Shown: positions 1 through 64,000 of the stretch, piece by piece
Layout of the letters: the number at the start of each line of letters is the position of its first letter
Position numbering within the stretch: the first letter of the stretch is position 1
Origin: Clostridiales bacterium
GTDB taxonomy: Bacteria; Bacillota; Clostridia; Christensenellales; JAISNN01
Assembly (NCBI GenBank): GCA_031276195.1
Contig: JAISNN010000077.1
Span: 5,165 to 69,164 of the forward strand
Direction: 5' to 3'
Length of the DNA: 64,000 nucleotides
Notes under the pieces: model-generated
What the model was told of the DNA's origin: nothing
Seen by the model: the letters and a program-made list of their open reading frames with translations, nothing else
Databases searched by the model: none
Position numbers and translations under genes: made by a program

Positions 1-88
1 CATAAAACATAACTACCGCAAAAAACGGAATCAGCAAAATACGAAAAATCGTAATAATATTCGGAACGGTAAAGACCTTATTTTTCAT
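1..88 (-). CDS. CDP-alcohol phosphatidyltransferase family protein (PgsA-like), N-terminal fragment; gene continues past the window start
   Basis: revcomp of 1-88 reads MKNKVFTVPNIITIFRILLIPFFAVVMFY, the typical N-terminus of CDP-alcohol phosphatidyltransferases; ATG at 86-88; absent from the ORF track because it is truncated. Confidence 0.45.
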   Translation of the reverse strand, partial: MKNKVFTVPNIITIFRILLIPFFAVVMFY

Positions 89-99
89 AGTTTCCCTCT

Positions 100-790
100 C
101 TTTTTTTTAACCAAGTTTTTCCTTTTTTAAATTTTTTCGTATACCTTTTTAAGCGTTCTTTGAATCTTTTTCCGTATACCTTGTCCGGAGTTTTTAAAAC
201 CATTTTTTTACATTTTTAACGCGTTTCCATTCGGCTTTCTTACCATTTTTTTACATTTCCATTTGGCTTTCTTGACCACTTTTTTACATTTTTATTCGGC
301 TTTTAAAGCCGTTTTTTACAATTTTCCGGCCCTTTTTTAAGCCTTTTTTGGGTATTTTTAGCCCTTTTTTGAGCGTTTTTTGAGCGTTTTTTGAGCCTTT
401 TTCAGCCGTTTTTTGAGCCTTTTTCAGCCGTTTTTAAGCCTTTTTTCGGATGTTTTTAGCCGTTTTTTGAGCGTTTTTCAGCCGTTTTTCAAGCCTTTAT
501 AAGTCTTTTTTCGGGTGTTTTCAGCCCTTTTTTAAGCCTTTTTTGGGGTATTTTCAGCCGTTTTTCAAGCCTTTATAAGCCTTTTTTCGGGTGTTTTCAG
601 CCCTTTTTTGAGCCTTTTTTGAGCGTTTTTAAGCCTTTTTTAGCCCTTTTTCAGCCGTTTTTCAAGCCTTTTTTCGGGCGTTTTTAGCCCTTTTTTGTAT
701 GTTTTTTAGCCGTTTTTTATATCTTATTTGACCGTTTTTTATATGTCATTTAACCATTTTTTGTATTTTTTAAATACATTTTTTGGGTAT
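100..790. repeat. degenerate T-rich tandem repeat block (units such as AGCCGTTTTTTGAGCCTTTTTC / CAGCCGTTTTTCAAGCCTTTATAAGCC)
   Basis: visible periodic recurrence of near-identical units across about 700 bp; ORFs inside (728..955 +) are repeat-encoded and implausible. Confidence 0.7.
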
Positions 791-799
791 TTTCCGGCT

Positions 800-1255
800 T
801 TAAAGGAGCGTTTCTTTTCGGCTTTTCTTATATATGCGCACCAAATAATTGATCGCGTATTCATAGCCCTCGATGCCGAGTCCCGAAACGATTCCGACGC
901 AAATCGGCGAAAGCACGGAATGTTTTCTGAATTCTTCGCGTTTAAAAATGTTTGAGATATGAACCTCGACGGCGGGCAAATCGGCATACTTCACCGCGTC
1001 GTAAAGCGCGTAACTATAATGCGTCAGCGCGCCGCCGTTGACGACCAACCCGTCGAAAACGCCCTTCGCCTCCTGGATTTTCGAGACGATTTCGCCCTCG
1101 CTGTTGCTTTGAAAGATTTCGACGTAAGCGTCCGCCTCCTCGGCGGATTTTTTGATTCGGGAGCAAAGCGCGGCGTAAGTAACCGTTCCGTATATGCTCG
1201 GCTCGCGTTTCCCGATAACGTTCAAATTCGGACCGTTAATGACGAGAATTTTCAT
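800..1255 (-). CDS. aroQ: 3-dehydroquinate dehydratase, type II
   Basis: 151 aa; MKILVINGPNLN...HISNI...R.HS motifs of type II dehydroquinase; RBS AGAGGGA 6 nt upstream of ATG. Confidence 0.9.
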   Translation of the reverse strand: MKILVINGPNLNVIGKREPSIYGTVTYAALCSRIKKSAEEADAYVEIFQSNSEGEIVSKIQEAKGVFDGLVVNGGALTHYSYALYDAVKYADLPAVEVHISNIFKREEFRKHSVLSPICVGIVSGLGIEGYEYAINYLVRIYKKSRKETLL

Positions 1256-1645
1256 AGCGTTTCCCTCTTTTTTTATTTTTATTCGGTGTCTTAAACTCCG
1301 TATTTACGTTTTTTAAAAAGCCTTTTTTGTATTTCTTTTTAAAGATTTTCAAGGCGTTTTTATAAATTTTCAAACTCTTTCCAAGTCTTTTTACGGCGTT
1401 TTCAAAGCCTTTTTTCAAATGATATTTTAAAGAATCTTTTATTCCAAATTACGCTTATTAGCGTAATTTAAAGCCTCTTTTTATCGCGTTTTCACGGTGT
1501 TTTCAAAGCCTTTTTTCAAATGATATTTTAAAGAATCTTTTATTCCAAATTCCGTTTATCGGCGTACTTTTAAGCCTCTTTTTATCGCGTTTTCACGGCG
1601 TTTTTAAGCGTTTTTAAGCCTTTTTTATTCCAAATCACGCTATTT

Positions 1646-2647
1646 TCAGTCTTTCAATCCCGTCTGAAAATTCCAGCCGTCCGCGAACATATCCTTCAAA
1701 TTTTTCTTCGCCTCAAATCCGATTTCGCGTTTTGCAAGCGACGTATCGGCGTAGCATTCGTCGATATCGCCCGGGCGGCGTCCGACGGTTTTATACGGCA
1801 GTTCCCTGCCCAAGACCGACGAAAAGACCTTGACCATTTCAAGCACGCTGTAACCTACGCCCGTCCCCAAATTATACGTAACGATACCCGGATTTTCTTC
1901 GAGTTTTTTCAGGGCGAGGAGGTGTCCTTCCGCCAGATCGACGACGTGGATATAGTCGCGCACGCCCGTTCCGTCCTTCGTTTTGTAGTCGCCGCCGAAC
2001 ACCCTCAAATATTCGAGTTTTCCCGCCGCGACTTGCATCATATACGGAACGAGATTGTTCGGAATTCCGTTCGGGTTTTCGCCGATCAATCCGCTTTTGT
2101 GCGCGCCGACGGGATTAAAATATCTCAAAATCGCGATATTAAAGGAGTTGTCCGAAGTATAGAGGTCTCTCAAAATGTTTTCGATCGCGAGTTTCGTCGC
2201 GCCGTAGGGGTTTGTCGCCGACAGCGGAAAGTCCTCTCTGATCGGGACGCTCGCGGGCTTGCCGTAGACGGTGGCGGACGAACTGAAAACGAAATTTTTG
2301 ACGCCGTTTTCCTTGATTGCGTCGAGCAGATTGAGTGTTCCGACGACGTTGTTGCGGTAGTATTTCAACGGGACGGCGACGGATTCGCCGACGGCTTTTA
2401 AGCCCGCGAAATGGATGACCGCGTTCGGTTTTTCCTTTTTGAAAACCGCGTCTAACGCCTCCGCATCTATCAAATCGACCTTATAAAAGGCGGGCTTAAC
2501 GCCCGTTATTTCCTTGATTTTGTCCAAAACGTCCTCTTTGCTGTTCGACAAATTGTCGACGATCGCGACCTCTTGACCGCTTTCGATCAGGCGGACGACG
2601 GTATGGCTTCCGATGTATCCCGTTCCGCCCGTAACTAAAATTTTCAT
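1646..2647 (-). CDS. galE: UDP-glucose 4-epimerase
   Basis: 333 aa; N-terminal GGTGYIGSH Rossmann motif, YxxxK active site, full-length GalE similarity; RBS GGAGG. Confidence 0.9.
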   Translation of the reverse strand: MKILVTGGTGYIGSHTVVRLIESGQEVAIVDNLSNSKEDVLDKIKEITGVKPAFYKVDLIDAEALDAVFKKEKPNAVIHFAGLKAVGESVAVPLKYYRNNVVGTLNLLDAIKENGVKNFVFSSSATVYGKPASVPIREDFPLSATNPYGATKLAIENILRDLYTSDNSFNIAILRYFNPVGAHKSGLIGENPNGIPNNLVPYMMQVAAGKLEYLRVFGGDYKTKDGTGVRDYIHVVDLAEGHLLALKKLEENPGIVTYNLGTGVGYSVLEMVKVFSSVLGRELPYKTVGRRPGDIDECYADTSLAKREIGFEAKKNLKDMFADGWNFQTGLKD

Positions 2648-2789
2648 ATATACGACCTCCGATTTGTATTATTTTTTTAGTTTTTTTGTTTTTTAGTTTT
2701 TAGTTTTTTTTATGCGGGAGAAAACTTTTTCGTAAAAAGTTTTCTCCCGCGCCCTCTTTCAAAAACTTTTAATTAAATTAAAACACTTA

Positions 2790-3235
2790 GAGTTTTTATA
2801 GAATACTCCGATTTTGTTTTTTAGAATGCTTCGGATTTTGCGTGATTTCCCGTCTTTTGGAACGCTTTTAATACCGCTTTCATATTTTTTAGAATACTTC
2901 GCGTTTTATAAAATAGTCCGACTTTGTTTTTTAGAATACTTCGGATTTTGTGTGATTTCCCGTCTTTTGGAACGATTTTAATACCGCTTTCATATTTTTT
3001 AGAATACTTCGCGTTTTATAAAATAGTCCGACTTTGTTTTATAGAATACTTCGGATTTTGCGTGATTTCCCGTCTTTTGGAACGATTTTAATGCCGATTT
3101 CATATTTTTTAGAATACTTAGAGTTTTTATAAAATACTCCGACTTTGTTTTATAGAATACTTCGGATTTTGTGTGATTCCCCGTCTTTTGGAACGCTTTT
3201 AACCCCGGATTTATATTTTTCGGAATATTTCTAAC
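2790..3235. repeat. about 117-bp tandem repeat, about 3.7 copies, upstream of galE
   Basis: unit TAGAATACTTCGCGTTTTATAAAATAGTCCGACTTTGTTTT...TTTGGAACGATTTTAATACCGCTTTCATATTTTT recurs at about 2889, 3001, 3113. Confidence 0.8.
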
Positions 3236-3241
3236 GGCGGA

Positions 3242-4381
3242 TTATTTATCCCCTATCCCGTGTTTTTCAAAAATTCTATCCAAAATCTCTTTTATTTTTC
3301 CTTCGTTTTTTTCCATATCGGCGGCGAGTTTATACTGCGTTCGCGCCCTGTCGAGATTGTGTTCGGGGCGTTTAGTTTTGAAATAGTTATCCCCGTCCAA
3401 ATAGTCCGTCAAAAATCTCATTCCGCATTCAAAGGTCATCAAAAAGGGCGCGAACCCGAGCAGTTCTCTCTCCGTTTTGGTCATCAGCCGTCCCGCTTCC
3501 CCTATATATCCGTCGGCGTAAGTCTCGAAAAGACCGAGATCAAAATTGACTTTATTTAAATCTTTTTCGTCCTCCGCGCCCGTATTGCACCCCGAACGGA
3601 TCGAGTCGCCGAAATCGTATAAAAGCGACCCCGGCATAACGGTATCGAGGTCGATGACGGCGGCGGCGGTCTCCGTTTCGTCGTCGATCATAACGTTGTT
3701 TAACTTTGTGTCGTTGTGCGTAACTCTTAGCGGAATGAGTTTTGAATCCAAAGCGCGAACGATTTTTCCGGCGCAAGCGCGCCTTTTCAAAGTGAATTCA
3801 ATCTCGTTATCCGCCGACGCGGCGCGGCGCGCCCGATCGGAATTCAGAGCGTCCGAAAAGGCTTGAAACCGCTTTTCCGTATTGTGAAAATCGGGTATGG
3901 ATTCATAGAGTTTCGACGCGTCGAAGTCGTTTAAAAGCACGGCGAACCTGCCGAACGCCCTCCCCGCTTCAAAAAAATGCGCGGGTTTTTCGACGCTTTG
4001 ATAGGCGGTTGCCCCGCCGATAAAGACGAAAGCGCGGAAAAATTCCCCCTCCGCCTCTACGAACGACTTGCCCGTCCGCGTAAAAATCAAGGTCAGCGCG
4101 CCGCGCGAAGGGTCGCCGCCGCTCTCCGAAACGCGCCGTCCCAAAAACTCCGTAACAAGTTCAAAATTCCGCATAAGCATAGGAACGTTTTTAAAAACCG
4201 CGGCGTTGATCCTTTGGATAATGTATTTCATTTCGTCCGCGCCGCGCCGAAAAGACGCCAAAAACGTGTCGTTTATGTGTCCGTTCCCGTAAGGGATATA
4301 GCCCGAAAACTCCCCGTCGAAGGAAAATTCACTCAAAATTTTATCCAGCCGCTCTCCGCTTATATTGTCCCTTTCCGCCAT
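3242..4381 (-). CDS. nahK: N-acetylhexosamine 1-kinase-like phosphotransferase (APH/NahK family)
   Basis: 379 aa; motifs YGNGHINDT, MRNFELVT, VTHNDTKLNNVM, IDLDTVMPGS, DFGDSIR, ECGMRFL, PEHNL match the NahK/APH-fold kinase family; adjacent to galE as in GNB/LNB loci. Confidence 0.65.
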   Translation of the reverse strand: MAERDNISGERLDKILSEFSFDGEFSGYIPYGNGHINDTFLASFRRGADEMKYIIQRINAAVFKNVPMLMRNFELVTEFLGRRVSESGGDPSRGALTLIFTRTGKSFVEAEGEFFRAFVFIGGATAYQSVEKPAHFFEAGRAFGRFAVLLNDFDASKLYESIPDFHNTEKRFQAFSDALNSDRARRAASADNEIEFTLKRRACAGKIVRALDSKLIPLRVTHNDTKLNNVMIDDETETAAAVIDLDTVMPGSLLYDFGDSIRSGCNTGAEDEKDLNKVNFDLGLFETYADGYIGEAGRLMTKTERELLGFAPFLMTFECGMRFLTDYLDGDNYFKTKRPEHNLDRARTQYKLAADMEKNEGKIKEILDRIFEKHGIGDK

Positions 4382-4552
4382 TAAATTTTTCCTTATAGAA
4401 TTCTTTTTTTAATTCCCAACGATTACGCTTTTTTGTCTGATTTTTTTTAGAATTCCCAACGATTTTGTTTTTTCTTTATCGATTTCTTTTTCCGATAGTT
4501 TTAAAATTATGCGATAAAGCGGTAGTTACCGTAAATTCCATTCCTTATATTC

Positions 4553-4589
4553 CCCTCCGTGGGAGGGGATCTAAGGGGTGGGGCGACCG
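4553..4589. repeat. short palindromic interspersed element (CCCCTCCGTGGGAGGGG-N6-GGGGTGGGGCGA)
   Basis: 7-bp stem / 3-nt loop GC hairpin followed by GGGGTGGGGCGACCGATT; same element at 37834, 41496 (inverted), 53388, 53489, 53609, 61994 and within the long forms at 61529 and 63426. Confidence 0.85.
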
Positions 4590-4985
4590 ATTTGGGCTTA
4601 TACTAATTTTTATCACACCTTTTTAGAACCGCCTTTTTTTTAACGCCCAACGATTCCGCTTTTTTTGTCAAATTCTTTTTTATCGATTTTTTTTAAGATT
4701 TTTTATCTTTTTTTACAATTCTTTACCCTTTTTACAATTCTTTACCTTTCTTTCCGCCGAACGTCTTTTTTTGACTCTTTCGCCGCCGTCTTGAATGCAA
4801 ACCGATAAAAATTATACTCCGAAACTCACCTATGGTACATTATACAACAAATTCAAAACAAAATCAAGAGAACAAACGATATAAAAAACGAAAATCACGG
4901 CATATATCCGTGTATATTATGCCGCCGCGGGTTTTAGACGGCGGATATACATTAGTATAAAATAAAAAAAATATATCGGGGATTA

Positions 4986-5014
4986 TTGACATTGGCAAAA
5001 ATTCATTATATAAT
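4986..5014 (+). promoter_or_regulatory. consensus sigma70-type promoter TTGACA-17-TATAAT
   Basis: TTGACA at 4986-4991, 17-nt spacer, TATAAT at 5009-5014, about 43 nt upstream of the 5057 ATG. Confidence 0.6.
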
Positions 5015-5056
5015 ATATCCGAAATCTATATTGATAAGGAATAAAGGGATAAAATT

Positions 5057-5917
5057 ATGAAAAAATATTACGCGCCCTTAAAACCGTATTACGTCATCCC
5101 CAGACCTCACCTCTTTTTTAAGACGGCGTTCGCAATCGGCGGACTCTTTATGACGCCGAAAGTCATTCTCTCCGAAGAACTCCCCGACGAACCCGTCATC
5201 TTTATGTCGAATCACGCTTTCGATTACGGACCGCGCGCAATGCTTTTCGTCCAAAAGGTCATAAAAAGGAAATTCAGAATGTGGTCGAACGCGAACGCGG
5301 TAACCGCGAAAACCGCCCCCGACCAAATGATGAAAACCACCTTTCCGAACGTCAAAAAACCTCTGCGCTATCTCGCGCGCCTATTCACATACATCGCGGG
5401 ACCGGTCATCGGCTTGTCGTTTAAAGCGGCGGGCATTATTCCCGTATACCGCGATATGCGCGTAAAGACGACCTACACAAAGACTTTCGAGACCTTAAAG
5501 GCGGGCTACGACGTCGTGATATTCCCCGACTCCGTAATCCCCGACCCCGATAACCCCTACCTCGACAAGGTTCAAAAAGGCGCGTTCAAGACTTTCGATA
5601 TGTGCCGCCGCTTTTTGGACAAAGTGCCGAAACTCTACCCCGTCTACGCTTGCAAACCCCTAAAAACCGTCTGCATCGGAAAAGGCTTCACTTTCGATAC
5701 CTCGATCCCCGTCGCCGAAGCCGAAGAAAAACTCGAAAAAGCCTTGTCGGACGAAATTAAACGCCTCGCGCTCTCCTTGCCGCCGCATAAAATCATTCAC
5801 TCGAATTCCATACCGAAGGATTTGGCGTCCGTCAAAAAATACTTGACCTACAACGAAGAAAAAATTTACTCGAAACTCGACGAAATAAACGCCGCGAAAG
5901 CCGAAAGCCCGAAATGA
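5057..5917 (+). CDS. lysophospholipid/glycerol-3-phosphate acyltransferase family protein (PlsC-like)
   Basis: 286 aa; HX4D acyltransferase motif (SNHAFDYGP); FPDSV..P second motif; RBS AAGGGA 7 nt upstream. Confidence 0.6.
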   Translation: MKKYYAPLKPYYVIPRPHLFFKTAFAIGGLFMTPKVILSEELPDEPVIFMSNHAFDYGPRAMLFVQKVIKRKFRMWSNANAVTAKTAPDQMMKTTFPNVKKPLRYLARLFTYIAGPVIGLSFKAAGIIPVYRDMRVKTTYTKTFETLKAGYDVVIFPDSVIPDPDNPYLDKVQKGAFKTFDMCRRFLDKVPKLYPVYACKPLKTVCIGKGFTFDTSIPVAEAEEKLEKALSDEIKRLALSLPPHKIIHSNSIPKDLASVKKYLTYNEEKIYSKLDEINAAKAESPK

Positions 5918-5944
5918 TTATAAAATTATGGAATACGAGGGGGA

Positions 5945-6000
5945 AAAACTTTTCCGTAAACAAAGATTTTTCCCCTCGCCCCTTTTCAAAAACTTTTAGA
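5945..6000 (+). terminator. palindromic terminator-like element (GGGGGAAAAACTTTTCC...GGAAAAATCTTTGTTT-family) after the acyltransferase gene
   Basis: long inverted repeat GAGGGGGAAAAACTTTTCCGTAAACAAAGATTTTTCCCCTCGCCCC followed by TTTTCAAAAACTTTTAG; member of a recurrent family (2704, 39539, 41660, 59886, 63649). Confidence 0.5.
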
Positions 6001-6318
6001 ATGCGTTCGCATAAGCGAAAACGAGAGAATTTTAGACGGTTTTTGTTCTTTTTAAGGCGTTTTTGACGCGGCATAGGAGCGGTTTTAAATCAAACGTACT
6101 TTTGATTTAAAAGTTTAACCGCTATATTAAGCGATTAAATAAATAAGTAAACCTTGCGAAAATAATCTACGCAAGGTTTTTTAATTACTCAAAACTTCCG
6201 TATGCAATTTTGCCCGTCCGCTAATTGCAATCCGTAATCAAAAAGCGCGAATACGGCAAACGAAACCGCCGCGGTCAGGGATAGCGTATAAGCGTATATC
6301 TGCCGCATATTATGCCGC

Positions 6319-6990
6319 TTATACCGCGCTTACCCGTTTAGAAAGCGCGAATACGGCAAGCGAAACCGCCGCGGTCAGTAATGCGATACAATAGAATACG
6401 GCGGAGAGCCCGAAACTTTCGGCAAGCAATTTCAGCAAAAAATAGGCGCAGACGGCGGCGGCAATCCCCAAGCCGAAAAGACCCGCAACGGGTCTTAAAT
6501 CTTTTGACAAAACCGTGTATCGTTTCAGATGATAGACGGCTATGCCGCCCGAAAGTCCGACAAGAACCGCCTTGACGACGAAATTTAAAAGCCCGGCAAA
6601 ATTTTGAACCGTTCTTTGCGACGTCGCGTCGAACATAATCGACTTTTGAAGGACTTCCGCAAAAAATTGAACGATCGGATTATAGAGAACGGCGCGCATA
6701 TTAAACGCGGTGATCGAAGCGTAAAGCGCGAAAACCGCCCCCGAAACAAAAAGCCACGCCGCGCCGCGCGCCGCCTTGAAACGGCGAACGAAAAAAAGCG
6801 CGGCGAAAGGCAAAAAAATCGGGATATAAATATAGAATTCACCGATTCCTTGCGTCATCTCACGCGGCGCGGATACCTCGCCGAGAAAGGCGCCGCCGAA
6901 AAAAAACAAAGCGGTCAAACCCGCCGACGCGGCGCATATTCCGAGCGCGGCGGGCAAAAAAGCCGCGTTTTTTAATTTTTTTCTTTCCAT
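6319..6990 (-). CDS. hypothetical polytopic membrane protein
   Basis: 223 aa, about 6 hydrophobic helices, no recognisable catalytic motif. Confidence 0.5.
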   Translation of the reverse strand: MERKKLKNAAFLPAALGICAASAGLTALFFFGGAFLGEVSAPREMTQGIGEFYIYIPIFLPFAALFFVRRFKAARGAAWLFVSGAVFALYASITAFNMRAVLYNPIVQFFAEVLQKSIMFDATSQRTVQNFAGLLNFVVKAVLVGLSGGIAVYHLKRYTVLSKDLRPVAGLFGLGIAAAVCAYFLLKLLAESFGLSAVFYCIALLTAAVSLAVFALSKRVSAV

Positions 6991-7240
6991 AAGATATGTT
7001 CCTTCCGGCTGTAAAATTTAAATTCCTCTCGATTCCGTAGACTTTCCGCGCTTTCTTTGCTCGCCTATAAGCGTTCGGCTTTTATATTTTACATAAATTT
7101 CGTATTCGCTTTACGTCTTTATAAGCCTTTAAATTCCTCTCGGTTCCGTAGCCTTTCCGTATTTATTCTATCGCGCCGTAAGTCTTGAATTTCTCAAAAA
7201 CGGCGATAAATTCCTCAAAAATCTCCCGCAAATCCGCCCG

Positions 7241-8683
7241 TTAAATCATTCTCTCCTCTTTCGCCCGCACAATCGCCTTCAAAAGCGAATATTCATTCCC
7301 GCTGTCAACGTCCGCGCCGATTTCCCAGCAAAAAACGCCGCTAAGACCGCTGTGAATCGCATACGCGGTTTTGTCGTAAATCAATTGAGGGCTGTTGAAC
7401 GCGCAAACCTCGCCCGTCGCGCCGTTTATAAGGCGGTTGTCAAAATAATTTTCACGGCGAAAAACGGGATTCCCGAAACCTATCTGCCTTGTAACCGCGT
7501 TTACGGGCGTGCCGTAGAACGGCATTCCGAGAACGATTTTTTCACGCGGAAAGCCTAAGTCCAAAAAGTAATTTACGGGCTGCAATACGCCCGAAAGAAA
7601 CGATCCGCCGTTTCCGTCTTGGTCGTATTGGTCGTAGCCCATAAGGTTCACATAATCGATCGCCACGCGCGCCTCTTCGCCGAACAGGCTCTGCCCCCAA
7701 CCGTACAACGCCAAAGATAACTTTATATTCCGCGCCGCAAACTCCGCCTTTACGTCCGTGATGTACGCGCTGAACAAACGGAAATCTTCCTCGCCCACCG
7801 GAAATTCCCAATTAAAATCTATCCCGTCCGCGCCGTATTTTTCGGCGAGTTCCGCGATATTGACGATCGACGCGCCGCGCGCCTTCGATTTAAGCAAAGC
7901 CGTCTCCACACCCGAAACGGTAATGAAAACCTCGTGACGCTTGTTCAACAAAACGGACTGCGCGTGAATTGCATCCGTCGTGATTTTTAATTCGCTTTCG
8001 CCGTTTTCCGATATGCGCTCGACGGCTGTTCCGTCCTCCGGATTCATTTTTACGCCGCTTATAACCGTGAAACGGTCGTAACCCGAAAAAATTCCGTAGT
8101 CGAACGGCTCGCCTTTTATGACGTTCTTGGGGATTCGACCGCTGATAAGATATCCCGCGGCGGTAAATCCGCCCGGCTTTTTCGGGACGTTAAACGCCTC
8201 GCATTCGATGAGTCTCGGGATAGCGATAGAATCGGTGATTTCAATTTTCAGTTTGGAAGACGTAACGGGCGAAAAGGCGAGATAGCGGTAGTCCTCAATC
8301 TTGTCCTGCCTCAAAAGAAAACGGTATTCCCCCTCCGCGTCCAAATAAAAAACCGAAAATTCCTTGACGTTAAAGCCCTTTTCACGCAAAATGACCGTGT
8401 TGAATACCGCGGGTTCGCCGAGATCGACGACGACGGAACCGGTTTTCGCGCGCATCGTGATATAAGTGGAATAATCTCCGTCCGTAAACAATCCGGGACT
8501 TCGCGCGGCGGCTTCCACCCGCTTTCCGCGCGCGAGATTTTCCGCGGACGTGTGGACGCTTTCACGGGTATAACCGACGTTTTCGCCGGCGTACGCGGCG
8601 AAAAATATAAGCGAAACAATGATTGCGGCGGCGGCAAAGCCGCATAAAATATAACGCGCTCTTTTCATACGGACATTATACAT
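7241..8683 (-). CDS. secreted glycoside hydrolase family 18-like protein with N-terminal discoidin (F5/8 type C)-like domain
   Basis: N-terminal signal/anchor; central beta-sandwich-like region; C-terminal TIM barrel with YGADGIDFNWEFP (variant of the GH18 DxxDxDxE motif, D-to-N at the third acidic position), MGYDQY, and CWEIG motifs; the start is uncertain (TTG 8686, ATG 8683, ATG 8667). Confidence 0.65.
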   Translation of the reverse strand: MYNVRMKRARYILCGFAAAAIIVSLIFFAAYAGENVGYTRESVHTSAENLARGKRVEAAARSPGLFTDGDYSTYITMRAKTGSVVVDLGEPAVFNTVILREKGFNVKEFSVFYLDAEGEYRFLLRQDKIEDYRYLAFSPVTSSKLKIEITDSIAIPRLIECEAFNVPKKPGGFTAAGYLISGRIPKNVIKGEPFDYGIFSGYDRFTVISGVKMNPEDGTAVERISENGESELKITTDAIHAQSVLLNKRHEVFITVSGVETALLKSKARGASIVNIAELAEKYGADGIDFNWEFPVGEEDFRLFSAYITDVKAEFAARNIKLSLALYGWGQSLFGEEARVAIDYVNLMGYDQYDQDGNGGSFLSGVLQPVNYFLDLGFPREKIVLGMPFYGTPVNAVTRQIGFGNPVFRRENYFDNRLINGATGEVCAFNSPQLIYDKTAYAIHSGLSGVFCWEIGADVDSGNEYSLLKAIVRAKEERMI

Positions 8684-9028
8684 CAATAAATCCCGAAAGT
8701 CAATACGTTCTTGATTTTTTTCTCCCGCTTTTTGCCGCCGATTCTCTAAGCATCTCCGCTTTTATTATTTTTTGCCGCTTATCGCCTGCCGCTTTTTGCC
8801 GCCGTTTATCGCCGCCTACATTTTTATTACTTTTTGCCCCTGCTTTTTACCGCCGTTTTTTACCGTCGCTTTTTGCCGCCGCCGGGCAGTGATTCCGCAC
8901 TTAAAAATACTTTGAACAATCCCCTTTCGATTTAAATAAACGCCGGAATTTTTATAAATGCCGGCGTTTTGTTATTTATTATTTATTCGCATTTTGTCTT
9001 TCCGATTTAAACGCGGAATTCTATAATT

Positions 9029-9610
9029 TCATTGTCTTAACCGCTCCTTGACCGCTTGTTCGCAGGATCGCATAGCGAGTATCGTTTTGCTTAGAAGCGT
9101 ATCTAATTCCCATCCGAGCATCCGCGCCCCTTTTTCGATAACGTCGCGGCTGCAACCCGCCGCAAATTTCCTGTCCTTATATTTCTTTTTCAACGACGAA
9201 AGTTCCATATCCGTAACGCTCCCCGACGGGCGCATTCTCGCCGCCGCGCCGATAAGCCCCGTCAATTCATCGACGGCGAACAATACCTTCTCCATTTGAC
9301 TAACGGGCTCGACGTCGACGGTCAACCCGTACCCGTGGCTGCAAACGGCGCGTATAATACCGTCGTCTACGCCCGCCGCCTTTAACAATTCCGGGGCTTT
9401 TTTGCAGTGTTCTTGCGGATACATCTCAAAATCAATATCGTGCAACAACCCCGCGATACCCCAATAATCAACCTCCCCGCCGAAACCTAAATCGACGGCA
9501 AACCACTTCATCACGCCCGAAACCGTCAAGCCGTGATAAATAAGATATTCGCTTTCGTTGTACTTTTTCAGCAAGTCTAACGCCGCCCGCTCCGATATTA
9601 ATCCGCCCAT
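9029..9610 (-). CDS. HD/HDIG-domain phosphohydrolase
   Basis: 193 aa; H..GLLHDID metal-binding motif and downstream D of the HD superfamily. Confidence 0.6.
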   Translation of the reverse strand: MGGLISERAALDLLKKYNESEYLIYHGLTVSGVMKWFAVDLGFGGEVDYWGIAGLLHDIDFEMYPQEHCKKAPELLKAAGVDDGIIRAVCSHGYGLTVDVEPVSQMEKVLFAVDELTGLIGAAARMRPSGSVTDMELSSLKKKYKDRKFAAGCSRDVIEKGARMLGWELDTLLSKTILAMRSCEQAVKERLRQ

Positions 9611-9639
9611 AATTTCTCTTCATAATCTCCCCGTTATTA

Positions 9640-9715
9640 TTTGTCCGCCGTTATTATTTATCCGCCGTTATTATTTGTCCGCCGTTATTATCTGTCCGCC
9701 GTTGCTAAACGGCGG
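9640..9715. repeat. 16-bp tandem repeat (TCCGCCGTTATTATTT) x about 5 ending in a GC hairpin
   Basis: direct visual periodicity. Confidence 0.7.
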
Positions 9716-9953
9716 TTTTACAAGATACACGCGCAAATTTAATTTGTCTTTTTAGAGATATTTCTTGCGGAAATCATTCGCTTTTGCTCTTTCGTTCCGC
9801 GACTTTCTTGTTTATTTCGCCGATATTCCCGCACGCGCCGCGTAAAATACGAAAGCATTTGTCCGTTGACGAAGTTATTTCACAAAAAAACGATATACAG
9901 ACCCGCGCCGCGTAAAATACAAAAAACTTGCGGTTTGCGCCGACCGCGGTATG

Positions 9954-12900
9954 CTATCTGTTTATCGGCTCTATCGAAAACGAAAAGATTAGCGGGCGGT
10001 TCATATCGATCGTATATTTTTTGAGCGGCAGCGGTCCGCAACTGTTGCTTCCCGTTCCGCGCACAAAGCCGTCGATCCTGAGATTCACGGTATTTTTTTC
10101 AATCAAATCCTCTTGATGTTTCGCTTCGGCGAGTTGTTTCGTCGTAAAGCGGTTGGCTGCGAAATTAAAATTCTCCCCCGATTTTTTGAAAATCAGTCCG
10201 TTGCCCTTAGCGTCGAAGATTTTCAGATACCGCACGCCCGAACGGTTTCCGCTGTCCTGCGGCTTTATATACCTTTCGCGAAGTTCCGAAACCTTTTTCG
10301 AATAGATTCCGACCGCCGCGTGGTCGGTCATATCGGGCAGCGTTTCGCCTCCTCCCGTTCCGAAATATTCCGCGTTGTCGTATTTTCCGTCTATCTCGAC
10401 CTCTAACCCGAACCGCGGAATCGGCAGCATTCTCTTATAGACTTTGCAAAGAAGGGCGGCGACGGTCAGCCTTGCCGTAACGGTGATTTTCCCTTTTCCG
10501 TCGATAACGTAAACGACTGATACGTTAAAAAGTTTATACTTTCCTTCCAGCGAATACAAAATTTTTATCTCCGCTTTTTTCGCTTCCGTCTTGCTTTTTT
10601 TCTTAATTTTTTCGCCGTTTTCGCCGACTAACGACGCGGAAAACTTTTTCAAGCGCGGCGACAGCCCGTCGATTCCGAATTTTTTATACAAAACCCTAAT
10701 CATATTGTCGTTGTCTAAGGGCGCGCGGTACACGGAGGGATAAAAGCCCGTTATTCCGCCCTCGGGATTGCGGTTTAGGTATTCCTTTTCTTTATATTTC
10801 AGGCTTGTCATACGTCCCGCCGTCTTATCGAATTCCGCGCTCCCGCCCTTAAATTTGACGGTGAGAGCAGCCGCGCCGTCGACAATTTCCGCTTTATACG
10901 ACGTTTCCTCGCTCTTAAAAACCGACGGAACGGTTTGAAGTTCGATCTGTTCCTCGGCGATAATATGGCCGTCGCGGCGGTCGCGGTATAAAAAATTGAT
11001 ATGATATTCGCCGCTTTTGTCGATTTTTCTGTGCGGTACGGCGATTTTTTGAACGCTTTCGGGGGGAATATCCGCGTCGATCGAACCGCTTTCGGCTTTT
11101 ATGCCGTTTTTCAAAAGTTTCCATTCGATTTCGATATATCCCGACGGCAAAAACCTGTTCGTGTTTTCAAAGGCGTACACTCCCGCCTCCGACAAGGACG
11201 CCCGTACGGGGCGGTATACCGCTTTCATATTGAGCGCGCCCGTGTGGGGCGTGCGGTCGGGGTAGAACAGCCCGTCCACGCAAAAGTTTCCGTCGTGAAT
11301 TTTTTCGCCGTGGTCGCCGCCGTAGGTGTATTTATATTTGTTCGCGTTTCCGGAATTTCCGGCGTTCGCGCCGTCGTTTCCGGCTTGGGATTTTACGGCT
11401 CCGATTTCGTTTTGCGCCTCCGTTTTTTCGGTTTCGGTTTGGAATTTTTCGTTTTCGGTTTCCGTGATGCCGGATATCACTCCGCCCGAAAAATTACCCT
11501 CGCGGAGAGGAATTGCGGTTTTGAATTCTTTTTTTGAAATTCCGCTTTGGGATTTTCCGTTTTCGTTTTCGGTTCGGGATTCTTTATTCTGAATTTCGTT
11601 TTCCGCCGTTTCAACGCCGCTTTGAGATTTTCCGTTTTGAGATTTTCCGTTTTCGGTTTCTTTCGGGTTTTTGCCGGTTTGGCATTCTCCGGTTTCGTGA
11701 AGTACGGCGTGGTCGGCGAATTCCCAAATACAGCCGCCCATAAGAATGTCGGAACTATAAAAAGCCTCGACGTATTCGCGGAGATTTCCCGGTCCGAAGC
11801 CCATCGCGTGGGCGTATTCGCAGAAAAAATACGGAACTTTTTGATATCCCGGGAGAGCCGTACCCTTGACGACGCGCGAAACGTGGCTCATAAAGGGATA
11901 CATCGTGCTTCTCACGTCGTAATATTTTCTTTTCGTGTGCCGCGCTCCCTCGTAGTGGACGGGGGCTTTCGCGCCCTCCGACTTCAAAAGTTTATAGCAA
12001 GCGTCCTGATTCGCGATTCCGCCCGCCTCGTTTCCGAGCGACCACATAATGACGGAGGGGTGATTTCTGTCCTTATAATACAGGCGTTTCACCCTATCCG
12101 TATAGTGTTTTTCCCATTTCGGGTCGTCGCTGATGCGGTTCATACCGGGCTGGCGGTTAAAGATATTCCATTTCTTTTGGTCGAAACAGCCGTGCGTTTC
12201 GATGTCCGCCTCGTCTATGACATAAAGCCCGTACACGTCGCAGAGCGTAACGAAAACCGGGTCTTTGGGGTAATGCGAAGTTCTTACGCCGTTGACGTTA
12301 TATTCTTTCATCAGCAAAACGTCTTTTTTCAACTCCTCCGCCGTCATAACGTAGCCGCCGCTTGGGGTGGAATCGTGGTGATTTACGCCCTTGATTTTGA
12401 TTTTTTTGCCGTTTAATTTAAAGACGTTTCCGTCGATTTCGATGGTTTTGAAGCCCGTATAGTTTCGGATTACGTCGTATATTTCCCCTTTTTCCCCGTC
12501 GTTTCCGCGTTTTTCAAGGGTTATAATCAGTTCGTAGATTTCGGGAATTTCCGCGCTCCATTCCTTTACGGCGAGTTTTTTCAGGCTCAAAGAGGGGTTT
12601 GCGTCCGCGGTTTCGGCGCGCTCCGCCGCTATGACCCCGCCCTTATATTTCAATTCGGCTTTTAAAATAAAGTCCGCAAAAGAGGGGGCTTTCGCGCGTT
12701 CTTTCAAATTTACGTTTTGAATTACGGCGTTTCCGTCGTTGTTTTTTTCCGTTTTTTCTATACTTACGGTTTCGTTTTTCTCCGTATTTTCCGCCGTTCC
12801 GGTATTTTCCGCATCCGCGGTTTCGGCTTTTTCTATACTTTCGCTATTCACGTTTCCGGTATCGGGATTTTCGGCTTTTTCTATACTTACGGCATTAAGA

Positions 12901-13670
12901 CTTTCGGTATTTTCTCCGTCTTTTCCGCCTTTTTCCGCGCCGAAAAGTTTGACCGTCAAGGTCAAATCATACGTTCCGTCCGCGTTTTTGTCCGTATCGG
13001 CGAAGTAGTCTCCGATGAATATTTCGTTATATTCGGTGATATAGACGTCCCGAAAAATCCCGTTTTCCCTGAACATATCCTGACATTCGAGATACGTTCC
13101 GTTGCACCACTTATACACGACGGCGAGCAATTCGTTTTCGCCTTCCGCTATATATCCGTCGATTTTAAACTCCGCGCCGTTGTGTCCGCCCTCGCCGTAT
13201 CCTACGAACTTCCCGTTTATATACACGTCCGCGCAAGCCGCCGCGCCCAAAAAGGTTAAAATATAATTTTTGTTTTCGATAGACTTTACGTCGAATTTTT
13301 TGACGTACACGCCCGCCGGGCAGTCCTCGGGGAAATGCGGCGGATTTGTCTCGAAAGGATACCGTACGTTGAGGTATACGGGGGGTTCGTAACCCGTTCT
13401 CTGCCAGCACGACGGGACTTTAATGCCGTCGAAACTCTCCGCGTCCGTATCGAAGACGTCCGGGATCAGCGAAACCCTTTCAAAATATTTAAATTTCCAA
13501 TCTCCCGAGAGGAGGTTCACCCTTTTCGATTGATATCTTTCGGTCATAAAGTCAGTGTTTTCGAGTTCTTCCGCGCTTGAAAAAGGAATAAAATAAGCCC
13601 TCGGCGCGAGTCTGTTTTTTTCAAAAATTTCAAACGTCTTATAATTTGTTTTGTCGATTTGATATTTCAT
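9954..13670 (-). CDS. beta-galactosidase, glycoside hydrolase family 2, with two low-complexity insertions
   Basis: LacZ-like: sugar-binding domain, NHHDS, WSLGNEAG (acid/base Glu), CEYAHAMG (nucleophile Glu), C-terminal small-chain domain. The start was moved to ATG 13668-13670 (MKYQIDKTNY) with RBS AAAGGGGAA; the upstream 41 codons of the track ORF are Lys-rich junk. Confidence 0.85.
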   Translation of the reverse strand: MKYQIDKTNYKTFEIFEKNRLAPRAYFIPFSSAEELENTDFMTERYQSKRVNLLSGDWKFKYFERVSLIPDVFDTDAESFDGIKVPSCWQRTGYEPPVYLNVRYPFETNPPHFPEDCPAGVYVKKFDVKSIENKNYILTFLGAAACADVYINGKFVGYGEGGHNGAEFKIDGYIAEGENELLAVVYKWCNGTYLECQDMFRENGIFRDVYITEYNEIFIGDYFADTDKNADGTYDLTLTVKLFGAEKGGKDGENTESLNAVSIEKAENPDTGNVNSESIEKAETADAENTGTAENTEKNETVSIEKTEKNNDGNAVIQNVNLKERAKAPSFADFILKAELKYKGGVIAAERAETADANPSLSLKKLAVKEWSAEIPEIYELIITLEKRGNDGEKGEIYDVIRNYTGFKTIEIDGNVFKLNGKKIKIKGVNHHDSTPSGGYVMTAEELKKDVLLMKEYNVNGVRTSHYPKDPVFVTLCDVYGLYVIDEADIETHGCFDQKKWNIFNRQPGMNRISDDPKWEKHYTDRVKRLYYKDRNHPSVIMWSLGNEAGGIANQDACYKLLKSEGAKAPVHYEGARHTKRKYYDVRSTMYPFMSHVSRVVKGTALPGYQKVPYFFCEYAHAMGFGPGNLREYVEAFYSSDILMGGCIWEFADHAVLHETGECQTGKNPKETENGKSQNGKSQSGVETAENEIQNKESRTENENGKSQSGISKKEFKTAIPLREGNFSGGVISGITETENEKFQTETEKTEAQNEIGAVKSQAGNDGANAGNSGNANKYKYTYGGDHGEKIHDGNFCVDGLFYPDRTPHTGALNMKAVYRPVRASLSEAGVYAFENTNRFLPSGYIEIEWKLLKNGIKAESGSIDADIPPESVQKIAVPHRKIDKSGEYHINFLYRDRRDGHIIAEEQIELQTVPSVFKSEETSYKAEIVDGAAALTVKFKGGSAEFDKTAGRMTSLKYKEKEYLNRNPEGGITGFYPSVYRAPLDNDNMIRVLYKKFGIDGLSPRLKKFSASLVGENGEKIKKKSKTEAKKAEIKILYSLEGKYKLFNVSVVYVIDGKGKITVTARLTVAALLCKVYKRMLPIPRFGLEVEIDGKYDNAEYFGTGGGETLPDMTDHAAVGIYSKKVSELRERYIKPQDSGNRSGVRYLKIFDAKGNGLIFKKSGENFNFAANRFTTKQLAEAKHQEDLIEKNTVNLRIDGFVRGTGSNSCGPLPLKKYTIDMNRPLIFSFSIEPINR

Positions 13671-13964
13671 TGCCGTTCCCCTTTTTTTTATTGAATTTCC
13701 GTATAAATCTTTTTTTTTGAAAATGCAACGTTTTTTTGAATTTTTTATAAATCTTTTTTTTAGGAATTTCCGTTTTTTTATACGGAATTGCAAACGAAGG
13801 TTTTTTTATTGAATTCCGCATAAATCTTTTTTTTTGAAAATGCAACGTTTTTTTAGAATTTTTTATAAATCTTTTTTTTGATATAAATACGGCCGCTTCC
13901 AAAATGCTTTTTTAGAAACGGCCTAAATTCACAGTTTATACACGCTAAACTTTAAAATACGGAA

Positions 13965-15200
13965 TTACAAGCCCTTCTCGTCGTAAAGCAAAACCGTATC
14001 GGTAACGATGTCGAACGCCTTTCCGAGAGTTTCGGGCGAGAGGTTGTCTTTCGTATCCTCTCTGGTGTGGTAGTAACTTTGCAAATTGTGATCCAATCCC
14101 GAAAGGCAGGTCGATCTGATCCCCGCCTGCGCGAAAGCGGCGGCGTCCGTCGCGCCCAAAGTAACCGTCGCGTAAGGAAGATCTATACCGTTCTTTTTAC
14201 CGGCCTCTCTGACCAGCGCGGCGGTGTCCAAATCGTTTTTAACTATTCCGTTGATGTCTTTCGTGTATAGGCAGAAATGCTCCGATTCTCTCAGCGTCTC
14301 CATACAAATCACGACGGTGGGAATATTTTCGGGCGAATTTTTCAATTCGGGGTGATTCTTTGCGAAAGCCTTCGCGCCGCGCAGACCGGCCTCCTCCGCG
14401 CCCGAGATCAGGACGCAAAGTTCCGTATTTTGAAGTTTGATTCCCGCCTCTTTCAACGCTTTCGGCACGGCGAGAGAAACGTAACACGCGGTCAAATTGT
14501 CGTTCGCGCCGTCGACCACGACTTTTTTGTTGTGGAATTTATAAAGCGCGGCCCAAACGACCAAAAACACAAGCCCGATAAGCCCTAAAACGAGCGAAGC
14601 GTTTTCTGCCGTCGCTTGAACGAAAATGCCGCTTGCGTCCGCTAAATCTATCGATATGCACGATATGACGACGACGTATACCGCGCCGATAAGAGAGCCG
14701 ATAAACACGGTTACCATACCCTTCATTCCGAATTTATAGAGCCAAAACCATTCCTCCGTCGCGTCGGCGTGTCCGTTGACGATGATTCTTCTTTTGACCT
14801 CGCCTTTCGGTTTTATAACGCCGTAGACGTTGACCGACTCCGCCTTTTTGTAGAGGGGGTCGAACCAGGTTTTATACAGAACGAGTTGCGAAACCATAGG
14901 TATAAACGCCAGCAAAACTAAGATGATCGAGATGATCGGCGCGAAAAAATACGCCGCCAAACTCAAAATCAAAAGCGTCGCGGTTATGTAGATCCAATCC
15001 ATAAAGGAATTCGGGTGAAGTTCAAACTTCTCGTCCGTAACCGTATCGCAAATCTTTTCCAATTCGGTCTTGAAATAAGCCTGCGCGTCTTTTTCGCCCT
15101 GCGTTCCCGGAAAACGCTTTCCGAACGTGTCCGTAACATGACCGATCCCGTCGACCATATACTTCACGGAATCCGACCTGATCTTTTCAGAAATCTTCAT
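13965..15200 (-). CDS. M28-family peptidase-like membrane protein
   Basis: peptidase M28-like N- and C-terminal halves (HADATEE..., ISGAEE.GLRGA, HT.ED) interrupted by about 4 TM helices. The start was set to ATG at 15198-15200 (MKISEKIR) with a perfect AAGGAG RBS. Confidence 0.55.
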   Translation of the reverse strand: MKISEKIRSDSVKYMVDGIGHVTDTFGKRFPGTQGEKDAQAYFKTELEKICDTVTDEKFELHPNSFMDWIYITATLLILSLAAYFFAPIISIILVLLAFIPMVSQLVLYKTWFDPLYKKAESVNVYGVIKPKGEVKRRIIVNGHADATEEWFWLYKFGMKGMVTVFIGSLIGAVYVVVISCISIDLADASGIFVQATAENASLVLGLIGLVFLVVWAALYKFHNKKVVVDGANDNLTACYVSLAVPKALKEAGIKLQNTELCVLISGAEEAGLRGAKAFAKNHPELKNSPENIPTVVICMETLRESEHFCLYTKDINGIVKNDLDTAALVREAGKKNGIDLPYATVTLGATDAAAFAQAGIRSTCLSGLDHNLQSYYHTREDTKDNLSPETLGKAFDIVTDTVLLYDEKGL

Positions 15201-15439
15201 AGAAATGCTCCTTATTATCGCTTGTTTTGGGATTATATCAGTCATTATAACACAAACAAAATTAAAACACAAGCCGTTTAGCGATACTATTAAATATAAA
15301 TTTTCTAAAATTTCAAATTTATTACGGAATATTTAATAAAAATCTTGCAAAAAGAACAAACCGTTCGTTTGCGGGCTATTCTCATAAGTCCTCCGCGATC
15401 CATAGCCTTGACGAAAAAACACAACGCTTTTTATCTTTT

Positions 15440-15889
15440 TTACTTAAAATATTTTTCCTCTATCTCCGCGATTTTGTCGACTCTTCTCTGATGTCTGCCG
15501 CCCTCGAAGTCCGTCGCGATCCACGCCTTGACGATCTTTTCCGCAAGGCTTTTATCGACGACTCTGCCCCCGACCGCGAGTACGTTGCTGTCGTTATGCG
15601 CGGCGGTCGCTTTCGCCGAAAACTCGTCGTTACATACGGCGGCGCGGATTCCCTTGACCTTGTTGGCGCAAATCGCCATACCTATACCCGTTCCGCAGAG
15701 GAGGATTCCCTTGCGGCACTTACCGCCCGCGACGGCTTCCGCGACGGCGAGCGCGAAGTCGGGGTAGTCGCAGGACTCCTCGCCGTAAGTTCCGTAGTCC
15801 ATAATTTCGTGTCCCGACGACGCAAGACAATTTACGACGGTTTCTTTGAGGACAAAGCCCGCCGCGTCGCATCCGATTGCAATTTTCAT
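15440..15889 (-). CDS. rpiB: ribose-5-phosphate isomerase B (RpiB/LacAB family)
   Basis: 149 aa; MKIAIGCDAAG...LCGTGIGM.I.ANK...R...C motifs. Confidence 0.85.
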   Translation of the reverse strand: MKIAIGCDAAGFVLKETVVNCLASSGHEIMDYGTYGEESCDYPDFALAVAEAVAGGKCRKGILLCGTGIGMAICANKVKGIRAAVCNDEFSAKATAAHNDSNVLAVGGRVVDKSLAEKIVKAWIATDFEGGRHQRRVDKIAEIEEKYFK

Positions 15890-15899
15890 AGTTTCGACT

Positions 15900-16260
15900 C
15901 TCCTTAAACAAAATGATTGACGTTTTATTTTCTTTTATCCGTATTCTTTCGTTTTATTTTTTTGTTATTTCAGTTTTTGCTTTTTTCTTTTCTCTTGCCC
16001 CTTGTTATTTCCGCTTTTGCTTTTTTCTTTTGACTTTCGTTGTTTCTATTTTTGCTTTTCTTTTTTCTTGCCATTTTGTTATTTCCGCTTTTGCTTTTTT
16101 CTTTTGACTTTGATTATTTATATTTTTGCTTTTTTTCTTTTCTTTATATTTGTTAATTCGTTTTTTTGCTTTCTTTTTTTCTTTTCCGTTTCTATTTCGT
16201 TTTATTCTTTTATCATATTCTATCACATCGCAGGACAAAAATCAAATTTCCGAACGCGTT
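15900..16260. repeat. CT-rich degenerate repeat block (TTTTGCTTTTTTCTTTTGACTTT...)
   Basis: two about 75-bp copies (16000-16075 and 16076-16135) plus degenerate flanks; the ORFs it encodes are poly-F/L junk. Confidence 0.6.
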
Positions 16261-16367
16261 TTATAAATAAAAATGCTTAAAACGGGGAATACTATTGTAG
16301 AATTCGTATTTATGAAATTAAAATTGAATAAAAAAATACCGCTTAAAAAAAAACGGAGAAATATTAT

Positions 16368-17555
16368 ATGAAAAATTTCAAAATCTCAATCAAAAAAACA
16401 GCCGCCCTCGCCGCCGCCCTGTCTCTCCTCATCGCCGCGCTCGTTTCGTGCCAGCACTCGTCGCCGAAAAGCCTCGCGCGCGCCTACGTTACGGATTATA
16501 AGGCGATGAACGCGGCGGGAATTACGGGACTGTACCGCCACGAAAACGACGGCGAAAGAGAAGAATTTAAAGAAGCCCTCGAAAAAACCTTCGGGGACGC
16601 GTCCGAAAGCGAAAAAACAAGCGTCAAATCCGCGAAGTTTAAGGGTTACGAAAAGACGGACGGGAACAAAAATTCGGAAACGGGCGTCGTTAAGATCGCG
16701 GTCAAAACGGGCGGAAACGGCGGAAAAAACGAGCGGAACGTCCCTATGAATTTCGTGAAAATCAAAAATAAATGGTATATCAAAAAGACGCAAAATCAAG
16801 AAACCCAAATATCCGTAACCGCGGCTAAGCCATACGAAACGGATATTGCAACAAACAAAAAAACAAGCGGCGCAAAAAATTTTAGTGCGTACGCAAAAGC
16901 AAACGGCGTAAAGAATTTTATTATGAACGCAAAAACAAGCGGCGCAAAAAATGTCATTATGAACGCAAAAACAAACGGCGCAAAGAATGTCATTATGAAC
17001 GCAAAAACAAGCGGCGCGGCGGATTTTAATATAAACACCTCAATGAACGCCGAAGTAAACGGTACGCCGAACGCCGGAAAAAATGTGAAAGATTTTTTTG
17101 AAAATTTCGGCGAACGGATAAAGAATGCGGCGGAAAAAATGCGATCCGAACTCGGCGGTTTTTTGAACGACGCGGCGGATAAAGCGAAGGTCCTTATCGA
17201 CGGCGTAATCGCTTCCGCGAAAAAGATAAACTCCGGATTCGCCGCCTTCGCGAAAAAAACGGCGGATAAGGTGAAAAACTTTGCGGACGGAATTATTAAT
17301 TCCCTTCAAAAAACGAATTCAAAATTCGCGGGTTTTGCCAAAAACGCGGCGGACAAAGCCCGAACCGTTATAGACGGAATTATTAATTCCACAAAAAAAT
17401 TCAACGCGGAATTCGGGAAATTTGCCAAAAACGCGGCGGATAAAGCCCGAACCGTTATAGACGGAATTATTAATTCCTCAAAAAAATTCAACGCGGAATT
17501 CGGAAAATTTACCAAAACGCGGCGGATAAAATCAAGACCGTACCCGACGGCATAA
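16368..17555 (+). CDS. repeat-containing lipoprotein (signal peptide with LVSC lipobox), probably 3'-frameshifted
   Basis: MKNFKISIKKTAALAAALSLLIAALVSC; internal tandem repeats NAKTSGAKNVIM x3 and AADKARTVIDGIINSxKKFNAEFGKFAKN x3. The last repeat shifts frame at an A4 run (17507-17510) where earlier copies have A5; the +1 frame continues the repeat (..DKIKTVPDGIIAAHRRRNVI*). Confidence 0.6.
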   Translation: MKNFKISIKKTAALAAALSLLIAALVSCQHSSPKSLARAYVTDYKAMNAAGITGLYRHENDGEREEFKEALEKTFGDASESEKTSVKSAKFKGYEKTDGNKNSETGVVKIAVKTGGNGGKNERNVPMNFVKIKNKWYIKKTQNQETQISVTAAKPYETDIATNKKTSGAKNFSAYAKANGVKNFIMNAKTSGAKNVIMNAKTNGAKNVIMNAKTSGAADFNINTSMNAEVNGTPNAGKNVKDFFENFGERIKNAAEKMRSELGGFLNDAADKAKVLIDGVIASAKKINSGFAAFAKKTADKVKNFADGIINSLQKTNSKFAGFAKNAADKARTVIDGIINSTKKFNAEFGKFAKNAADKARTVIDGIINSSKKFNAEFGKFTKTRRIKSRPYPTA

Positions 17556-17817
17556 TCGCCGCCCACCGCCGTCGCAACGTGATTTAAATTATACAAAACG
17601 GAGGGCTTAATTTAAGTCCTCCGCTATAACGCTTTTCCGCGCTTCTATACCGCGGAATATTCGCCTTTTCTTTGCCTTTCTCAAAGCGTTTTCCGCAATT
17701 CAAAATTGAAAAATTTACGCTCTTTTTTATAACACTTTTCCGCGCTTCTATACCGCCTATTTGCCGCCCCTTATTTAGCCCTACGCGGATTAAAATCAAA
17801 ACGCAGCCGGCGGTTTT

Positions 17818-18546
17818 TCACACCGTTTCCTTGCTGATATTTTTTGAAACGGTTACCTCTTGAAATTTGTTGTCCTTATAAAATCTCAAAATTTTCGGCA
17901 ACGCCTCCAAGGTATGCGCCGTGGGGTGCATAAGGACAAGATCGCCGTTTTTGAGGTTCTTTACGGCGCGCTCAAAAGTCAGATTCGGGTCTTTGTCGCG
18001 CCAATCGATGGTATCCTTGCTCCACATAATGACGTCGTAGCCGAGATCCGCGCTTGCCTTAAACATCTCTTTCCCGACGGAGCCGGACGGCGGCGCGAAA
18101 AGCGTCATTTTTATGCCGCAAATCTCCTCGATCAATCTGTGATTCATAATGATTTCGTCATAATTTTCCTTGTAACTCAGTTTTTCGGGCGATCTGTGAT
18201 AATACCCGTGATTGCCGATTTCGTGTCCGTTTTCGCAGATTTTTTTGACTAACGCCCCGTTCCGCATAGCGAAACTTCCGCCGATAAAAAAAGTCGCCTT
18301 GACTCCGTATTCCTCGAAAACCCTCATCATCGGCTCGATATATTCGCCGCCCGTATAGACGTTGATCATAAGGGATACATAGGGCTTTTCGGAATTTCCC
18401 CTGTAATAAGCGCGGCTGTTCCCCGCCGCCGCGATCGCCCCGCCGCCCGCGAACGCCGCGATAAACAACGCCGCAAGCGTCAAAAAAATTACCGCGTTCC
18501 CGAGCGCGTATATGTGAAAACTTTTGCCGTCCCCCGCCTTTCTCAT
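17818..18546 (-). CDS. polysaccharide deacetylase (NodB homology domain), membrane-anchored
   Basis: 242 aa; N-terminal TM; TFDDG-equivalent region, GHEIGNHGYYH, LMH motifs of CE4 deacetylases. Confidence 0.75.
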   Translation of the reverse strand: MRKAGDGKSFHIYALGNAVIFLTLAALFIAAFAGGGAIAAAGNSRAYYRGNSEKPYVSLMINVYTGGEYIEPMMRVFEEYGVKATFFIGGSFAMRNGALVKKICENGHEIGNHGYYHRSPEKLSYKENYDEIIMNHRLIEEICGIKMTLFAPPSGSVGKEMFKASADLGYDVIMWSKDTIDWRDKDPNLTFERAVKNLKNGDLVLMHPTAHTLEALPKILRFYKDNKFQEVTVSKNISKETV

Positions 18547-18669
18547 AAAACATACATCCCAACCGTCTTTTTGTATATCCTATGCGCGGGATTTTTATAA
18601 TATACCCGTCATAATATGCAAGTTGCGCGTTTGAATTTCGGAATCCGTATCGATGAATAAAAAACGTCC

Positions 18670-19032
18670 TTAAAGTCCGCCTTTCTCTTGCCCCGCGAGT
18701 TTGATCTCAATCCCCAAAACGCCGCACCGTTTCTCTTGTTCCTTTGAGTAGTAGTTTTTATACGTATCGGCAAGCCGTTCCCCGATCCCTTTATGCGCCG
18801 AACCGCAAACCTCGGGCGTGAATTTTTCATACAGTTCGCGGAACGTACCGAAAGGATAAAGCCCGACGACTTCGACCGTTAATTGTTCCGCGCCGTCCGT
18901 CCGCGTGAAAATGATAACGTCGCCTTTTTTCACGCCTTTACGCTTTTCGTCGTTCAAACGTATTTCCACCGTCTTTTTGCCCGCTTTCATCGCCTCGAAC
19001 GGCGCGGAATTCAATCGCATATTGTGAACCAT
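18670..19032 (-). CDS. ASCH-domain protein
   Basis: 120 aa; FEAMKAGKKTVEIRLND pattern typical of the ASCH beta-barrel; RBS AGGGAGA 6 nt upstream. Confidence 0.55.
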   Translation of the reverse strand: MVHNMRLNSAPFEAMKAGKKTVEIRLNDEKRKGVKKGDVIIFTRTDGAEQLTVEVVGLYPFGTFRELYEKFTPEVCGSAHKGIGERLADTYKNYYSKEQEKRCGVLGIEIKLAGQEKGGL

Positions 19033-19175
19033 AAAAAATCTCCCTAAAAAAACAATGCCGCTGTATCAACGCCCATATGTCAAAACCGCCGCGCAAATAA
19101 AGATCTTGCTTTATAAAACCGCGGAATCCGACCGTCCGTAACGTTGAAAAATCATACCCGAAAACTATAAAATTT

Positions 19176-19618
19176 CTAACAATGCCAAACGCATCTCGCC
19201 GGGTTCGGCTCGTTTTCCACCGCGACCGCCCGTAACGCTGCGGTATAGTCCGCGCAAACCTCCTCGGCAATTCTATCATACTCCGCTTCGTCCGCGCCGA
19301 ATCCCAATTTAAATACTTACGCGCCTAACAATGCCAAACACATCTCGCCGGGTTCGGCTCGTTTTCCGCCGCGACCGCCCGCAACGCGGCGGTATAGTCC
19401 GCGCAAACTTCCTCGGCGATTTTATCATACTCCGCTTCGTCCGCGCCGAATTCCAATTTAAATACTTACGCGCCTAACAATGCCAAACACATCTCGCCGG
19501 GTTCGGCTCGTTTTCCGCCGCAACCGCCCGCAACGCGGCGGTATAGTCCGCGCAAACCTCCTCGGCAATTCTATCATACTCCGCTTCGTCCGCGCCGAAT
19601 CCCAAGCGGTCATAAGCG
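19176..19618. repeat. three tandem copies (about 149 bp) of the 3'-terminal coding segment plus stop of the 19474..20004 gene
   Basis: copies at 19176-19324, 19325-19473 and 19474-19618 (the last is the real gene end); each begins CTAACAATGCCAAAC (stop codon on minus strand). Confidence 0.85.
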
Positions 19619-20004
19619 ATTGCCGCCGCCGCGTAAAAATACAACCCAAGCGAATGCGGCGCGGCGTGTATACTTCCCGCCGCCTGTCCGACGGCTCTCG
19701 CGGCGGCTTGCGCGATCGGATTGTTCTCTTGCTCGCGCGCGGCGGCGTGGCACTCGTTCAAAATGATATTTTTCACATACGGCAGTTTAACCTTTCCGTC
19801 CAGCCATTCGCGCGCGGCGGCTATCGCGCGGACGGGACGCGAATCATTCGGGCAATACCTCTCAAACAACGGAATCATCCGCCGCTCGGCATAATTCAAC
19901 GTCCAATTCGCAACCGTGATTTTGCTCTGCGTTTCGATCAGCCGCATCAGCGCGGCGACGGACGGCGACCCGACCTTGCCGAGAGTTTTTCTCAATTTTT
20001 TCAT
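19474..20004 (-). CDS. hypothetical alpha-helical protein (possible immunity-like protein)
   Basis: 176 aa; Ala-rich helical, no catalytic motif; RBS AAGGAG; embedded in a duplication array. Confidence 0.5.
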   Translation of the reverse strand: MKKLRKTLGKVGSPSVAALMRLIETQSKITVANWTLNYAERRMIPLFERYCPNDSRPVRAIAAAREWLDGKVKLPYVKNIILNECHAAAREQENNPIAQAAARAVGQAAGSIHAAPHSLGLYFYAAAAIAYDRLGFGADEAEYDRIAEEVCADYTAALRAVAAENEPNPARCVWHC

Positions 20005-20500
20005 TTCGCATTCTCCTTAGCGCAAAAAGCCGCGATCTCCGCAATGAGTTCTATCGGCAAGGGCTTATTATTCGGGAATTGCACCGCGCCCTTGCTTGTT
20101 TTGTATTCCGTCAATTTATCGGCAAAAAAGGCGACCGCCTTCCAAAAAAGTCTTTCTCAATTTTTTCATTCCGCATTCTCCTTAGACGCAAAAAAACGTG
20201 ATCTACGCGATAAATCAGAACGAATTACCGCCCATTTCACCGAATATCTTTCTCAATTTTTTCATTTCGCATTCTCCTTAGCGCAAAAAACCGTGATCTA
20301 CGCGATAAATCATAACAAACGACAACCGCCTTCCCAAAAAGTCTTTCTCAATTTTTTCACTTCGCATTCCCCTTAGCGCAAAAAGCCGCAATCTCCGCGA
20401 TGAGTTCTATCGGCAAGGGCTTATTATTCGGGAATTGCACCGCGCCCTTGCTTGTTTTGTATTCCGTCAATTTATCGGCAAAAAAGGCGACCGCCTCCAA
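19983..20500. repeat. array of four duplicated gene-junction units (3' end of a DUF1801-like gene + stop + RBS + start of the next gene)
   Basis: the unit TTTCTCAATTTTTTCAYTTCGCATTCYCCTTAGCGCAAAAA recurs at 19983, 20172, 20252, 20346; a 130-bp segment at 20024-20152 duplicates 20388-20516. Confidence 0.8.
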
Positions 20501-20716
20501 GCCGGGATACAATCCGATATGGGTTTTTTGCGCCGCGAAGTGAATAATATTCCGTCCTTTCCAAAAAGTCGGCATTCCCCATGAAATTTTTTCCGCCGCG
20601 CCGTCGGGCATTTCCGCCTTAATGCGCGCGTAAATTTCGAGAAGCCGCGCCCGAACGCCTTCCTCCCGCGTCTCGATATAACCGCCGATAGAGCCGGCAT
20701 TTTTTAACGAGTCCAT
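20357..20716 (-). CDS. DUF1801/YdhG-like small protein
   Basis: 119 aa; RBS AAGGAGG; weak resemblance to the DUF1801 fold family; the 3' end is duplicated upstream of the next gene. Confidence 0.45.
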   Translation of the reverse strand: MDSLKNAGSIGGYIETREEGVRARLLEIYARIKAEMPDGAAEKISWGMPTFWKGRNIIHFAAQKTHIGLYPGLEAVAFFADKLTEYKTSKGAVQFPNNKPLPIELIAEIAAFCAKGNAK

Positions 20717-21028
20717 ATATCCTCCTTTTATCGTCGTTATACAACGTTTAAACTTTTAAATCAAGCGCATATTTTAATTTAAAGCCGAATAATATTTCAG
20801 CGTAATAATTTCAAACGCCGCCTTGCGCCGCATAAAATAAATATCCCGTTCCGCCTGTTTTAATTTAAATCCGCTCTTATCTTTTAATGTATCTTTTACC
20901 TTGTCCGCGATTTTTTTTGCGGTTTTTCCGCCGTTTTTATGCGGTTTTTCACCGTTTTTGTGCGGTTTTTTTGCCGTTTTTATGCGGTTTTTTCATACTT
21001 TTTGTTGTTTTAACCGAACGTTTTTCCC

Positions 21029-22543
21029 TCACAGTTTCCCGATATCAAGAACTTTTTTTACCGCGTCCGCGATTTTTCCGTCGTTTTCGATTTCATAATC
21101 GGCGAAGTTTTCATACAAACTTTTGCGCGCGGAAAAAAGTTCCGCGGCGGAAAATTTTGCCGACAGCGGTCTGCCCGCCGACGCCAAAAGGTTCAGTCCG
21201 CGTTTAACATATATTATAACCGCGTTCTGTTTGAGCGCGTAATAATTCTCACGGTTCAAGACGACGCCGCCGCCCGTCGAAATGACGCTTCCGCTTGTTT
21301 TGCCCGCCTCGCGGACGGCGAAAGCCTCTCTTTCGCGGAAATATTTCTCGCCTTTTTTTTCAAAAATATACGGTATGGACGCGCCCTCGCGCCCCGCGAT
21401 TTCCTCGTCCGTATCGATAAATTTTCTGCCCGAAAGGGCGGCCGCCGTTCTGCCGATCGAAGACTTTCCGGAGCCGGGCATACCTATCAAAACTATGTTT
21501 CTTTTTTCGATTGTTATATCACGTGTTATGCTCTCTATAACGCGGTTTTCGATACTTTTTCCCGTGAAAAGTTCGGCGGCGAATTTCGCCTGCGCGACCA
21601 GCATTTGCAGCCCCGAACAACACCTTATTCCCCTCTCCTCCGCAGAAAAAATCAGCCTCGTTTTCAAAGGATTGTATATGACGTCCGCAACCGCCTCCAA
21701 GTTCTTAAAGCGCGCCAAATCGACTAAGCATTCCCCGTTGTCCGGGTACATTCCGACGGGCGACGCGTTGATCAAGACCGCGGCGTTCGCCGAAAAATTC
21801 ATATAGTTTTCATAGTTTACCGCGCCGCGCCGCGAAACGACAGTGATACTTCCGACTCCGAGAGAATTCAAAACCGCCTTGACCGTCGCGGTCGTACCGC
21901 CGTCGCCGAGGATAAAAACATCCTTGCCGCGGACGTCGATTCCGTTCGCCTCCAAAAGGTATTTGAAACCAAAAAAATCCGTATTATAGCCGACGGTTAC
22001 GGTTTCGTTCTCCGCTCCTTTATTTTTTAGAATTTCGTTTTCGTATCCGCTCTTTATTCCGCGTGCCGCGGTTACGGTTTCATTTTCCTGTTTTTTTTGT
22101 ATCTCGTTTTCCGCTCCTTCATTCTTTATTCCGTATGGCGCGGTTTCGTTTTCATTTTCCTGTTTTTTTTGTATCTCGCTTTCCGCGTATCCGCTCTTTA
22201 TTCCGTGTGCAGAGGTTTTGCTTTCCGCTTCTTTGCCTTCATCTTTTTGTGTTTCATTCTCTCCTTGTCCGCTTTCAAATTCGGCGGCGCGCCTCTTGAC
22301 GACGGTATTGACCGCGCCCGAAAGCGACGCGCTCGCGTCTATCCGGTCGAGAAATTTCACGACGGTTTTTTTATATGGAATCGTAACGTTGAACGCGTCT
22401 ATACCGCTCCTTATAAAGTCCTCTATCCCGTCCTCTTTAATCTCGATAAGCCGATACGAATACGCGCCGTCGGACAACCGCCGGTGTATTTCGGCGGAAT
22501 AACTGTGTTTCAGGCTCGCGCCGATAAGACCGCATTTTAACAT
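21029..22543 (-). CDS. aroE/aroK: bifunctional shikimate 5-dehydrogenase / shikimate kinase (AroE-AroK fusion) with low-complexity insertion
   Basis: N-terminal AroE substrate domain (GLIG.SL.HS.S..IH, N.T.PYK, GAVNT), Rossmann GDGG.T, C-terminal kinase with GMPGSGKS Walker A, DTD, STGGG; about 95-aa repeat insert at about 21990-22275. Confidence 0.85.
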   Translation of the reverse strand: MLKCGLIGASLKHSYSAEIHRRLSDGAYSYRLIEIKEDGIEDFIRSGIDAFNVTIPYKKTVVKFLDRIDASASLSGAVNTVVKRRAAEFESGQGENETQKDEGKEAESKTSAHGIKSGYAESEIQKKQENENETAPYGIKNEGAENEIQKKQENETVTAARGIKSGYENEILKNKGAENETVTVGYNTDFFGFKYLLEANGIDVRGKDVFILGDGGTTATVKAVLNSLGVGSITVVSRRGAVNYENYMNFSANAAVLINASPVGMYPDNGECLVDLARFKNLEAVADVIYNPLKTRLIFSAEERGIRCCSGLQMLVAQAKFAAELFTGKSIENRVIESITRDITIEKRNIVLIGMPGSGKSSIGRTAAALSGRKFIDTDEEIAGREGASIPYIFEKKGEKYFREREAFAVREAGKTSGSVISTGGGVVLNRENYYALKQNAVIIYVKRGLNLLASAGRPLSAKFSAAELFSARKSLYENFADYEIENDGKIADAVKKVLDIGKL

Positions 22544-22589
22544 TTTTGCAACCCTTAATTTAAATATTTTAAAAACTTTATTTTCCCGT

Positions 22590-22960
22590 TTAATGCCCTC
22601 ATATTCGTTCTATATATGTTTTTCCGTCTGTTATATAACTGTTTTTTTTAGTTTTCCGCGATACCGTACCGCGTTTTTTAAGGGATTTTCCGCCGTATTT
22701 ACGTATGTTTTTCATATCGTTTTACGGAGGATTTTCAGCCTTATTTCACGCGGTACTATGCCGCGTTTTTTAAGAGATTTTCCGCCGTATTTACGTATGT
22801 TTTTCATATCGTTTTACGGAGGTTTTCAGCCTTATTTTCCGCGATACCGTACCGCGTTTTTTAAGAGAATTTCCGCCGTATTTACGTATGTTTTTCATAT
22901 CGTTTTACGGAGGTTTTCAGCCTTATTTTCCGCGGTACTATGCCGCGTTTTTTTAATGGA
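22590..22960. repeat. about 95-bp tandem repeat x3.3
   Basis: unit TTCCGCGATACCGTACCGCGTTTTTTAAGGGATTTTCCGCCGTATTTACGTATGTTTTTCATATCGTTTTACGGAGG.TTTCAGCCTTATT. Confidence 0.8.
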
Positions 22961-22962
22961 TT

Positions 22963-24126
22963 TTAATAAAATTCCTCATAAATTTTATTGTCGGGCATAT
23001 CCGAAATTTCCGCGTAATTGCCTATAAAGGTTATATTATACGCCTTACCCGAAAGTTCTTTCAAAAGTTCCAAAAGCCCCGTATTTTTCAAATTCGCCTC
23101 GAAGTCAAAATAGAACATAAATTCAAAATCCGTCTCGGGAATGGGGCGGCTTTCCAATTTCGTCATATTATACGACGCGAACTTCTTCAAAAAATTTAAG
23201 AGGCTTCCGTTGGTATGCGGCAGCGAAACCATTATGCTGACCCTATTCGCGCCCGCGTACACCGCCATTTTTTTGGAAACGCATATAAATCTCGTATAGT
23301 TGTTATCATTGTTTTGGATGTTCGCTCTGACGATATTCATATCGTATATCGACGCGCAAGCCTTAGACGCGATCGCCGCGATATCCGTCCTCCCCGACTC
23401 CTTGACGTTGACGACCGACTGCGCGGTATTCTCCGCAAAGACGGCTTTCAACCCGTTCGCTTTCAAAAAATTTCCGCATTGAGCGATCGCCTGTTCGTTT
23501 GAATAGACCTCTTTTATGTCCTTCAATTTGACGCCCTTCGCCGCGATCAGGTTATGTTCGACTTTGATTCTCGCGCTTCGGACGATATAGAGTTTATACT
23601 TGCGCATAAGGTCGTAGATCTCGTTGACCGATCCCGCCGTGCTGTTTTCGATCGGCAGCACTCCCGTCTCGCATTCGCCGCCGTCCACCGCCTTAAAGAC
23701 CTCCCCGAACGTGCCGTAAAAATTTATATCGGGGTCTTTAAAGAGTTTGTTCGCCGCAATGTACGAAAACGCTCCCTTCGCGCCTTGACAGGCGGTTTTA
23801 AGCCTTTTCGGGAATTGCGGAAGGTCGCAAGACAGCATTCTCTCCAATTCGTCGAACACGGTATAGACCTTATATTCCGATTGAATTTTTCGGCTCGTTT
23901 CGAATATGACGGAATAAAGTTCCTTGATGCAGGCGGCGGTTTTCGCGTCGTAGCCCGCGGTCAGCCTTTCGATAATTTTGTTCTCGCGGTATACGTCGAG
24001 AACGTCGATTCCGCCCGCGCGTTTCAGTTCGCCGATACGGCGTACAAGCCCGACTCTTTCGGCGTAATCCTTTGCGATTCTGTCGTCTACGACGTTGATC
24101 AGGTTTCTCAAATCCTCAATGTTCAT
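22963..24126 (-). CDS. pheA: chorismate mutase / prephenate dehydratase (P-protein)
   Basis: 387 aa; N-terminal AroQ-class chorismate mutase helices, PDT domain (QGAKGAFSY, PIENS.AG.V, TRF), C-terminal ACT. Confidence 0.85.
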   Translation of the reverse strand: MNIEDLRNLINVVDDRIAKDYAERVGLVRRIGELKRAGGIDVLDVYRENKIIERLTAGYDAKTAACIKELYSVIFETSRKIQSEYKVYTVFDELERMLSCDLPQFPKRLKTACQGAKGAFSYIAANKLFKDPDINFYGTFGEVFKAVDGGECETGVLPIENSTAGSVNEIYDLMRKYKLYIVRSARIKVEHNLIAAKGVKLKDIKEVYSNEQAIAQCGNFLKANGLKAVFAENTAQSVVNVKESGRTDIAAIASKACASIYDMNIVRANIQNNDNNYTRFICVSKKMAVYAGANRVSIMVSLPHTNGSLLNFLKKFASYNMTKLESRPIPETDFEFMFYFDFEANLKNTGLLELLKELSGKAYNITFIGNYAEISDMPDNKIYEEFY

Positions 24127-24351
24127 AATTGTTATTCCTTTTTTATATTGAATTCGTTTATTTCTTTAAAGCCGCAAGCCGCGTTTGTATGCTTTTTTGT
24201 TTTTTTATTTGCATTTTTTATTGTATTTCGTTTTTTACTTGCTTTTTCAATTTTTTACGTTTATTTTTATTGTATTTCGTTTTTTGAATTCTTTTTATGC
24301 CTTTTCTTTTTGAATCGCTTTTCCGCGTTTATTTTTTCCCGGTTTGCCGTT

Positions 24352-25671
24352 CTACAACAAAAAATCTACCAAAGCGCACGCCGCCGCCGCCTCTATGACG
24401 GGAACGGCTCGCGGAACGATACAAGAATCGTGCCTGCCCGGGATTACAATTTTCGTATTTTTTCCGCTCGCGGCGTCGATCGTATCCTGCTCTTTCGCGA
24501 TCGACGGAACGGGTTTTATCGCGGTTCTGAACAAGATCGGCATACCGTTGGAAATCCCGCCCGTGATTCCGCCGTTGTTATTCGTCTTGGTTTTGACATC
24601 GGCTTTCGCGCCCGTTTGCGCGCCGCGCTTCTCCGGATTTAACCCGTTTTCGCGGCAAACGCCGGATTTTTCCGAATTTGACGCCGGATTAAAATAAGCC
24701 GTATTCTTTTCCGGATTCGATACGCTATTGCCGCAAGCCGCGTCTCTTTCCGGATTCGATACGCTATTGCCGCAAGCCGTGCCTCTTTCCGGATTCGATA
24801 CGCTATTACCGCAAGCCGTATTCTTTTCCGGATTTTTTTCCTCATAATAAATCGCGTCGTTCGCCGCGCTTCCGCGCATTTCCGAAAGTTTAAAGCCCCC
24901 TCCGAATTCAATCCCTTTAACCGCGGGAATCGCAAAAATCAACTTCGCGATACTCCCCTCTATGCCGTCATAGACGGGTTCGCCGATGCCGGCGGGCAGC
25001 CCCGTTACGACGCATTCGACCACGCCGCCCACCGAATCGCCATCGCGCGCCGCCGCGGTGATCTCTTCTATTATAGCCGTTTCGTATGAAAAGTCAAGCA
25101 AAGGATAAACCGCCGATTTCATTTCCGCGATTTTTTCACGGTTAAGTCCCTCTATCCCGCCGCCGTCAAGGTAAGAAACAGCCCGAACACGCCCGACGGA
25201 CGCCAAATATGCGGCGATTTCAACTCCGCGCGCCCTCAAAACCGAAAGCGCGACACTCCCCGCCGCGCACAAAGCCGCGGTCAAACGCCCCGAAAACTGT
25301 CCGCCGCCGCGATAGTCGTTATATCCGCCGTATTTTACATAGGCGGCATAGTCGGAATGCGACGGTCTGAACGCGCTTTTCAATATTTCATAGTCCGAAG
25401 AGCGCGCGTCGGCGTTTTCTATGATTATGCAAAGGGGCGCGCCCGTCGCCCTCCCGTCGAGCAGCCCCGACAAGACGACGGGGCGGTCGGTTTCACGCCT
25501 CGCCGTCGAATGAGCCGCGCTTGACGGACGCCTGCGCGCCAAAAAAGCGGCGATTTCGTCTAAGTCGATAGGCGTACCCGCGGGGATTCCGTTTATGACG
25601 ACGCCCATCGCCTTTGAATGAGACTCCCCGAAAATGTCGATTATAAAATTTTTTCCGCATATGAACGCCAT
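24352..25671 (-). CDS. aroC: chorismate synthase with tandem-repeat insertion
   Basis: 439 aa; GESHG-like N-terminus (FGESHSKAMGVVI.G.PAG), conserved C-terminal core; about 95-aa insert (24580-24865) containing 3 x 16-aa repeats ACGNSVSNPE(R/K).. Confidence 0.9.
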   Translation of the reverse strand: MAFICGKNFIIDIFGESHSKAMGVVINGIPAGTPIDLDEIAAFLARRRPSSAAHSTARRETDRPVVLSGLLDGRATGAPLCIIIENADARSSDYEILKSAFRPSHSDYAAYVKYGGYNDYRGGGQFSGRLTAALCAAGSVALSVLRARGVEIAAYLASVGRVRAVSYLDGGGIEGLNREKIAEMKSAVYPLLDFSYETAIIEEITAAARDGDSVGGVVECVVTGLPAGIGEPVYDGIEGSIAKLIFAIPAVKGIEFGGGFKLSEMRGSAANDAIYYEEKNPEKNTACGNSVSNPERGTACGNSVSNPERDAACGNSVSNPEKNTAYFNPASNSEKSGVCRENGLNPEKRGAQTGAKADVKTKTNNNGGITGGISNGMPILFRTAIKPVPSIAKEQDTIDAASGKNTKIVIPGRHDSCIVPRAVPVIEAAAACALVDFLL

Positions 25672-25898
25672 TTGCTTTTCCGCTCCCTTTTTTCGGTCTT
25701 TTTTTATATTTTATTTGTATTTTTTAATGCTTTTTTTTTGCGTTTTATATGTTTTCTTATGTTCTTTAATGCTTTTTTTTGCGTTTTTTTGCGTTTTATA
25801 TGTTTTCTTATGTTTTTTAATGCTTTTTTGTGTTTTTTTAGGCTGTTCCGCTCCGCGTGAGGGGGACGGGGCGGCATTGCTTTCTCACCCGATAACGG

Positions 25899-27803
25899 TT
25901 ACGCTTTCAGCCCTTCCAAATCCTCGAAAAAATCCGGATAAGATTTATTCACCGCTTCCGCCCCGACAATCTCCGCGGAAGAGCGGCAAATCAATCCCGC
26001 GACGGCGGCAGACATAACCATTCTATGGTCGTTATACCCGTCCAAAACGACGGTTTTTCCCTTCGCGTCTTTCCCGAATCCGCCTCCGCCGCCGTCGATT
26101 GTCAGGGTATCCCCGTCCGCAACCGCCGCGACGCCCAAACGGACGAGCATTTCCGCGGTCGCTTCGAGCCTGTCGCATTCTTTCAACCTCAATCTGCCGG
26201 CGTTGTATATGACGGTTCGTCCCGAAGCCGCGCCCGCCGCGACGGAAATTATAGGGATTATATCGGGTATATTTTTCGCGTCGATTTCAACGCCTTTCAA
26301 AGAAGATTTTTTGACCTCTATACCGCATTTTTCCGCGCCCGTTTCATTCGTTTCGCCGCATTTATTTTCACATATTTTACCGCGCTCTATACCGCGGTTC
26401 TTATCCGTTTCTCCGAATTCCGCGCCACAGTTTTTTTCCGTTTCGCCGCATTTATTTTCACACATTTTACCGCGCTCTATACCGCGGTTTTTATCCGTTT
26501 CTCCGAATTCCGCGCCGCCGTTTTTTTCTCTTTCGTAATACTCTTTTTCCCCCGTTTCGTTATGCTCTATACCGCGGTTTTTGACCGTTATATCGCCGCC
26601 CATACGCCTTATTATATCGACAATTTCTCTGTCGGGCTGCTTTGAATTAAGGTCTAATCCCTTCAAAAATATATCACCGTTCAAAACTCCCGCGACGATA
26701 AAAAACGCCGCGTTCGACCAATCTTTTTCAATCTCGACATACCCGGGAGAACGATATTTTCCGATATATTTATTACCCCCTAAACCGACCGCCGCCGCTT
26801 CAAAAGACGGACGGCTTTCACTATTTCCGGTATGTTTTTCATTTTCGCCCTCAATCGGCGCACACTCAGATTGCGGATATTTTTTTCCGTTTATAATGTA
26901 TTTCCCGTTTTCGCAACAGACCGCCGCCGCGCCGAATTTTTCCAAAACACCGAGTGTTATGTCGATATATCCCGCCGATTCGGGAGCGTTTCCGCACGAG
27001 ATAACGCTTTCGCCCTCTAAAAGAGGCAACGCCATAAGCAGTCCCGAGATAAATTGCGAACTGACCTTTCCGCCAAGCGTAAAAATTCCGCTTTTCAGCC
27101 GCCCGGACGTCCTCAAAATCCGTCCGTCTTTCAAGACTTTTACGCCGTTTTTTTTCATCGCGTCCGTCAATTCGTCCGTCGGGCGTTCGGGCAGTCTGCC
27201 GCTCATATGAAACTCCGCGTCGAACCCCAGCGCGGCGGCAAAAGGAAGCAAAAAACGCAGCGTCGAGCCGCTTTCGCCGCAGTCCAAGATCTTTATTTCG
27301 CCGCTTTTTTCCGCATTTAAATTTTCGGTGCTTGCGTTTCCGTCCGCTTTAAAATTCTTTATTTCGCCGCTTTTTTCCGCATTTAAATTTCTTATTTCCA
27401 CGCTCTTTTCCGCGTCCGCACCGCCCTTAATCCTCAAATCGGAAAGCGGAAATCCCTCTTGCTTGACCAAAAAATCCGCTTTTAAATTCCTTATTTCACC
27501 GCCGTTCCCGGCGTTTTTATTTTCGGTATCTTTATTTCCGTCCGCGTTTTGTCCCCGTTTTAAAATAGGCGTAATCTCGCAAGCCCCGTCCGGCATATCT
27601 CTAAATTCCGCGCCCAAAGCCGTCAAACACCGCCTCGTCGCCGCCGTATCCGCGGAATCGTTCAGCCCGAAAACGACGGTTTTTTTGTCCGCCGCGGCCG
27701 CGCAAATCATAACTCTGTGCGCGGCGGACTTCGACGTAATCACTTCGACCGAACCTTTTAAAAACGCGCCTTTTATAATTTTATTCATTCCGCTCCCATC
27801 CAT
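25899..27803 (-). CDS. aroA: 3-phosphoshikimate 1-carboxyvinyltransferase (EPSP synthase) with two repeat insertions
   Basis: 634 aa versus about 430 typical; conserved EPSPS blocks at the N-terminus, middle and C-terminus (..DHRM.M..A.A.L); inserts at about 27265-27560 and 26290-26620 (GETDKNRGIERGK.CENKCGET x2). An alternative start ATG at 27788 (MNKIIKG) has the better RBS (GGGAG). Confidence 0.85.
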   Translation of the reverse strand: MDGSGMNKIIKGAFLKGSVEVITSKSAAHRVMICAAAADKKTVVFGLNDSADTAATRRCLTALGAEFRDMPDGACEITPILKRGQNADGNKDTENKNAGNGGEIRNLKADFLVKQEGFPLSDLRIKGGADAEKSVEIRNLNAEKSGEIKNFKADGNASTENLNAEKSGEIKILDCGESGSTLRFLLPFAAALGFDAEFHMSGRLPERPTDELTDAMKKNGVKVLKDGRILRTSGRLKSGIFTLGGKVSSQFISGLLMALPLLEGESVISCGNAPESAGYIDITLGVLEKFGAAAVCCENGKYIINGKKYPQSECAPIEGENEKHTGNSESRPSFEAAAVGLGGNKYIGKYRSPGYVEIEKDWSNAAFFIVAGVLNGDIFLKGLDLNSKQPDREIVDIIRRMGGDITVKNRGIEHNETGEKEYYEREKNGGAEFGETDKNRGIERGKMCENKCGETEKNCGAEFGETDKNRGIERGKICENKCGETNETGAEKCGIEVKKSSLKGVEIDAKNIPDIIPIISVAAGAASGRTVIYNAGRLRLKECDRLEATAEMLVRLGVAAVADGDTLTIDGGGGGFGKDAKGKTVVLDGYNDHRMVMSAAVAGLICRSSAEIVGAEAVNKSYPDFFEDLEGLKA

Positions 27804-28143
27804 AAATTTTTTAATTCAAATACGCATTTTAAAAAACGCAAAACGCAACTTTTCAATACGGAATTCTAAATATGACTTTCAAAGTCAAAATCTAAAACCA
27901 TAAATCCCAAAGCTTGAAATTCCGAATACCGATTCTGATTCTAAAATTCCAAATCTGAAATCCCAATTCCTAATTCCTAAATCTAAAATCTCAAATCCCA
28001 AATCCCAAATCTCAAATCTGAAATTCAAAAATCCCGAATTTCTAAAATCCTAAACCCTAATTCCTAATTCCTAAAATCTAAAATCCCAAAATTCTAAATC
28101 CCGATTCCAATTCCAAAATTCTAATTCCAAACCGTTCGCGCCC

Positions 28144-29448
28144 TCAACCGCCGATCCTCAAAAAATTCCTTATCTCTTTTGCCGGAATTTCCTCGACGGC
28201 GCACCGCCCTATACCGCGAATCACGACCGCCCCCAGCATCGCGCCGCTCATTTTTTTGTCGGAAAGTATGACCTCCGACATTTCGTCTATCCCGTACGGA
28301 CAGGGTATATCAAGACGGTTTTTTGAGAGCAGTTTCAAAATTCTTTCGTATTCGCCGCCGCTCAAAAAGCCCTTTTCACGCGACAAAGCCGCGATATATA
28401 AAAGCCCTATCGACACGCATTTCCCGTGGCGGATTTGATAGCCCGATAACTTTTCGACGGCGTGTCCGATCGTATGCCCGAGGTTGAGAAGCCGCCTGAC
28501 GTTTTGTTCTTTCTCGTCCGCTTCGACGATTTCCGCTTTTACGGCGACGGAAAGCGCGATAATTTTCTCCCAATTATAGCCGCCGTAAGCGTTTTTTCCG
28601 GTTTCATTTTTCTTTTCCGAACCGCCGCCATGCCCCGTACTATCGTTATTTTCTTCAAAACCGTCGTAATTTTCGGTATTCCCGTTATTGTTTTTCAATC
28701 CGCCGCTATGCCGCGCGCTATCCTTGTTTTCTTCGAAACCGTCGTAATTTTCGGTATTCCCGTTATTGTTTTTCAATACGCCGCTATGCCGCGCGCTATC
28801 GTTATTTTCTTCAAAACCGTCGTAATTACGGTTGTTTTCATTGTTTTTTTCCAATTCGTCCAACAGTTCACCGCCCTTTAAAATCGCGTGCTTCACAATC
28901 TCGCCCATTCCGTCGGCGATCAAATCCTCCGACAGCGTTTTCAAAAATCCGATATCGCAAAGCACCGCCCGCGGTTGATGAAACGCCCCCGCGAGATTTT
29001 TTCCGGTCGAAAGGTTTATGCCCGTCTTGCCTCCGACGGACGAATCGACGGCGGCGAGCAGCGTCGTGGGTATCTGAACGAGGTTTATTCCGCGCAAATA
29101 CGTCGCCGCGGCAAAGCCCGCGAGATCGCCCGTTACGCCCCCCCCGAGCGCGGCGGCGGCGTCGCTCCGCGTCAATTTCGCCTCCGCCAAAAACTCCAAA
29201 ATTTTAAAATATTCGGCGGAATTCTTTGAATTTTCTCCGCCCGTAAAGGTATGGGAAAAGACCTCGAAGCCCGCCGATTCGAGCGATTTTACGACGCGCG
29301 CGCCGTAAAGCCCGAATACCGTGCGGTCGGATATAAGGGCGATTTTACGGACTTTTTTTAAGCGTTCTTTGAGCGCGCCGCCGAAGTCTATGCCTTCGCC
29401 GATCACAACGTCGTAGCCTCCGCCGGCATTTACGCGAATTTGCGTCAT
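28144..29448 (-). CDS. aroB: 3-dehydroquinate synthase with repeat insertion
   Basis: 434 aa versus about 360; NAD-binding GGGV.GD.AGF.A, metal-binding H..GH..E motifs; insert 28565-28865 (NYDGFEENNDSARHSG.LKNNNGNTE x3). Confidence 0.85.
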   Translation of the reverse strand: MTQIRVNAGGGYDVVIGEGIDFGGALKERLKKVRKIALISDRTVFGLYGARVVKSLESAGFEVFSHTFTGGENSKNSAEYFKILEFLAEAKLTRSDAAAALGGGVTGDLAGFAAATYLRGINLVQIPTTLLAAVDSSVGGKTGINLSTGKNLAGAFHQPRAVLCDIGFLKTLSEDLIADGMGEIVKHAILKGGELLDELEKNNENNRNYDGFEENNDSARHSGVLKNNNGNTENYDGFEENKDSARHSGGLKNNNGNTENYDGFEENNDSTGHGGGSEKKNETGKNAYGGYNWEKIIALSVAVKAEIVEADEKEQNVRRLLNLGHTIGHAVEKLSGYQIRHGKCVSIGLLYIAALSREKGFLSGGEYERILKLLSKNRLDIPCPYGIDEMSEVILSDKKMSGAMLGAVVIRGIGRCAVEEIPAKEIRNFLRIGG

Positions 29449-29459
29449 ACTTTCCTCTC

Positions 29460-29640
29460 TTTTTTATAACTTTTTTTTAGCGGTACTATACCGCGTTTTT
29501 TGTGATATTTTTAAATGCTTTCAAATGAGTTTTTCTTTACGTTTTCCGCCGCTTATTTATAACTTTTTTTCCGCGCTTCTATACCGCGTTTTTTGTGATA
29601 TTTTTAAATGCTTTCAAATGGATTTTTTCGTTCTTTAATA
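29460..29640. repeat. about 100-bp direct repeat x2
   Basis: ATAACTTTTTTT..GCGCTTCTATACCGCGTTTTTTGTGATATTTTTAAATGCTTTCAAATG twice. Confidence 0.7.
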
Positions 29641-30465
29641 AACTTTCCCGAACAGCCCCGCAATATCCTTTATCTTTCTCGAAACGGTCTCGAATTCGGA
29701 CGGCAAAATCGACTGATCGCCGTCGCAGAGCGCGTTTTCGGGGTCGTTATGAACCTCGATGATAAGCCCGTCCGCGCCCGACGCGACGGACGCATACGAC
29801 ATAGGCGCGACGAGCCGCGCTATACCCGTAGCGTGGCTGGGGTCTACGATCACGGGAAGGTGCGTCGCCTCCTTTATGAGCGGAATACAAGAAAGGTCTA
29901 AGGTGTTTCTCGTTACGCCCTCGAAGGTTCTGATTCCGCGTTCGCACAAGATGACCTTGCCGTTCCCCTCCGACATAATATATTCCGCGCTCATCAAAAA
30001 TTCCTGAACCGTATTGGCAAGCCCGCGCTTCAATAAAATCGGCTTATCGAGCCGCCCGAGTTCTTTTAACAGTTCAAAATTTTGCATATTCCGCGCCCCG
30101 ACCTGAATCACGTCCACATCGGCGAAAAGCCCGATATGCGCGATGTTCATAATTTCGGTCACGATCGGAAGCCCCGTGATACTCTTAGCCTCCAAAAGGT
30201 ATTCCATTCCGAGCGCTTTCAACCCTTGAAAGGCGTATGGCGACGAACGCGGCTTAAACGCTCCGCCGCGCAGAGCGTGCGCGCCCGATTTTTTGACGCT
30301 TTTTGCGATTTCGACGATTTGCGCCTCCGACTCGACCGAGCAAGGTCCGGCGATGACCGTAAAGTTTTCGCCGCCGATTTTGACGCCGCCGCCGATGTCG
30401 ACGACCGTATCCCCGGGATGGTTTTTCCGGCTGACGCTTTTGAACGCCTTTTCTTTGAGTTCCAT
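29635..30465 (-). CDS. aroF: 3-deoxy-7-phosphoheptulonate (DAHP) synthase, type I-beta (KDO8PS-like)
   Basis: 276 aa; AGPC.VES, LRGGAFKPR.SPY.FQG, KRG motifs of AroG/KdsA-family DAHP synthases. Confidence 0.85.
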   Translation of the reverse strand: MELKEKAFKSVSRKNHPGDTVVDIGGGVKIGGENFTVIAGPCSVESEAQIVEIAKSVKKSGAHALRGGAFKPRSSPYAFQGLKALGMEYLLEAKSITGLPIVTEIMNIAHIGLFADVDVIQVGARNMQNFELLKELGRLDKPILLKRGLANTVQEFLMSAEYIMSEGNGKVILCERGIRTFEGVTRNTLDLSCIPLIKEATHLPVIVDPSHATGIARLVAPMSYASVASGADGLIIEVHNDPENALCDGDQSILPSEFETVSRKIKDIAGLFGKVY

Positions 30466-30886
30466 AAAAAATACTTGCCTCCGCGGTTTTTAAACCGAAA
30501 TATCAAAATAACGTGATGATTATCTAATTCTTTCTTTCGGTTGGAATTCGGTTGGAATAAAGACGGATTTAAAAATAAAAAAAGAGTTCCCATATATCGG
30601 CAACTCTCTATATCCGTTCGTTTGTCAATATATGTTTATTTGCATCTCAAAAAGCGGCTAAAATAAAACCAGCCGAAAAAGAAACTAAACGCAAAATAAA
30701 CATTTTTTAACACTCTATTCATAACGTTTTACATTATAAAATAAAAATTCCGATTTGTCAAGCCTTTTTAAGAACATTTTTCTAAATAATCCCCAAATTT
30801 TCATCTTTTAAATTAAATACGGTACAAAAAAAGTATTAAAGCGGCAAGAAAAGCATTAAAGCGTAAAATATTTTTTGCGCGGCGTA

Positions 30887-30915
30887 TTGACAATTACGTA
30901 TTTTTATGTTATGAT
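30887..30915 (+). promoter_or_regulatory. near-consensus sigma70 promoter TTGACA-17-TATGAT
   Basis: TTGACA 30887-30892, 17-nt spacer, TATGAT 30910-30915; precedes a GC-rich structured segment in an otherwise AT-rich intergenic region. Confidence 0.55.
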
Positions 30916-30921
30916 ATTTTA

Positions 30922-31060
30922 GGTTTCGGGAAAATTAATCTCCTATGCGTCAACCTTAGAGGGTTGCGCGGTGCGGTCGGGCTATGCCCTTTCCGTATGC
31001 CGGGGGTTATTTATGTCCCGCGGCTATCGATCGGAGGTTCGACTCCCCGGTCTTTCTAAA
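30922..31060 (+). ncRNA. candidate structured small RNA of unknown class
   Basis: GC-rich island with several local hairpins (GCGTCAACC..GGTTGCGC, GGGCTATGCCC, CGGAGGTTCGACTCCCCGG with a T-loop-like GGTTCGACTCC) immediately after a strong promoter; followed at 31095-31150 by hairpin + T-run. Confidence 0.3.
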
Positions 31061-31421
31061 AAAAGCGCACGGTATGCTCCTAAGAAGACTTTTGCGGTTT
31101 TCACAAAACCGCAAAAGAGATGAGAGTTCATCTTCCCTTTTTTAAAAAAAACGTTTAAACCTGCCCCGTTCTTTTTTTTCGGCGGTTTTTGCCGTCCGTT
31201 AAAGAAAGGACAAAAAAAGACATACCTTGCGGAAAGGCGGATACCGCGTCCGCCCGAACGTCCGCCGGCAAACACCCGCGGCGCGATTAGGGGTTCGCTC
31301 AAACCTTTCCCCGTACGTTCTTTTTTCGGGTCGGCTTTAAGCGTTTTGAACGTTCCGCTCTTACCGATTTTTTTATTCGTTAAGGGCTTTATATATGCCC
31401 GCAAAAAAAGGAGAAATTAAT

Positions 31422-32579
31422 ATGAAATACGTTATAAAAGACCTTGAAATCGGTTTGCTCTACAAAAACGGTTTATTTGTAAAAAGTTTGCCTAAGGGCG
31501 TTTACAATTATCTCCGTATTTTAAACTACGGCGTGGATATCGCGGACAAAAAACGGCCTTTCGGCGTTTATCTTGCGCAATCCGGATATGACATAAGTAT
31601 GTTCGACGGCGACGAAAATCTCAAAAAAATCTTGCGCCGTATCGCGGTCAAGGACGGCGAAGCGGCTTTTCACTTTACGGACGGCGTTTTTTCCGACATT
31701 CTTTACGGCGGAAACTACTATTATTTTAACGACGTAAACAAACACGACTTCATATTCTGCGACGCCGCGGAAATCGACTTTCCCGAAACGATACCGCATT
31801 CGGTTTTGGATTCCGATAGGTTCAAAGTCTTTAATAACGGCTTCGCGGCTCCCTTTACCGTCGGAAACGGGCGCGAGGGCGCGCTTTTTTGCAACGGAAA
31901 ATTGATTCGCATTCTGCCCGAGGGGAGATATTGGTTCTGCACGAAAAACAAAAAGGTCGAAGTCAAAGAAATCGACAAAAGAATACAATCTATGCAAATC
32001 TCGGGACAGGAACTTTTGACCTCCGATAAAGTCGAGTTGCGCATAAATTTCGCGCTGAGTTACAAAATCAACGACACCTTAAAAGCCGCCTCGGAATACG
32101 ATAAATTTGACGAACAACTGTACCTTTTATTTCAGTTCGCTCTGCGCGAATACGTTTCGACGAAATCTTTGGACGAACTTCTCGTCCAAAAACACGAGAT
32201 CGGAAAGATTATTTTGGACGGCTTGAAGGCGAAAGAACAAGACTTCGGCGTAAGTTTCATCGGCGCGGGAATCAAGGACGTAATTCTCCCGGGAGAGGTG
32301 AAAGATATCTTGAATACCGTCCTTATCGCCGAAAAAAAGGCGTACGCCAACGTCGTTACAAGACGCGAAGAAACCGCGTCGACGAGAAGTCTGCTCAACA
32401 CCGCAAAACTGATGGACGAAAACAAAACTCTGTACCGTTTGAAAGAATTGGAATATTTGGAACGCATCTGCGACAAAGTGGGCTCGATTTCCCTCTCGAA
32501 CGGAGGCGGCTTGATCGAACAATTAAGCGCGCTGACAGGCGAAAAATCCATAGACGGAAAGTCCGCGAAGAAAGGGTAA
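31422..32579 (+). CDS. SPFH/band-7 (slipin/flotillin-like) domain protein
   Basis: SPFH domain in the C-terminal half (TSDKVELRINFALSYKI.D..KA......DEQL...F..ALREYVS...LDELL..K.EIG..I..GL......GV.F); start set to ATG 31422 (MKYVIKDL) with AGGAGA RBS 7 nt upstream. Confidence 0.7.
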   Translation: MKYVIKDLEIGLLYKNGLFVKSLPKGVYNYLRILNYGVDIADKKRPFGVYLAQSGYDISMFDGDENLKKILRRIAVKDGEAAFHFTDGVFSDILYGGNYYYFNDVNKHDFIFCDAAEIDFPETIPHSVLDSDRFKVFNNGFAAPFTVGNGREGALFCNGKLIRILPEGRYWFCTKNKKVEVKEIDKRIQSMQISGQELLTSDKVELRINFALSYKINDTLKAASEYDKFDEQLYLLFQFALREYVSTKSLDELLVQKHEIGKIILDGLKAKEQDFGVSFIGAGIKDVILPGEVKDILNTVLIAEKKAYANVVTRREETASTRSLLNTAKLMDENKTLYRLKELEYLERICDKVGSISLSNGGGLIEQLSALTGEKSIDGKSAKKG

Positions 32580-32726
32580 AAGTCCGTCCGCGTAAATCCC
32601 GAACAACCCGTAAAAAAACGGCATTCTTAAATCGCGGATATAAATCCGCCTTTCTTTAAACAAACGATATCGCGGAACCGAAAATCTCAAACTTATAAAT
32701 ACTATTTAAATAAAGGAAAAACCGAT

Positions 32727-34298
32727 ATGAAACCAAAATCAAAAAAGCCTTTTTTCATCGCAATTTCAATACTTTTGATCGCCGCGTCCGTCGCCGGGGC
32801 GGCATACTTAATCATTCACGCTCCCCCGCGGCACGTACCGCCCGTCCTTTGGGACGACGACACGGAGATCACGGAAAGCGTCGCGACCGAGTTTTCTTAC
32901 GTTGATTTTTCGCAAAGCCCGTCCGATATGTTTTTGACCGCGGACAACGCCGAACCCCTCCTTTCAAACCCGGACCGCGGCTTACGTACGGAAATTTATA
33001 TCAATCTAAGCCTCGCGGGCGGCAAACCCGAAGCCTACCCCGGCAGCGGCAAAGATCCGTATCAATACGCTCTCGACGAATTCGCGAGATACGCCTCCGA
33101 CGGACCGCGCCTGACGCAAGCCTATGTCTATCTCTCGAATTACGGCGAAAAAAAGAAGATAGACGCCGCCGCGTTCGACCAAATGAAACGATTTTTTGAA
33201 CTGTGCCGCGACAACGATATGCGTATGCTTCTCCGGTTTGCCTACGCGACCGAGTCGCCGACCGTAAACGACGCCAAATACGACGTCGTAAAGGCGCACT
33301 TAGACCAAATCGGCGTGTGGATTAAGGACAATCAAAAACTGTTTTCGGACGCCGTATACGCGGTTCAAGCGGGGCTGGTCGGCTATTGGGGCGAGGGGCA
33401 TACAAACTCCAACTTTGACGGCCGTTATATAGGCGTAGCCTTTGAACAACTGATGAACATCACCCCGAAAAGGTTCTACGTGCAGGTGCGCAATACCGGT
33501 CTGCGTTCGCAAATCGACCGTTCTTACATACGGACGGGACGCGTGGGCGCGCACGACGACTATATCGTCGGCGACATAGCGCATATGTGGTCATTTTTCG
33601 GAAGCGGCTTCAAGCCGGAATACCTGCCCATTCTAAAAAACACAATCAACGACGCGGAAATGCCTTGGGGCGTCGCCCTCCGCGACGATTCGCCTACGGG
33701 AGAGCCGCTAAACGACTTGAACGGGTTCGACGTGATCAAACAACTTTCGGACTATTCTATGACTTCCTTTTCGCTGACGCACAACTACCGCGAGATCGAA
33801 GGTCCGCCCGCGCCGCTCAGTATGGAACGGTGGAAAACGCGCTATCTGACGACGGCGGAATTGGACGCGGCGGGCATAGTCTATAACCCGAATCTTTTTA
33901 AAATCACCGAACAAGGCGATGCGCCCGTTATGTCGGCATACGACTTTTTGCGGTATCACTTGGGATATCAACTCGCGCTGTCGGACGTTGCCGTAAACGA
34001 CGGAAAATTGACCTTTTCGGTTACGAATTTCGGTATGGCGGCTCCGCTGAATTTCAACGCCTTTACGCTGGTCTTAGAGGCGGAGGACGGAATGCGGAAA
34101 GAGTTCCGCCTCGCGGGCTACGACAAAGAAACGTTTATGCCGGGAAAAACCGTGAGAGTGTCGGTCGATATCCCGGCGGCTTCCGCGGGGAGCAGATTGG
34201 GCTTGAAATTGGCGATCAAAGGCGGCTCGGATATCGCGGCGCGCTTCGCCAACGAATTGACCTTTCAAGACGGCATAAACTTTGTCGCGGCAATTTAA
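32727..34298 (+). CDS. membrane-anchored secreted protein, putative glycoside-hydrolase-like (DUF4874/DUF4832-like)
   Basis: 523 aa; N-terminal signal anchor; NPDRGLRTEIYIN and GYWGEGH motifs reminiscent of TIM-barrel hydrolase-like DUF families; identity uncertain. Confidence 0.45.
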   Translation: MKPKSKKPFFIAISILLIAASVAGAAYLIIHAPPRHVPPVLWDDDTEITESVATEFSYVDFSQSPSDMFLTADNAEPLLSNPDRGLRTEIYINLSLAGGKPEAYPGSGKDPYQYALDEFARYASDGPRLTQAYVYLSNYGEKKKIDAAAFDQMKRFFELCRDNDMRMLLRFAYATESPTVNDAKYDVVKAHLDQIGVWIKDNQKLFSDAVYAVQAGLVGYWGEGHTNSNFDGRYIGVAFEQLMNITPKRFYVQVRNTGLRSQIDRSYIRTGRVGAHDDYIVGDIAHMWSFFGSGFKPEYLPILKNTINDAEMPWGVALRDDSPTGEPLNDLNGFDVIKQLSDYSMTSFSLTHNYREIEGPPAPLSMERWKTRYLTTAELDAAGIVYNPNLFKITEQGDAPVMSAYDFLRYHLGYQLALSDVAVNDGKLTFSVTNFGMAAPLNFNAFTLVLEAEDGMRKEFRLAGYDKETFMPGKTVRVSVDIPAASAGSRLGLKLAIKGGSDIAARFANELTFQDGINFVAAI

Positions 34299-34689
34299 AA
34301 AACGTAATATTAGCGGTTAGTGATCGGCGAAAGCGGTTATTATATAGCGGACAGCCGCAATTTTAATCGCTTTGCATAAATCTTAACCCATAAAAACTTT
34401 ACAACTCTTAACTCCCTAAAAACTTTAATTATTTATATAAATTATACAAAAAAAGAGTATTCCGAGATATGAAATACTCTTTTTTTGAATTAATTTTGAA
34501 GATTTTGAAAGAATTTTTTACGCAAATCAAGGTATTTTCTGCGGCGTATCGCTAAATAAATAACATCCGATCACTGTCTAACAACCGCATTCACCGATCA
34601 CCCGCCGCTAATTACCGATCGCTAAATAAATAACCTCCGATCACTGCCTAACAACCGCATTCACCGATCACCGCCGCTAAAATATCCCT

Positions 34690-35904
34690 TTACTTTCCCG
34701 CGGTCAATTCAAAAGTTTCTCTTGCTATCACCAATTCTTCGTCCGTCGGGATAACGAGAATTTTGATTTCCGAGTCGGCGGCATTGATTTCGGATATTTC
34801 GCCGCGTTTCGCGGACAGGTTTCTCTCCGCGCAAAACTTCACGCCGAGACCGCAAAGTCCTTTCAAAATCCGCTCTCTCATCTTGACCGAATTTTCGCCG
34901 ATTCCGCCCGTAAAGACGATCGCGTCCGCGCCGTTTAGCGCGGCGAAGTAACTCCCTATGTATTTTTTCACTCTGTACGCGAACATTCCGAGCGCAAGTT
35001 CCGCTCTTTCGTTCCCCTCTTCCGCCGCCGCGCTAAGGTCGCGGAAGTCGCTGCTCACGCCGCTGACTCCCAAAACGCCGCTTTTTTTATTCAAAATATT
35101 GATAGTTTCGGCGAGATTTTTGCCCGTTTTGACGGCGATAAATTCGATTACCGCTGGGTCGAGGTCGCCCGAGCGCGTTCCCATCATAAGCCCTTCCAAG
35201 GGTGTCAGCCCCATCGACGTATCTATGACCTTGCCGTCTTTGACCGCGGCGATCGACGAACCGTTTCCGAGGTGGCACGTTATGATTCTCGACGGATTTT
35301 TACCGATTTTTTCCATATATTTGATCGCCTCGCCCGAAACGTACCTATGCGACGTGCCGTGAAAGCCGTATTTTCTGATTTTGTAGTCGGTGTAATATTC
35401 ATACGGAATCGCATACATAAAGGCGGTTTTGTCCATTGTGCTGTGAAAAGCGGTATCGAACACCGCCGCGTTCGGCGTATCGCGCGCGAGTTCCCTGCAA
35501 GCGTCCACGCAGGCGAGATTCGGCGGCATATGAAGAGGTCCGAGGTCGATATTTTTGCGGCATTTTTGAAGATTTTCCTCCGTCATCAAAACGGACGCGT
35601 TGAAGTCTTCCGCGCCGTGAAGGATTCTGTGTCCGAACGCCGATATGTCCGAAACTCCCGAAATCACGCCGTAATCCTTATCGGTCAGGGCGGCGAAAAC
35701 TTTTTTGAGCGCGTCGGTGTGGTTTGCGATCGCGCCGTCGATACGAACCTCCGCGCCGTCTTTGCCCTTGTGTCCGACGAAAGAACCGTTCAGCCCGATC
35801 CTCTCGACGACGCCCTTCGCGAGTACGGCGTGCGCGCCGTTTTCAAAGCGGAAAAGTTGATATTTGAGAGAAGAACTTCCCGCGTTCAATACTAAAATCG
35901 TCAT
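34690..35904 (-). CDS. ackA: acetate kinase
   Basis: 404 aa; MTILVLNAGSSSLKYQLF N-terminus, HLGNGSS, IVFTGGIGEN motifs. Confidence 0.92.
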   Translation of the reverse strand: MTILVLNAGSSSLKYQLFRFENGAHAVLAKGVVERIGLNGSFVGHKGKDGAEVRIDGAIANHTDALKKVFAALTDKDYGVISGVSDISAFGHRILHGAEDFNASVLMTEENLQKCRKNIDLGPLHMPPNLACVDACRELARDTPNAAVFDTAFHSTMDKTAFMYAIPYEYYTDYKIRKYGFHGTSHRYVSGEAIKYMEKIGKNPSRIITCHLGNGSSIAAVKDGKVIDTSMGLTPLEGLMMGTRSGDLDPAVIEFIAVKTGKNLAETINILNKKSGVLGVSGVSSDFRDLSAAAEEGNERAELALGMFAYRVKKYIGSYFAALNGADAIVFTGGIGENSVKMRERILKGLCGLGVKFCAERNLSAKRGEISEINAADSEIKILVIPTDEELVIARETFELTAGK

Positions 35905-36235
35905 TTATTTTTCTCCTTTTTTTGGTGCGTCTAAGCCGTTAAAAACTTGTTTTTTACTGCTTTTGGTTTGCAATGCCGTATCGTTGTTTTTTTATGAAAT
36001 TACGTTCTTTTTTTCGTTTATTCAATTCAAAAAACTTGCTCTCGCGCCTTTTGGTTCGCAATGCCGTATCGTTGTTTTTTTGCCGTTATTATACCTATAT
36101 AATAAGAACCTTTTTTTAAACCTTGAATTTTTTATACTAAAATCTAAAACGTTTTTTATTCCGCGCGCTTTATACATTCGCTAATATAAACGTTTTTTAT
36201 TCCGCATATTTATATATGCCGCAAAATCCGTTTGT

Positions 36236-37225
36236 TTATTCCGCCTGCAACGCCGTAATCGCCGCCACGTTGACGATATCCCCGACCGAACAGCCCCTCG
36301 ACAAGTCGTTCACGGGCTTTGCCAACCCTTGAATGATCGGTCCGACCGCGTCCGCGTCCGCGTACCGCTGAACCAGCTTATAAGCGATATTCCCCGCCTG
36401 CAAATCGGGGAATACCAAAACGTTCGCCTCCCCCGCGACGACGCTCCCCGGGGCTTTCAGCGCGGCGACGCTTGCCGCGATCGCGGCGTCGGCTTGCAAT
36501 TCGCCGTCGGCTTGCAATTCGGGCGCGATCTCCTTGACCTTTTTCAGCGCGGCGGTAACGTTGTCCACCAGCGCGTGCTTCGCGCTCCCCTTAGTCGAGA
36601 AAGACAGCAGCGCGACTTTCGGTTCGATTCCCGCGATGACCTTTGCGGAATTCGCCGACGCGACCGCGATCGCCGCGAGTTGATCCGCGTCGGGCTGAGG
36701 CACGACCGCGCAGTCCGCGAAAACCATAACGCCGTCTTTCGCGTATTTCGTGTCCTTCATAACCATAATAAAACAACTCGAAACCGTCGAAATATTCGGA
36801 GCGGTCTTGATGATTTGCAGCGCGGGACGCAAGACGTCGCCCGTCGCGCTGACCGACCCCGCGACCATACCGTCCGCCGCGCCCGTCTTTAACATCATCG
36901 CGCCAAAATATAGCGGATTTTGCGCGAGACGCGCCGCTTCCTCGGCGGTAAGCCCTTTGGCTTTTCTCGATTCATAGATAAATTCCGCGTATTTCGCCGT
37001 GTCGGGGTTGTCCTTTATTGCGACGATTTCAATCTTTCCGAAGTCGACGTTCGGATATTTCTTTTTCAATTCCGCTTCGTCGCCGACGAGCAAAACGCGC
37101 GCGATACCCTTCCCGGCGATTTCGGCGGCGGCAAAAATCACCCTTTCGTCGTTGCTTTCGGGCAAAACTATGCGCTTATTTCTGCTTTTCGCCTTCTCGA
37201 TAATGCTATCCATTAACTTAGACAT
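36236..37225 (-). CDS. pta: phosphate acetyltransferase
   Basis: 329 aa short-form Pta; RIVLPE..D.R...A, GLADGMVAG, SxxGSAKH-type motifs. Confidence 0.9.
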
Positions 37226-37249
37226 ATAAAAAACTCTCCTAAAATATAA

Positions 37250-37545
37250 TTTTTTTCAAATATATAGCGGCATTCCGAAAAATAAAACCGTAAATAACTA
37301 AATACTTAACTTTTATCTTAATTTCCGTATCCACCGTATCTCAATTCCGCATTCCGAAAAACAAAACCGTAAATAACTAAATACTTAACTTTTATTTTAA
37401 TTTCCGTATCCACCGTATCTCAATTCCGTATTCTAAAAAACAAAACCGTAACCGACTAAATATTTAAATTTTATCTTAATTTCCGTATCCACCGTATCTC
37501 AATTCCGTATTCCGAAAAACAAAACCGTAACCGACTCAAAACTCT
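37250..37545. repeat. about 62-bp tandem repeat x4 upstream of pta
   Basis: unit AATTTCCGTATCCACCGTATCTCAATTCCGTATTCCGAAAAACAAAACCGTAA.TAACTAAATACTTAACTTTTAT. Confidence 0.8.
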
Positions 37546-37833
37546 AACCGTTATATTATAAACCAAAGAGGAAAATAAATAAAGTAAATTTAAGCCGATT
37601 AACCAAAAAAACAAAAAAAATCACGCGGCAATCCGATCCCGAACCGCCGCGCAAAAAAAATCACATTAAAAAAATTTCAAAAACTTCCGCGCTCCGCAAA
37701 AAATCCCGATTAAATCAAATGGTACAAAAATTACAACTAACATCGGACGGCGTAAAAATTACGACTAAAATCGTACAATGCAAAATTCCCCTCTCGTTAA
37801 GAGAATACCAAATTGGCGTGGCAACAGACTATT

Positions 37834-37870
37834 CCCCTCCGTGGGAGGGGATCAAAGGGGTGGGGCGACC
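37834..37870. repeat. short palindromic interspersed element
   Basis: ATTCCCCTCCGTGGGAGGGGATCAAAGGGGTGGGGCGACCGATT. Confidence 0.85.
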
Positions 37871-37884
37871 GATTAAAAATTATT

Positions 37885-38238
37885 TTATTTCTTTATTTCC
37901 ACTATGCAATACTTTTTCTGGTTATAAGGATAACCGCCCGCAAACGTAAGTCGTCCTTTTTCTTTTGCATTCTTAGTTAATTGCACTTGAAACTTTTTAC
38001 CGTTTGCGGAAAAAGATGATTTATTATCCTTTTCCCTGTTTGTTGCAATATTTGCAATTTGTATGTTTTCGTACGTATCCTTGCCGCCGTTTGATAACGG
38101 CTGTATATGATCGATATTCCAGCCGTACGGCGAATTCTCGTTTCCGTACTCGCTTTTGTGAATTTCGCGTCCCGCGAAATCATACGCTATCTGCTTATTT
38201 CCAAAGTCCTTTTCCCACAAATATATTTCATTCGACAT
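37885..38238 (-). CDS. small HNH-family endonuclease
   Basis: 117 aa; NIDHIQPLSNGGKDTYENIQIANIATN = HNH/His-Me finger core (DH...P...GG....N); RBS GGAGGA; low-GC gene. Confidence 0.7.
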   Translation of the reverse strand: MSNEIYLWEKDFGNKQIAYDFAGREIHKSEYGNENSPYGWNIDHIQPLSNGGKDTYENIQIANIATNREKDNKSSFSANGKKFQVQLTKNAKEKGRLTFAGGYPYNQKKYCIVEIKK

Positions 38239-38405
38239 AAATATGTCCTCCGTTAGTTTTTTTCGGCAATGCCGTCAATCTTTTATTTTTTTATTTCCGC
38301 TATGCAATACTTTTTACTTGAATAGTCATATCCGCCCTTCCGCCCGCCGCCGTCTTTAACTACGGCGGTTTTTAGTACGGATTAAAGTTTAGCGAATATC
38401 TTTTG

Positions 38406-38963
38406 TTATTCTTTTGCTTTCGCAAAGAATGTCGCTCTGCTGTCGTTTACCGTTTGCTTTTTTATTTCTTCCAGATCCGTTATTTTTTGGTATCTAATTC
38501 TCAGTTGTCCGGCGTATTCTTGTTCGGCTTGCGCGTATTTTTCTTGATATTCTTTTTTATATGTATCGTATTTATAGTATGCTATTATTTTATACGCTAT
38601 TAGACTTAACGATATTATTACCGGGTACACCGTTATATTTGAACTCATGGCCGATGTTATGACTATCGCGGAAATCATTATAATTATTAAGACGTTTATT
38701 AGTTTTGTTTTGGGTTTTTCTTTCATTTCTTCAAATTGAAATAATATCGTTGTGTTTTTCAGTTTATTTATTTGTTCTTGTGTGTTTTCATATTGTATTT
38801 GATATTTTAGCAAATCACCGTAAACCGGGTTTTGCGTTTCTCTTGATAAGGCTATCCCTTTTTCAGTTACGGACAGCAACTCCCATCCGAAACTTTCATA
38901 ATCATATATGATTTGTTGCTTATCTTCTTTCTGACATTCTATCAATTTCGATTCTCTTGACAT
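38406..38963 (-). CDS. hypothetical membrane protein (2 TM helices, coiled-coil tail), co-oriented immediately upstream of the HNH gene
   Basis: 185 aa; cytoplasmic N-domain, TM helices LINVLIIIMISAIVITSAM and VYPVIISLSLIAYKIIAYY, charged C-terminal coiled coil; very AT-rich. Confidence 0.6.
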   Translation of the reverse strand: MSRESKLIECQKEDKQQIIYDYESFGWELLSVTEKGIALSRETQNPVYGDLLKYQIQYENTQEQINKLKNTTILFQFEEMKEKPKTKLINVLIIIMISAIVITSAMSSNITVYPVIISLSLIAYKIIAYYKYDTYKKEYQEKYAQAEQEYAGQLRIRYQKITDLEEIKKQTVNDSRATFFAKAKE

Positions 38964-39193
38964 ATATTATATGTACTCCTTTTTGCTTTTTTTCGGCAAT
39001 CCCCCACAATACTTTATTTTTTTAGTACCATTACCGTATTATGTATTCATATTAACATAACTTTCAATATGATGTCAACTATTTTACATACCATACCTTG
39101 AAATAATTATAATTATATCATTTTACCAATTTTCATAACTGTATAGCGGAAGCCTTTTTGCTCTATAATTTTAGTGTCGATAAGGGAGGCGTT

Positions 39194-39502
39194 ATGGAAC
39201 TTGACGAATTGATTCACAGAATAGGCGTATTGCGCGCCCGCGCAAACCTTTCCGCGCGCGCTTTGAGCCTGAAAATCAATATGAACGAATGCTATATCAA
39301 CCGCTTGGAAAACAATAAAACAAAGTTCGAGCCGTCTCTCGGCACGCTTTTTTCGATCATCGAGGCTTGCGATTCGACGCCCGAAGAATTCTTTTATCAC
39401 AATATAAACGAATTTAAAATCGACAAACAAACCATAGACCTCTTGAAAAAACTCTCTCACGAACAAAAAGAAGCCCTTATGACACTGTTAAAAAATAAAT
39501 GA
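39194..39502 (+). CDS. XRE-family helix-turn-helix transcriptional regulator
   Basis: start moved to ATG 39194 (MELDELIHRIGVLRARANLSARALSLKINMNECYINRLEN) with AGGGAGG RBS; classic HTH_3 pattern; divergent from the membrane-protein/HNH pair. Confidence 0.75.
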   Translation: MELDELIHRIGVLRARANLSARALSLKINMNECYINRLENNKTKFEPSLGTLFSIIEACDSTPEEFFYHNINEFKIDKQTIDLLKKLSHEQKEALMTLLKNK

Positions 39503-39538
39503 CAACAAAACAATAAATTTCAACGAATATAAAATATG

Positions 39539-39596
39539 CGGCGGAAAACTTTTTTTAAAAAAACTTTTCCGCCGCATTCTTTATTTAACATTCTCT
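39539..39596 (+). terminator. palindromic terminator element (GCGGCGGAAAACTTTTTTTAAAAAAACTTTTCCGCCGC)
   Basis: perfect long inverted repeat with AT-rich centre after the XRE gene; member of the GGGAAAACTTTTT family. Confidence 0.55.
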
Positions 39597-39613
39597 AATT
39601 TTTGCAATTTAAA

Positions 39614-40981
39614 CTACTTTATATTCCCGAACGCGTCGCGCACCGCGTAATACGACGGTTTGGGGTTGCCGTTCCGGTCGACTATTCCCCAGCGCGTTTC
39701 GGTGGGGCAATCCTCGAAGCCGCAGACGTAGCAGCGATCGGAGTCGCTCCAACAATACAAGAACTCCCCGATGATATACGGATTTTTCGCCAGCCGCGGA
39801 ATCATATCCGCATAGAATTTCGCCTGTCCCTCGGGGGTATGCGGATAATTTTTTAGTACGACGTCGGCGGGCAGTTCGCGGTAGAGGTGATTGCGCATAA
39901 TATCGCTGAAAAGATAGCCCGCGGGGTCGCCGTTCGCGCCTTTTTTGATATCGTTTTGGAAATTTTCGGGCAATTTTTTGACAAAATTTTCGATATCGGC
40001 TTTCGCCTCCGCCTCGGAATTATAGCCGTATCCGCGAAGGATTTCCAGCCTTTCCTCCTCGGTTTTCGGCATTCCGCCGCCGATATAGCCGAATTCGCAT
40101 ATGATGACGGGCAGACCGGTAAAACTCCAAAGAAACGCCGGAATGAAGTCGTAAATTTCGATTCTGTTCATAATCGAAGGACCGCTGAAACAGCCGGCGT
40201 AGATATCGACGCCTATATAGTCGCAGTATTTATGATAGGGTTTCATCGCGCCGTGGTGGTCGGGCTGAGGGCCGGCGGAATTGTAGCCCGTTATGATATC
40301 GCCCTTATAAGGCGCGACCGCTTCGAGTTGAATGCCCATAAAGCGCACCGCCTGTTCCGTGTTTTCGAGCGGATACATAAAGCGCGCGACGCCTAACTCG
40401 TTCGTGATTTGGAGCCCTTCGATGACGTCTTTTAAATCTTGGATCAAAAACACCGCGACCTCTTTTATCGCCTTTTCGCTGTTCGGATCGCGCGGATCTA
40501 TACCTTCAAAATCCAAAAAATCTTCCGGATACGGCGTAACCGCAAAAATCTTTATGCCGTTTTCGGCGTATTCTTGCATTTCGGCTTTCCAGCCCGTATA
40601 CTCCTCTCTGACAATCCGGTTTCCGCCGGCGTCTTTTTCGAAAGGATACGGTATGTCGGCGCGGTTCCATTCGATTCCCGCGCCTTTGATGAGTTCGTAG
40701 TCTTCGTCCGGGTGGCAAATCCCCTTGATAAATCCGCCCGCCTTGGTCTTAGCCGCCGAAACCGCCCCGTTCGTCTTTGGCTTGAAAGGATAGGACAGGA
40801 GCGAAAACGGAACGTAACGTATTATGGGCCAAATTTGCGCGCGCACCATCGGGTCGTCGATCCCGTTGATAAAACCGGTCAAGGCGGCCGCACCTCCCCC
40901 GAACAACGTAACGATGATAATCAAAGTTATCAACAATTTTTTTAAAACCTTGCGCGGTTTTTTCGCCTTATTTTTTGCCAT
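39614..40981 (-). CDS. membrane-anchored glycoside hydrolase (TIM-barrel, clan GH-A-like)
   Basis: 455 aa; N-terminal TM anchor; ITNELG (acid/base NE) and ICEFGY (nucleophile E) motifs spaced as in clan GH-A families (GH5/GH113-like). Confidence 0.55.
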   Translation of the reverse strand: MAKNKAKKPRKVLKKLLITLIIIVTLFGGGAAALTGFINGIDDPMVRAQIWPIIRYVPFSLLSYPFKPKTNGAVSAAKTKAGGFIKGICHPDEDYELIKGAGIEWNRADIPYPFEKDAGGNRIVREEYTGWKAEMQEYAENGIKIFAVTPYPEDFLDFEGIDPRDPNSEKAIKEVAVFLIQDLKDVIEGLQITNELGVARFMYPLENTEQAVRFMGIQLEAVAPYKGDIITGYNSAGPQPDHHGAMKPYHKYCDYIGVDIYAGCFSGPSIMNRIEIYDFIPAFLWSFTGLPVIICEFGYIGGGMPKTEEERLEILRGYGYNSEAEAKADIENFVKKLPENFQNDIKKGANGDPAGYLFSDIMRNHLYRELPADVVLKNYPHTPEGQAKFYADMIPRLAKNPYIIGEFLYCWSDSDRCYVCGFEDCPTETRWGIVDRNGNPKPSYYAVRDAFGNIK

Positions 40982-41394
40982 TGAACAATTCCTCCCTCTT
41001 TAAATTTATCGCTTTACGGCTCTTTTGACGGTTAATAAAATTCTATCAATTTAAAATTCCGCTTTGCGGTTCCCGTATGTTTGCGAAAACGTTCATCGTT
41101 TAAAATTCCGCTTTACGGCTCTTTTATCGTTTACCGTAACGTTCCGTCTTTTAAAATTTATCGATTGAAATTCTTACGGCTTTTAAATCTCCTCTTTTAT
41201 TCTTTACGCTTATTCATTTTAAATTCACAATTACATTATATTGCATAAGAAAGCCAAAGTCAATAGGTTTTGAAAAAATAAATCATAAAATATATGACGG
41301 ATTAAAAGTTTAATTACGGTTCTACACTTTTCCCAAAATTATTGAAAGTTTTTGAAAAAAAGCGGAAATAAGTAAAATACCTTTTTAGTGCGCG

Positions 41395-41528
41395 GATTTT
41401 TCAGATAAAAAACGGCTTATTTTTGAGGGCAATAGCGTTCGCTATTGCCAAAAACACAAGAACGATTACAAAAATACTAACCCTTTCGCCCCACCCCTAC
41501 ACCCCTCCCACGGAGGGGAATTCTTTAC
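41395..41528. repeat. composite interspersed element in inverted orientation (CAATAGCGTTCGCTATTG palindrome module + CGCCCCACCCC..CCCTCCCACGGAGGGG)
   Basis: revcomp gives CCCCTCCGTGGGAGGGGTGTAGGGGTGGGGCGA followed by GGCAATAGCGAACGCTATTGCC, homologous to the internal module of the 61505 and 63419 long elements. Confidence 0.75.
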
Positions 41529-41659
41529 GGCATAGTTTTTGAGTCACGCGGCGTTATTTTTGCGTTATAAAGCATAGTTTTTTGTATAAAGCGTGAATTT
41601 AGAGTATTAAAAATGATTGTAACGCGTTACTTCTCTCAAAATTACTAAAAGTTTTTGAA

Positions 41660-41702
41660 ATGGGGGCGGGGGAAAACTTTTTTCAAAAAGTTTTCCCCCG
41701 CA
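41660..41702 (-). terminator. palindromic terminator element after the ABC exporter genes
   Basis: GGGGGCGGGGGAAAACTTTTTTCAAAAAGTTTTCCCCCGC perfect inverted repeat. Confidence 0.5.
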
Positions 41703-41728
41703 TAAAAAAACACACAAATAAATAATAT

Positions 41729-43633
41729 TTAACTCTTTGCGAACTGCGTATTGTACATTTTCGCATAGATTCCGTTCATTGCCAGCAGTTCTTTATGTGT
41801 TCCGCGTTCTTTCAATTCGCCCTCTTGCATAACCAAAATCAAATCGGAATTGATGATCGTGGACAGGCGGTGCGCGATGACGAAGCACGTCTTGCCCTTT
41901 GTGATTTTGTCTACGGCGTCTTGGACGACGCGTTCGGTCAGGGTATCGATCGATGAGGTCGCCTCGTCGAATATGATGATTGCGCTGCGCCGGATTACGG
42001 CGCGCGCGATGGATAAAAGTTGTTTTTGCCCTTCGGAGAGATTGCCGGCGTCCTCGCTTATAACGGTGTCGTAGCCGTCCTTTAACGCCGAAATAAATTT
42101 ATCCGCGCCCGCCGCCGCCGCCGCTTCTTCGACTTCGCGGTCGGACGCGCCGAGCCGCCCGTAGCGTATATTTTCCCTTATCGTGCCGTGGAACAGCCAA
42201 ATATCTTGCAATACCATAGCGACGAGCCGTCTGTATTCGCACCCGTCGTAGTTTTTTATGTCGCCGCCGTCTATCAAAATCCTGCCCGAATCGGCGGTAT
42301 AGAACCGCATCAAAAGTTTGACCAACGTAGTCTTTCCCGATCCCGTCTGTCCCACTATCGCGACTCTGCTCCCGGGCGTTATATCGAGACTGAGATTCTT
42401 CAAGACGGGCACGCCCGGCTCATATCCGAATGTCAGGTTTTCAAAGGTTACGCGCCCCGTGATGCCGTCGTCCGCCGGAACTTTTTCGGGATTTTCGGAG
42501 GGTTTTTCCTCCTCTTCCGAAAGGAATACGAATATGCGTTCCGCGGCGGCGACCGTGGACTGCACGACGTTTGAAATTTGCGCCGTTTGGTTTATCGGCG
42601 AAGTGAAAGACTTGACGTATTGGACAAAGGCGTACATAATTCCGAGCGTCGTTCCCGTCGGATCTTTTATGGTCAGATACGCGCCGAAAACGACGACGGC
42701 GACGTATGCCAAATTCCCGATAAAGACGACGAGAGGGTTTATCATTCCCGAAAAGGTCTGTGATTTCCACGCCGTTCCGTGTAGTTTGTCGTTCAATTCG
42801 CGGAATTTTTCTCCGCTCCCCGCCTCCATTCCGAAAGCGCGCACGACGTCGTGTCCGCCGTAGATCTCCTCGATACAGCCGTTGACCGCGCCGAGATAGT
42901 TTTGTTGTTCTCTGAAATGCTTTTGGGAGCGTTTCGCGATGATTCTTATGACGACGTAAGAAAAAGGCAGGATCAAAAGCACGACGAGCGTCAAGGGGAC
43001 GTTCATCGTGAACATCATAACCGCCATTCCCAAAATCGTGAATACGGCGGTAACGATTTGCGTCAAGCCTTGATTCAAAGTATTTCCGATCGCGTCCACG
43101 TCGTTCGTTACGCGGGACATTATGTCGCCGTGGGAATGCTTGTCAAAATAGCCTACGGGCAGACGGCTGAGTTTTTTGTTTATGTCGCTCCGCATTTTTA
43201 GGGAGACTTTTTGGGCGACCGTCGCCATTATGAAACTTTGGATATACAAAAAAAACGCGCTCAAAACGTAAAAAACGAACACGGCTATAAGAACGCCGTA
43301 AATCTTTTCTTTTACCTCCGCGTCGAGGAGATTCGCGCCGCCGTAAACCAAACCCTTTACGCCTTCGATGATCATATCCGTCAACGCCGCCATATATTTG
43401 GGCGCGAAAACGACGAAAACCGAAGAGGCGATCGCAAAAACCGCCGCCGCCAAAAGAGCATATTTGTATAAGGAAAGACTTTTCACAAGGCGCGCAAAGG
43501 TTTTTTTGAACTCTACGGGCTTGTCGAGAACGCTGATGACGGTCGCGACCGTCTTTCCGTAGCCGCCGACGAACGACGTACCTTGATTTGTGTCCTTTTG
43601 GGCGGCTTGACCGAATGTGTTTTTTTCGGACAT
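41729..43633 (-). CDS. ABC transporter ATP-binding/permease protein (type I exporter, MsbA/LmrA-like half transporter)
   Basis: 634 aa; 6-TM domain then NBD with GQTGSGKTT Walker A, LSEGQKQLLSIARAV signature, IIFDEATS Walker B, H-loop. Confidence 0.85.
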   Translation of the reverse strand: MSEKNTFGQAAQKDTNQGTSFVGGYGKTVATVISVLDKPVEFKKTFARLVKSLSLYKYALLAAAVFAIASSVFVVFAPKYMAALTDMIIEGVKGLVYGGANLLDAEVKEKIYGVLIAVFVFYVLSAFFLYIQSFIMATVAQKVSLKMRSDINKKLSRLPVGYFDKHSHGDIMSRVTNDVDAIGNTLNQGLTQIVTAVFTILGMAVMMFTMNVPLTLVVLLILPFSYVVIRIIAKRSQKHFREQQNYLGAVNGCIEEIYGGHDVVRAFGMEAGSGEKFRELNDKLHGTAWKSQTFSGMINPLVVFIGNLAYVAVVVFGAYLTIKDPTGTTLGIMYAFVQYVKSFTSPINQTAQISNVVQSTVAAAERIFVFLSEEEEKPSENPEKVPADDGITGRVTFENLTFGYEPGVPVLKNLSLDITPGSRVAIVGQTGSGKTTLVKLLMRFYTADSGRILIDGGDIKNYDGCEYRRLVAMVLQDIWLFHGTIRENIRYGRLGASDREVEEAAAAAGADKFISALKDGYDTVISEDAGNLSEGQKQLLSIARAVIRRSAIIIFDEATSSIDTLTERVVQDAVDKITKGKTCFVIAHRLSTIINSDLILVMQEGELKERGTHKELLAMNGIYAKMYNTQFAKS

Positions 43634-43710
43634 AAAGCGGTTTCCTCCTTTTTTTAGAATTCATTATTTTTTGTTTTTAAAGCGTTTTTTTGAATTTATT
43701 TCTTTCGTTT

Positions 43711-46700
43711 TTAAGCGTTTTTTTGAATTCGCCCGTTTCGTTTTTTAAGCGTTTTTTTGAATTCGTCCGTTTCGTTTTTAAGCGTTTTTTTGAATTCGCT
43801 CGTTTCGTTTTTTAAGCGTTTTTTGAATTCGTCCGTTTCGTTTTTTAAGCGTTTTTTGAATTCGTCCGTTTCGTTTTTAAGCGTTTTTTTGAATTCGTCC
43901 GTTTCGTTTTTAAGCGGTAATAATTCCTCTTCGGGCAGTTGAGACCTTGCCAACTCGCCGTAGGGCGGGCAATCGCGCATAAGTTCCTTATGCGTTCCCT
44001 GACCGATGATTTTTCCGCCGTCCACCATTACGATCTTGTCGGCGTTTAAGACGGACGCGATCCTTTGCGTTACGACTATTACTCCCGCGTTATTTTCCTT
44101 TGTTTCGCGGCTCAGCGCGGCGCGTAAATTCGCCTCGGTCAGATAGTCCAGCGCGGAAAACGAATCGTCGAAAACATACAACCGCGGACGGCGCACGACG
44201 GCGCGCGCGATCGCGAGTCTCTGTTTTTGACCGCCCGACATATTTTTTCCGGCGCGGCTGACGAACGCGCCGTATTTATCCGTTCCGTTTTCGTTCGGTA
44301 CCGTTTTTTCGCCGTTCGGTATTATTTCAACGTTATTCCTTCCTTTTTCTTTCTCGTTTTGTATTATTTCACTTCTTTCCGCGGTTTTCGGCTCTTTTGC
44401 GCCGATGAAATCTTCGGCTTTCGCGATCAAAACCGCCCTGTCCATATCGGCTATATCCGCGTCCTCCTTCCCCGCGGCGAGGTTTTCCCTCACCGTTCCC
44501 GAAAAAAGGCGCGGTTGTTGGGATACGAATCCGATATTTTTCCTCAAATCCTCCTGCCTTACGCGCCTTATATCTATTCCGTTGACGAAAACCGCCCCCT
44601 CGGTCGGGTCGTAGAAACGTAAAATGAGGTTTACGATCGTGGTTTTTCCGCTGCCCGTAACGCCGACGATAGCGGTTGTTTTGCCCGATTTCGCCTCGAA
44701 CGACACGTCTTTCAGAGCGTATTCGCCGCTCCCCGCGTATTTAAATGCGACGTTTTGAAAACGGATATCGAATCTCTTTTCTTTGGCGGCGGATTTTCCG
44801 CCGTTCGTTTCTAATTCCGTATTCGAAGACTTATCTTTATCTTTATTTAATTCCGTTTCAAAATTCAAAGATTTTCCGCCGTTCGTTTTCAATTCCGTAT
44901 TTAATTCCGTTCCGGCGTTAACCGGCTCTCCCGTATATATATCGACGGGGTTTTCGGGGTCGGCGACCTCGGGTTTCGCCGCCAAGATCTCCCAAATCCT
45001 CTTCATCGCGACGACCGCGCGCGGCAAAAAAACGAACATCCCCGCGATCAGCATAAACGCGTAGATTATCTGCACGGTATACTGCAAAAACGCCAGCAAA
45101 CTCCCGGGCAGTATAGAACCGTCGATAAGATAGTTTCTGTCCACCGTGAGGTATATGATTACAACGCCCAAAGCGTTCAAAAACAACATCATAAAAGGAT
45201 TCAATAACGCCATAGTGCGGTTGATAAAGAGGTTCACGTTCGTGATTTTTTGGTTCACGTCCTCATATCTCCCCTCCTCGCGCGGTTCGTTGTCGTTCGC
45301 GCGTATGACCAAAACGCCGCTCAAACGCTCCCTCGTTACGAGATTGAGTTTGTCGAGAAGTTTTTGTCCCGCGAGAAATTTCGGCAAAACCAAAGCGTAG
45401 ACCGCTGCCACGCCGACGGAAATGACCGCGATCATAGCCGCGATCAAAAGCAGCAGCCGTTCGTTTATTCCCAGCGTCTTATGCAGATAATACAGCCCGC
45501 CGCCCACGACGAATATCGCGTAGAAGGTGTTTTTTATCATAAGAAAAAACAGGCTTTGGAGTTGGCTTACGTCGTTCGACGTTCTCGTGATCAAAGACGC
45601 GGTCGAAAATTTGTCGAATTCCGCGTTCGAGAAGGTCTGCACCTTTGAAAAAACGTCGCGTCTGAGATCGCGCGCGACGTTCGCCGCGACGCGCGCCGAC
45701 AACGCGATTATGACCGCCGCCGCCGCTATACTCCCCACGGTATAGAGGAGCATAAAAATTCCGTTTTGGACGATATAATTGATTTGAAGCAGGCGCGTAT
45801 CCACGCCCGCCCGCCCGTACTCGAACTTTTTATAGTCGATATTTCCGAGTTCTAATATATAGTCCGTGATCTCGGGCGCGATTCTCGAAAAAGCGGAGAG
45901 TACAGTATCGGCGAAACTTGACGCTTCGTTTTCGTCTATGCCGAATTCGTCGACCAACGCTTTTACGACGTCCTCTTTTTTTATCTCGCCCGCTTTTGGC
46001 GAAAATTTGCCGTTCACCGCGCCCGAAACGATCTGCATAAACAGCCCTCTTTCGGAATTTCCGTAAATCACGCCCTCTCCGTCCGGGTTTTGTCTCTCGC
46101 TCATAGCCTTTAATTCGTCAAAATATTCGGATAGCGTCCAGCCTTTTTGATTTTCTTTATATTCGTTAAATCCGTCGGGATTGTCTTTCGGGTTTAGTCC
46201 GTTGAAATACGCGAACAACACGGAAAGAAAAGAGTTGTCGCTCAAAAAGCCCACGGACGAAATCGCAAGCATTTCGTTAAACGCCGCGTAGACTATCGCG
46301 GGAATTTTTAATTTTTCGCGGAGAGCGTCGATTTCCTCCTCCGTAAAGTCGTTTTTAAAATATTCGACGTTGCGTTTGAGGAGATACACCTCCTCGCCCT
46401 CGTTTAGTTTCGTATACTTTTTTTTGTATGCCTCGAATTCTTTTTTATCGATAACCCTTAACGGGTTTGTGTAGGCGTAGTTAATCCCGATATAATAATT
46501 TTTAAACTCATCGTACTCCTTGTCCGTCATAAAGAGTTTAATTTCCCCGAAAGTCTTTTGGCTGAAAACGTCGGGGAGAGCGTCGTCGATTCCGTATTGC
46601 CTGATTCCGACGTTTATCATATTGGACATATATTTCGGCAATTCCAAATCGCAGTACGCCTGAATCCCGATCAAGCATACCGCGAGAATAATTATTTTTA

Positions 46701-46734
46701 AATATTTTTTCGGATATTTTAATATTTTCAGCAT
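43711..46734 (-). CDS. ABC transporter ATP-binding/permease protein, heterodimer partner, with about 300-aa N-terminal extracytoplasmic domain, NBD insertions and C-terminal 11-aa tandem repeats
   Basis: 1007 aa; TM1, large loop, 5 more TM; NBD with GVTGSGKTT, MSGGQKQRLAIARAV, LYVFDDSFSALD; C-terminus (LKNETDEFKK[TR]) x6 encoded by 33-bp DNA tandem repeats at 43711-43930. Confidence 0.8.
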   Translation of the reverse strand: MLKILKYPKKYLKIIILAVCLIGIQAYCDLELPKYMSNMINVGIRQYGIDDALPDVFSQKTFGEIKLFMTDKEYDEFKNYYIGINYAYTNPLRVIDKKEFEAYKKKYTKLNEGEEVYLLKRNVEYFKNDFTEEEIDALREKLKIPAIVYAAFNEMLAISSVGFLSDNSFLSVLFAYFNGLNPKDNPDGFNEYKENQKGWTLSEYFDELKAMSERQNPDGEGVIYGNSERGLFMQIVSGAVNGKFSPKAGEIKKEDVVKALVDEFGIDENEASSFADTVLSAFSRIAPEITDYILELGNIDYKKFEYGRAGVDTRLLQINYIVQNGIFMLLYTVGSIAAAAVIIALSARVAANVARDLRRDVFSKVQTFSNAEFDKFSTASLITRTSNDVSQLQSLFFLMIKNTFYAIFVVGGGLYYLHKTLGINERLLLLIAAMIAVISVGVAAVYALVLPKFLAGQKLLDKLNLVTRERLSGVLVIRANDNEPREEGRYEDVNQKITNVNLFINRTMALLNPFMMLFLNALGVVIIYLTVDRNYLIDGSILPGSLLAFLQYTVQIIYAFMLIAGMFVFLPRAVVAMKRIWEILAAKPEVADPENPVDIYTGEPVNAGTELNTELKTNGGKSLNFETELNKDKDKSSNTELETNGGKSAAKEKRFDIRFQNVAFKYAGSGEYALKDVSFEAKSGKTTAIVGVTGSGKTTIVNLILRFYDPTEGAVFVNGIDIRRVRQEDLRKNIGFVSQQPRLFSGTVRENLAAGKEDADIADMDRAVLIAKAEDFIGAKEPKTAERSEIIQNEKEKGRNNVEIIPNGEKTVPNENGTDKYGAFVSRAGKNMSGGQKQRLAIARAVVRRPRLYVFDDSFSALDYLTEANLRAALSRETKENNAGVIVVTQRIASVLNADKIVMVDGGKIIGQGTHKELMRDCPPYGELARSQLPEEELLPLKNETDEFKKTLKNETDEFKKRLKNETDEFKKRLKNETSEFKKTLKNETDEFKKTLKKRNGRIQKNA

Positions 46735-47027
46735 ACCGTTTTTTCCTAAGGTTTTTTTGCGGTCTTTTACTTTTTTTATGAATATCTATAACGTTTTTAG
46801 AATGAATTTTCTTGAATGTCTATAACGAACCGTTTTTTTTGTAAAGTTTCTTGTATGTCTATAACGAATAAATAAACTAACCGTTATTTTTAATCCGCTA
46901 CCCCCCGCTATTGACCGCCGTCCGCCGATATTCCACTAAATTATACCACACTATTATTCAAATTTCAATAATAAAGGAAAAATAGAAAAAAATATTTTTA
47001 AAAATTTTGAAAAAGGCTATAAAAATA

Positions 47028-47056
47028 ATTGACATTGCCGCCTTTTAATTATATAA
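47028..47056 (+). promoter_or_regulatory. perfect consensus sigma70 promoter TTGACA-17-TATAAT upstream of potA
   Basis: TTGACA 47028-47033, 17-nt spacer, TATAAT 47051-47056; about 465-nt leader before potA. Confidence 0.6.
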
Positions 47057-47522
47057 TCAATTTAACGTTCTAACGCGGCTTCACGATGCCGCCCGGACGG
47101 GAAAAAGTAAAAAGAGTAAAAAAGCGACAAAACTATTGTTAAAATCCTTAGCTTTTACCGATTTTATATAATTTTTTTGGAAGACGCGCTTTCGTTTAAA
47201 CGGGAATTCTCCCTTTTAAAAGGCTTAACCGCCGCGCGGCTTCTTTAACCGGGTTATATAATTTCCCTAAAAAACGCGGCTTGTCCGTCGTTTCGTTAAG
47301 GATCTTGACGGTAGTTATTTTTTTGCTTTTTTTATAGCAAGTGTTATAAAAAAGACACGGAGGGACGCGGACTTTTACCGGGCTTAATTCCGAATCCCGT
47401 AAAAATCAGCGCGGAATCGTCTTTAAAATTCCCGAATCCCCTTAAAACTTAGTCAATAATTATCATAAAAATTCGTTTCGTAAAGAATTTTGGATATCCC
47501 TATTCTATCGAGGAGCAAAAAA

Positions 47523-49106
47523 ATGGCGGATAACACGATCATCGAATTAAAAAACGTCTCGAAAAGTTTTGCGGGCGGCGTGAACGTCGTCGACAATATC
47601 GGCTTAAAAATCAAAAAGGGCGAGTTCGTAACCCTTTTAGGTCCGTCGGGCTGCGGAAAAACGACCACGCTCAGAATGATCGCGGGTTTTGAGATTCCGA
47701 CGGCGGGCGACGTGCTTTTGAACGGCGAATCCATAATAAACGTCCCCCCTCACCTGCGCCCCGTCAATACGGTGTTTCAAAAATACGCGCTTTTTCCGCA
47801 TTATAACGTGTTTGAGAATATCGCTTTCGGTCTGAAAATCCGGAATAAGCGTATGATCGCCGAAAAAAAAGCCGAAGCGAAACGCGAAAGCAATGCGGAA
47901 AAAAGACAAGCATTGAAATACAAGTCCGAAGCAAAAAAAGAAAATGATTCCGATAAAAAACAAGCATTAAAAGATAAAGCGAAAGAAACGCTAAAAAGCG
48001 GCGCGGAAAAAAGACAAGCCCTAAAAAACGAAGCCGCCGGAATCAAGGCGAATTCCAAAAATGAAATAGAAAAAAAGGTCAAAACCGTCTTAAAGATGGT
48101 GGGGCTCAGCGACTACGAATACCGCGACGTAAACAGCCTCAGCGGCGGACAGCAACAGCGCGTCGCGATCGCCCGCGCGCTTGTGAACGAACCCGAAGTC
48201 CTCCTCCTCGACGAGCCTTTGGGCGCGTTGGACTTGAAACTCCGCAAGGAAATGCAACTCGAATTAAAGGAGATGCACGAAAAACTCGGCATAACGTTTA
48301 TATACGTTACGCACGACCAAGAGGAGGCTTTGACGATGAGCGATACCGTCGTCGTTATGAAAGACGGGATTATCCAGCAAGTCGGAACGCCTACGGACGT
48401 ATACAACGAACCGAAAAACGCCTTCGTCGCGAATTTCATAGGGGATTCTAATATATTCGACGGCGTTATGCCCGAAGATTTGGTCGTGCGCTTTGACGGC
48501 GCGGTCTTCGAGTGCGCGGACAAGGGTTTCAAAAAGAACGAAAAGGTCGACGTGGTTATACGCCCCGAAGATATATACCTTATGGACGCGTCCAACCCGA
48601 ACGCGCAAGTCAAAGGAAAGGTTATTTCCAGCATATTCAAGGGCGTTCACTACGAGATGGGCGTTATGTCCGAAAATAAATGCGAATATCTCGTGCAGGA
48701 CACGACGAAACGGGACGTCGGCGAAGAAGTGGGTATGTTCGTCAAGCCCTTCGATATACACATTATGAAAAAGCCCTATACGGCGAACGTATTCGAGGGT
48801 GTAATCGCGGAGAACGGCAAGGTCAATTTCGGCGGCGGCGTCTACGACGCGGATACCGAAGGCTTTTCGGAGGGCGAAAACGTCTGGGTCAAGGTATCAC
48901 TGAACGCCGTCGAAATCGTCGACGACAAGGAAAACGGTACGGTAGGCGGCGAAGTTACGACCATTTTATTTAAGGGGACGCACTACCATATCGATATCAA
49001 ATGCGGAAACTTTATATACCACGTCAATACCGACGTGCAATGGGACGACTATGACCGCGTGGGCATAATCATAAAACCCGAAAATATAAAACTCTATAAG
49101 GCATAA
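47523..49106 (+). CDS. potA: spermidine/putrescine ABC transporter ATP-binding protein with Lys/Glu-rich repeat insertion and C-terminal TOBE domains
   Basis: GPSGCGKTT Walker [28 protein letters not shown]-loop; about 75-aa insert (AEKRQALK repeats, about 47840-48085) in the helical subdomain; start set to ATG 47523 ([14 protein letters not shown]) with GGAG RBS; the track start 47490 is TTG. Confidence 0.88.
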
Positions 49107-49134
49107 AAAAAACGCGGTTGGTTTGCCGCGGAAA

Positions 49135-49430
49135 TACTTGCGGAATAATACGCTAAAAACACGGCTCTATACCGCGGAATTACGCGCAGAATAATATACT
49201 AAAAAACGCGGCTCTATACCGCGGAATGACGAACGGAATAATATACTAAAAACGCGGCTCTATACCGCGGAAATACTTGCGGAATAATATACTAAAAAAC
49301 GCGGCTCTATACCGCGGAATTGCGAACGGAATAATATACTAAAAAACGCGGCTCTATACCGCTGAATTACGCGCAGAATAATATACTAAAAAACGCGGCT
49401 CTATACCGCGGAATTACGCGCAAAAAACAC
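49135..49430. repeat. about 58-bp tandem repeat x5 between potA and potB
   Basis: unit ACGCGGCTCTATACCGCGGAATTACGCGCAGAATAATATACTAAAAA. Confidence 0.85.
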
Positions 49431-49454
49431 GGCTTTTGTGAGGTTTAAAAAAAT

Positions 49455-50246
49455 ATGAAGAAATTCAAAATGAAAAGAAGTTATCTCGCCCTCCCCTACG
49501 CCGTTTGGCTGACGATATTTTTCTTTGTTCCTATGCTTTTTATCCTCTTTTACGCTTTTATGACAAAGGAGGCTCCGCAAGAATTCACCTTTAAACACAT
49601 AACGGCGGTCTTTTCCTCGACATACGTACAAGGGTTTTTGCGTTCGATTTTCTACGGCTTTTTGGTGACGCTGATCTGTTTGATTTTGGGCTATCCCGTG
49701 GCGTACGTTCTAAGTCAAAAGCGGTTCAAGTTAGGCGGGATCGTCGTCGTGCTTTTCATCCTGCCTATGTGGATAAATTTTTTGATCCGGACGCTGGCTT
49801 TGAAATCCCTTTTTTATTCTCTCGGCATCGCCCTCGGCAAAGGTACGGCGATCGCGGGTATGGTCTACGACTTTCTGCCCTTTATGATTCTGCCGATCTA
49901 TACGACCCTTTTAAAGATCGATAAAAATCTGATCGAAGCCTCGGAGGATCTCGGCGCTCCGCCCTTTACGGTCATTTTAAAAACCGTCCTGCCCTTGTCC
50001 GTACCGGGTATTATAAGCGGCTGTCTTATGGTCTTTATGCCCTCTATGTCAACCTACGCGATATCCGATACGCTAAGCGGCGGCAACTTTCCGCTCATCG
50101 GAACGCTTATCCGCTTAAACTACAACAACAATTGGGGGCTTAGTTCGGCGATCGCCATAATTATGCTGATTTTTATATTTATTTCGATGCTGATAAGTTA
50201 TAAATTCAACGACAAAGAGGAATTGAAAGGAGGAGGGTTATGGTAA
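49455..50246 (+). CDS. potB: spermidine/putrescine ABC transporter permease
   Basis: 263 aa; 6 TM; EAA-like loop (IEASEDLGAPPFTVILKTVLP). Confidence 0.85.
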   Translation: MKKFKMKRSYLALPYAVWLTIFFFVPMLFILFYAFMTKEAPQEFTFKHITAVFSSTYVQGFLRSIFYGFLVTLICLILGYPVAYVLSQKRFKLGGIVVVLFILPMWINFLIRTLALKSLFYSLGIALGKGTAIAGMVYDFLPFMILPIYTTLLKIDKNLIEASEDLGAPPFTVILKTVLPLSVPGIISGCLMVFMPSMSTYAISDTLSGGNFPLIGTLIRLNYNNNWGLSSAIAIIMLIFIFISMLISYKFNDKEELKGGGLW

Positions 50247-50364
50247 AAATGGTAAAAAACGCTTTTAAAACACCTTTCGTCGAGTATTTATCCCGCCGAA
50301 CGCTCTTAAAAAACCTTTCAAAATCCGTATGCGGCCGCGAAAAACGCGCGGAAGGAGGACTGCG

Positions 50365-51222
50365 GTGAAAAAAGATTCAAAAAAACCTTCTTTAAAATCG
50401 GATTTTTATAAAAAAAGAAAGATAGGTCTATACCTCGGAAAATCATACGTTTGGCTGATTCTCGCCCTTTTGTACGTACCCATCCTTATGATCGTCGTCT
50501 ATTCTTTTTCCGACGGCGCGGGCTTTGCGAATTTCCGTTTCTCGACGGCGAACTTCACCGAACTTTTCACATCCGATTCGGACAGCGTGCAAAGAATGAA
50601 AACCGCCCTTTTAAACACCGTCGTAATCGGGCTCGTCTCCTCGCTTTTCGCGACGGTTTTGGGAACGTTGGGCGCGGTCGGCTTGAACGGTATGAGCAAA
50701 AAGCCGCGCAACGTCCTGCTCAATCTCTCGAACGTCCCGATCTTCAACGCCGATATCATAACCGCCCTCGCCCTTATGTTCTTTTTTCTCTTTATCAAGG
50801 TTGACAGAAGCGTTTTCACCGTCTTGATCGGGCATATCGCGATGACCTGCCCGTATGTTATGCTGAGCGTCCTGCCCCGCCTAAAACAAATGAATATGTC
50901 CGTATACGAGGCGGCTCTCGACCTCGGCGCGACGCCCTTTTCCGCGCTGATTAAAATTATAGTGCCGGAAGTTTTCCCGGGAATGGTTTCGGGATTCGCG
51001 CTGGCGTTCACCCTCTCTATCGACGACTTTATCATTACGCAGTTCAACCGGAGTTCGACTTTCGAGACGCTCTCGACCTATATATATTCGCAGGCGGCGG
51101 GAAAGGCGGGGCTGAGCGGCGCGCTGAAACCCTTGTCCGCGCTGATTTTTCTGACCGTTTTGGCGGGGCTGGTGATATATAATATCCAAAAAAATAAAAA
51201 AGCGAAGGCGGCGAAGCGGTAA
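50365..51222 (+). CDS. potC: spermidine/putrescine ABC transporter permease
   Basis: EAA loop YEAALDLGATPFSALIKIIVP; start assigned to in-frame GTG 50365 with AGGAGG RBS 6 nt upstream (the track ATG 50329 lacks an RBS). Confidence 0.8.
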   Translation: MKKDSKKPSLKSDFYKKRKIGLYLGKSYVWLILALLYVPILMIVVYSFSDGAGFANFRFSTANFTELFTSDSDSVQRMKTALLNTVVIGLVSSLFATVLGTLGAVGLNGMSKKPRNVLLNLSNVPIFNADIITALALMFFFLFIKVDRSVFTVLIGHIAMTCPYVMLSVLPRLKQMNMSVYEAALDLGATPFSALIKIIVPEVFPGMVSGFALAFTLSIDDFIITQFNRSSTFETLSTYIYSQAAGKAGLSGALKPLSALIFLTVLAGLVIYNIQKNKKAKAAKR

Positions 51223-51440
51223 CGCTTAATTTGACGGTTATAATATCAAAATATCACATAAAAAAAACAAGTACGGCGAAGCGGCAACGCTTAATTTTGA
51301 TATTTAACATACAATCCCAAACCATTTTTAATGCAAAATGCACGGTATTAAATATTCATTTATTCAATATTGAGTATTAAATATACAGCCCGGTATACAA
51401 TTTTTAAAAAAAACAATAAAAAAGGAGTTATCAAAAAAAA

Positions 51441-53045
51441 ATGAAAAAAACAAAGTTCATCGTTCTGCTTTTGGTTTTGGCGATCTGCCTGCCCGTCTTG
51501 GCGGCTTGCAACACCGCCACACCCGACGACGTCCTCTACGTCTACAACTGGGAGGACTATATCAGCGAGGATCTGATCAAAGCCTTTGAAGAAAAATATA
51601 GCGTTACCGTCGAAGTTCCGACCTTCGACACAAACGAAACTATGATCACAAACCTTGTCGACGGAAAACAGTCCTACGACATAATCTGCCCGTCCGACTA
51701 CGCCATTCAGCAACTCATAAAACGCAAACTCTTGGAACCGCTTGACAAGGACAAATTGCCCGTATATTTTGAAAACGTTTCGTACGGCGTCCACGACAAA
51801 TTCGAGGGCATCATAACGGACGACGCGGACAATCTTTACGCGATCGGCTATATGTGGGGCATTATGGGCATCCTGTATAACGTCGAAAAACTTGAAGAAA
51901 AAGGCTTTTCAGTCGAAAACGACAATATCGACACATGGGGCTTGCTGTTTGAGGAGGAGTTTAAAGGGCAGGTCTATATGAAAGACAGCATAAGGGACAC
52001 TTTCGCCGCGCTCTCGCTTTGGGCATACAGAGAAGAATTGGCAAGCGGCGAATTAAAACCTCAGGACGTTTTGTCGAACGATAAAGACGGCTTGATCGAC
52101 CGCGTAAAAGCGGTGTTTAAAGAACAAAAAAGCAAGGTTTCTCCCCTTTTCGAGGTCGACGAGGCGAAAAACAGTTTGGCGGAGGGGCAGTACGCTATGG
52201 CTCTTATGTGGAGCGGCGACGCTTATGAATCCATCTTGAACGCCGCCGAAAAAGGCATAGAACTCGGTTTTGCATATCCTACGGAGGGCAATAACATATT
52301 CTTTGACGGGCTGGCGATTCCGAAAAACGATAAGCGCACGGATGCCAAACGCGACCTTATATATAAGTTTTTGAATTTCATATCCGAACCCGAAAACGCC
52401 GCCGTCAATATGGAAGCGACGGGCTACACGAGCGTTATCGCGGGAACGGGTACGACGGTCGACGACAATCCTATTTTGAAATACGCGCATGTTTCGGAGG
52501 AAGAGGGCGGCGAAGTAAACAACTTCTTTTTTCCCGAAGGCGTGGACGTTCCCGTCGACACTCTTTTGTATCCATCGCCCGAATATTTGGCTGAAAAATG
52601 CGCGATAATGTACGACTACGGCGACAGAACGGAAGCCTTTAACGACGCGTGGGTCGAACTTATGGGCAACGTCGGCGGCGATGACGAAGGACTGCCGGGC
52701 TGGGCGGTCGCATTGATCGTCATAGGATCGATATTGGTCGTTTTGGGCGTCTTGGGCTTTGTATTCAGAGCGAAAGTCGCGGACTTTATCGGCAAAAAAT
52801 TCCCAAACCTCTTAAAGAAAAATACGGCTGATTCCGCGGCAAGCGGCGCGGCAAACGCGCCGAAACCTTCTTCCGCAAGCGGCGCGGAAACGGAAAAATC
52901 GCCCGGAAACGCAACGACGAAAGCCGAAAAACCCTCCCCCGCTCCGTCCGAAACGGAAAGCGGCAAGACCGCCGAACAACACGCGGACAAAAAACCGCCC
53001 GCATTCGACGATGACGACGACGAATTTATTCCTCCCGTCAAATAA
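51441..53045 (+). CDS. potD: spermidine/putrescine-binding lipoprotein with C-terminal TM helix and low-complexity acidic tail
   Basis: lipobox LAAC; PotD/PotF SBP fold over about 400 aa; then GWAVALIVIGSILVVLGVLGFVF TM and an Ala/Ser/Pro/Lys-rich tail ending DDDDDEFIPPVK. Confidence 0.8.
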   Translation: MKKTKFIVLLLVLAICLPVLAACNTATPDDVLYVYNWEDYISEDLIKAFEEKYSVTVEVPTFDTNETMITNLVDGKQSYDIICPSDYAIQQLIKRKLLEPLDKDKLPVYFENVSYGVHDKFEGIITDDADNLYAIGYMWGIMGILYNVEKLEEKGFSVENDNIDTWGLLFEEEFKGQVYMKDSIRDTFAALSLWAYREELASGELKPQDVLSNDKDGLIDRVKAVFKEQKSKVSPLFEVDEAKNSLAEGQYAMALMWSGDAYESILNAAEKGIELGFAYPTEGNNIFFDGLAIPKNDKRTDAKRDLIYKFLNFISEPENAAVNMEATGYTSVIAGTGTTVDDNPILKYAHVSEEEGGEVNNFFFPEGVDVPVDTLLYPSPEYLAEKCAIMYDYGDRTEAFNDAWVELMGNVGGDDEGLPGWAVALIVIGSILVVLGVLGFVFRAKVADFIGKKFPNLLKKNTADSAASGAANAPKPSSASGAETEKSPGNATTKAEKPSPAPSETESGKTAEQHADKKPPAFDDDDDEFIPPVK

Positions 53046-53183
53046 AAAGCGGACAAAAAACCGCCCGCGTTCGATGATGACAACGACGATGAATTTATTC
53101 CTCCCGTCAAATAAAAAGCGGACAAAAAACCGCCCGCATTCGACGATGACGACGACGATGAATTTATTCCTCCCGTCAAATAA
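52978..53183. repeat. 69-bp tandem repeat x3 (potD tail codons + stop)
   Basis: AAAAGCGGACAAAAAACCGCCCGCRTTCGAYGATGAC(GAC/AAC)GACGA(T)GAATTTATTCCTCCCGTCAAATAA three times; only copy 1 is inside the ORF. Confidence 0.85.
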
Positions 53184-53220
53184 AAAACGTATAGTTTAAA
53201 AAAATAAAAAATAAAAACAG

Positions 53221-53255
53221 CCCCTTGATTTAACCTTTCAAGGGGTTTGTTTTAT
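53221..53255 (+). terminator. intrinsic terminator after potD
   Basis: CCCCTTGATTTAACCTTTCAAGGGG hairpin followed by TTTGTTTT. Confidence 0.6.
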
Positions 53256-53380
53256 AAAGCGAGAATACATCCCGATTTAAAAATATAACAAATAAAGCGA
53301 ATTCCTTGATTTACAATCTTTCGATCTTGTTTGTTTTATACCGAAAAAAAACACGCCAACGTAAAAAAATTAATATCCTT

Positions 53381-53690
53381 GTAAATTCCCCTCCGCGGGA
53401 GGGGCAAGGGGTGGGGCGAACTTTCCTTACTATCCTCAATTCCCCTCTTAAAGCGCATCTTTCCGCATTTCTCTAATTTTCCGCTATTCCCCTCCGCGGG
53501 AGGGATCAAAGGGGTGGGGCGAAACGTTCGCTTGATATTTTACCGTTTACGTCAATGACAACGGGGCTTACAAAGCGATGCATTTTCCCCCGTTCTCTCA
53601 TTATCCTCAATTCCCCTCCGCGGGAGGGATCAAAGGGGTAGGGCGGCATTATGAAATTATTATATTCCTCAATTCCCCTCCGTATAGAAA
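53381..53690. repeat. cluster of 3 complete + 2 truncated short palindromic elements
   Basis: complete copies at 53388-53420, 53489-53522, 53609-53640; truncated AATTCCCCTC at about 53440 and 53674; irregular spacing (20-85 bp). Confidence 0.8.
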
Positions 53691-53726
53691 AAAAATTGAA
53701 AAAACTTTAAAAAAGTTAAAAATGAT

Positions 53727-53755
53727 TTGACATATCGCAATCTATATGATAATAT
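53727..53755 (+). promoter_or_regulatory. sigma70-type promoter TTGACA-17-TAATAT
   Basis: TTGACA 53727-53732; -10 TAATAT 53750-53755 preceded by TG-containing TATATGA. Confidence 0.5.
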
Positions 53756-53799
53756 ATTTAAAATCGGTTTTTCGCGTAATTAAACGCGTAAAATCCGAC

Positions 53800-54000
53800 G
53801 TCATAGAGGCGCGGAATATCAATAGTAACTTTTTTTTAAGAGGGCTTCGCGGCTTTCGCATATTCTTTCCCGTCCGCTTTACGGGAAGTTATGACCGTTA
53901 AGAAAAGTGAAAGGGATTTTCCGCCGAAACAAAACGGAATTTTATCGCGGTTTTCCGTTTTGTTGGCCGCGCGGGGCTAATACCTCTCCGGCTGTCGCTT
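53800..54000 (+). promoter_or_regulatory. candidate lysine riboswitch (L-box)
   Basis: ordered conserved L-box blocks: AGAGGCGC (53808), AGTAAC (about 53826), GAAAGGG (53893), CCGAAAC (53907), TGGCCG (53957), GCTGTCGC (53990) over about 190 nt, followed by a U-rich stretch; downstream neighbourhood includes asd-dapA-dapB. Confidence 0.5.
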
Positions 54001-54249
54001 TTGTTTTGTATTTTGTTTTTCGGTCGTTTCGGCAAATACGGCGGTTAAAAGTTCCGCGTTGACCGATTAAAAACTTTGCGGTTAAAGTTTTCGGCGCGGG
54101 TTGCAAAAATACAAAAAAAATAAAGCGGAGCGCTATGTTACTTCTAAAATTACGGGGTTTAAATAAGCGGCAGTTTTTTTAAACCGTTGTTTTGGGGCGG
54201 CATTAGCGGAATGCCGTCTTTATTTATACCTCGAAAAAAAATAAAAATT

Positions 54250-54600
54250 TACTTTCGGCATAACAAAAACGAAATAAAAAACGCGTTATCTTTCCACTTT
54301 CGGCATAACAAAAAACGAAATAAAAAACGCGTTGTCTTTCCCCGTTCGGCATAACAAAAACGAAATAAAAAACGCGTTATCTTTTCCCCGTTCGGCATAA
54401 CAAAAAACGAAACAAAAAACGCGTTATCTTTTCCCCGTTCGGCATAACAAAAACGAAATAAAAACGCGTTATCTTTCCCCGTTCGGCATAACAAAAAACG
54501 CGTTGTCTTTCCGCTTTCGGCATAACAAAAAACGAAATAAAAAACGCGTTATCTTTTCCCCGTTCGGCATAACAAAAACGAAACAAAAAAACGCGTTTTT
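54250..54600. repeat. 46-bp tandem repeat x about 7 (unit GTTCGGCATAACAAAAACGAAATAAAAAACGCGTTATCTTTTCCCC)
   Basis: near-identical units with no unique spacers; each contains the AACGCGTT palindrome; one unit internally deleted (54481-54515). Confidence 0.85.
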
Positions 54601-54666
54601 TTATAACGGAAAGAATAAAAAACTATATTTCCGTCATCCCCCAAAAAATCGGGAGGTAAAACAAAA

Positions 54667-55752
54667 TTGAGCGAAGAAAATAACGCTTTCAACGGCGAAT
54701 CAAACCCCGCCGTTTCATACGGTTGTTCCTCTTGCGGCGGCGCGCTCGAATACTCGCCCGAAAAGGGCGCGCTTTGCTGTCCGTACTGCGGAAATACGGA
54801 GGAAGTCGCGCGCGGCGAGTCCGCGGAACGCGATTTTTTGTCGCACGCCTCCTCTTCCGAGGGCTGGGCGGAAGAAGCGTTCGCCTATTCCTGCCCGAAC
54901 TGCGGAAGCGCGCAAGTCATCGAAAAAGACGACTTGACGCACGTATGCCCTTTTTGCGGCACGCAAGCCGTCCTGAACAGCGGCGTTTTGACGGGTATCA
55001 AACCCGACAGCCTGATCCCCTTTTCTCTGCCGCGGACAAAGGCGGAGGAGGCTTTTAAGGCGTGGACAAAGAGCCGTTTTTTCCTGCCGAACGCCCTAAA
55101 AAAACGGGCGGACGCCGATAAATATCACGGCGTGTTTATGCCCGTCTGGACGTTCGACGACAAAACCTTTTCCGATTATGAAGGGCTGCTCGGAAAACAC
55201 TACACCGTTACGGTCGGAAGCGGCAAAAACCGCCGCACCGAAGTACGCACGAGATATTTCAGCATTAAAGGTTCCGTTTCGGAATTTTTCGATGACGTTT
55301 GCATAAACGCCAGCGACAAAATCGAAAAAAAACATCTGAATAAAATTATGCCCTACGACACCAACAACGGCGTAAAATACGACAAAAAGTTTTTGGCGGG
55401 TTTTTCGGCGATACGGTATAACAAGGACATAAAAACCGCGTGGGCGGAGGCGAAAGACAATATCGCGGGGCGGCTCCGCGCGCTCATTTTGTCAAAATAT
55501 AACTATGACGTCGTGTCGCGCCTCAATATCCAAACGCGGCACACGAACATCACCTTTAAATATATACTGCTCCCCGTTTGGGTCTCGAATTTCAAATATA
55601 ATTCTAAAATATACAATTTTTTTATAAACGGAATAAGCGGAAAAGTTTCGGGAAAACGCCCGTACTCCGCGCCGAAAATTCTCGCCGCGATCGGAGGGGG
55701 ACTCGCCGCCGCGGGGCTGCTGTTTTTTCTCATTTCAAAACTTGCGGGGTAA
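54667..55752 (+). CDS. hypothetical zinc-ribbon protein with C-terminal TM anchor
   Basis: 361 aa; three CxxC..CPxCG pairs at the N-terminus (CSSCGG..CCPYCG; CPNCGS..CPFCG); C-terminal hydrophobic helix; TTG start with GGGAGG RBS. Confidence 0.5.
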   Translation: MSEENNAFNGESNPAVSYGCSSCGGALEYSPEKGALCCPYCGNTEEVARGESAERDFLSHASSSEGWAEEAFAYSCPNCGSAQVIEKDDLTHVCPFCGTQAVLNSGVLTGIKPDSLIPFSLPRTKAEEAFKAWTKSRFFLPNALKKRADADKYHGVFMPVWTFDDKTFSDYEGLLGKHYTVTVGSGKNRRTEVRTRYFSIKGSVSEFFDDVCINASDKIEKKHLNKIMPYDTNNGVKYDKKFLAGFSAIRYNKDIKTAWAEAKDNIAGRLRALILSKYNYDVVSRLNIQTRHTNITFKYILLPVWVSNFKYNSKIYNFFINGISGKVSGKRPYSAPKILAAIGGGLAAAGLLFFLISKLAG

Positions 55753-55789
55753 TGAAAGCGCGAACTTAGCGGAAATACTATACAGAGTC

Positions 55790-56000
55790 CAAACAACGGC
55801 ATACCGTACAAAATCTAAATAATGCAATACTCTAATAACGCGGCATACCGTGCAAAACCTAAACAATGCAATACTCTAATAACGCGGCATACCGTGCAAA
55901 ACCTAAACAATGCAATACTCTAATAACGCGGCATACCGTACAAAACCTAAATAATGCAATACTCTAATAACGCGGCATACTATGCAAAATCTAAATAATG
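55790..56000. repeat. about 57-bp tandem repeat x about 4 upstream of asd
   Basis: unit CTAAACAATGCAATACTCTAATAACGCGGCATACCGTGCAAAAC. Confidence 0.8.
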
Positions 56001-56130
56001 TAATATTCTAAAATACAGAATACTCCGCAAAACCGGTTAAATACCGCCGCTAACCGCCGCAAATGTAAAATCCCTTTCAATCACATCATAATATATAATA
56101 CACAATATATATCAAGGAGAAACAACGTCA

Positions 56131-57129
56131 ATGAAAAAGTACAATATCGCGGTCGTCGGCGCGACCGGTATGGTCGGAAATAAATTTTTGCAGGTTTTGT
56201 CCGAAAAAAATCTGCCCGTCGAAAACTACTATCTCTACGCCTCCGCGAAAAGCGCGGGCAAGGTCATAAATTTTATGGGCAAGGATCTCACCGTCCTCGA
56301 ACTCACGCGCGAAAATATCACGGGGAAAAATATCGATATCGCCCTCTTTTCGGCGGGCGCGTCGGTCAGCCGCGAGTTTGCGCCGGTGTTCGCGGAGGCG
56401 GGCGCGGTCGTGATCGACAACAGCAGTTGTTTTAGAATGGACAAGGACGTGCCGCTCGTCGTTCCGGAAGTCAACCCCGAAGACGTCTTTTGGAACAAGG
56501 GCGTCATCGCGAACCCGAATTGCTCGACGATTCAAGCCGTCGTCGCCTTGAAACCCCTGCACGACAAATACAAAATCAAAAGGATCGTCTATTCGACCTA
56601 TCAATCCGTGTCGGGCGCGGGAATGGGCGGTTATAACGACCTTATCGAGGGCGCGAAAGGCAATCCCCCGAAGAAATTTCCCTACCCTATTTTCAACAAT
56701 TTAATTCCTCAAATCGACGTCTTTTTGGAGGACGGGTACACGAAAGAGGAGGTCAAAATGATCAACGAAACGCGCAAAATCCTGCACGACGACGGTCTGA
56801 AAATCACGGCTACGACGGTCAGAGTTCCCGTAACGTACGGACACAGCGAATCTATAAACGTCGAGTTTTTTGAACCCTGTACGCTCGGCGGGATCAAGGA
56901 CGCGCTCAAAAATCAAGAGGGAATCGTTTTGTACGACGACATAAAAAACGGCGTATATCCGATGCCGTGCGTCTGCGAGGACAAAGACGAGGTTTTCGTG
57001 GGCAGAATCAGATTGGACGAGAGCGTCGAAAGCGGTTGTAATATATTCGTCGTCGCCGACAATATCCGAAAAGGCGCGGCGACAAACGCCGTCCAAATCG
57101 CCGAATATATCATCAAAAACGAAAAATAA
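56131..57129 (+). CDS. asd: aspartate-semialdehyde dehydrogenase
   Basis: 332 aa; VGATGMVG N-terminus, NPNCSTI active-site Cys, SGAG motif. Confidence 0.92.
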   Translation: MKKYNIAVVGATGMVGNKFLQVLSEKNLPVENYYLYASAKSAGKVINFMGKDLTVLELTRENITGKNIDIALFSAGASVSREFAPVFAEAGAVVIDNSSCFRMDKDVPLVVPEVNPEDVFWNKGVIANPNCSTIQAVVALKPLHDKYKIKRIVYSTYQSVSGAGMGGYNDLIEGAKGNPPKKFPYPIFNNLIPQIDVFLEDGYTKEEVKMINETRKILHDDGLKITATTVRVPVTYGHSESINVEFFEPCTLGGIKDALKNQEGIVLYDDIKNGVYPMPCVCEDKDEVFVGRIRLDESVESGCNIFVVADNIRKGAATNAVQIAEYIIKNEK

Positions 57130-57467
57130 TTATATAATATACGTTATATAAAACGGACGTAAAAACAAAAACGGTTATATGATATATATTATATAAATCA
57201 AACGCTTGAAAACCGGATAATATATAATATACGTTATATAAATCAAGCGTGAAAACCGAATAATATATACAATGTAAGTTACGTAAATACGCCGTGAAAA
57301 AACATAAAGAATTATATAATGTAAGTTATACCATTCCAAAACGAAAAACGGATAATATATAATACAAATTATATAAGCGCGGAAAAATAGAAAGAATTAT
57401 ATGATATATATTATATAAAAATTATATAAAAAAATAACGCGTATTAAAAAAACGGGAAGTGATTTTT

Positions 57468-58370
57468 ATGACAGACGCTATATTTAAAGGCTGCGGAACG
57501 GCTCTCATCACGCCCTTCACGGAGGGCGGCGGCGCGGTGGATTTTTCCGCGCTGGAACGTCTTATCGAGTTTCAGATTTCAAACGGGATAGATTCTCTCG
57601 TCGCGCTTGGCACGACGGGCGAAGCGATGACCCTCACCCCCTCCGAAAAAGAGGAGGTCATAAGGTTCGCGGTTTCAAAGATCAACCGCCGCGTTCCCGT
57701 CATAGTGGGAACGGGTTCAAATTCGACGGCTTGCGCGGTCGAAAATTCGCGCGCCGCCGAAAAACTCGGCGCGGACGGGATTCTCCTCGTTACCCCGTAC
57801 TACAATAAATGCACTCAAAACGGACTTATCGCCCATTTCGGCGCGGTTGCGGACGCGGTGGGGCTGCCCGTCGTCGCCTACAACGTCCCGGGACGCACGG
57901 GCGTGAACATTCTCCCCGCGACGTTTGCGAAAATGTGCGAACACAAAAACGTTTCCGCGATAAAGGAAGCGAGCGGCGACATCTCCCAAATTTCCGAAAC
58001 CGCCCGCCTGACGCGCGGCAAAGCGCACATATATTGCGGCGACGACGGGATAATTCTGCCCGTGATTAGCGTCGGGGGGATAGGCGTGATCAGCGTCGCG
58101 GCGAATATCGCGCCCAAATATTTTTCGGAATTGACCGCCGCCGCCCTGAGCGGACAAAAAAAAGCGGTCGAAATGCAACTCAACGCTTTACCCCTCATAA
58201 AGGCTCTTTTTTCCGAAGTCAATCCCATTCCCGTCAAGGCGGCGGCGGAACTGCTCGGGCTGTCCGGCGGCGCGGTCAGACTTCCCCTCACCCGGATCGA
58301 GGACGGCAATCTTTTGAATCTCAAAAAAGTTACGGACGAATTTTTTAAAGCGCAAGAAAATTTTTTTTAA
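57468..58370 (+). CDS. dapA: 4-hydroxy-tetrahydrodipicolinate synthase
   Basis: GTTGE motif (LGTTGEAMTLT), YNVPGRTG, Schiff-base K region; start set to ATG 57468 (MTDAIFKG). Confidence 0.9.
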   Translation: MTDAIFKGCGTALITPFTEGGGAVDFSALERLIEFQISNGIDSLVALGTTGEAMTLTPSEKEEVIRFAVSKINRRVPVIVGTGSNSTACAVENSRAAEKLGADGILLVTPYYNKCTQNGLIAHFGAVADAVGLPVVAYNVPGRTGVNILPATFAKMCEHKNVSAIKEASGDISQISETARLTRGKAHIYCGDDGIILPVISVGGIGVISVAANIAPKYFSELTAAALSGQKKAVEMQLNALPLIKALFSEVNPIPVKAAAELLGLSGGAVRLPLTRIEDGNLLNLKKVTDEFFKAQENFF

Positions 58371-58394
58371 CGCCGGGTTTAAAAGCGTATTTAG

Positions 58395-58660
58395 TATAAA
58401 TCCGCATTCTAAATTGTAGAAAAACGGATAAAATTTTCGCATTCGATATTAAAAAAGCATAAAAAAACGATTGTATTATTTTGTATTTCAATACTAAAAA
58501 AGTATAAATAACGATTGAAAACATTGTATATCCGTTATTAAAAAACATAAAAAAACGATTGAAAACATTATATATCCGCCGTTAAAAAAGCATAAAAAAC
58601 GATTGTATTATTTTGTCTTTCAATATTAAAAAGCATAAATAACGATTGAGTTAAAAAAAA
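58395..58660. repeat. about 60-bp tandem repeat x4 between dapA and dapB
   Basis: unit GTTAAAAAAGCATAAAAAACGATTGTATTATTTTGTATTTCAATACTAAAAA / variant ..GATTGAAAACATTGTATATCCG. Confidence 0.75.
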
Positions 58661-58667
58661 GGAAAAT

Positions 58668-59867
58668 ATGATTAAGGTTTTGATTTTCGGAATCAGCGGA
58701 AAAATGGGGCATATGATATACTCTCAACTCCAAAACCACGAAAGGTTAAAGGCGGTCGCGGGGATTGACAAATACGCCGTCAAGATAGATTTCGACGTCC
58801 CCGTCTTTCCCGACGTCAAGGACTGCGCGGTCGTACCCGACGTGATAATCGACTTTTCGCGCCCCGACTCGCTCCAAGACATCCTTGCCTACGCCGTCCC
58901 GAACAATATTCCCGTCGTCCTCGCCACGACGGGCTATTCCGCCGAACAACTCGACAAAATTTCGCGCGCCTCAAAAGACGTTCCGATTTTTATGACGAGC
59001 AATATGTCTCTCGGCATAAATCTTTTGATCTCCCTCGCCAAACAAGCGGCCGGCTTTTTGGGCGGCGGTTTCGACGTCGAGATCGTCGAGCAGCACCACA
59101 ACCAAAAGGCGGACTCCCCCAGCGGCACCGCGCTTTCGATCGCGCGCGCCGTCAACGAAATTTTTTCGGAGGACAAGGAATTCGTCTACGGCAGATGCGG
59201 AAATTCATCCAAACGCCGCCCCTCCGAAATAGGGATTCACGCCGTGCGCGGCGGGACGATCGTCGGCAAACACGACGTGATGTTTATCGGCACGGACGAA
59301 GTCATAACTCTCACCCACGAGGCGCAGAGCAGGCGCGTTTTCGCGGCGGGAGCGATCCGCGCCGCCGAATATATCGTCGGGAAAAAACCGAAAATCTACG
59401 GTATGAACAACCTCTTAGGGCCGGACTATTCCGTAACGGGCGTCCGCGTCGAAAACGATATCACGGTGTTCAATATCGCGAATACCGATATCGCGGAATA
59501 CATAAAAATGTTCGACGCGTTCGCAAAGGAAAATATCAATATCGATATGATAAGTCAGGTCTATAACGCGGGCGGTTCGGTCGCTATAAGTTTCACCGTA
59601 AAGGATAAAAAATCCGAAAAATCCAAAACCGTTCTGGAAAATCAAAAAATTAAGTTCTCCGCCGTCAACGGTACCGCCAAAATCACCTGCGAAGGCGCGG
59701 GTATGGAATACCAAAGCGGCGTGTTTAAAGATATCGTCAATATCCTGCGCGGAGTCGGCGCGAAAATCTATCTCGTAACCACAAGCGAAACCAAAATCTC
59801 TTGCTGCGTCGACTCCCCCTCCGCGAAAGAAGCCGAAAAACTAATCGCAGATTACTATATTAAATAA
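58668..59867 (+). CDS. dapB: 4-hydroxy-tetrahydrodipicolinate reductase fused to C-terminal tandem ACT-like regulatory domains
   Basis: residues 1-265 = DapB (GxxGxMG N-terminus, E.HH..K.D.PSGTA catalytic motif); residues about 270-399 resemble aspartokinase-type ACT domains (ISFTV, KISCCV patterns). Confidence 0.8.
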   Translation: MIKVLIFGISGKMGHMIYSQLQNHERLKAVAGIDKYAVKIDFDVPVFPDVKDCAVVPDVIIDFSRPDSLQDILAYAVPNNIPVVLATTGYSAEQLDKISRASKDVPIFMTSNMSLGINLLISLAKQAAGFLGGGFDVEIVEQHHNQKADSPSGTALSIARAVNEIFSEDKEFVYGRCGNSSKRRPSEIGIHAVRGGTIVGKHDVMFIGTDEVITLTHEAQSRRVFAAGAIRAAEYIVGKKPKIYGMNNLLGPDYSVTGVRVENDITVFNIANTDIAEYIKMFDAFAKENINIDMISQVYNAGGSVAISFTVKDKKSEKSKTVLENQKIKFSAVNGTAKITCEGAGMEYQSGVFKDIVNILRGVGAKIYLVTTSETKISCCVDSPSAKEAEKLIADYYIK

Positions 59868-60163
59868 CGGAAAATTCATTTTACGCGCGGGAAAACTTTT
59901 CTAAAACTTTTAGTAAATTTAAAACACGGTTTTACGTTATAAAACTTTCACTATTAAAAAAACTTCTCTCTTAAAAAACAAGAGAGAAGTTTTTTAAAAA
60001 GGAATTTTATTTATATTTTTTCGTCTTTTCTTTTAAGTAAAACCGCTAAAATCTTAATTGAAATCTCCGGAATTCCCGGCCGAAATTGTGAAAATCTTAA
60101 CAAACTTTATTTTTTGCGGTTATTTACTTGCCATATTTTTATAATTGGCTTATAATATATAGC

Positions 60164-60193
60164 AGTTGAACTTTTAAATCAAACATATGTTTG
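60164..60193. promoter_or_regulatory. 26-bp perfect palindrome TTTAAATCAAACATATGTTTGATTTAAA (operator-like) upstream of serC
   Basis: perfect dyad; a near-identical dyad (TTTTAAATCAAACGTACTTTTGATTTAAAAG) occurs at 6082-6112, there embedded in a larger GAGCGGTT...AACCGCT inverted repeat. Confidence 0.5.
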
Positions 60194-60381
60194 ATTTAAA
60201 ACCGCTCTATAAGAGCGGCGGCGAAATGCAAGCATTTTGCCGGATTTACCGCTATGACGGCATTAAACGGGCGGATTTCCGCCCTCCGCCGCCTTTATAC
60301 GACGGCGGATTTTAATCCGTACACTGAATAAAACAGACTATAATATAACCTATAATAACAAAAAGGGAGTTCGATAAAAAA

Positions 60382-61458
60382 ATGAGAGTTTACAATTTTT
60401 CAGCCGGCCCGTCGATGCTTTTCGAGGACGTTTTAAAAGAGGTTCAAGCCGATATGCTGTCCTACAAGGGTTCGGGGTTATGCGTCGCGGAGATGAGTCA
60501 TCGTTCCAAGGATTATATGGAAATTCATTCGGAATTTATAAGTCTTCTCCGCGAATTGATGGAAATTCCGGAGGGTTACGACGTTCTTTTGCTTCAAGGC
60601 GGCGCGTCGCAGCAATTCGACGCGATCCCGCTCAACCTCTTAAAAAACGGCAAAGCGGACTACGTTATCACGGGGCACTGGTCGGAGCGCGCTTTTTCGC
60701 AGGCCGCGCCTTTGGGGGACGTCGCCGCCGTCGCGTCGTCTAAGGAGTCCGTGTTCACGTACGTTCCCGAACTTCCGTCGTCTATATTCCGCGGCGGCAC
60801 GGATTACGTTCACATCACGACGAACAACACCATTTACGGCACGAGATACACCTCCCTTCCCGACACCGAATCCCCTTTGGTCGCGGACGCGTCGTCGAAC
60901 ATTTTGAGTGAAAAGACGGACGTTTCAAAGTTCGGAGTCATATACGCGGGGGCGCAAAAGAATATCGGGCCGGCGGGTCTGACCGTCGTCATAATCAAAA
61001 AATCCTTAATTTGCAAGGATTTGCCGCGTTACTGCCCCAAAATGCTCAAATATTCCACGCAAGCCGAGGCGGACAGTCTTTTCAACACGCCGCCGTGTAT
61101 GGCGATTTATATGTCGCTTTTGACCTTGCGGCATCTCAAAAAACTCGGCGGAATCGGCGCGGTTCAAAAGATAAACGAGGAAAAAGCCGGTCTTCTCTAT
61201 GACTTTATCGACAATTCCGCGTTCTACAAAAACAACGTAAACAAAAAAGACCGTTCGCTTATGAACGTTCCCTTCCTCTCGCCGAACGGCGACCTTGACA
61301 AAAAGTTTATTAAAGAATCCGCGGCGGCGGGGCTGCTCACTTTGGCTGGGCATAAGACCGTCGGGGGGATGAGAGCGTCGATATATAACGCTATGCCGAT
61401 CGAAGGAGTTAAGGCTTTGATCGGATTTATGAAAAAATTTGAAATTGAGAATAAGTGA
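60382..61458 (+). CDS. serC: 3-phosphoserine/phosphohydroxythreonine aminotransferase
   Basis: 358 aa; MRVYNFSAGPS N-terminus, PLP-lysine region GAQKN.GP.G. Confidence 0.92.
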   Translation: MRVYNFSAGPSMLFEDVLKEVQADMLSYKGSGLCVAEMSHRSKDYMEIHSEFISLLRELMEIPEGYDVLLLQGGASQQFDAIPLNLLKNGKADYVITGHWSERAFSQAAPLGDVAAVASSKESVFTYVPELPSSIFRGGTDYVHITTNNTIYGTRYTSLPDTESPLVADASSNILSEKTDVSKFGVIYAGAQKNIGPAGLTVVIIKKSLICKDLPRYCPKMLKYSTQAEADSLFNTPPCMAIYMSLLTLRHLKKLGGIGAVQKINEEKAGLLYDFIDNSAFYKNNVNKKDRSLMNVPFLSPNGDLDKKFIKESAAAGLLTLAGHKTVGGMRASIYNAMPIEGVKALIGFMKKFEIENK

Positions 61459-61504
61459 GTTTTGCCGTTAGAGATTATCTTTCGCGGATTGCAAGTTTAA
61501 GAGC

Positions 61505-61712
61505 CGTCAGCCTCCAAAATTCCCCTCCGTGGGAGGGGATAAGGAAGCGGAGATTAAACGGAACGAATTTTGAATAGCGGATTTTTTAGATAGGAAGCGG
61601 CTTGTTTTTGCGGGCAATAGCATTCGCTATTGTCAAAAAGACAAGGCGGTTTATAGCAAAAAAGACGCATTCTAAAATCCGTTCAAGTTTACTCGACGAT
61701 TCCAAGGGTGGG
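61505..61712. repeat. long-form interspersed element (about 205 bp), copy A, upstream of serA
   Basis: CCCCTCCGTGGGAGGGG at the left end, internal GCAATAGCATTCGCTATTG palindrome, CCAAGGGTGGGGCG at the right end; about 97% identical to 63419-63618. Confidence 0.85.
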
Positions 61713-61993
61713 GCGGCCGTTAAAAAAACTTTCGCGGATTGCAAGTTTAAGCGTTGTCTAAAACGACAAAATTATTCATTGAAAAAAGGATATAATGTTT
61801 GAGAGTTGAGTAATTTAAGAGTTATCTGAAACATTATATATTCGTAATATATAGTATGTATGCCGTTTGCGGACCGCGCAGCCCCCCCTTTTTCGGGGGA
61901 AACCGGCAATTAAACGCGGAAAAAACGGCATTTAAAAAAACCGAAACCAAAACGGCATTTAAAAAATCCCCTTAGCGGAAAGTCTCCAAAATT

Positions 61994-62030
61994 CCCCTCC
62001 GTGGGAGGGGTTGGGGTGGGGCGACCGATT
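61994..62030. repeat. short palindromic interspersed element
   Basis: AATTCCCCTCCGTGGGAGGGGTTGGGGTGGGGCGACCGATT. Confidence 0.85.
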
Positions 62031-62248
62031 AGAAAAAGTCCGTCCTCCGTATCGCGATAAAAATTTCCTAAAAAAACGGATTACAAAAAAATTTAAAACA
62101 AGAAAGCAAAACAATCAAAATAAAACAAGAAAAACAGTCAAAACAAACTAAAACCCATTATAAATCATTATAAACCAAACCAAACGTTATAAAACGAACC
62201 AAACCAAACCCAAAAAAACATTATAAAACAAGGAAACCGATATAAAAT

Positions 62249-63412
62249 ATGTATAAAATTTTAAAATTGAATGAAATAAGCGACCGAATCGACGCGATTT
62301 TTGATGAAAACTATTCCTGCACCGACGACGCGAACGAAGACGCGGACGGCATAATCGTCCGCAGTTTCAAGATGGCGGATTTTAATACGGGCGGCAGGCT
62401 CAAAGCCGTCGCGCGCGCGGGCGCGGGCGTAAACAACATTCCGATAGACAAGATGACGGAAAAGAACGTCGTCGTTTTCAACACTCCGGGCGCGAACGCG
62501 AACGCCGTCAAGGAACTTGTCATTTGTTCTTTGCTTTTGGCTTCCCGAAAGGTTACGGAGTCGATCGGCTGGGCGGCGGCGCAGAAGGGCAAGGGCGGCG
62601 AAGTCCCGAAACTCGTCGAGAAGTTTAAAAACCAATTTGTCGGACCCGAAATCGCGGGGAAAACTCTCGGCGTGATCGGTTTGGGCGCGATCGGGATTCT
62701 GGTTGCGAACGCCGCGATCGGTTTGGATATGAAGGTTTTGGGGTATGACCCGTATCTCAGCGTCGAGTCCGCGCTCACCTTAAACAACAAAGTCGGGCAT
62801 ACCAAGGACATAAACGCCCTTTATGCCGCGAGCGACTATATAACTTTGCATCTTCCCCTTTTGCCCTCGACTTCGGGTATGATAAACGCCGAAACGATCG
62901 CCAAGATGAAAGACGGCGTAAAACTTATCAATTGCGCGCGCGGCGAATTAGCGGACAACGCCGCGGTGATTGCGGCGGTGAGTTCGGGCAAGGTCGCCAA
63001 GTACGTAACGGATTTTCCGACGGACGACGTTTTGAACGTCGAAAACATAATTGCGATTCCCCATCTCGGCGCGTCCACGCCCGAAGCGGAGGACAACTGC
63101 GCGGTTATGGCGGCGAAACAACTCAAAGACTACCTTGAAAACGGCAATATCGTAAACAGCGTGAACTACCCCGCGGCGGTTTTGCCGCGCAGCGGAAAAG
63201 CGCGGATCACGATCACGCACAAAAATATAAGCGGTATGATATCGCAGGCGGCGGCTTTCCTCTCCGACTCAAAAATTAATATCTCGAATATGCTCAGCGC
63301 GACGCGCGGCGACCTCGGCTATATGATAATCGATACCGACGACGCCGTACCCGAAAAAACTATATCCGAAATGAAAAAAATCCAAGGCTTCCTGCAAATC
63401 AATATATATTAA
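62249..63412 (+). CDS. serA: D-3-phosphoglycerate dehydrogenase (short form with C-terminal ACT)
   Basis: 387 aa; 2-hydroxyacid DH NAD-binding GxGxIG (GVIGLGAIG), catalytic R/E/H region, C-terminal ACT (ITHKNISGMIS). Confidence 0.88.
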   Translation: MYKILKLNEISDRIDAIFDENYSCTDDANEDADGIIVRSFKMADFNTGGRLKAVARAGAGVNNIPIDKMTEKNVVVFNTPGANANAVKELVICSLLLASRKVTESIGWAAAQKGKGGEVPKLVEKFKNQFVGPEIAGKTLGVIGLGAIGILVANAAIGLDMKVLGYDPYLSVESALTLNNKVGHTKDINALYAASDYITLHLPLLPSTSGMINAETIAKMKDGVKLINCARGELADNAAVIAAVSSGKVAKYVTDFPTDDVLNVENIIAIPHLGASTPEAEDNCAVMAAKQLKDYLENGNIVNSVNYPAAVLPRSGKARITITHKNISGMISQAAAFLSDSKINISNMLSATRGDLGYMIIDTDDAVPEKTISEMKKIQGFLQINIY

Positions 63413-63418
63413 AACCTC

Positions 63419-63618
63419 CATACATTCCCCTCCGTGGGAGGGGATAAGGAAGCGGAGATTAAACGGAACGAATTTTGAATAGCGGATTTTTTAGATAGAA
63501 AGCGGCTTGTTTTTGCGGGCAATAGCATTCGCTATTGCCAAAAAGACAAGACGGTTTATGGCAAAAAAGACCCATTCTAAAATCCGTTCAAGTTTACTCG
63601 ACGATTCCAAGGGTGGGG
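63419..63618. repeat. long-form interspersed element, copy B, immediately downstream of serA
   Basis: begins 7 bp after the serA stop; direct repeat of 61505-61712. Confidence 0.85.
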
Positions 63619-63648
63619 CGTCCGTTTGTTTTATTTCTATTTTTACGA

Positions 63649-63746
63649 GTGGGAAAACTTTTTAAAAAGTTTTCCCACTCACCCCTTTTCAAAAACTTTT
63701 AGTAAAATAAAAAAACTTCCGTTTGATTTCGATACGGAAGTTTTTT
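63649..63746 (+). terminator. tandem terminators after serA (palindromic GGGAAAACTTTTT-family element + canonical hairpin/T-run)
   Basis: GTGGGAAAACTTTTTAAAAAGTTTTCCCAC perfect palindrome; then CTTCCGT-N11-ACGGAAG followed by TTTTTT at 63717-63746. Confidence 0.6.
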
Positions 63747-63785
63747 ATTTATCTTAATCTTTTTTATTTGACTTAATCCCAATCC

Positions 63786-64000
63786 TTATTCCGCGATATC
63801 GTTCCACGGTGTGGGGATTGATATTCCGCTCTCGTTCTCGACATATTTCCAGCCGTCCTCTTTTCTTTCGTCGGGCGAATACCAATACACGGGACCGAGG
63901 TTGCCATAATAATCCGAAGTGTTAAAACCGTTCGCCCAGCCGCTCTCCTCGAAACTCCCCGCCTCGGCAAAAATCGTCGCGGGGAAATAGGACAAGCCGT
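63786..64000 (-). CDS. C-terminal fragment of an unknown gene extending beyond the window end
   Basis: open frame to the window edge on the minus strand (.. WYSPDERKEDGWKYVENESGISIPTPWNDIAE*); no recognisable domain. Confidence 0.3.
   Translation of the reverse strand, partial: GLSYFPATIFAEAGSFEESGWANGFNTSDYYGNLGPVYWYSPDERKEDGWKYVENESGISIPTPWNDIAE

Follow-up and report, generated by a model that had tools for sequence, protein, structure and literature searches.

Interspersed GC-rich hairpin repeats in a Clostridiales genome and their candidate DUF559 endonuclease partner

A hairpin repeat between the genes of the window

The window analysed here, a 64-kb stretch from a Clostridiales MAG, holds features that include aroA, serC, serA, an ABC transporter gene and a lysine riboswitch; the genome is repeat-rich and generally prone to tandem duplication. 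Nine full copies of a GC-rich hairpin repeat, written ATT-CCCCTCC-GYG-GGAGGGG-linker-GGGGTGGGGCGA, lie in its spacers at a density of about one per 7 kb—all of them intergenic, as the preliminary description had claimed—along with three half copies and one decayed copy (Table 1).

That these form a genuine interspersed family, as first proposed, is borne out in two ways. Matches to CCCCTCCGYGGGAGGGG with zero or one mismatch occur nine times, against 0.02 expected by chance from dinucleotide shuffles, and a tenth match, with two mismatches, is the decayed copy; a covariance model trained on copies from many genomes, and run on the window with filters off, returns exactly the same nine and no others (E 3e-13 to 8e-5), eight on the plus strand and one on the minus strand. 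The full count is nine rather than the ten or more reported earlier. Earlier coordinates hold to within a few bases, with 53613 in place of 53609 and 61522 in place of 61529; the inverted copy placed at 41496 is indeed present on the minus strand, with a span of 41480-41521. Half copies of the form ATTCCCCTC, announced near 53440 and 53674, are found at 53439 and 53672, with a third at 37785.

Table 1. Positions, sequence features and settings of the repeat elements in the 64-kb window
Feature	Position	Strand	CCCCTCCGYGGGAGGGG at	Sequence	Model score	Setting
c1	4549..4592	+	4552	ATT-CCCCTCC-GTG-GGAGGGG-ATCTAA-GGGGTGGGGCGA-CCGATT	51.1 bits, E 3.7e-12	Divergent spacer: APH-like kinase gene 3242-4381 (-) / ORF 5057-5917 (+) (Pfam)
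Decayed copy	25845..25880	+	25848	CCGCTCCGCGTGAGGGG-GAC-GGGGCGGCATT; stem with 2 mismatches	unscored	Directly downstream of aroA 25899-27803 (-)
Half copy	37785..37797	+		ATTCCCCTCTCGT		46 nt upstream of c2
c2	37831..37874	+	37834	Linker ATCAAA	50.8 bits	11 nt past stop of HNH ORF 37885-38238 (-); antisense to both adjoining genes
Repeat X, separate copy	41392..41461	+		Long hairpin; contains …GGGCAATAGCGTTCGCTATTGCC…
c3	41480..41521	-	41502	Linker TGTA	53.6 bits	208 nt downstream of ABC transporter gene 41729-43633 (-), sense orientation
c4	53385..53425	+	53388	Loop GCG, linker CAA	50.6 bits	c4-c6: three direct copies, spacing 101 and 124 nt, between solute-binding-protein gene 51441-53045 and lysine riboswitch 53796-54008
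Half copy	53439..53448	+		CCTCA-ATTCCCCTCT
c5	53486..53528	+	53489	3' arm GGGAGGGA, linker TCAAA	44.7 bits	See c4
c6	53610..53650	+	53613	Second module is variant GGGGTAGGGCGG	37.4 bits	See c4
Half copy	53672..53683	+		CCTCA-ATTCCCCTCCGT
c7, composite	61519..61721	+	61522	Hairpin module 61519-61538; 163-nt nested long hairpin (DNA dG -49.5, z -8.3); GGGTGGGGCGGCCGTT 61706-61721		Starts 61 nt past serC stop
Repeat X in c7 linker	61577..61645
c8	61991..62030	+	61994	Linker TT	54.9 bits	219 nt upstream of serA
c9, composite	63424..63626	+	63427			Starts 12 nt past serA stop
Repeat X in c9 linker	63482..63551

The element measures 40-57 nt, and 40-45 nt in the window, the composite copies (203 nt) aside, and the unit is asymmetric: the left module consists of ATT and a 7-bp hairpin (CCCCTCC/GGAGGGG), the right module of GGGGTGGGG-CGA-CCGATT, and the linker between them runs from 2 nt up to a nested hairpin of 163 nt. 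At six window copies GGGGTGGGGCGA follows a linker of 2-6 nt. In the composite copies at 61519 and 63424 the right module reads GGGTGGGGCGNCCGTT and lies 163 nt further downstream, because a long nested hairpin, which includes repeat X, occupies the linker. Between these two copies, 97% of positions agree over exactly 203 nt, starting at ATT and ending at CCGTT, and their flanks are unrelated; this identity delimits a unit of duplication that is bounded by the left and right modules. The 44-nt frame quoted in the preliminary description is exact at the 37831 copy alone; the other copies differ from it in linker and 3' tail. Its proposal of a stable hairpin with a 7-bp stem and 3-nt loop agrees with the predicted fold of every copy folded (DNA dG -7 to -8.4 kcal/mol). 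Copies in the window are singletons or direct tandems, with no inverted pairs among the nine, and the HNH ORF next to c2 has a homologue in another genome where the element is absent.

Site turnover among relatives and spread across phyla

In 13.8 kb of the closest available relative, L056 (SerA 88% identical), the model scores four copies, and degenerate ones occur as well; the sites partly differ from those of the window, and the pair at 8516/8563 consists of direct tandem copies. The serC-serA spacer of L056 has one copy only, to which c8 is probably orthologous, and no counterpart of c7 or c9 is detected in L056. Coding DNA of the two genomes aligns at 81-83%; of their spacers nothing but the element aligns, at 92-100%. 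Relatives at about 80-81% SerA identity have no copies in 11-16 kb, and the serC-serA spacer measures 790 nt in the window versus 15-172 nt in copy-free relatives. The presence of the element is lineage-specific, with turnover of sites.

Beyond this lineage, the 20-mer ATTCCCCTCCGYGGGAGGGG occurs in GTDB genomes at no fewer than 38 loci, in about ten phyla among the matches listed, where an estimate assuming uniform composition gives about two chance matches in 596 Gb. The matched MAGs belong to Patescibacteria, Bacillota, Cyanobacteria, Acidobacteria, Alpha- and Betaproteobacteria, Lentisphaerae, Bacteroidota, Armatimonadota and Fibrobacterota; in most of the listed matches the next feature is GGGG(T/A)GG, although the query did not include it. 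The common order is ATT flank, 7-bp C/G hairpin, variable linker (2-165 nt) and GGGG(T/A)GG, and the covariance model finds 69 copies of the element in 342 kb. From phylum to phylum the stem keeps one sequence, and its loop varies freely; conservation is highest in the columns of the G-runs, between which the T/A is free to differ. The linker is often hairpin-forming—these linker hairpins have compensatory changes at four of four tested pairs, and 12 of 22 loops are G-N-A triloops. In Oscillospiraceae the variant is GGGGTGGTGG.

The element is thus not confined to the window, being present in L056 and many other genomes, nor is it a tRNA or rRNA fragment, the other identity that the preliminary description had set as a test: ARAGORN finds nothing, and Rfam 15 yields no match at the gathering threshold for the elements of the window or of 20 loci, with noise only at E<=1. 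Other genomes also hold inverted doublets with spacers of 23-27 nt, head-to-head in L011, L022, L033 and L040, and in one Patescibacteria genome the element lies in frame within the genes for IleRS (17 codons) and LeuRS (~23 codons). Such doublets and in-frame insertions are DNA-level behaviour, and the element resides in essential genes.

DUF559 cassettes in other genomes

In Alphaproteobacteria, inverted copies directly bracket a gene for a DUF559 (Vsr-like) endonuclease of ~115 aa. Searches that began from the motif led to DUF559 genes with bracketing copies at L008, L027 and L004, and searches that began from the gene found flanking on both sides in three of the three DUF559 clusters fetched (P0113, P0013 and P0027), all of which belong to one clade (64-100% identical to each other). 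The only independent lineage is the cyanobacterial gene at L004 (38% identical), where inverted doublets lie upstream instead of a tight bracket; at both L004 and L041 the gene is surrounded by doublets, with no single neat pair.

The element and the gene are closely interlocked. The left copy provides the ribosome-binding site, its G-run serving as the Shine-Dalgarno sequence, with the start codon 5-8 nt past GGGGAGGG in three cassettes, and the right copy often contains the stop codon. Translated traces of the element are seen in the homologues: 15 of 120 end in KPSPxx, the translated G-run, and the translated hairpin (PP..GG or TPPxxGN peptides) appears in 16 of the 28 with extended ORF calls. 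The same tight integration recurs in separate genomes whose DUF559 proteins are ~65-85% identical.

The cassette proteins belong to PF04480 and match PDB 3hrl (E 1e-16), with the residues E-x-D-G-x-x-H aligned to it in an alignment read by eye, so read, the catalytic residues appear intact. The fold is related to the EDxHD homing endonucleases and has proven homing members: relatives of DUF559/Vsr include the homing endonuclease I-Bth0305I (PMC3384342, PMC3424549, PMC9403480). The cassette itself is a very small, selfish-looking gene directly after stop codons or a tRNA gene; at L027 it is followed by a repeat of 85 nt from the 3' end of the gene upstream, and no phage matches were obtained. 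Predicted inversion targets are enriched in DUF559 genes, with an odds ratio of 14.3 (PMC9881135), which fits the presence of flanking inverted repeats.

The cassettes share their ends with the window elements; however, tblastn finds no DUF559 gene in the 64-kb window, and there is none in the 13.8 kb of L056 and none adjoining ~35 sampled copies from Oscillospiraceae and Patescibacteria MAGs. Because the window is without such a gene, the link is one seen in other genomes only.

Possible origins of the repeat

We place about even confidence in the view that the nine window elements belong, as non-autonomous copies, to a selfish, duplicative family with the DUF559 cassette as its candidate autonomous form. 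That form would be ~0.5 kb long, two inverted units around the DUF559 gene, and its product, judged from sequence, would be the mobilising enzyme. The nuclease would recognise the hairpin and G-run modules, whose sequence does not vary, most likely in the form of a DNA hairpin or cruciform, and nick there; copies would then spread through repair- or replication-coupled copying, and solo units, those of the window among them, would be what this process produced or left behind. This genome would have, or have had, a DUF559 gene. Against the cassette as parent stands the window variant, which carries GGGGTGGGGCGA rather than GGGGAGGGTT; additionally, a Vsr-like nuclease is not known to us as the sole enzyme of any transposition system.

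Free-standing homing endonuclease genes of the Vsr-like/EDxHD kind (I-Bth0305I; PMC3239194, PMC3384342) resemble the cassettes in the predicted DUF559 fold and E-x-D-G-x-x-H residues, and in being very small genes of selfish appearance. In contrast, the EDxHD enzymes known so far have an additional DNA-binding region and are found in introns, inteins or phage genes, and they are not known to have hairpin-repeat brackets or solo repeat progeny. The GC clusters and double-hairpin elements of fungal mitochondria are GC-rich mobile motifs of one or two hairpins in AT-rich spacers, and they sometimes adjoin mobile endonuclease ORFs or duplicated gene 3' ends, comparable to the 85-nt repeat of L027; however, they are organellar and unrelated in sequence to the element, and to our knowledge have no defined DUF559-type partner enzyme.

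The elements may instead be selfish or neutral DNA spread by other means—some other enzyme, host recombination or replication slippage—with DUF559 merely a frequent neighbour, an account that we regard as unlikely but deserving of weight. The same modest probability covers DUF559 cassettes that home into or beside existing elements, or that have co-opted the elements as expression or insulation signals. The copies without a nearby DUF559 gene in the window, L056, Oscillospiraceae and Patescibacteria speak for spread by other means, as do the DUF559 genes amid doublets at L004 and L041, the direct tandems at 53.4 kb (three) and in L056, as slippage would give, and the tendency of this genome to tandem duplication. 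Against this account stands the tight and conserved Shine-Dalgarno and stop codon integration described above, and the invariance of the stem across phyla speaks for a dedicated protein that recognises the element and is transferred along with it.

An RNA cis element of the sort proposed for REPs, its hairpin shielding mRNA 3' ends from exonucleases or modulating termination or translation, seems distinctly unlikely. It would suit the seven of nine window copies that lie downstream of a co-directional gene in the same orientation, three copies being 12-208 nt past a stop codon, as well as the stability of the hairpin and the covariation in the linker hairpins. However, one window copy is antisense and another lies in a divergent promoter region, and elsewhere there are inverted pairs, both orientations relative to ORFs and in-frame coding copies; the failure to match Rfam also counts against it. 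Termination, raised in the preliminary description, is unlikely: the hairpin leads into the linker and G-run and not into a T-tract, and a terminator scan makes no call. A variable loop on a fixed stem marks a sequence-specific DNA or protein site, not a pure RNA fold.

Mobilisation as a classical REP/REPIN family by a single-copy RAYT (a Y1 HUH transposase) elsewhere in the genome is very unlikely. The preliminary description rightly placed the repeats among dispersed, extragenic, palindrome-containing families of the REP/MITE kind, and the likeness to REP/REPIN-RAYT systems (PMC3337134, PMC3733652) lies in short GC-rich extragenic palindromes in many copies (nine in 64 kb), sites mostly after genes, inverted doublets in other genomes resembling REPINs, and a small nuclease-type gene between inverted copies. 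A single-copy RAYT could also sit outside the window. The cognate RAYT/IS200-like transposase that had been suggested is, however, lacking among the 40 window ORFs (Pfam), and no Y1 transposase emerged as a shared neighbour when the ORFs up to 1.5 kb from copies at 38 loci were compared all-versus-all; the recurrent gene between inverted copies is DUF559. The tags GTAG and CGTC of the two REP superfamilies (PMC3733652) are absent at both stem feet, which carry (A)ATT on the 5' side and the linker and G-run on the 3' side, and the element is bipartite. Inverted doublets are not the main unit in the window, and the core is shared by about ten phyla, whereas REPIN-RAYT systems are described as mostly vertically inherited (10.1101/2022.05.22.493013).

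MITEs and the Rickettsia palindromic elements (RPEs; PMC10969869) are likewise small, non-autonomous repeats with secondary-structure potential, and RPEs lie within Rickettsia genes as our element does in IleRS and LeuRS; RPEs are, however, about 150 nt long, and the CGTC-type RPE-4 and RPE-6 are unrelated to it in sequence. The unit's ends, ATTCCCCTCC… and …GGGGCGACCGATT, are not mutual inverted repeats. The best direct repeats that flank the window copies score 7-23, and random intergenic controls have a mean of 17, with 28% scoring at least 20; such repeats are no commoner at copies than in random intergenic DNA, and no consistent target-site duplication, as a MITE would have, is seen.

A structural DNA motif that switches between hairpin or cruciform and G-quadruplex (GGG-A-GGGG…GGGG-T-GGGG) and affects supercoiling, transcription or replication, or provides a binding site for a host factor, is highly improbable: four G-runs of at least three lie on one strand in all window copies, with first and third loops of 1 nt, and the G-runs are strongly conserved, but the predicted motif does not extend to all family members, the first run being just GG in copies with a CAC-type loop and the Oscillospiraceae variant departing from it, and the ATT flank, the inverted bracketing of nuclease genes and the lineage-specific turnover are left unexplained.

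Taken as a selfish family with a DUF559 cassette as candidate autonomous form, the repeat is apparently an undescribed kind of miniature selfish DNA, and not a classical REP/RAYT system. The window copies probably have no dedicated function; the hairpins 12-61 nt past the serA and serC stops may incidentally stabilise mRNA 3' ends.

Copies in the window and the anatomy of the unit

The 17-mer CCCCTCCGYGGGAGGGG matches the window at nine positions with at most one mismatch, where shuffled sequences are expected to give 0.02, and GGGGTGGGGCGA follows the hairpin by 2–6 nt at six of these nine copies (0.28 expected by chance). A covariance model built on copies from many genomes and applied unfiltered to the entire window returns exactly the same nine—eight on the forward strand and one on the reverse, with E-values from 3e-13 to 8e-5—and nothing else above noise. 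The repeat family of the preliminary description is therefore real, with its count of at least ten copies reduced to nine: a tenth match has two mismatches, and the rest are half copies. As that description had it, every copy is intergenic, and a hairpin with a 7-bp stem and a 3-nt loop is predicted for each copy folded, the G-run module being left essentially unpaired. Shuffle z-scores for single-unit folds are weak (−0.4 to −1.8) and uninformative, because C-runs and G-runs pair even when shuffled. Judged by the window alone, the element is an ordinary-looking repeat.

The unit is 40–44 nt long and runs in a fixed order: ATT, hairpin, linker (TT, CAA, TGTA, ATCAAA and the like), GGGGTGGGGCGA and, usually, CCGATT. 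Two copies, c7 and c9, are composite; a second module (GGGTGGGGCGNCCGTT) lies 163 nt downstream, and the pair is 97% identical across exactly 203 nt, from ATT to CCGTT, between unrelated flanks. Since identity ends at both modules, the duplicated unit is bounded by the two modules, and its linker is able to carry cargo. The cargo of c7 and c9 is a long hairpin (DNA ΔG −49.5 kcal/mol, z −8.3) with a 70-nt core that also stands alone in the window. A second repeat family, X, is a perfect-stem hairpin of about 45 nt (CTTGTTTTTGCGGGCAATAGCATTCGCTATTGCCAAAAAGACAAG).

Features of the window (c1–c9, copies of the element; copy positions are those of the 17-mer)
Feature	Position	Strand	Context or detail
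c1	4552	+	divergent spacer
c2	37834	+	antisense, 11 nt beyond stop of HNH ORF
c3	41502	−	208 nt past ABC transporter gene
c4	53388	+	between solute-binding-protein gene and lysine riboswitch
c5	53489	+	as c4; direct copy, 101 nt on
c6	53613	+	as c4; direct copy, 124 nt on
c7	61522 (61519-61721)	+	starts 61 nt past serC stop codon
c8	61994	+	
c9	63427 (63424-63626)	+	starts 12 nt past serA stop codon
Tenth match	25848		2 mismatches
Half copies	37785; 53439; 53672		ATTCCCCTC…
Repeat X	41392-41461		alone; also site of the 70-nt core
Repeat X	61577-61645; 63482-63551		nested in linkers of c7 and c9
HNH ORF	37885-38238	−	117 aa
Lysine riboswitch	53796-54008		62.8 bits
Zinc-ribbon ORF	54667-55752	+	
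Tandem array	214-760		period about 11 nt
Tandem array	2778-3231		about 110 nt
Tandem array	22640-23004; 29462-29627		about 91 nt
Tandem array	27937-28124		about 14 nt
Tandem array	37272-37543		about 79 nt
Tandem array	43670-43923		about 33 nt
Tandem array	49108-49439		about 47 nt
Tandem array	54245-54636		about 46 nt
Tandem array	55753-56016		about 44 nt
Tandem repeat	19176-19622 / 19474-20004		149 nt x 3
aroA	25899-27803		enlarged ORF
aroB	28144-29448		enlarged ORF
aroC	24352-25671		enlarged ORF
ABC ATPase	47490-49106		enlarged ORF
ORF	16368-17555		enlarged ORF

Searches for a known identity returned little. The element matches no Rfam family, at the gathering threshold or E ≤ 1, and no tRNA or tmRNA fragment was found in it, which removes the possibility of a tRNA or rRNA fragment. 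A terminator is unlikely, as no T-tract lies 3′ of the hairpin, and so is the termination role suggested earlier. A 23-nt direct repeat around c7 was considered as a target-site duplication; no consistent duplication was found, and the reading is not supported because random intergenic positions of this tandem-repeat-rich genome show flanking direct repeats as often. Having neither terminal inverted repeats nor a detectable target-site duplication, the unit does not belong with MITEs. The HNH ORF beside c2 was also rejected as a partner enzyme, because its 61%-identical homologue in L061 (the one with retrievable DNA) has no element; the adjacency is incidental. This ORF is orphan-like: a search of 5.8 billion proteins gives it only three homologues. 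The label of Cas9-type protein that one source attaches to it is implausible.

The genes encoded by the window are housekeeping genes (shikimate pathway, ackA-pta, ABC transporters, asd, serC and serA), and a Pfam scan of 40 of its ORFs found no transposase, RAYT (REP-associated Y1 transposase) or DUF559 protein. A/T-rich tandem arrays occupy almost all intergenic regions, which is unusual for a bacterial genome. The first comprises about 50 phased T-tract units, TTTTTnAGCCn, with a period near one helical turn—this suggests strongly curved DNA. Another, of eight 46-nt units (54245-54667), separates the lysine riboswitch from the zinc-ribbon ORF, the next ORF, about 660 nt downstream. The 149-nt repeat overlaps the start of an Imm5-like immunity-protein ORF and adjoining small ORFs. 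Housekeeping enzymes exceed their usual length by 50–200 aa owing to in-frame tandem-repeat insertions (NYDGFEENNDSARHSG three times in AroB, ACGNSVSNPE three times in AroC, two blocks in AroA), and their Pfam matches are split accordingly. Gene orientation flips at about 46734-47490, with essentially all genes from 800 to 46734 on the reverse strand and all from 47490 onward on the forward; the switch could represent an origin of replication or else a major point of divergence.

Range across phyla and turnover between relatives

The element is not confined to the window. An exact scan for the 20-mer ATTCCCCTCCGYGGGAGGGG, over one genome per GTDB species, found at least 38 loci, where about two chance matches are estimated in 596 Gb of uniform composition. 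The matches listed include Patescibacteria (six loci of one MAG, and one Falkowbacteria MAG), Oscillospiraceae (17 loci of one MAG), another Bacillota MAG, Leptolyngbya, Acidobacteria, Alpha- and Betaproteobacteria, Lentisphaerae, Bacteroidota (including Pedobacter albus), Armatimonadota and Fibrimonadaceae. Matches often lie at contig ends, as repeats would, and in most of those listed the motif GGGG(T/A)GG(G/T), which is absent from the query, follows the hairpin after a linker of 2–34 nt. A phage origin was rejected, the 20-mer having no match in the 2.9 million viral contigs of IMG/VR.

Long linkers form hairpins of their own in 20 of 23 distinct cases. G-N-A triloops, which typify unusually stable DNA mini-hairpins, make up 12 of the 22 linker loops (GAA seven times, GCA three, GGA two). 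Compensatory changes occur at all four linker base pairs tested (16 cells, a value reached by none of 500 shuffles); this covariation test covers linker pairs, the main stem sequence being fixed by the search pattern. Diverged stems, CTCCCC/GGGGAG and CCCCC/GGGGG, were found as well. Over 342 kb of loci fetched from other genomes (L-numbers) the covariance model identifies 69 copies, and head-to-head inverted doublets with 23–27 nt spacers are common (L011, L022/L039, L033, L040). In the metagenome scan the window-specific variant appears in one termite-gut sample only (Ga0123355; L039 and L040), on contigs that have no genes in common with the window.

The closest available relative, L056, has a SerA 88% identical to that of the window; within 13.8 kb it carries four copies that the model scores, besides some degenerate ones. 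Its coding DNA is 81–83% identical to the window; within the spacers alignment is limited to the element, at 92–100%, and it is thus conserved far beyond its surroundings. The serC–serA spacer of L056 holds one copy, best matching c8, and no counterpart of c7 or c9 occurs in the 13.8 kb. Relatives at 80–81% SerA identity have no copy within 11–16 kb, and their serC–serA spacers measure 172 and 15 nt versus 790 nt in the window. The family is thus specific to particular lineages, with turnover between close relatives.

DUF559 genes between inverted units

When the ORFs lying up to 1.5 kb from copies were compared all against all, a single relevant family proved to be shared, by L004, L008 and L027: DUF559 (PF04480), which matches PDB 3hrl (E 1e-16), with the residues E-x-D-G-x-x-H read by eye from the alignment. 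DUF559 genes are among the commonest bacterial genes annotated as ‘endonuclease domain-containing’, and their role is unknown. In L008 two inverted units surround the gene. The left unit, ATTCCCCTCC-cac-GGAGGGG-t-GCCAACGAAGTTGG-t-GGGGAGGG-ttatata-ATG, leads into about 115 codons, with its G-run spaced from the start codon as a Shine-Dalgarno sequence would be; the right unit, AAACCCTCCCC-GGTGGCA-TAG-CCACC-A-CCCCTCC-cac-GGAGGGGAAT, holds the stop codon (TAG) inside its linker hairpin. L027 is bracketed as L008 is. Its cassette (5250-5950) lies between two near-identical copies, of about 85 nt, of the upstream gene's 3′ end, a repetition comparable to that of elements that integrate into and restore a gene end.

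When the gene was the starting point, three of three contigs of DUF559 clusters chosen from a protein search were flanked on both sides: tightly and directly after a tRNA-Ser gene (P0013), tightly and directly after the exbD stop codon with a solo copy 1.3 kb away (P0027), and by doublets with diverged stems (P0113). At L051 (1862-2400) a cassette begins immediately past the 3′ end of a tRNA-Ser(GCT) gene, with a stray half copy, ATTCCCCGCC, after the right unit. The units can be read in the proteins too—a KPSPxx C-terminus, the translated G-run, ends 15 of 120 homologues, and PP..GG or TPPxxGN peptides, the translated hairpin, occur by a strict pattern in 16 of the 28 with extended ORF calls. 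The DUF559 proteins of the bracket cases share 64–100% identity, the only independent lineage being the cyanobacterial L004 (38% identical), in which the gene has doublets on its upstream side.

DUF559 has been grouped with Vsr and with the EDxHD homing endonuclease I-Bth0305I (PMC3424549, PMC3384342, PMC9403480). Its genes are over-represented among predicted inversion targets (odds ratio 14.3; PMC9881135), an excess consistent with flanking inverted repeats. We found no paper on the repeat or its link to DUF559, and the DUF559 papers found do not mention flanking repeats.

Units also enter genes. In Patescibacteria STD1_31 one lies in frame within IleRS (…YEMYE-FPSAGGVARASRDGVGF-QADYEP…; L036 992-1049, 17 residues), and LeuRS carries a unit plus a second hairpin in frame (L032 ~2819-2900, about 23 residues); the insert peptides are Pro/Gly/Arg-rich. 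In this they resemble Rickettsia palindromic elements (PMC10969869). The L036 IleRS also has a His_Phos_1 domain insertion.

Candidate route of spread and its meaning

We give roughly even chances to the explanation that the window copies are non-autonomous units of a family whose autonomous form is the DUF559 cassette. The Vsr-like nuclease of the cassette would nick at the two modules, hairpin and G-run, and repair- or replication-coupled copying would spread the copies. The family and its architecture, the DUF559 bracket in other genomes, turnover between relatives, the duplication unit bounded by modules and the in-frame insertions are all observed; the role of the enzyme and the mechanism are inferred. 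The main weakness of this explanation is the absence of DUF559 from the window, from the 13.8 kb of L056 and from beside about 35 Oscillospiraceae and Patescibacteria copies, and the same absences speak for another enzyme, or slippage, spreading the repeats with DUF559 merely a neighbour—a reading we consider unlikely. An RNA 3′-end element is less probable still: in-frame insertions, inverted brackets, no orientation rule relative to genes, and a fixed stem sequence with a variable loop argue for selfish DNA that a sequence-specific protein recognises, and against a dedicated RNA element.

REP/REPIN-RAYT systems are nearest in working, with palindromic repeats and inverted copies on either side of a small nuclease gene. 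Our element falls outside them because neither a GTAG nor a CGTC tag is present (PMC3733652), the 40 window ORFs scanned include no RAYT, and the window holds no doublets; the RAYT proposed earlier as mobiliser thus finds no support, and a classical REP-RAYT system is improbable. CGTC REPs themselves ‘apparently lack a dedicated transposase’ (PMC3733652). The remaining reading, a G4/hairpin structural motif, we regard as highly improbable. To our knowledge, REP-like repeats outside RAYT-bearing Proteobacteria are mostly without a known mobilising enzyme. What appears to be new here is a REP-like family whose candidate partner enzyme differs, whose unit is bipartite and tolerates cargo, and whose range crosses phyla.

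More tentatively, the cassette of about 0.5 kb—a DUF559 gene for a Vsr-like protein of about 115 aa between two inverted hairpin-linker-G-run units—could possibly represent a class of minimal autonomous mobile element not recognised before, one that would have spread horizontally over at least ten bacterial phyla and would seed REP-like solo hairpins such as those in the window and enter essential genes in frame (IleRS, LeuRS). The weight of the finding lies in the link to DUF559 and in how widely the family ranges, both still candidate for this genome. If true, the recurrent and tightly integrated pairing of hairpin repeat and DUF559 would assign DUF559 a function open to testing, suggest a candidate mechanism by which a repeat family crosses phylum boundaries, make a very small element (about 480 bp) available for studies of nuclease-driven mobility, and account for DUF559 genes scoring as ‘programmable inversion’ targets. 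For annotation, the pairing also explains why many ORF calls for DUF559 have spurious Pro/Gly-rich extensions at the N- and C-terminus, and why aaRS genes of Patescibacteria (CPR bacteria) contain odd inserts of 17 codons.

Follow-up and report, generated by a model that had tools for sequence, protein, structure and literature searches.

The gene-end fragments that surround a small two-gene operon in this DNA of a termite-gut Clostridiales bacterium are probably decaying local tandem duplications, which would have arisen by slipped-strand or unequal recombination and been reshaped afterwards by internal deletion, drift and selection. The fragments are most readily understood as by-products, probably without a function of their own. 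The array around these genes, here called A and B, is itself ordinary; the more unusual feature is the repeat load of the window, by which we mean the whole stretch of 64 kb that was analysed.

The coding sequences of the A/B region lie entirely on the minus strand, with two intact genes:

20357-20716, minus strand: gene A, an intact DUF1801 protein of 119 aa (open reading frame call and Pfam PF08818)
19474-20004, minus strand: gene B, an intact Imm5-like putative immunity protein of 176 aa (Pfam PF21805)

Gene A, correctly recognized as DUF1801-like in the earlier note, matches PF08818 with 48.3 bits (gathering cut-off 27.2, E 1.4e-12), and gene B, described there as a helical protein, matches PF21805 (Imm5_like) with 134 bits (cut-off 25, E 3.7e-39) across profile positions 2-127 of 129. 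PADLOC and NCBIfam gave no match for gene A, gene B or the ASCH gene. The closest of the 1728 homologs of B shares 81% identity with it. Gene B has the highest GC content in the window (0.584) and a GC3 value (0.684) inside the window's range, and comparison of GC and GC3 with the window provided no compositional evidence for a recent transfer of A-B. Nor did synteny yield an island boundary; the window and the repeat-poor relatives L025 and L026 all diverge from one another immediately past AroEK. Most of the main open reading frames in the window have housekeeping Pfam matches, including the shikimate, lysine and serine pathways, ABC transporters, LacZ and Ack/Pta, while about eight are without a match and one encodes a small HNH protein. 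The only Rfam match over the window is a lysine riboswitch at 53796-54008.

Downstream of its own stop codon, B is followed by two further copies of its last 132 bp, each after a 17-bp linker, which TRF describes as a 149-bp unit repeated 2.9 times at 19176-19605 (95% matches, score 797):

19474-19605, minus strand: X1, the last 132 bp of gene B, inside B
19457-19473, minus strand: first linker Y, 17 bp
19325-19456, minus strand: X2, a copy of the B 3' end with 5 differences from X1, 3 of them synonymous
19308-19324, minus strand: second linker Y, 17 bp
19176-19307, minus strand: X3, a copy of the B 3' end with 5 differences from X1, 4 of them synonymous

The earlier note had spoken of the last 149 bp of the gene being repeated twice; the two extra copies are there, but only 132 bp of each unit (43 codons plus TAG) come from B, and the remaining 17 bp are the linker, GCGCGTAAGTATTTAAA, which occurs nowhere else in the window and for which no source was found. 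Both joints between Y and X are identical. X2 and X3 are about 96% identical to the resident gene, with one or two residue changes per copy, and X3 reads AVENEP with the V of the family consensus, a residue that is A in gene B. All four X2-specific changes fall in the 5' 48 nt and all four X3-specific changes in the 3' 49 nt, a separation seen in 2 of the 70 possible orderings.

On the other side of B, three junction-spanning units of 95, 96 and 165 bp separate it from A, each composed of an A-type 3' remnant, a ribosome-binding site (RBS) and the codons MKKLRK. The 36-nt junction itself, GCGCTAAGGRGAATGCGRARTGAAAAAATTGAGAAA, comprises the stop of A, the RBS, the start of B and MKKLRK. It occurs four times at no more than 3 mismatches when none is expected (100 shuffles), in agreement with the four copies previously counted, and its start codons lie at 20360 (GTG), 20265, 20169 and 20004, with spacings of 95, 96 and 165 bp. 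TRF reports the junction region as a 95-bp unit repeated 2.8 times with 82% matches. The elements are:

20344-20379, minus strand: junction J1, at the end of intact A, with the RBS weakened to AAGGGG and the start GTG
20249-20343, minus strand: unit U1, 95 bp, with head GACTTTTTGGGAAGGCGG, a decayed A 3' remnant and junction J2
20153-20248, minus strand: unit U2, 96 bp, a sister copy of U1 (82% identical), with junction J3
19988-20152, minus strand: unit U3, 165 bp, with the common unit head, a copy of the A C-terminus and junction J4

The start codon that had been described as mutated is indeed changed from ATG to GTG, at the junction that closes intact A; the TGA stop of A overlaps it (GTGA), and the GTG opens a 16-codon open reading frame, MKKLRKTFWEGGCRLL*. 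The A remnant of U1 reads FIA*ITVFCAKENAK*, and a tblastn search matched residues 105-119 of A to 20309-20265 in this unit with 67% identity. Junction J2 has AAGGAG and an ATG at 20265, and J3 in U2 has an ATG at 20169 that starts a short open reading frame, MKKLRKIFGEMGGNSF*. U3 carries a 46-codon copy of the C-terminus of A (aa 74-119, tblastn match at 20141-20004) that is 96% identical to the original, and the 157 nt at 19984-20140, which copy the 3' end of A and its junction, are 97% identical to 20340-20496. J4 provides the working RBS and ATG of gene B and has retained AAGGAG, in contrast to the AAGGGG and GTG of J1. The repeated gene-end and junction fragments in differing states of decay, as first noticed in the earlier note, are confirmed by TRF, junction counts and alignments.

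Head and junction are common to U1, U2 and U3, and in alignment U1 equals U3 less an internal deletion of 70 bp. Together with the identical joints between Y and X, these features indicate a single founding event per array followed by amplification, rather than repeated independent deletions. The copies all point the same way, head to tail, and show nested periods, internal deletions and a gradient of divergence (units 82-97% identical), as expected from slippage or unequal exchange, and they form part of a wider excess of arrays in the one window of the genome that was seen.

We hypothesize that two independent arrays arose around an ordinary A-B operon by the same process as the other repeats of the window. 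In the first, a segment running from inside A through the A stop, the RBS and the B start to the first codons of B would have been duplicated head to tail. The founder would have been about 165 bp long, a length that matches the distance between a GGTCGCC heptamer in A and another in B. After amplification, one copy may have lost 70 bp internally, and the 95-bp derivative would then have been duplicated again. In the second array, the last 132 bp of B would have been duplicated with a 17-bp filler at the joint, and the resulting 149-bp unit amplified once more by unequal exchange. Selection would have kept only the copy completing the frame of A and the copy supplying the AAGGAG and ATG of B, while the interior units presumably drifted to about 80% identity and gained stops, and the junction after A would have lost its strong RBS and ATG.

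Some of the data fit this scenario less easily. Differences between the intact genes and their copies comprise 9 synonymous and 4 non-synonymous changes, when the expected synonymous share is 34%, and this excess is more selection-filtered than the drift of dead copies predicts. The separated blocks of changes in X2 and X3 hint at conversion tracts. Furthermore, U3 is 97% identical to the 3' end of A when U1 and U2 are at about 80%, which requires gene conversion or another order of events, and the X-Y-X-Y-X array lacks 17 bp of three complete units, which calls for either an inserted filler or one more deletion. The unit head is of ambiguous origin: its matches to A nt 146-165 and to a B-type 5' end have comparable scores.

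The earlier note had proposed a tandem array of two-gene cassettes repeatedly deleted by recombination, and we consider it rather unlikely that full-length, diverging A-B cassettes, in a small homogeneous array of the polyimmunity type, collapsed by deletion and left these stumps. B is Imm5-like, A and B are paired in 6 of 94 loci, one of which (L015) has a second Imm5-like gene adjoining B, and the differences between copies and genes are enriched in synonymous changes. The junction copies, with 0-3 mismatches in 36 nt, are far better kept than the adjoining remnants at about 20% divergence, as expected of recombination sites between paralogs, and the unit heads read KTF.., resembling the family consensus KTFGDV rather than the KTLGKV of resident B. 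However, the single head and junction in all units and the identical joints between Y and X argue against independent deletions. The model would require at least 5-6 cassettes, and deletion would have to have taken the bodies of B on one side of the surviving copy and A together with the 5' parts of B on the other. Moreover, X2 and X3 are too similar to resident B to be diverged paralogs, and the same architecture is found at a gene for a solute-binding protein, which is no immunity gene. No second full-length paralog of A or B is present within the 64-kb window. Likewise, Pfam scans of the main open reading frames in the 64 kb identified no toxin gene, toxin C-terminal cassette, reverse transcriptase or recombinase, including the XerC/D type. 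The earlier note had named a lack of paralogs combined with simple local multiplication as evidence against its own proposal, and as far as 64 kb allow this is what we find. The suggested likeness to polymorphic immunity arrays is borne out in part, by the family of B; a toxin link is not supported within the 64 kb.

We also considered the possibility that the partial copies serve as silent donors or phase switches that vary the immunity protein, or how it is expressed, through recombination with B or the A/B junction, much like the silent cassettes named in the earlier note. The mosaic pattern of changes among X1-X3, the near-identity of U3 to the 3' end of A, which suggests conversion, and the alternative RBS and start strengths on the junction copies are compatible with such a system, which nevertheless seems very improbable. 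Each donor departs from the resident gene at no more than one or two residues, and together they could alter at most three (G/E, R/K, A/V); being direct repeats, they would mostly be deleted by exchange. Furthermore, the N-terminus of B has no obvious signal peptide on visual inspection, no recombinase or reverse transcriptase is present in the window, the repeat units have no special secondary structure (folding z-scores of +0.3 to +1.1 against shuffled sequences), and 44 other such arrays lie in non-variable contexts. A related idea is that the stumps are working homology partners that convert the live genes. As a small reservoir close by, they would serve to repair or diversify an immunity-type operon acquired by horizontal transfer, and their alternative RBS and start copies would tune the translation of B. 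The hyperactive short-homology recombination that this implies would account for the mosaic blocks, the synonymous excess and the 97% identity of the apparently old U3; we regard it as quite improbable.

Homologous loci elsewhere contain single genes, with no end-fragment arrays at about 30 loci with B homologs and about 70 with A homologs. A genome scan with B gave 24 loci in which the DNA similarity is confined to the open reading frame, and no conserved flanks marking a mobile unit were found across them. A metagenome scan with protein A gave 68 loci at no more than 70% identity (full-length matches at no more than 65%), of which only L077 and L083 also contain B, in both gene orders, and none has a fragment array. 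The metagenome scan for the 36-nt junction pattern produced 0 matches.

Within the window, TRF reported 89 rows that merge into 46 arrays and cover 11.6% of the bases, as compared to 0.08 arrays per kb and 0.5% coverage in 94 control loci of 514 kb in total; the window figures describe 64 kb of one short-read MAG contig. An array is present in 27 of the 40 intergenic spacers, and the array period is divisible by 3 in 12 of 12 intragenic arrays versus 7 of 30 intergenic ones, showing that the arrays are real and filtered by selection. Three of them are useful for comparison:

52983-53186, plus strand: 69-bp unit repeated 3 times, at the solute-binding-protein gene 51441-53045
43669-43916: fourth 3'-end array
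22652-22953, minus strand: 91-bp unit repeated 3.3 times in the spacer between PDT and AroEK

The unit at 52983-53186 takes in the final 20 codons of the gene with their TAA stop, plus a short linker, an architecture like that of the array at the 3' end of B. With this parallel at an unrelated gene, 46 arrays in the window and housekeeping neighbors, a link of the process to the A/B gene family or to a toxin system is not supported. The PDT to AroEK spacer measures 28 bp in L026, 91 bp in L025, where it holds one copy of a hairpin motif, and 419 bp in the window, and AroEK grows from 421 aa in L026 to 438 aa in L025 and 504 aa in the window by an in-frame repeat. By this comparison, the expansion of both gene and spacer is lineage-specific. 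In-frame repeats are found inside AroE-AroK and EPSP synthase, and chorismate synthase and DHQ synthase also have an internal array.

An assembly artefact, by which strain variants or mis-threaded repeats in a short-read metagenome created false tandem copies, has in its favor that the window comes from a MAG contig of 75.8 kb obtained from a termite-gut metagenome and that no second assembly of the species is present in the collections searched. Exact-protein searches with A, B and the 100%-identical AroEK (P0121) likewise found no recorded contig that encodes them. We nevertheless judge an artefact very improbable. Exact stretches common to the copies are about 100 nt or less by hand comparison, and would be resolvable if the assembly used k=119, a value suggested by the k119_ contig names in sister MAGs. 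Also counting against an artefact are the tendency of De Bruijn assemblers to collapse tandem repeats instead of generating new copies, the reading frame kept in all of the intragenic arrays and the intermediate states of the same expansions in relatives.

Our findings illustrate that a showy "cassette array" beside an immunity-type gene can come from plain local tandem duplication, and they call for caution when repeated gene fragments are flagged by scans as toxin-immunity or antigenic-variation loci. The context is of greater interest than the locus, with repeats in two thirds of the window's spacers, copying gene ends. If this load holds genome-wide, the organism would offer a natural setting in which to follow the creation and loss of gene ends by tandem duplication, and to ask which repair defect or sequence feature drives the repeats.

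Several known systems resemble the locus in part. A polyimmunity locus is a tandem array of several intact, distinct immunity genes, at least four in extended loci, with an adjacent XerC/D recombinase in several cases and a content that varies between strains (Zhang et al., 2012; PMC3482391). The A/B locus shares with polyimmunity and orphan cassette arrays an Imm-family gene with repeated partial genes beside it in one orientation, and the B family, like polyimmunity families, moves between phyla, with 70-81% amino acid identity across MAGs of the Bacillota (Oscillospiraceae, Clostridium), Actinomycetota (Coriobacteriales, Bifidobacteriaceae), Bacteroidota (Prevotellaceae) and Chloroflexota (Anaerolineaceae). 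It is no polyimmunity locus, with one intact Imm5-like gene and otherwise only stumps of up to 43 codons that are about 96% identical, and no polymorphic toxin locus with orphan cassettes of the CDI, Rhs or LXG kind, the main open reading frames of the window having no toxin domain. An integron array can be rejected on the lack of an integrase in the window, a unit folding z-score of +0.5 and homology that breaks at TTGG instead of GTT. The sequence GTTAGGC at the stop of B resembles an integron core site. Likewise, a diversity-generating retroelement is rejected, with no reverse transcriptase domain in the window; between X1 and X2 or X3, adenine stands in the non-genic copy at 5 of 10 listed mismatches and the others are C/T changes.

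Like the silent copies of pilE/pilS, vlsE and tprK, the stumps are partial, promoterless gene segments beside an expressed copy, but they are nearly identical to the expressed gene and arranged as direct repeats, and that gene encodes a putative cytoplasmic protein of the immunity type; the near-identity of the donors argues against silent-cassette antigenic or phase variation. The lpl cluster of Staphylococcus aureus evolves in units of a 3' part of an open reading frame, a spacer and the next 5' part (Tsuru and Kobayashi, 2008; PMC2568036), and here, too, the repeated unit crosses a gene boundary, from the 3' end of A through the RBS to the 5' end of B. The members of lpl are full-length expressed paralogs exchanged at a conserved central region, whereas the units described here are short stumps with stops between two unrelated genes.

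The closest parallels are the many intergenic tandem repeats (VNTR) of Ehrlichia ruminantium, Wolbachia and other Rickettsiales, with units of tens to hundreds of bp in 2-8 copies, which have been ascribed to slipped-strand mispairing, sometimes hairpin-seeded (PMC3287509). Published TRF benchmarks are 0.38% for Escherichia coli and 6.3% for E. ruminantium (PMC3287509), so that the repeat density of our 64 kb exceeds the genome-wide value (summed TRF rows) of this classic repeat-rich bacterial genome. Unlike these obligate intracellular alphaproteobacteria, the organism described here is a Clostridiales bacterium of the termite gut, represented by a MAG, and its repeats are also found in frame within core enzymes. 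In repeat-rich genomes such as that of E. ruminantium, truncated gene fragments reportedly accompany the repeats, the copy number of which is said to vary actively.

Gene A, which encodes a DUF1801 protein, and gene B, which encodes an Imm5-like putative immunity protein, lie on the minus strand with all other genes of the region and are accompanied by partial copies of themselves, arranged as follows.

20716-20357, minus: gene A, 119 aa, DUF1801 (E 1.4e-12)
20343-20249, minus: U1, junction-spanning unit, 95 bp
20248-20153, minus: U2, junction-spanning unit, 96 bp
20152-19988, minus: U3, junction-spanning unit, 165 bp
20004-19474, minus: gene B, 176 aa, Imm5_like PF21805 (E 3.7e-39)
19473-19457, minus: first linker Y, 17 bp, GCGCGTAAGTATTTAAA
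19456-19325, minus: X2, copy of the last 132 bp of B
19324-19308, minus: second linker Y, same sequence as the first
19307-19176, minus: X3, copy of the last 132 bp of B

The repeated gene-end and junction fragments described in the earlier note were recovered by TRF and alignment, both as 3'-end copies of B and as four copies of the junction (last codons of A, AAGGAG, ATG and the MKKLRK codons), where none is expected by chance. The junction start codons, at 20360, 20265, 20169 and 20004, overlap the TGA stop of A (GTGA or ATGA). TRF reported a 149-bp period (2.9 copies, 95% matches) and a 95-bp period (2.8 copies, 82% matches), and positions 19984-20140 (157 nt) are 97% identical to 20340-20496. 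The 149-bp unit, previously taken to be the last 149 bp of B, is indeed repeated, but only 132 of its 149 bp are derived from B. Likewise, the start codon described as mutated has changed from ATG to GTG, and its AAGGAG has become the weaker AAGGGG, but it is part of the junction copy found at the end of intact gene A.

U3 contains a 46-codon copy of the C-terminus of A (aa 74-119, 96% identical), followed by the RBS and ATG used by B. U1 aligns with U3 from end to end, the sole gap being one 70-bp internal deletion, and U2 is a sister of U1 with 82% identity. The heads of U1 and U3 are nearly the same, GACTTTTT(T)GG(G)AAGGCGGT, U2 has a more diverged version, and all three units meet the MKKLRK codons at one and the same point. 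Given the common head and the shared joining point, the joint between the 5' part of B and the A-derived part must have formed once, before being copied. The 3' array also goes back to a single founder, since its two Y|X joints are identical. The origin of the unit head is ambiguous, as A nt 146-165 (18 of 19 nt match) and the family-typical 5' coding sequence for KTFGE give comparable scores; the former would require that a further 60 bp had been lost between TTGGAAAGG and TTGGAGG. A GGTCGCC heptamer in A and another in B lie 165 bp apart, exactly one period, a length that would result if a short direct repeat had paired unequally. Each unit opens an ORF of 16-17 codons (MKKLRKTFWEGGCRLL, MKKLRKIFGEMGGNSF and MKKLRKTFLEGGRLFCR, each followed by a stop), and there is no sign that these ORFs are conserved.

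We consider it probable that the two arrays formed locally and independently, with short homologies serving as sites of slipped-strand mispairing or unequal exchange. For the junction array, a segment of about 165 bp would have been duplicated and amplified, after which one copy would have lost 70 bp and the 95-bp derivative would have duplicated in turn. For the 3' array, X would have been duplicated, with 17 bp of filler inserted where the copies meet, and a single unequal exchange would then yield X-Y-X-Y-X. Selection would then have kept the true C-terminus of A and the true RBS and start of B; the interior copies, now about 80% identical and with an in-frame TAG, would have drifted, and the junction after A would have lost its consensus RBS and ATG.

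Four observations fit this scheme less well. The live genes differ from the copies by nine synonymous and four non-synonymous changes, for an expected synonymous share of 34%. The four X2-specific changes all fall within the 5' 48 nt and the four X3-specific changes within the 3' 49 nt (2 of 70 orderings). X3 has the family-consensus valine at a position where B and X2 have alanine, and U3 is 97% identical to A, far above its presumed derivatives U1 and U2. These misfits suggest either gene conversion among the copies or “snapshots” of the live gene, preserved in the copies as it evolved, and a MAG assembler that placed strain SNPs in different copies could produce the same mosaics. They also keep alive the proposal of the earlier note that an array of full A-B cassettes has since collapsed, which we regard as unlikely, and the idea that the copies serve as a functional reservoir, which seems to us very improbable. 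The toxin gene and paralogues invoked by that note were sought within the 64-kb window, and no toxin domain, recombinase, integrase, reverse transcriptase or additional A or B paralogue was found there. Its gene identities and junction-unit anatomy hold; its account of cause and function is not supported.

The slippage or unequal exchange that we favor would be the same process that filled other spacers of the window. TRF gave 89 rows, merged into 46 arrays that cover 11.6% of the bases, about 20 times the coverage in control loci (0.08 arrays per kb, 0.5% coverage; 514 kb from 94 other loci) and above the 6.3% published for Ehrlichia ruminantium (PMC3287509). An array is present in 27 of the 40 intergenic spacers, and coding density is only about 74%. 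The period is divisible by three in all 12 intragenic arrays, as compared with 7 of 30 intergenic ones, which shows that the arrays are genuine and that selection has filtered them. Four arrays span a gene 3' end, two of them at the A-B locus. Arrays elsewhere in the window include the following.

52983-53186, plus: solute-binding-protein gene 51441-53045, 69-bp unit x3 (last 20 codons, stop and short linker)
43669-43916: ABC-transporter gene 43711-46734, 33-bp period through C-terminus and stop
22042-22225: AroE-AroK, in-frame
26331-26589 and 27343-27413: EPSP synthase, in-frame
24696-24834: chorismate synthase, in-frame
28622-28827: DHQ synthase, in-frame

The first of these, at an unrelated gene whose C-terminus ends in ADKKPPAFDDDDDEFIPPVK, is identical in architecture to the 3' array of B. 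In the second, 33/67-bp units encode a KNETDEFKK(T/R)L repeat tail. Essential shikimate-pathway enzymes thus contain in-frame tandem repeats, with an effect on length directly shown for AroEK; EPSP synthase (634 aa), chorismate synthase (439 aa) and DHQ synthase (434 aa) each have an internal array and are presumably long for their families. An A-run with a CGCGG-N7-CCGCG hairpin motif (e.g., AAAAAACGCGGCTCTATACCGCGG) recurs within several arrays (49107-49421, 29459-29629, 22652-22953 and 26331-26589), one of these arrays lying inside the EPSP synthase ORF, and may seed slippage or represent a small dispersed element. A 395-aa repeat-rich protein (16368-17555, plus), encoded on the strand opposite to its neighbours, contains two arrays (72-bp and 87-bp units) that yield (K/N)AADKA...IDGIINS repeats; it had no convincing Pfam match, and its N-terminus looks lipoprotein-like. 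An array of 46-bp units (54254-54622) sits between a lysine riboswitch (RF00168, 53796-54008, plus, 62.8 bits), upstream of asd/dapA/dapB, and the next ORF.

The repeat expansion is specific to the lineage of the window, as judged from two relatives, L025 and L026, that both keep the PDT to AroEK synteny. Identity to the window proteins is 89% (PDT) and 72% (AroEK) in L025, with one array in 3.9 kb, and 74% and 60% in L026, with no array in 11.4 kb.

PDT to AroEK spacer and AroEK length
L026: 28 bp; 421 aa
L025: 91 bp, one A-run and CGCGG...CCGCG hairpin motif; 438 aa
Window: 419 bp, 91-bp unit x3.3 including A-run and hairpin motif; 504 aa

AroEK was lengthened by an in-frame repeat growing at one site. 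The repeat-poor L025 has a single A-run and hairpin motif in the homologous spacer (1605-1695). Neither L025 nor L026 has A or B after AroEK, but synteny breaks at that point in all three, and an island boundary therefore cannot be drawn.

Homologs of B gave 1728 matches, and those of 70-81% identity occur in MAGs of Oscillospiraceae, Clostridiales, Coriobacteriales, Bifidobacteriaceae, Prevotellaceae and Anaerolineaceae; the family has therefore been widely exchanged. Judging from their isolate codes, we take these MAGs to be termite-gut samples. DNA similarity among the loci ends at the ORF limits. A and B are adjacent at 6 of 94 unrelated loci, in either order (A then B in L008, L015 and L077; B then A in L004, L005 and L083), and the pairing may be functional, although we know of no description of DUF1801 as an immunity or toxin partner. 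In L015, a second, distant Imm5-like domain protein (5910-6614) directly follows B. No tandem copies of gene ends or of the junction were found among the homologous A/B loci examined. In an Oscillospiraceae MAG (L024, 5384-5740), a 118-aa ORF resembles B at its C-terminus (B aa 127-176, about 70% identity) and has an unrelated N-terminus. This ORF, which has an ABC transporter on one side and a two-component system on the other, looks like an Imm5-like gene remnant or fusion, different in kind from the window fragments.

The window belongs to a termite-gut MAG annotated as “Clostridiales bacterium”, and its AroE-AroK fusion is 100% identical to protein P0121, encoded on a 75.8-kb contig. Its content is otherwise mostly housekeeping (shikimate operon, RpiB, M28 peptidase, polysaccharide deacetylase, ASCH protein, LacZ, Ack/Pta, ABC transporters, lysine and serine biosynthesis). 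Main ORFs before ~47 kb are on the minus strand except four, and all thereafter are on the plus strand; at ~47000 the AT skew flips sign and the GC skew flattens. This switch could mark a replication origin or terminus, or just divergent operons; no dnaA was seen in the window. Three small low-GC ORFs at 37885-39466 (GC 0.32-0.41, mean 0.50), one an HNH endonuclease (PF01844), may be a small foreign insertion.

Several known systems were considered. A polyimmunity locus or orphan-cassette array (Zhang et al., 2012, PMC3482391) was rejected, as the window has one intact immunity-type gene and lacks distinct paralogues, a toxin and a recombinase. So was a diversity-generating retroelement, given the lack of a reverse transcriptase in the window and copy differences that are not adenine-specific, and an integron array, given the lack of IntI, unstructured units and a homology boundary off the GTT core. 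The Staphylococcus aureus lpl cluster (PMC2568036) shares a boundary-spanning unit, but its members are full-length genes. The feature worth follow-up is the presumably genome-wide repeat load, which reaches gene ends and core enzymes. The locus itself adds one more case to a class of events already known, resembling the gene fragments that accompany tandem repeats in repeat-rich genomes, best known from E. ruminantium, in which Collins and colleagues reportedly linked repeats to truncated gene fragments in 2005.

Follow-up and report, generated by a model that had tools for sequence, protein, structure and literature searches.

The shikimate operon of one Clostridiales bacterium raises the question of how long in-frame insertions arise in core metabolic enzymes and how such enzymes come to carry them. 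The window, meaning the whole 64 kb stretch of DNA that was analysed, comes from a single MAG contig and encodes 41 proteins; this species is on record as one contig only. An earlier note had described four consecutive enzymes of the pathway as 20-45% longer than their orthologues because of recent tandem-repeat insertions. The analysis confirms the four-enzyme observation as real and as a new variant of known phenomena.

The operon and its six inserts

Alignment to solved structures mapped six discrete inserts in four of the six operon enzymes, with PheA and DAHP synthase of the same operon lacking inserts. The genes and inserts are listed below, the bracketed lengths being those in L001, the closest relative without inserts, which served as the length reference.

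21029-22543, minus strand: aroE-aroK fusion (shikimate dehydrogenase and shikimate kinase), 504 aa (409); Pfam Shikimate_dh_N, SDH_C and SKI, PDB alignments
22007-22288, minus strand: AroE insert, aa 86-179, in a hairpin turn, with 'NTVVKRR' on one side and 'GYNTDF' on the other; PDB alignment
22963-24126, minus strand: pheA (chorismate mutase-prephenate dehydratase), 387 aa, no insert; Pfam
24352-25671, minus strand: aroC (chorismate synthase), 439 aa (362); Pfam, structure alignment
24598-24831, minus strand: AroC insert, aa 281-358, between strands E274-276 and E359-361
25899-27803, minus strand: aroA (EPSP synthase), 634 aa (421), three inserts; Pfam, structure alignment, AlphaFold2 (AF2)
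26307-26582, minus strand: AroA insert 3, aa 408-499; structure alignment
26760-26879, minus strand: AroA insert 2, aa 309-348; structure alignment
27285-27569, minus strand: AroA insert 1, aa 79-173; structure alignment
28144-29448, minus strand: aroB (3-dehydroquinate synthase), 434 aa (348); Pfam, structure alignment
28561-28839, minus strand: AroB insert, aa 204-296; structure alignment
29635-30465, minus strand: DAHP synthase, 276 aa, no insert, first gene of the operon; Pfam

The excess length is confirmed, with the range becoming +21% to +51% relative to L001, and PheA is equal in length to its L001 and L075 counterparts. The AroC protein corresponds to MDR2091406.1 (100% identity). A perfect TTGACA-17-TATAAT sequence lies at 30761-30733 beside the DAHP synthase gene.

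Repeats were detected with Tandem Repeats Finder. The arrays within the inserts are 72 bp x2.6 in AroE (78% matches, 22042-22225), 39 bp x3.6 in AroC (88% matches, 24696-24834, ACGNSVSNPER units), 33 bp x2.1 in AroA insert 1 (84% matches, 27343-27413), 90 bp x2.3-2.5 in AroA insert 3 (82-89% matches, 26331-26589) and 78 bp x2.6 in AroB (91% matches, 28622-28827, NYDGFEENNDSARHSG.LKNNNGNTE units), with no repeat detectable in AroA insert 2. The earlier note had presented the inserts as made of near-perfect repeats of 16-30 aa, one of them in AroA. The AroA repeat insert is present, but as one of three, the other two having gone unmentioned; the AroC unit is 13 aa, the repeats in the inserts being 33-90 bp; and repeats form just part of each insert. 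The description as near-perfect does not hold at 78-91% matching, only some neighbouring copies reaching about 95% nucleotide identity. Differences among repeat copies are mostly non-synonymous, suggesting that constraint within the inserts is relaxed. BLAST of the inserts against the window detected no mutual similarity among the six beyond a motif of 14-29 nt, and on this evidence a common origin of all inserts as copies of a single element was rejected.

The period of every array within a gene lies between 15 and 90 bp and is divisible by three (12/12, compared to 7/33 for intergenic arrays), and in each insert the frame used is the only one of the three sense frames without stop codons. 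The frame-keeping described earlier thus exceeds what chance would give. The A content is 40% in the inserts, 25% in the enzyme cores and 46% in the spacers, with the inserts 68% purine. Glutamate, asparagine, glycine and lysine together make up 52% of insert residues, and hydrophobic residues account for 19% of the inserts versus 41% of the cores. In AF2 models of AroA and AroC the cores are predicted with high confidence and the inserts fall between secondary-structure elements with pLDDT <50 (AroA aa 88-134 and 145-167 in insert 1, 314-344 in insert 2 and 413-488 in insert 3; AroC aa 287-354), no confident structure being predicted in the AroA inserts, including the conserved core of insert 1. 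In keeping with the surface-loop positions first suggested, the inserts of these two enzymes are modelled as loops and are probably disordered. The enzyme cores have dN/dS values of 0.12-0.23 and retain all invariant alignment positions (44 in AroA, 65 in AroC), indicative of purifying selection.

Repeats across the window and turnover among relatives

Tandem repeats cover 11.6% of the window overall, 32.4% of its intergenic DNA and 4.1% of its coding DNA, with a coding density of 73% and a median spacer of 343 bp. Every spacer of the operon holds arrays, and the features outside the shikimate genes are as follows.

22544-22962: aroE/pheA spacer, 419 bp, with a 91-bp x3.3 array at 22652-22953; palindromic element (see below) at 22749-22765 and 22931-22947
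24127-24351: pheA/aroC spacer, A-rich on the sense strand, with a 49-bp x1.9 array
25672-25898: aroC/aroA spacer, with arrays of 10, 41 and 51 bp
27804-28143: aroA/aroB spacer, with arrays of 7, 14 and 21 bp
29449-29634: aroB/DAHP synthase spacer, with a 93-bp x1.8 array; palindromic element at 29479-29495 and 29572-29588
47844-48059, plus strand: PotA insert, aa 119-190, with AEKRQALK-type repeats, falling between E. coli PotA residues 117 and 122
49107-49418: intergenic 47-bp x6.7 array; palindromic element in every unit (CGCGGCTCTATACCGCG on the plus strand)

The array units are mostly without similarity to one another; the unit of the aroB/DAHP synthase spacer shares 83% identity over 42 bp with that of the array at 22652. 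Comparable hydrophilic low-complexity segments are present in 10 of the 41 window proteins, among them PotA, two ABC exporters, LacZ and PotD, and the repeat-making process extends beyond the shikimate pathway. A replication origin at the gene-orientation switch at 47 kb was considered and rejected, there being no cluster of DnaA boxes.

In L157 and L156, the closest relatives, repeats cover 14-24%, against 0.6-1.8% in L001 and L075 (0.6% in L001) and 0-4% in other Clostridia. In the compact operon of L001 four of the spacers are short (about 20-70 bp) and the fifth measures about 150 bp. A scan of a genome collection with AroC yielded two useful relatives only, L001 and L002, both without inserts, and a metagenome scan with AroA for conspecifics returned best matches just 43-54% identical. 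The loop that holds the AroC insert is three residues long in 70 of 76 homologues and the insert marks one small clade (P0001-P0004), within which its length ranges from 29 to 78 aa. The AroB insert and AroA inserts 1 and 2 occupy sites shared between the window, L157 and L075 with sequences that cannot be aligned, AroA insert 2 taking variable forms in L157 and L075. AroA insert 3 is present in the window and L157 only, AroA of L157 carries a fourth insert, and the insert in AroE-K of L075 is located elsewhere than that of the window, with neither L075 nor L001 having an insert at the window's AroE site. In L157 AroA the native codons for IRRMGGDIT have been duplicated such that this peptide is present three times. 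From these comparisons insert sequences appear to turn over quickly between relatives. The recent origin claimed in the earlier note does not apply to all inserts, as the AroC, AroB and AroA insert 1 and 2 sites are common to a clade with synonymous divergence of 0.7-1.5 and a 25-aa core of AroA insert 1 (EIRNLKADFLVKQEGFPLSDLRIK) is conserved in three diverged genomes (the window, L157 and L075).

The likely source of the inserts is a tandem-duplication (minisatellite) process that is unusually active in this Clostridiales lineage and whose products selection would filter rather than use. A-rich segments of 11-150 bp, some of them carrying a dispersed GC-rich palindromic element, would be duplicated head to tail genome-wide, by slippage or template switching. 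Between genes the arrays would build up unhindered with any period, up to 32% of spacer DNA, while within genes the survivors would be those with a period that is a multiple of three and a stop-free purine-rich frame, giving hydrophilic peptides rich in E, N, G and K and confined to turns and loops between secondary-structure elements. Surviving arrays would be translated as floppy, probably disordered and presumably neutral loops on enzymes that still work. Point mutation would then wear the repeats down to plain low-complexity sequence as fresh duplications arise in the same permissive loops, with copy number perhaps still changing, which would explain why related species have the same insert sites with unrelated sequences. 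The same repeat process acting in spacers and other proteins would mean that working enzymes are padded with junk-like sequence that selection tolerates. The genome-wide mutational process tolerated by selection that was envisaged at the outset fits every test run, with repeat-filled spacers, inserts in unrelated proteins and constrained cores. The conserved 25-aa core of AroA insert 1 counts against this explanation, being unexpected for pure junk.

The palindromic element and competing explanations

The palindromic element takes the form of an A-run, CGCGGTATAGAnCCGCG and a second A-run, and is found both in intergenic arrays and in inserts within genes. The exact 17-nt pattern CGCGGYATAGNNSCGCG occurs eight times in the window compared to none in shuffled sequences. 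L156 and L157 together, 9 kb in all, hold four copies, and the other 155 loci, L075, L001 and L002 included, hold none; among these genomes the element is limited to the repeat-rich sub-clade. Copies are dispersed at unrelated loci, in several spacers and three genes, and across three genomes the element is read in frame as RGIE/DPR within AroA, AroB and AroC inserts. The encoded peptide follows the pattern (K/N/E-I)RGI(E/D)(P/R)(R/G)K in AroA of the window, AroB of L157 and AroC of L156 and L157. The units of AroA insert 3 contain CCGCGGTATAGAGCGCGG, reading NRGIERGK; the L157 AroB copies read KRGIEPRK and KRGIDPRK, and those in L156 and L157 AroC read EIRGIEPRE and EIRGIDPLK. A related form in the AroB insert of the window, CGCGGCATAGCGGCG, is read in another frame (ARHSG). 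Folded as DNA, the element is predicted to give a stable hairpin whose stem spans 5-7 bp (-6 to -9 kcal/mol, z-score -2.3 to -4.1). A function of such hairpins as terminators was rejected, with 28 terminator-like sites against 21 ± 4 expected (not significant) and the T-run on the antisense strand. An apparent strand bias, in which 16 of 17 matches lie on the minus strand, was likewise set aside, being 7 to 1 over eight independent loci and not significant. Element-carrying arrays lie in non-orthologous spacers of different genomes and share a unit of about 45-47 bp.

The presence of this element in several inserts means that local slippage alone does not account for everything, and some of the inserted DNA is a dispersed palindromic element. 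A rival proposal traces the inserts mainly to a mobile REP/RPE-like element that inserted, in frame where within genes, and was then tandemly amplified, so that selfish-DNA colonisation and not generic slippage would be responsible. The excess over shuffled sequences, the restriction to the repeat-rich sub-clade, the hairpin, the recurrence in coding inserts of different genes and genomes and the shared unit in non-orthologous spacers are in keeping with this. However, the element is carried by about 6-7 of roughly 45 arrays and is clear in only two of the six window inserts, which otherwise lack mutual similarity. In addition, the array of AroA insert 3 begins and ends within native codons (KNRGIE and GIEVKK), and its reconstructed pre-expansion sequence, VKNRGIEVKKS, matches the native hairpin of L075 and L001 in length, so no net insertion is needed at that site. 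Neither a transposase nor a RAYT was seen in the 41 genes of the window, target-site duplications were likewise not identified, and a protein search with the encoded peptide gave no matches. Mobile-element colonisation as the main source is doubtful, though one should allow somewhat more readily, as a tentative suggestion, that a previously undescribed short palindromic element spreads in the genome of this sub-clade and seeds minisatellites with a period of roughly 45 bp, both between genes and, where the frame is kept, within the surface loops of essential enzymes.

An adaptive role, in which flexible hydrophilic loops would aid solubility, tether pathway enzymes or act as regulatory or interaction regions, is improbable. 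Conservation of the insert 1 core in three genomes, retention of insert sites across the clade and the involvement of four of six operon enzymes would be consistent with such a role, but relatives have unalignable sequences at shared sites, the length of the AroC insert ranges from 29 to 78 aa, repeat copies differ mostly at non-synonymous positions, the same material occurs in non-coding spacers and unrelated proteins, and AF2 predicts no confident structure even for the conserved core.

An assembly artefact, with repeats collapsed or expanded in a short-read metagenome assembly, is very unlikely. Tandem repeats are known to cause assembly errors and the window is a single MAG contig, but exact internal repeats of the coding inserts reach at most 26-42 bp, which is below the length of typical short reads and below the k-mer sizes suggested by the contig names of relatives (k119 and k141, which may differ from that of the window), all 12 coding arrays keep the reading frame, and in-frame inserts occur at the same loops in four independent assemblies from different samples. 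Least credible of all is that the genes are decaying pseudogenes or that the inserts are removed as introns or inteins, for which only the unusual lengths speak and which was rejected on the low core dN/dS, uninterrupted frames and retained invariant positions, the absence of Hint/intein or other Pfam domains in the inserts and of Rfam matches in 21-31 kb; inteins as short as these 40-95 aa inserts are not known.

Parallels and significance

The tandem-duplication explanation can be set beside several known systems. Rickettsia palindromic elements (RPEs) occur between genes and in frame in unrelated metabolic genes, where they are translated as a conserved peptide placed where the fold tolerates it (PMC10969869, PMC3733652). 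The present element resembles them as a dispersed family at unrelated loci, in frame in functional genes and encoding the conserved peptide RGIE/DPR. Unlike here, RPEs are about 150 bp (100-150), fall into defined families, constitute the whole insert and are homologous between genes, in an obligate intracellular alphaproteobacterium; in this Clostridiales bacterium the conserved element is about 17-29 nt and forms a minority of insert DNA embedded in tandem arrays. REP elements are multicopy GC-rich hairpins of only 20-40 bp that are often found in clusters, some having been reported within genes, with a GTAG or CGTC tag at one end (PMC3733652). The likeness is an imperfect palindrome in many copies, whereas the element here is flanked by A- or T-runs without GTAG or CGTC at either end, lies in head-to-tail arrays with a period of about 45 bp and has no RAYT within the window.

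Ehrlichia ruminantium has the lowest bacterial coding ratio (about 64%), with long intergenic regions in which tandem repeats expand and contract in non-coding DNA (PMC10710844). The low coding ratio and long repeat-rich spacers are common to both, but Ehrlichia is an intracellular pathogen affected in its non-coding regions, whereas in the one strain known here core-enzyme loops are inflated too. Phase-variable contingency loci differ in having frame-shifting units of 1-8 bp.

In Plasmodium and other AT-rich eukaryotes conserved enzymes carry hydrophilic, biased and fast-evolving loop inserts that mirror genome nucleotide bias and are ascribed to slippage. The inserts described here share the hydrophilic bias, loop location, fast turnover between species and conserved flanks, but are bacterial, in a genome of 46% GC, and built of 33-90 bp minisatellite units and not homopolymer or trinucleotide runs. 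No earlier description of this phenomenon in Clostridia was found in the literature.

As a rule bacterial genomes are compact and the lengths of their core enzymes nearly constant, yet in this lineage, whose metabolism looks ordinary, a third of spacer DNA is minisatellite and about a quarter of sampled proteins carry loops of 40-95 residues that are predicted to be disordered, in enzymes still under purifying selection. The inserts show where AroA (the glyphosate target), AroB, AroC and AroE tolerate insertions in nature, and they offer a bacterial counterpart of the Plasmodium low-complexity problem. The palindrome may be a new small element that is either mobile or prone to conversion. When genomes are annotated and the quality of MAGs is controlled, the inserts are a caution that such length outliers are real genes and not errors. 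If the reading of a spreading element were true, Rickettsia-style selfish DNA and Ehrlichia-style repeat plasticity would be combined in one bacterium, with much of its proteome inflated by disordered loops.

The aromatic operon and the inserts in its enzymes

The region from 21.0 to 30.5 kb is a single minus-strand aromatic amino-acid operon of six genes, identified by Pfam with E-values of 1e-15 to 1e-117. The AroC (MDR2091406.1) and AroA (MDR2091407.1) proteins of an NCBI MAG entered as 'Clostridiales bacterium' (contig 75.8 kb) are identical to those of the window, and the nearest relative without inserts is L001, a locus of MAG Po218_bin70 with an AroC identity of 66-67%. Alignment to solved structures resolved the extra residues of the window enzymes into six discrete inserts. 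Tandem Repeats Finder recovered all the tandem repeats quoted in the earlier note, together with a second AroA array (33 bp x2.1) absent from its account.

Genes of the operon, in operon order, with protein lengths (L001 in brackets), inserts and arrays
29635-30465, minus: DAHP synthase
28144-29448, minus: AroB, 434 aa (348 aa); insert aa 204-296, peptide NYDGFEENNDSAR; array 78 bp x2.6
25899-27803, minus: AroA, 634 aa (421 aa); three inserts, aa 79-173, 309-348 and 408-499; array 90 bp x2.3-2.5
24352-25671, minus: AroC, 439 aa (362 aa); insert aa 281-358, peptide GTACGNSVSNPER; array 39 bp x3.6
22963-24126, minus: PheA, chorismate mutase-prephenate dehydratase
21029-22543, minus: AroE-AroK fusion, 504 aa (409 aa); AroE insert aa 86-179; AroE array 72 bp x2.6

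The description of these repeats as near-perfect was too strong: the arrays have 78-91% matches, and ~95% is reached only between some adjacent copies. Glutamate, asparagine, glycine and lysine make up 52% of insert residues, with hydrophobic residues at 19% versus 41% in the cores. On the sense strand the inserts have 40% A and 68% purine, which places their A content between that of the cores (25%) and the spacers (46%). A BLAST search of the inserts against the window found no similarity among the six. The operon spacers are also long, at 186-419 bp in the window, compared with ~20-70 bp for four of the five in L001 and ~150 bp for the remaining one. A perfect sigma-70 consensus (TTGACA-17-TATAAT; 30733-30761, minus) precedes the DAHP synthase start by ~270 nt and is likely the operon promoter. 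Rfam showed neither a T-box nor any other leader in the operon's long 5' region.

Judged from their sequences, the insert-bearing enzymes appear to be alive. Core dN/dS is 0.12-0.23 against four relatives, and the window proteins keep all 44 invariant columns of AroA (alignment of 79 homologues) and all 65 of AroC (76 homologues). In the AlphaFold2 model of AroA, 369 residues have a pLDDT of at least 90 and the inserts fall below 50 (aa 88-134, 145-167, 314-344 and 413-488), each flanked by two strands; the same holds in AroC for aa 287-354, which are also below 50 and lie between the strands at 274-276 and 359-361. The models are in keeping with the earlier placement of the inserts at loop positions, the AroA and AroC inserts being predicted to fall between strands.

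History of the inserts across relatives

The AroC loop is three residues long in 70 of 76 homologues. A neighbour-joining tree places the four sequences whose loop is enlarged (to 29, 48, 77 and 78 residues) in a single clade, nested within a MAG group with the usual 3-residue loop. The window, L157 (which with L156 is closest to the window) and the related locus L075 have the AroB insert and AroA inserts 1 and 2 at matching positions, with sequences that are unalignable; relatives share insert sites in part, but not insert sequences. AroA insert 3 is found only in the window and L157, whose AroA gene (1953-3851) carries a fourth insert (54-bp x3.2) and was split by JGI gene calling, the ORF being intact at 632 aa. 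L075 has further sites of its own:

6476-7786: AroB, additional N-terminal insert
12817-14220: AroE-AroK, insert in the interdomain linker instead of at the window's site

L075 has inserts yet hardly any recognisable repeats, as expected if old arrays decay to plain low-complexity sequence. The claim that the inserts are recent holds in part. At synonymous sites the window has diverged from L156/L157 by ~0.7-0.9, and therefore repeat copies ~5% apart are much younger than the species splits. The claim does not extend to a 25-aa core of AroA insert 1, EIRNLKADFLVKQEGFPLSDLRIK, which is conserved in the window, L157 and L075, so not all insert sequence is recent or obviously neutral.

Origin of the arrays

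Several arrays demonstrably copy native coding sequence. A 78-bp array in L157 AroA holds three copies of the conserved IRRMGGDIT; window AroA insert 3 has both ends in native codons (KNRGIE and GIEVKK), and its reconstructed pre-expansion hairpin equals those of L075 and L001 in length. Four arrays cross a gene boundary, in every case at the 3' end:

19176-19605: 149-bp x2.9 array (95% identity), a near-triple tandem copy of the last ~44 codons and stop of an Imm5-like gene
19474-20004, minus: Imm5-like gene, its 3' end in this array
20134-20401: 95-bp x2.8 array overlapping the 3' end of a DUF1801 gene, with the stop codon in nearly three tandem copies
43669-43916: array at the ABC exporter gene
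52983-53186: array at the PotD gene

Most array units are mutually unrelated. Because native codons are duplicated, array units are mostly unrelated and the inserts are dissimilar, local tandem duplication via slippage or template switching would be the main process. The spacing of A/T tracts in the spacers peaks at 11, 21-22, 32-33, 43-44 and 53-55 bp, a helical phasing that implies intrinsically bent DNA, and array periods cluster near 22, 33, 44-47 and 90-93 bp.

The rival reading, a mobile element, draws on a palindromic element (A-run, CGCGGTATAGAnCCGCG, A-run) that folds into a stable DNA hairpin and recurs in window intergenic arrays, in L156/L157 spacers and in coding inserts:

Window, intergenic: 17638-17757; 22749-22947 (at 22749/22931); 29479-29588 (at 29479/29572); 49160-49410
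L156: 1326-1342, 1854, 1899
L157: 359-375, 1223-1239, 3968-3984, 5472
Window AroA insert 3: read NRGIERGK
Window AroB insert: related form in another reading frame
L157 AroB: read KRGIEPRK, KSGIEPQK, KRGIDPRK
L156 and L157 AroC: read EIRGIEPRE, EIRGIDPLK

The exact pattern CGCGGYATAGNNSCGCG occurs eight times in the window versus none in shuffles; L156 and L157, 9 kb together, hold four copies and the other 155 loci none, the element being confined to this repeat-rich sub-clade. Core hits in the window lie on the minus strand in 16 of 17 cases regardless of gene orientation, these representing only eight independent loci. It resembles the Rickettsia palindromic elements found in frame in genes and the intragenic REPs (PMC10969869; PMC3733652), but is much shorter and has no GTAG or CGTC tag. 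A minority of arrays carry the element, and no transposase was found within the window. It is treated as a contributor, serving as a seed or gene-conversion donor, that accounts for only part of the picture. An assembly artefact is an unlikely source of the inserts because their longest exact internal repeat is 26-42 bp, because in-frame inserts occupy the same loops in three further assemblies from different samples, and because the frame in use is their sole stop-free sense frame.

Genome-wide extent and known systems

Repeat expansion is genome-wide and not pathway-specific, bearing out the earlier note, with arrays in spacers and inserts in non-shikimate proteins of the window. After merging of overlapping Tandem Repeats Finder rows there are 49 arrays, 12 inside genes and 33 intergenic, covering 4.1% of coding versus 32.4% of intergenic DNA. 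The repeats keep frame as claimed, the period being divisible by 3 in all 12 genic arrays versus 7 of 33 intergenic arrays. The window is 73% coding, and its spacers have a median length of 343 bp. Repeats cover 11.6% of the window, 14-24% of L157 and L156, 1.8% of L075, 0.6% of L001 and 0-4% of unrelated Clostridia. A simple composition scan flagged 10 of 41 window proteins versus 1 of 12 in L001; the lengths of AckA, Pta, Asd, DapA, SerC, AroQ, GalE, RpiB, DAHPS and PheA are normal. Enlarged proteins outside the pathway are:

9954-13793, minus: LacZ, 1279 aa, two long inserts (aa ~285-360 and ~700-820)
43711-46734, minus: ABC exporter, 1007 aa, inserts aa ~601-653 and ~768-830, tail LKNETDEFKKT (11 aa) x5
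47490-49106, plus: PotA, 538 aa, 72 additional residues, falling between positions 117 and 122 of E. coli PotA
51441-53045, plus: PotD, 534 aa, long tail

Three other features of the window were observed. A 395-aa lipoprotein-like ORF (16368-17555, plus) consists mostly of in-frame 72-bp and 87-bp repeats (units KTSGAKNVIMNA and ADKARTVIDGIINS), matches no real Pfam family and may owe its existence to repeat expansion. A lysine riboswitch (RF00168, 62.8 bits; 53796-54008, plus) is followed only after ~660 bp by the next ORF, with a 46-bp x7.8 array (54254-54597) in between; the genes at 54667-59867 are, in order, a zinc-ribbon ORF, asd, dapA and dapB-ACT. Repeat expansion has separated the riboswitch from the genes that it presumably controls. 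At ~46.7-47.5 kb genes that lie nearly all on the minus strand give way to genes all on the plus strand, and the sign of the AT skew reverses; a replication origin was rejected here as no DnaA-box cluster was found, and the switch is probably a divergent gene boundary.

The closest phenomena are the repeats of Ehrlichia ruminantium, the in-frame palindromic elements of Rickettsia and the low-complexity inserts in conserved proteins of Plasmodium, with none a full match. In E. ruminantium tandem repeats drive a genome of low coding density (PMC10710844). No earlier description of the phenomenon was found in the searchable literature. In this Clostridiales lineage minisatellites of 33-90 bp, some of them built around a short palindrome, enlarge both spacers and enzyme loops.

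Follow-up and report, generated by a model that had tools for sequence, protein, structure and literature searches.

Does a regulator, a membrane protein and a nuclease encoded side by side on AT-rich DNA make up one defence system, or have unrelated genes come to lie next to each other? The question is raised by a patch at 37.9–39.5 kb of the 64,000-nucleotide stretch of Clostridiales DNA analysed here (the window). A preliminary description had read the patch as a low-GC island carrying a candidate phage-defence or abortive-infection-like module. Our analysis favours, at a probability of roughly 60%, a different view, namely that the patch is a horizontally acquired mosaic of two separate units and not a single three-gene system.

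Gene layout and composition of the locus

Positions 37,885–39,502 of the window contain three intact genes. Two are read from the minus strand: a stand-alone HNH nuclease gene of the H-N-N type (37,885–38,238; 117 aa), which has GGAGG as its ribosome-binding site, 7 nt ahead of the start, and a membrane-protein gene (38,406–38,963; 185 aa), whose product is a two-TM member of an undescribed Firmicutes family. The third, on the plus strand and divergent from them, encodes an XRE-family HTH regulator (39,195–39,502). Its longest open reading frame begins at TTG 39,158 (114 aa); the most likely start is the ATG at 39,195, giving 102 aa, since GGGAGG lies directly ahead of it. The positions of the open reading frames, and the gap of 167 bp between the two minus-strand genes, are as first described. 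The neighbours of the patch are ackA, pta and ABC exporter genes, and an Rfam search of the 36.9–41.8 kb region returned nothing credible.

The low-GC patch is real. Its three genes have GC contents of 0.32–0.40, compared with 0.50 for the remaining genes of the window; GC and GC3 are 0.323 and 0.317 for the membrane-protein gene and 0.379 and 0.424 for the HNH gene, and the XRE region has a GC of ∼0.40, against background means of 0.50 (SD 0.04) and 0.61 (SD 0.07) for the 36 ORFs in the window that reach 150 aa or more. AT-rich intergenic DNA occurs everywhere in this genome; in the patch, coding GC is aberrant too. The data support a foreign composition for all three genes, and of 30 loci of the membrane-protein family this one shows the greatest GC deficit in the family gene (−0.18). 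On the right, the patch ends at a palindromic hairpin with 28-nt arms (39,529–39,584), which lies between the converging XRE gene and a 455-aa gene and is likely to be a bidirectional terminator.

Palindromic elements had been taken to bound the island. Such an element does exist at 37,834 and at 41,502, but it does not delimit the patch: the second copy lies 2 kb past it, beyond a gene of normal GC. The copy at 37,831–37,870 has the form ATTCCCCTCCGYGGGAGGGG-N3-5-GGGGTGGGGCGA, and this REP-like palindrome is present nine times in the window, where none would be expected by chance. The palindromes are thus dispersed repeats, which rules them out as boundaries of a mobile island.

An undescribed family of membrane proteins

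In its AF2 model (pLDDT 91.3, pTM 0.73), the 185-aa protein has a beta-alpha-beta-beta domain at the N-terminus, followed by a helix at residues 48–70 and by hydrophobic helices at 88–105 and from 113 onward; its C-terminal part is a long helix reaching residue 183. The model agrees with the cytoplasmic N-domain, two TM helices and coiled tail first proposed for the protein. The preliminary description had left room for membership of a known housekeeping family; the four libraries searched gave no match to a described family. Neither the protein nor 23 relatives had a model in Pfam, NCBIfam, PADLOC or PHROG (no PHROG match to the membrane protein at E < 0.05), EcsB, DUF3522 and PycTM being rejected as sub-threshold, compositional matches, and no similarity to characterised envelope families was detected.

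What emerged instead is a family of membrane proteins, typically of ∼150 aa, with 156 matches and, among 1.84 billion representatives, 220 clusters at E ≤ 1e-3, nearly all of 130–200 aa. Its members share the invariant N-terminus MSRES..YESFGWELL..SRETQNPVY..YE, after which we refer to it as 'MSRES', and a C-terminal SRATFF motif. Twenty-three residues are invariant, and the N-domain is very strongly kept across Clostridia and Acholeplasmatales. The distribution is patchy: two peptide patterns gave 23 matches among 185,579 species-representative genomes, a count that is a lower bound. The family was not found in phages or plasmids by tblastn (INPHARED, PLSDB), nor in IMG/VR. The GC content of the family gene follows that of the host from 0.23 to 0.63, and in many loci is mildly below that of the flanks. 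Some members have a single membrane segment with a central proline, others two TM helices; the two-TM variants were inspected at three loci (the window, L001 and L144). Since both variants exist, both conserved ends of the protein probably face the cytoplasm.

The closest topological likeness is to DUF4177 (PF13783) proteins, which have a beta-alpha-beta-beta order (PMC11322243), the order predicted for the family N-domain, and a similar GWEL(V/L)S motif. At two Acholeplasmatales-type loci, a DUF4177-like gene (56–61 aa) directly follows the family gene. Membership of DUF4177 was rejected: none of 23 members had a Pfam match to it at E ≤ 1, and hhalign against the DUF4177-like neighbour gave a probability of 5%. 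The topology and the motif make this link suggestive, as a lead only.

A divergent XRE gene is the recurrent partner of the family

The regulator scored 28.4 bits with PF01381 (HTH_3) over residues 25–78, above the cut-off of 23, in line with its first assignment as an XRE/HTH protein. A small divergent XRE gene was found 50–250 bp upstream of the membrane-family gene at 17 of 30 distinct loci, and within 800 bp at three more. All 17 adjacent pairs are divergent. The link between the XRE regulator and the membrane protein is therefore real, and the pair recurs across gut Clostridia; family members from Acholeplasmatales and Bacilli are without the XRE gene. Many of the family loci are short metagenomic contigs. 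The pair sits at different chromosomal sites in different genomes, mostly among housekeeping genes (efp/rplU, nrdR/spoIIE, thrS, lepA and tilS/cca among them), and apart from the XRE gene neither a conserved operon partner nor a conserved chromosomal position was seen. Integrase and phage genes were not found nearby at most family loci. L001 is the only inspected family locus in a mobile-element setting: in another Clostridiales MAG, genes for XRE, DUF2726, the membrane protein (P0002) and ParE follow one another inside a Rep_1/Viral_Rep/Zot element. P0002 is a two-TM variant and the closest relative of the window protein, and DUF2726 is a Pfam family that we take to be related to restriction-endonuclease-like nucleases. 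L144, which encodes the third two-TM relative, has an XRE gene and no nuclease gene.

Two overlapping sigma-70-like promoters are predicted for the membrane-protein gene at 39,038–39,078 (minus strand): P1, TTGACA-N18-TAATAT with an upstream TG, and P2, TTGAAA-N18-CATAAT. Back to back with P1, on the plus strand, is a promoter-like site for the XRE gene (39,083–39,120; TTTACA-N16-AATTAT). The box TGAATACAT at 39,041–39,049, in the spacer and −10 region of P2, is the only copy in the 64-kb window; related loci have theirs in the equivalent place. A 22-bp palindrome, TGAAATAATTATAATTATATCA, overlaps the XRE promoter-like site, and direct repeats of the form GGTA(T/AT)GGTA lie on either side of the promoters (39,027–39,036 and 39,090–39,098). 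We regard these repeats and the palindrome as candidate operators.

At the loci of one XRE subtype the promoter follows a 40-nt consensus that includes two repeated boxes, GAAYACATATG-TTGACA-AWTGAATACATTTGTGT-TATAAT, and is 95–100% identical in six loci. At the same six loci the membrane proteins are 45–56% identical and the third codon positions 37–48%. A promoter so much better conserved than the protein it serves points, at the sequence level, to a membrane-protein gene that is tightly repressed by the XRE regulator. The remaining XRE subtypes have their own repeated boxes at the equivalent promoter position; the GAAYACATWTGT boxes are candidate sites for the 78-aa-type XRE.

Small XRE/Cro-CI repressors control divergent targets through operators that overlap promoters in phage immunity switches and in the case of Bacillus Xre and ImmR. 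The arrangement in the window is similar, with divergent genes, back-to-back promoters, boxes over the −35, spacer and −10, and an HTH_3 domain. It differs in that a single membrane protein, and not a lytic or excision operon, would be controlled, that phage or ICE genes are not nearby at most loci, and that no ImmA-type protease or antirepressor is evident. In Firmicutes, HTH proteins of the YozG type are typically encoded in co-directional operons with multi-pass membrane proteins of DUF2975, DUF2178 or DUF3169. These pairs likewise couple a short, HTH-only XRE protein to a small membrane protein, whereas the pair in the window is divergently transcribed and its membrane protein has a folded soluble N-domain; none of these three DUFs gave a significant Pfam match in 23 family members.

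A stand-alone HNH nuclease with fused relatives

The HNH protein exceeded the gathering cut-offs of PF01844 (28.2 bits, cut-off 21.4) and of PF13395 (HNH_4; 23.1 bits, cut-off 22). The asparagine in place of the second histidine had been flagged at the outset as a point to check. The D-H...N...N core is intact: D43, H44, N58 and N67, together with E69 and K70, do not vary across 15 relatives, nor across the three closest, and the core looks active as judged from these residues. The AF2 model of the nuclease was too poor for use (mean pLDDT 52.6, with residues 42–73 below 50). Family members occur in solo, fused and extended forms. Relatives of 213 aa are tandem repeats, or fused pseudo-dimers, whose N-half, with EY where DH would stand, can be aligned with the protein from the window (E = 1e-23); their existence makes it probable that the solo protein acts as a homodimer. 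The relatives are free-standing, as is the annotated homologue from Mycoplasmopsis cynos, and have varied neighbours; the two closest homologues are on short contigs without gene context. At one locus (L041), a gene encoding an XRE HTH fused to five TM helices precedes the HNH relative by 12 bp.

Two known groups of nucleases bear comparison. The motif DHIxPxSxGG...N...TNxEK matches the HNH_4/Cas9-IscB-McrA type (beta-beta-alpha-metal; PF13395, PF01844), with Asn for the last His, and searches of PADLOC, NCBIfam and PDB sequences gave as top matches the HNH domains of Cas9, Cas9d, IscB and Cas8f-HNH. In contrast to Cas9 and IscB, the window protein is a 117-aa HNH alone, without RuvC, guide-RNA machinery, zinc-binding Cys pairs or a recognisable DNA-binding domain. 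Membership of the Cas9/IscB family was rejected, the matches spanning ∼35–65 residues and falling far below the cut-offs (21 bits for IscB, cut-off 175). PacI is a minimal, dimeric HNH restriction enzyme; the window protein is also very small and, for cleavage of both strands, would have to form a dimer, and the 213-aa pseudo-dimers support a dimeric unit. The differences from PacI are the lack of an adjacent methyltransferase gene, in the window or at the inspected HNH relatives, and of zinc-binding cysteines; no sequence similarity to PacI-type restriction enzymes was detected.

Repeats and transcript signals around the HNH gene

The HNH gene had also been described as bracketed by 38-bp direct repeats. 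A repeat is present, but it extends over 57 nt at 79% identity (37,883–37,939 and 38,281–38,337) and pairs a gene end with the relic of a second such gene: one copy is the coding 3′ end of the HNH gene, and the other an in-frame remnant of an HNH-family 3′ end (38,283–38,337, minus strand), encoding GGYDYSSKKYCIAEIKK followed by a stop. The relic peptide is nearer to the tails of P0122 and P0283. The nature of the two copies excludes a target-site duplication around the gene. A homing or otherwise mobile HNH is not supported either: no insertion in or next to a conserved target gene, no intron or intein setting and no target duplication was seen, the bracketing repeat being the gene's own 3′ end plus a paralogue relic, and the HNH relatives show no association with introns, inteins or phages.

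Upstream of the HNH gene, a segment of ∼42 nt that contains ATTGCCGAAAAAAA (38,257–38,297, minus strand) resembles the 5′ leader of the membrane-protein gene (38,987–39,028, minus strand). The ATTGCCGAAAAAAA motif was absent from all 143 fetched loci. Between the two genes there is a GC-rich hairpin (38,346–38,369). As its T-run is confined to the plus strand, it does not qualify as a clear terminator of minus-strand transcription, and no other clear one was found in that interval. The first convincing terminator downstream of the two genes is a hairpin of 15 pairs followed by a T-run at 37,621–37,654 (minus strand). With similar leaders and no clear terminator between them, joint expression of the membrane-protein and HNH genes is plausible.

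One system or two

As a refuting test of the module, the preliminary description had named the absence of conserved synteny between the membrane-protein and HNH genes, and it is here that the proposal fails: the two are adjacent in the window only. No HNH relative was found near the membrane-family gene at any of 29 other loci, and no membrane-family gene in the loci of 94 HNH-ORF hits. PADLOC-DB v2 returned no system match, giving only generic weak hits to the Cas9 HNH region (E 1e-4), to PycTM over the TM segment (E 3e-3) and to HTH models; a location in defence islands or mobile elements was not seen in the family loci except at L001, and a literature search found no described system combining an HNH nuclease, a TM protein and an XRE regulator. 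Of the regulator–effector–nuclease logic, the XRE–membrane link stands; the part that would make it a defence module lacks HNH synteny and PADLOC, viral or island support.

We thus consider it unlikely that the three genes are one inducible defence or abortive-infection module, in which infection would lift the repression and so lead to production of a nuclease along with an effector or sensor in the membrane. The foreign composition of all three genes, the intact HNH core, and the shared leader with no terminator between the minus-strand genes fit such a module, as do L001, where the closest relative is combined with XRE, DUF2726 and ParE in a mobile element, and L041, which joins an HNH relative to a membrane-bound XRE protein. 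It is contradicted by the failure of the pair to recur at the other membrane-family loci or at any of the HNH-family loci, by PADLOC matches to generic domains only, by the absence of the membrane family from viral, phage and plasmid collections, by neighbours that are housekeeping genes and not defence islands, and by L144, where a two-TM relative has an XRE gene and no nuclease. L001, through its DUF2726 neighbour, and L041, through its XRE–TM fusion and HNH gene, keep a weak version of the nuclease link alive. There is a small chance that the XRE–'MSRES' pair is a tightly repressed conditional effector of gut Firmicutes (causing, for example, growth arrest or abortive infection from the membrane) whose two-TM subclade, on foreign DNA, recruits interchangeable nucleases, HNH in the window and DUF2726 at L001; if so, the window would be one instance of a modular system of membrane protein, nuclease and repressor.

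A toxin–antitoxin-like addiction cassette, or a stranded immunity switch of a decayed prophage, accompanied by the HNH gene as the remnant of a homing-type nuclease, would account for a small, sensor-less repressor beside a near-consensus, operator-covered promoter, for the varying chromosomal sites of the pair, for a GC mildly below that of the flanks in many loci and for the turnover that the relic of a second HNH gene attests. We nonetheless judge it improbable, as the genes are divergent in 17 of 17 cases, unlike co-transcribed bicistronic type II systems, most loci have no integrase or phage genes nearby, phage and viral homologues are absent, and HNH relatives lack an intron, intein or phage context; moreover, a GC that tracks the host from 0.23 to 0.63 suggests long residence, and the XRE gene is missing in Acholeplasmatales and Bacilli. 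The membrane protein might also be an ordinary envelope or stress accessory factor under a local repressor, the low GC reflecting a foreign allele that replaced a resident copy and the HNH gene being unrelated cargo. Its wide distribution with amelioration to host GC, the housekeeping neighbours and an N-domain very strongly conserved from Clostridia to Acholeplasmatales are in keeping with this. Against it, the XRE gene is the sole conserved partner, the chromosomal position is not conserved, characterised envelope families show no similarity, and the family is patchy (at least 23 matches in 185,579 species-representative genomes), which leaves the proposal doubtful. It overlaps with the explanation we prefer, differing only in that it names a physiological role.

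In the two-unit explanation that we prefer, the XRE repressor and the divergent 'MSRES' membrane protein would form the first unit, a two-gene module recurrent in gut Clostridia. The repressor would bind the repeated boxes overlapping a strong sigma-A promoter, keeping the membrane protein silent until some signal inactivates the repressor; once produced, the membrane protein would act from the membrane, its conserved N-domain engaging a conserved cellular partner. The second unit would be the orphan D-H...N...N HNH nuclease, unrelated to the first. The relic of an earlier copy just upstream suggests that local gene turnover placed it there, and it may be transcribed by read-through from the membrane-gene promoter.

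The value of this result is in part corrective: a plausible set of regulator, membrane effector and nuclease would be a chance neighbourhood, and on synteny grounds no defence candidate. The HNH family, which includes solo, fused pseudo-dimer and extended proteins, adds modestly to the known range of minimal HNH nucleases. A further product is a clearly defined family of ∼220 clusters with an invariant N-terminal domain and no model in the four libraries searched. Its recurrent dedicated repressor and unusually conserved promoter–operator region offer an experimental handle on the function of the family.

Composition and surroundings of the three genes

The three open reading frames (ORFs) of the low-GC patch at 37.9–39.5 kb were intact and lay where the preliminary description had placed them: an HNH gene (37885–38238, minus strand; 117 aa), a membrane-protein gene (38406–38963, minus strand; 185 aa) 167 bp from it, and an XRE regulator gene on the plus strand ending at 39502, whose most likely start would be the ATG at 39195, after GGGAGG, rather than the TTG at 39158. 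The source is a Clostridiales MAG, and exact database records exist for the proteins (LBP62_07210 and 'HNH endonuclease'). In a Pfam domain check, the HNH and XRE proteins both passed the gathering cut-offs, and no family match was obtained for the 185-aa protein. In the membrane gene, coding GC was 0.323 and GC3 0.317; the HNH gene had values of 0.379 and 0.424, and the XRE region a GC of ∼0.40. Across the 36 larger ORFs of the window, mean GC was 0.50 (sd 0.04) and mean GC3 0.61 (sd 0.07), which makes the patch foreign in composition. Its neighbourhood is a housekeeping one, with pta/ackA on one side and, on the other, a normal-GC gene for a 455-aa protein followed by ABC exporters. The 455-aa protein (39614–40981, minus strand) has an N-terminal TM anchor, and searches of Pfam, NCBIfam, PHROGs and PADLOC returned no match to it; the region upstream of its gene contains a tandem repeat with a 49-bp unit (2.4 copies, 41010–41126).

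The palindromic elements once thought to bound the island do not delimit it; they proved to be a dispersed 38-nt REP-like repeat, ATTCCCCTCCGYGGGAGGGG-N3-5-GGGGTGGGGCGA, present in 9 copies in the 64 kb against 0 expected (at 4552, 37834, 41502, 53388, 53489, 53613, 61522, 61994 and 63427), three of them ∼100–125 bp apart at 53.4–53.6 kb. Terminator sequences themselves also appear to be repeated: the palindromic terminator-like hairpins at 39529–39584 and 41666–41701 have a common core, GCGG(C/G)GGAAAACTTTTTT, with 92% identity over 24 nt. At 37270–37530, within the long AT-rich stretch preceding pta, a 79-bp unit is repeated in tandem (3.3 copies, 92% matches). On the strand of pta, every unit bears a promoter-like TTGAGA-N18-TAAGAT/TAAAAT, and the pta promoter may thus be triplicated.

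An undescribed family of small membrane proteins

A search of 5.8 billion proteins returned 156 matches to the 185-aa protein, and a profile run exhaustively against 1.84 billion representatives defined a family of 220 clusters (E ≤ 1e-3), almost all of 130–200 aa. Its alignment has 23 invariant positions concentrated at the N-terminus, in the blocks M1-S2-R3-E4-S5, YESFGWELL and SRETQNPVY and then YE, together with a hydrophobic segment in which one proline is nearly invariant and, at the C-terminus, an SRATFF(S/A)K motif. The window protein represents a variant form that has a second TM helix and an extended tail; P0002 (its closest relative), P0142, P0170 and P0184 are variants of a similar kind. 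Since the family contains both one-segment members, with the central proline, and two-TM members, we infer a cytoplasmic location for both conserved ends. P0142 (L144 1809–2963), a 384-aa member encoded between tilS and cca with a divergent small HTH ORF, adds to the two-TM core a third TM helix and a presumably extracellular C-terminal domain of ∼150 aa.

The AF2 model of the 185-aa protein was confident (pLDDT 91.3, pTM 0.73), with a strand (3–9), a helix (12–23), two strands (28–32 and 36–42) and three further helices (48–70, 88–105 and 113–183). No profile model in Pfam, NCBIfam, PHROGs or PADLOC covers the family, and PDB fold and sequence searches returned only generic helical hairpins. 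The family is thus real but undescribed, none of these searches having placed it in a known group. The N-domain has the same secondary-structure order as DUF4177 and a common GWEL motif, with statistics that were not significant. At two Acholeplasmatales-type loci lacking an XRE gene (L014 518–688 and L016 4469–4654), a DUF4177-like protein of 56–61 aa is encoded directly after the family gene; the best Pfam score of these neighbours was 23.6 bits, just below the cut-off of 25.

Gene order around the membrane gene

All ORFs of 30 distinct membrane-family loci were scanned with HMMs made from the family, its XRE neighbours and the HNH protein. A small divergent XRE gene (69–118 aa) lay 50–250 bp upstream of the membrane gene in 17 of the 30, and three more had an XRE gene within 800 bp, with one gene between; the 10 without XRE came mostly from MAGs of Acholeplasmatales or Bacilli. 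Of the 30 loci, only the window has an HNH relative. Flanking genes varied by genome and were mostly housekeeping (e.g. efp/rplU, nrdR/spoIIE, thrS, lepA/hemN, blaI/blaR, tilS/cca), and no relatives were found in IMG/VR, INPHARED phages or PLSDB plasmids. The GC of the membrane gene tracked that of the host over the range 0.23 to 0.63 and was only modestly lower; among the compared loci, the window gene had the largest deficit (−0.18). At L001 3857–6106 (equivalent to L002 and L009), the locus of P0002, the order is XRE, DUF2726 membrane protein, family gene, and ParE with a small ORF. The adjoining Rep_1, Viral_Rep and Zot genes suggest that this cluster lies in an integrated rolling-circle or inovirus-like element.

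The HNH gene and the three-gene reading

Among the HNH relatives, D43, H44, N58 and N67 were invariant, so the HNH core looks active; the asparagine in place of the second histidine, which had been marked for checking, is that of an H-N-N type. The HNH domains of Cas9 and IscB are of this type too and were the best matches, yet far sub-threshold. The 178 relatives recovered with a profile fall into three architectures: solo proteins of 110–118 aa, forms of ∼213 aa, and forms of ∼315 aa with a C-terminal extension. The ∼213-aa forms (P0265, P0266, P0271, P0276, P0281; L039 5001–5642) are internal tandem duplications in which the N-half aligns to the window HNH (E = 1e-23) but is degenerate (EY for DH, ANALR for TNxEK), the Pfam match being confined to the C-half. 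Such proteins read as pseudo-dimers with one predicted active site, which argues that the HNH working unit is probably a dimer. At L041 89–1320, an XRE HTH, a Cys-rich zinc-ribbon-like stretch and about five TM helices are joined in one protein of 289 aa, and an HNH relative (56% identity) lies 12 bp downstream.

Direct repeats do bracket the HNH gene (57 nt, 79% identity), but not as an insertion footprint, which was rejected: one copy belongs to the gene itself, as its 3′ end. The other lies in the gap that follows the membrane gene; its in-frame translation, GGYDYSSKKYCIAEIKK*, is the tail conserved at the C-terminus of the HNH subfamily and resembles P0122 and P0283 more closely than it does the resident gene. 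This second copy is what remains of another HNH-family gene and shows local turnover. Leader copies of ∼42 nt including ATTGCCGAAAAAAA precede the HNH gene (38257–38297) and the membrane gene (38987–39028), both on the minus strand; they are the only exact ATTGCCGAAAAAAA copies in the window, and the motif is absent from all 143 other loci.

The three genes had been proposed to form one defence or abortive-infection module. Conserved synteny, the test proposed along with it, was sought and not found, and this reading is not supported; in the loci with 94 HNH-ORF hits there was neither a membrane-family gene nor any constant neighbour. The conserved unit is the XRE–membrane-protein pair, with the HNH protein an unrelated orphan nuclease. 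A weaker form of the module idea could draw on the closest membrane relative, with its XRE, DUF2726, membrane gene, ParE order inside a Rep_1/Viral_Rep/Zot element, on the HNH relative directly following a fusion of XRE HTH and five TM helices, and on possible co-transcription in the window: the hairpin between the membrane and HNH genes has no U-tail on the transcribed strand and the first strong terminator after the pair is at 37654–37621, so read-through into HNH is plausible. However, L144, the locus of a third two-TM relative, has the XRE gene and no nuclease, and we consider even this weaker form improbable.

Promoters and candidate operators of the XRE–membrane pair

The membrane gene of the window has two overlapping promoter-like sites, TTGACA-N18-TAATAT, preceded by a TG, and TTGAAA-N18-CATAAT; a plus-strand site for XRE stands back to back with them. 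In six loci with the 78–85-aa XRE subtype, a 40-nt stretch, GAAYACATATG-TTGACA-AWTGAATACATTTGTGT-TATAAT, was 95–100% identical, while the membrane proteins were 45–56% identical and third codon positions 37–48%. It is a consensus promoter, with one of two direct GAAYACATWTGT boxes lying over its −35 and the second over its spacer; a near-identical promoter in L034 was missed by the exact pattern used. Other XRE subtypes have different repeated boxes at the equivalent position, where the window has a single TGAATACAT, its sole copy in the 64 kb; the XRE/membrane intergenic region there contains repeats of its own besides a 22-bp palindrome.

From this arrangement we infer that XRE would repress the strong promoter of the membrane gene, the membrane protein being made only on derepression. 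A local XRE repressor with a divergent target is an arrangement known in kind; the effector family itself is undescribed. A near-invariant 40-nt promoter-operator, GAAYACATATGTTGACAAWTGAATACATTTGTGTTATAAT, lies ∼30–90 nt upstream of the family gene in L004, L007, L008, L010, L012, L019 and L034, shared by species in which the third codon positions of the coding sequences are saturated, and would provide a ready-made candidate operator for the 78–85-aa XRE subtype.
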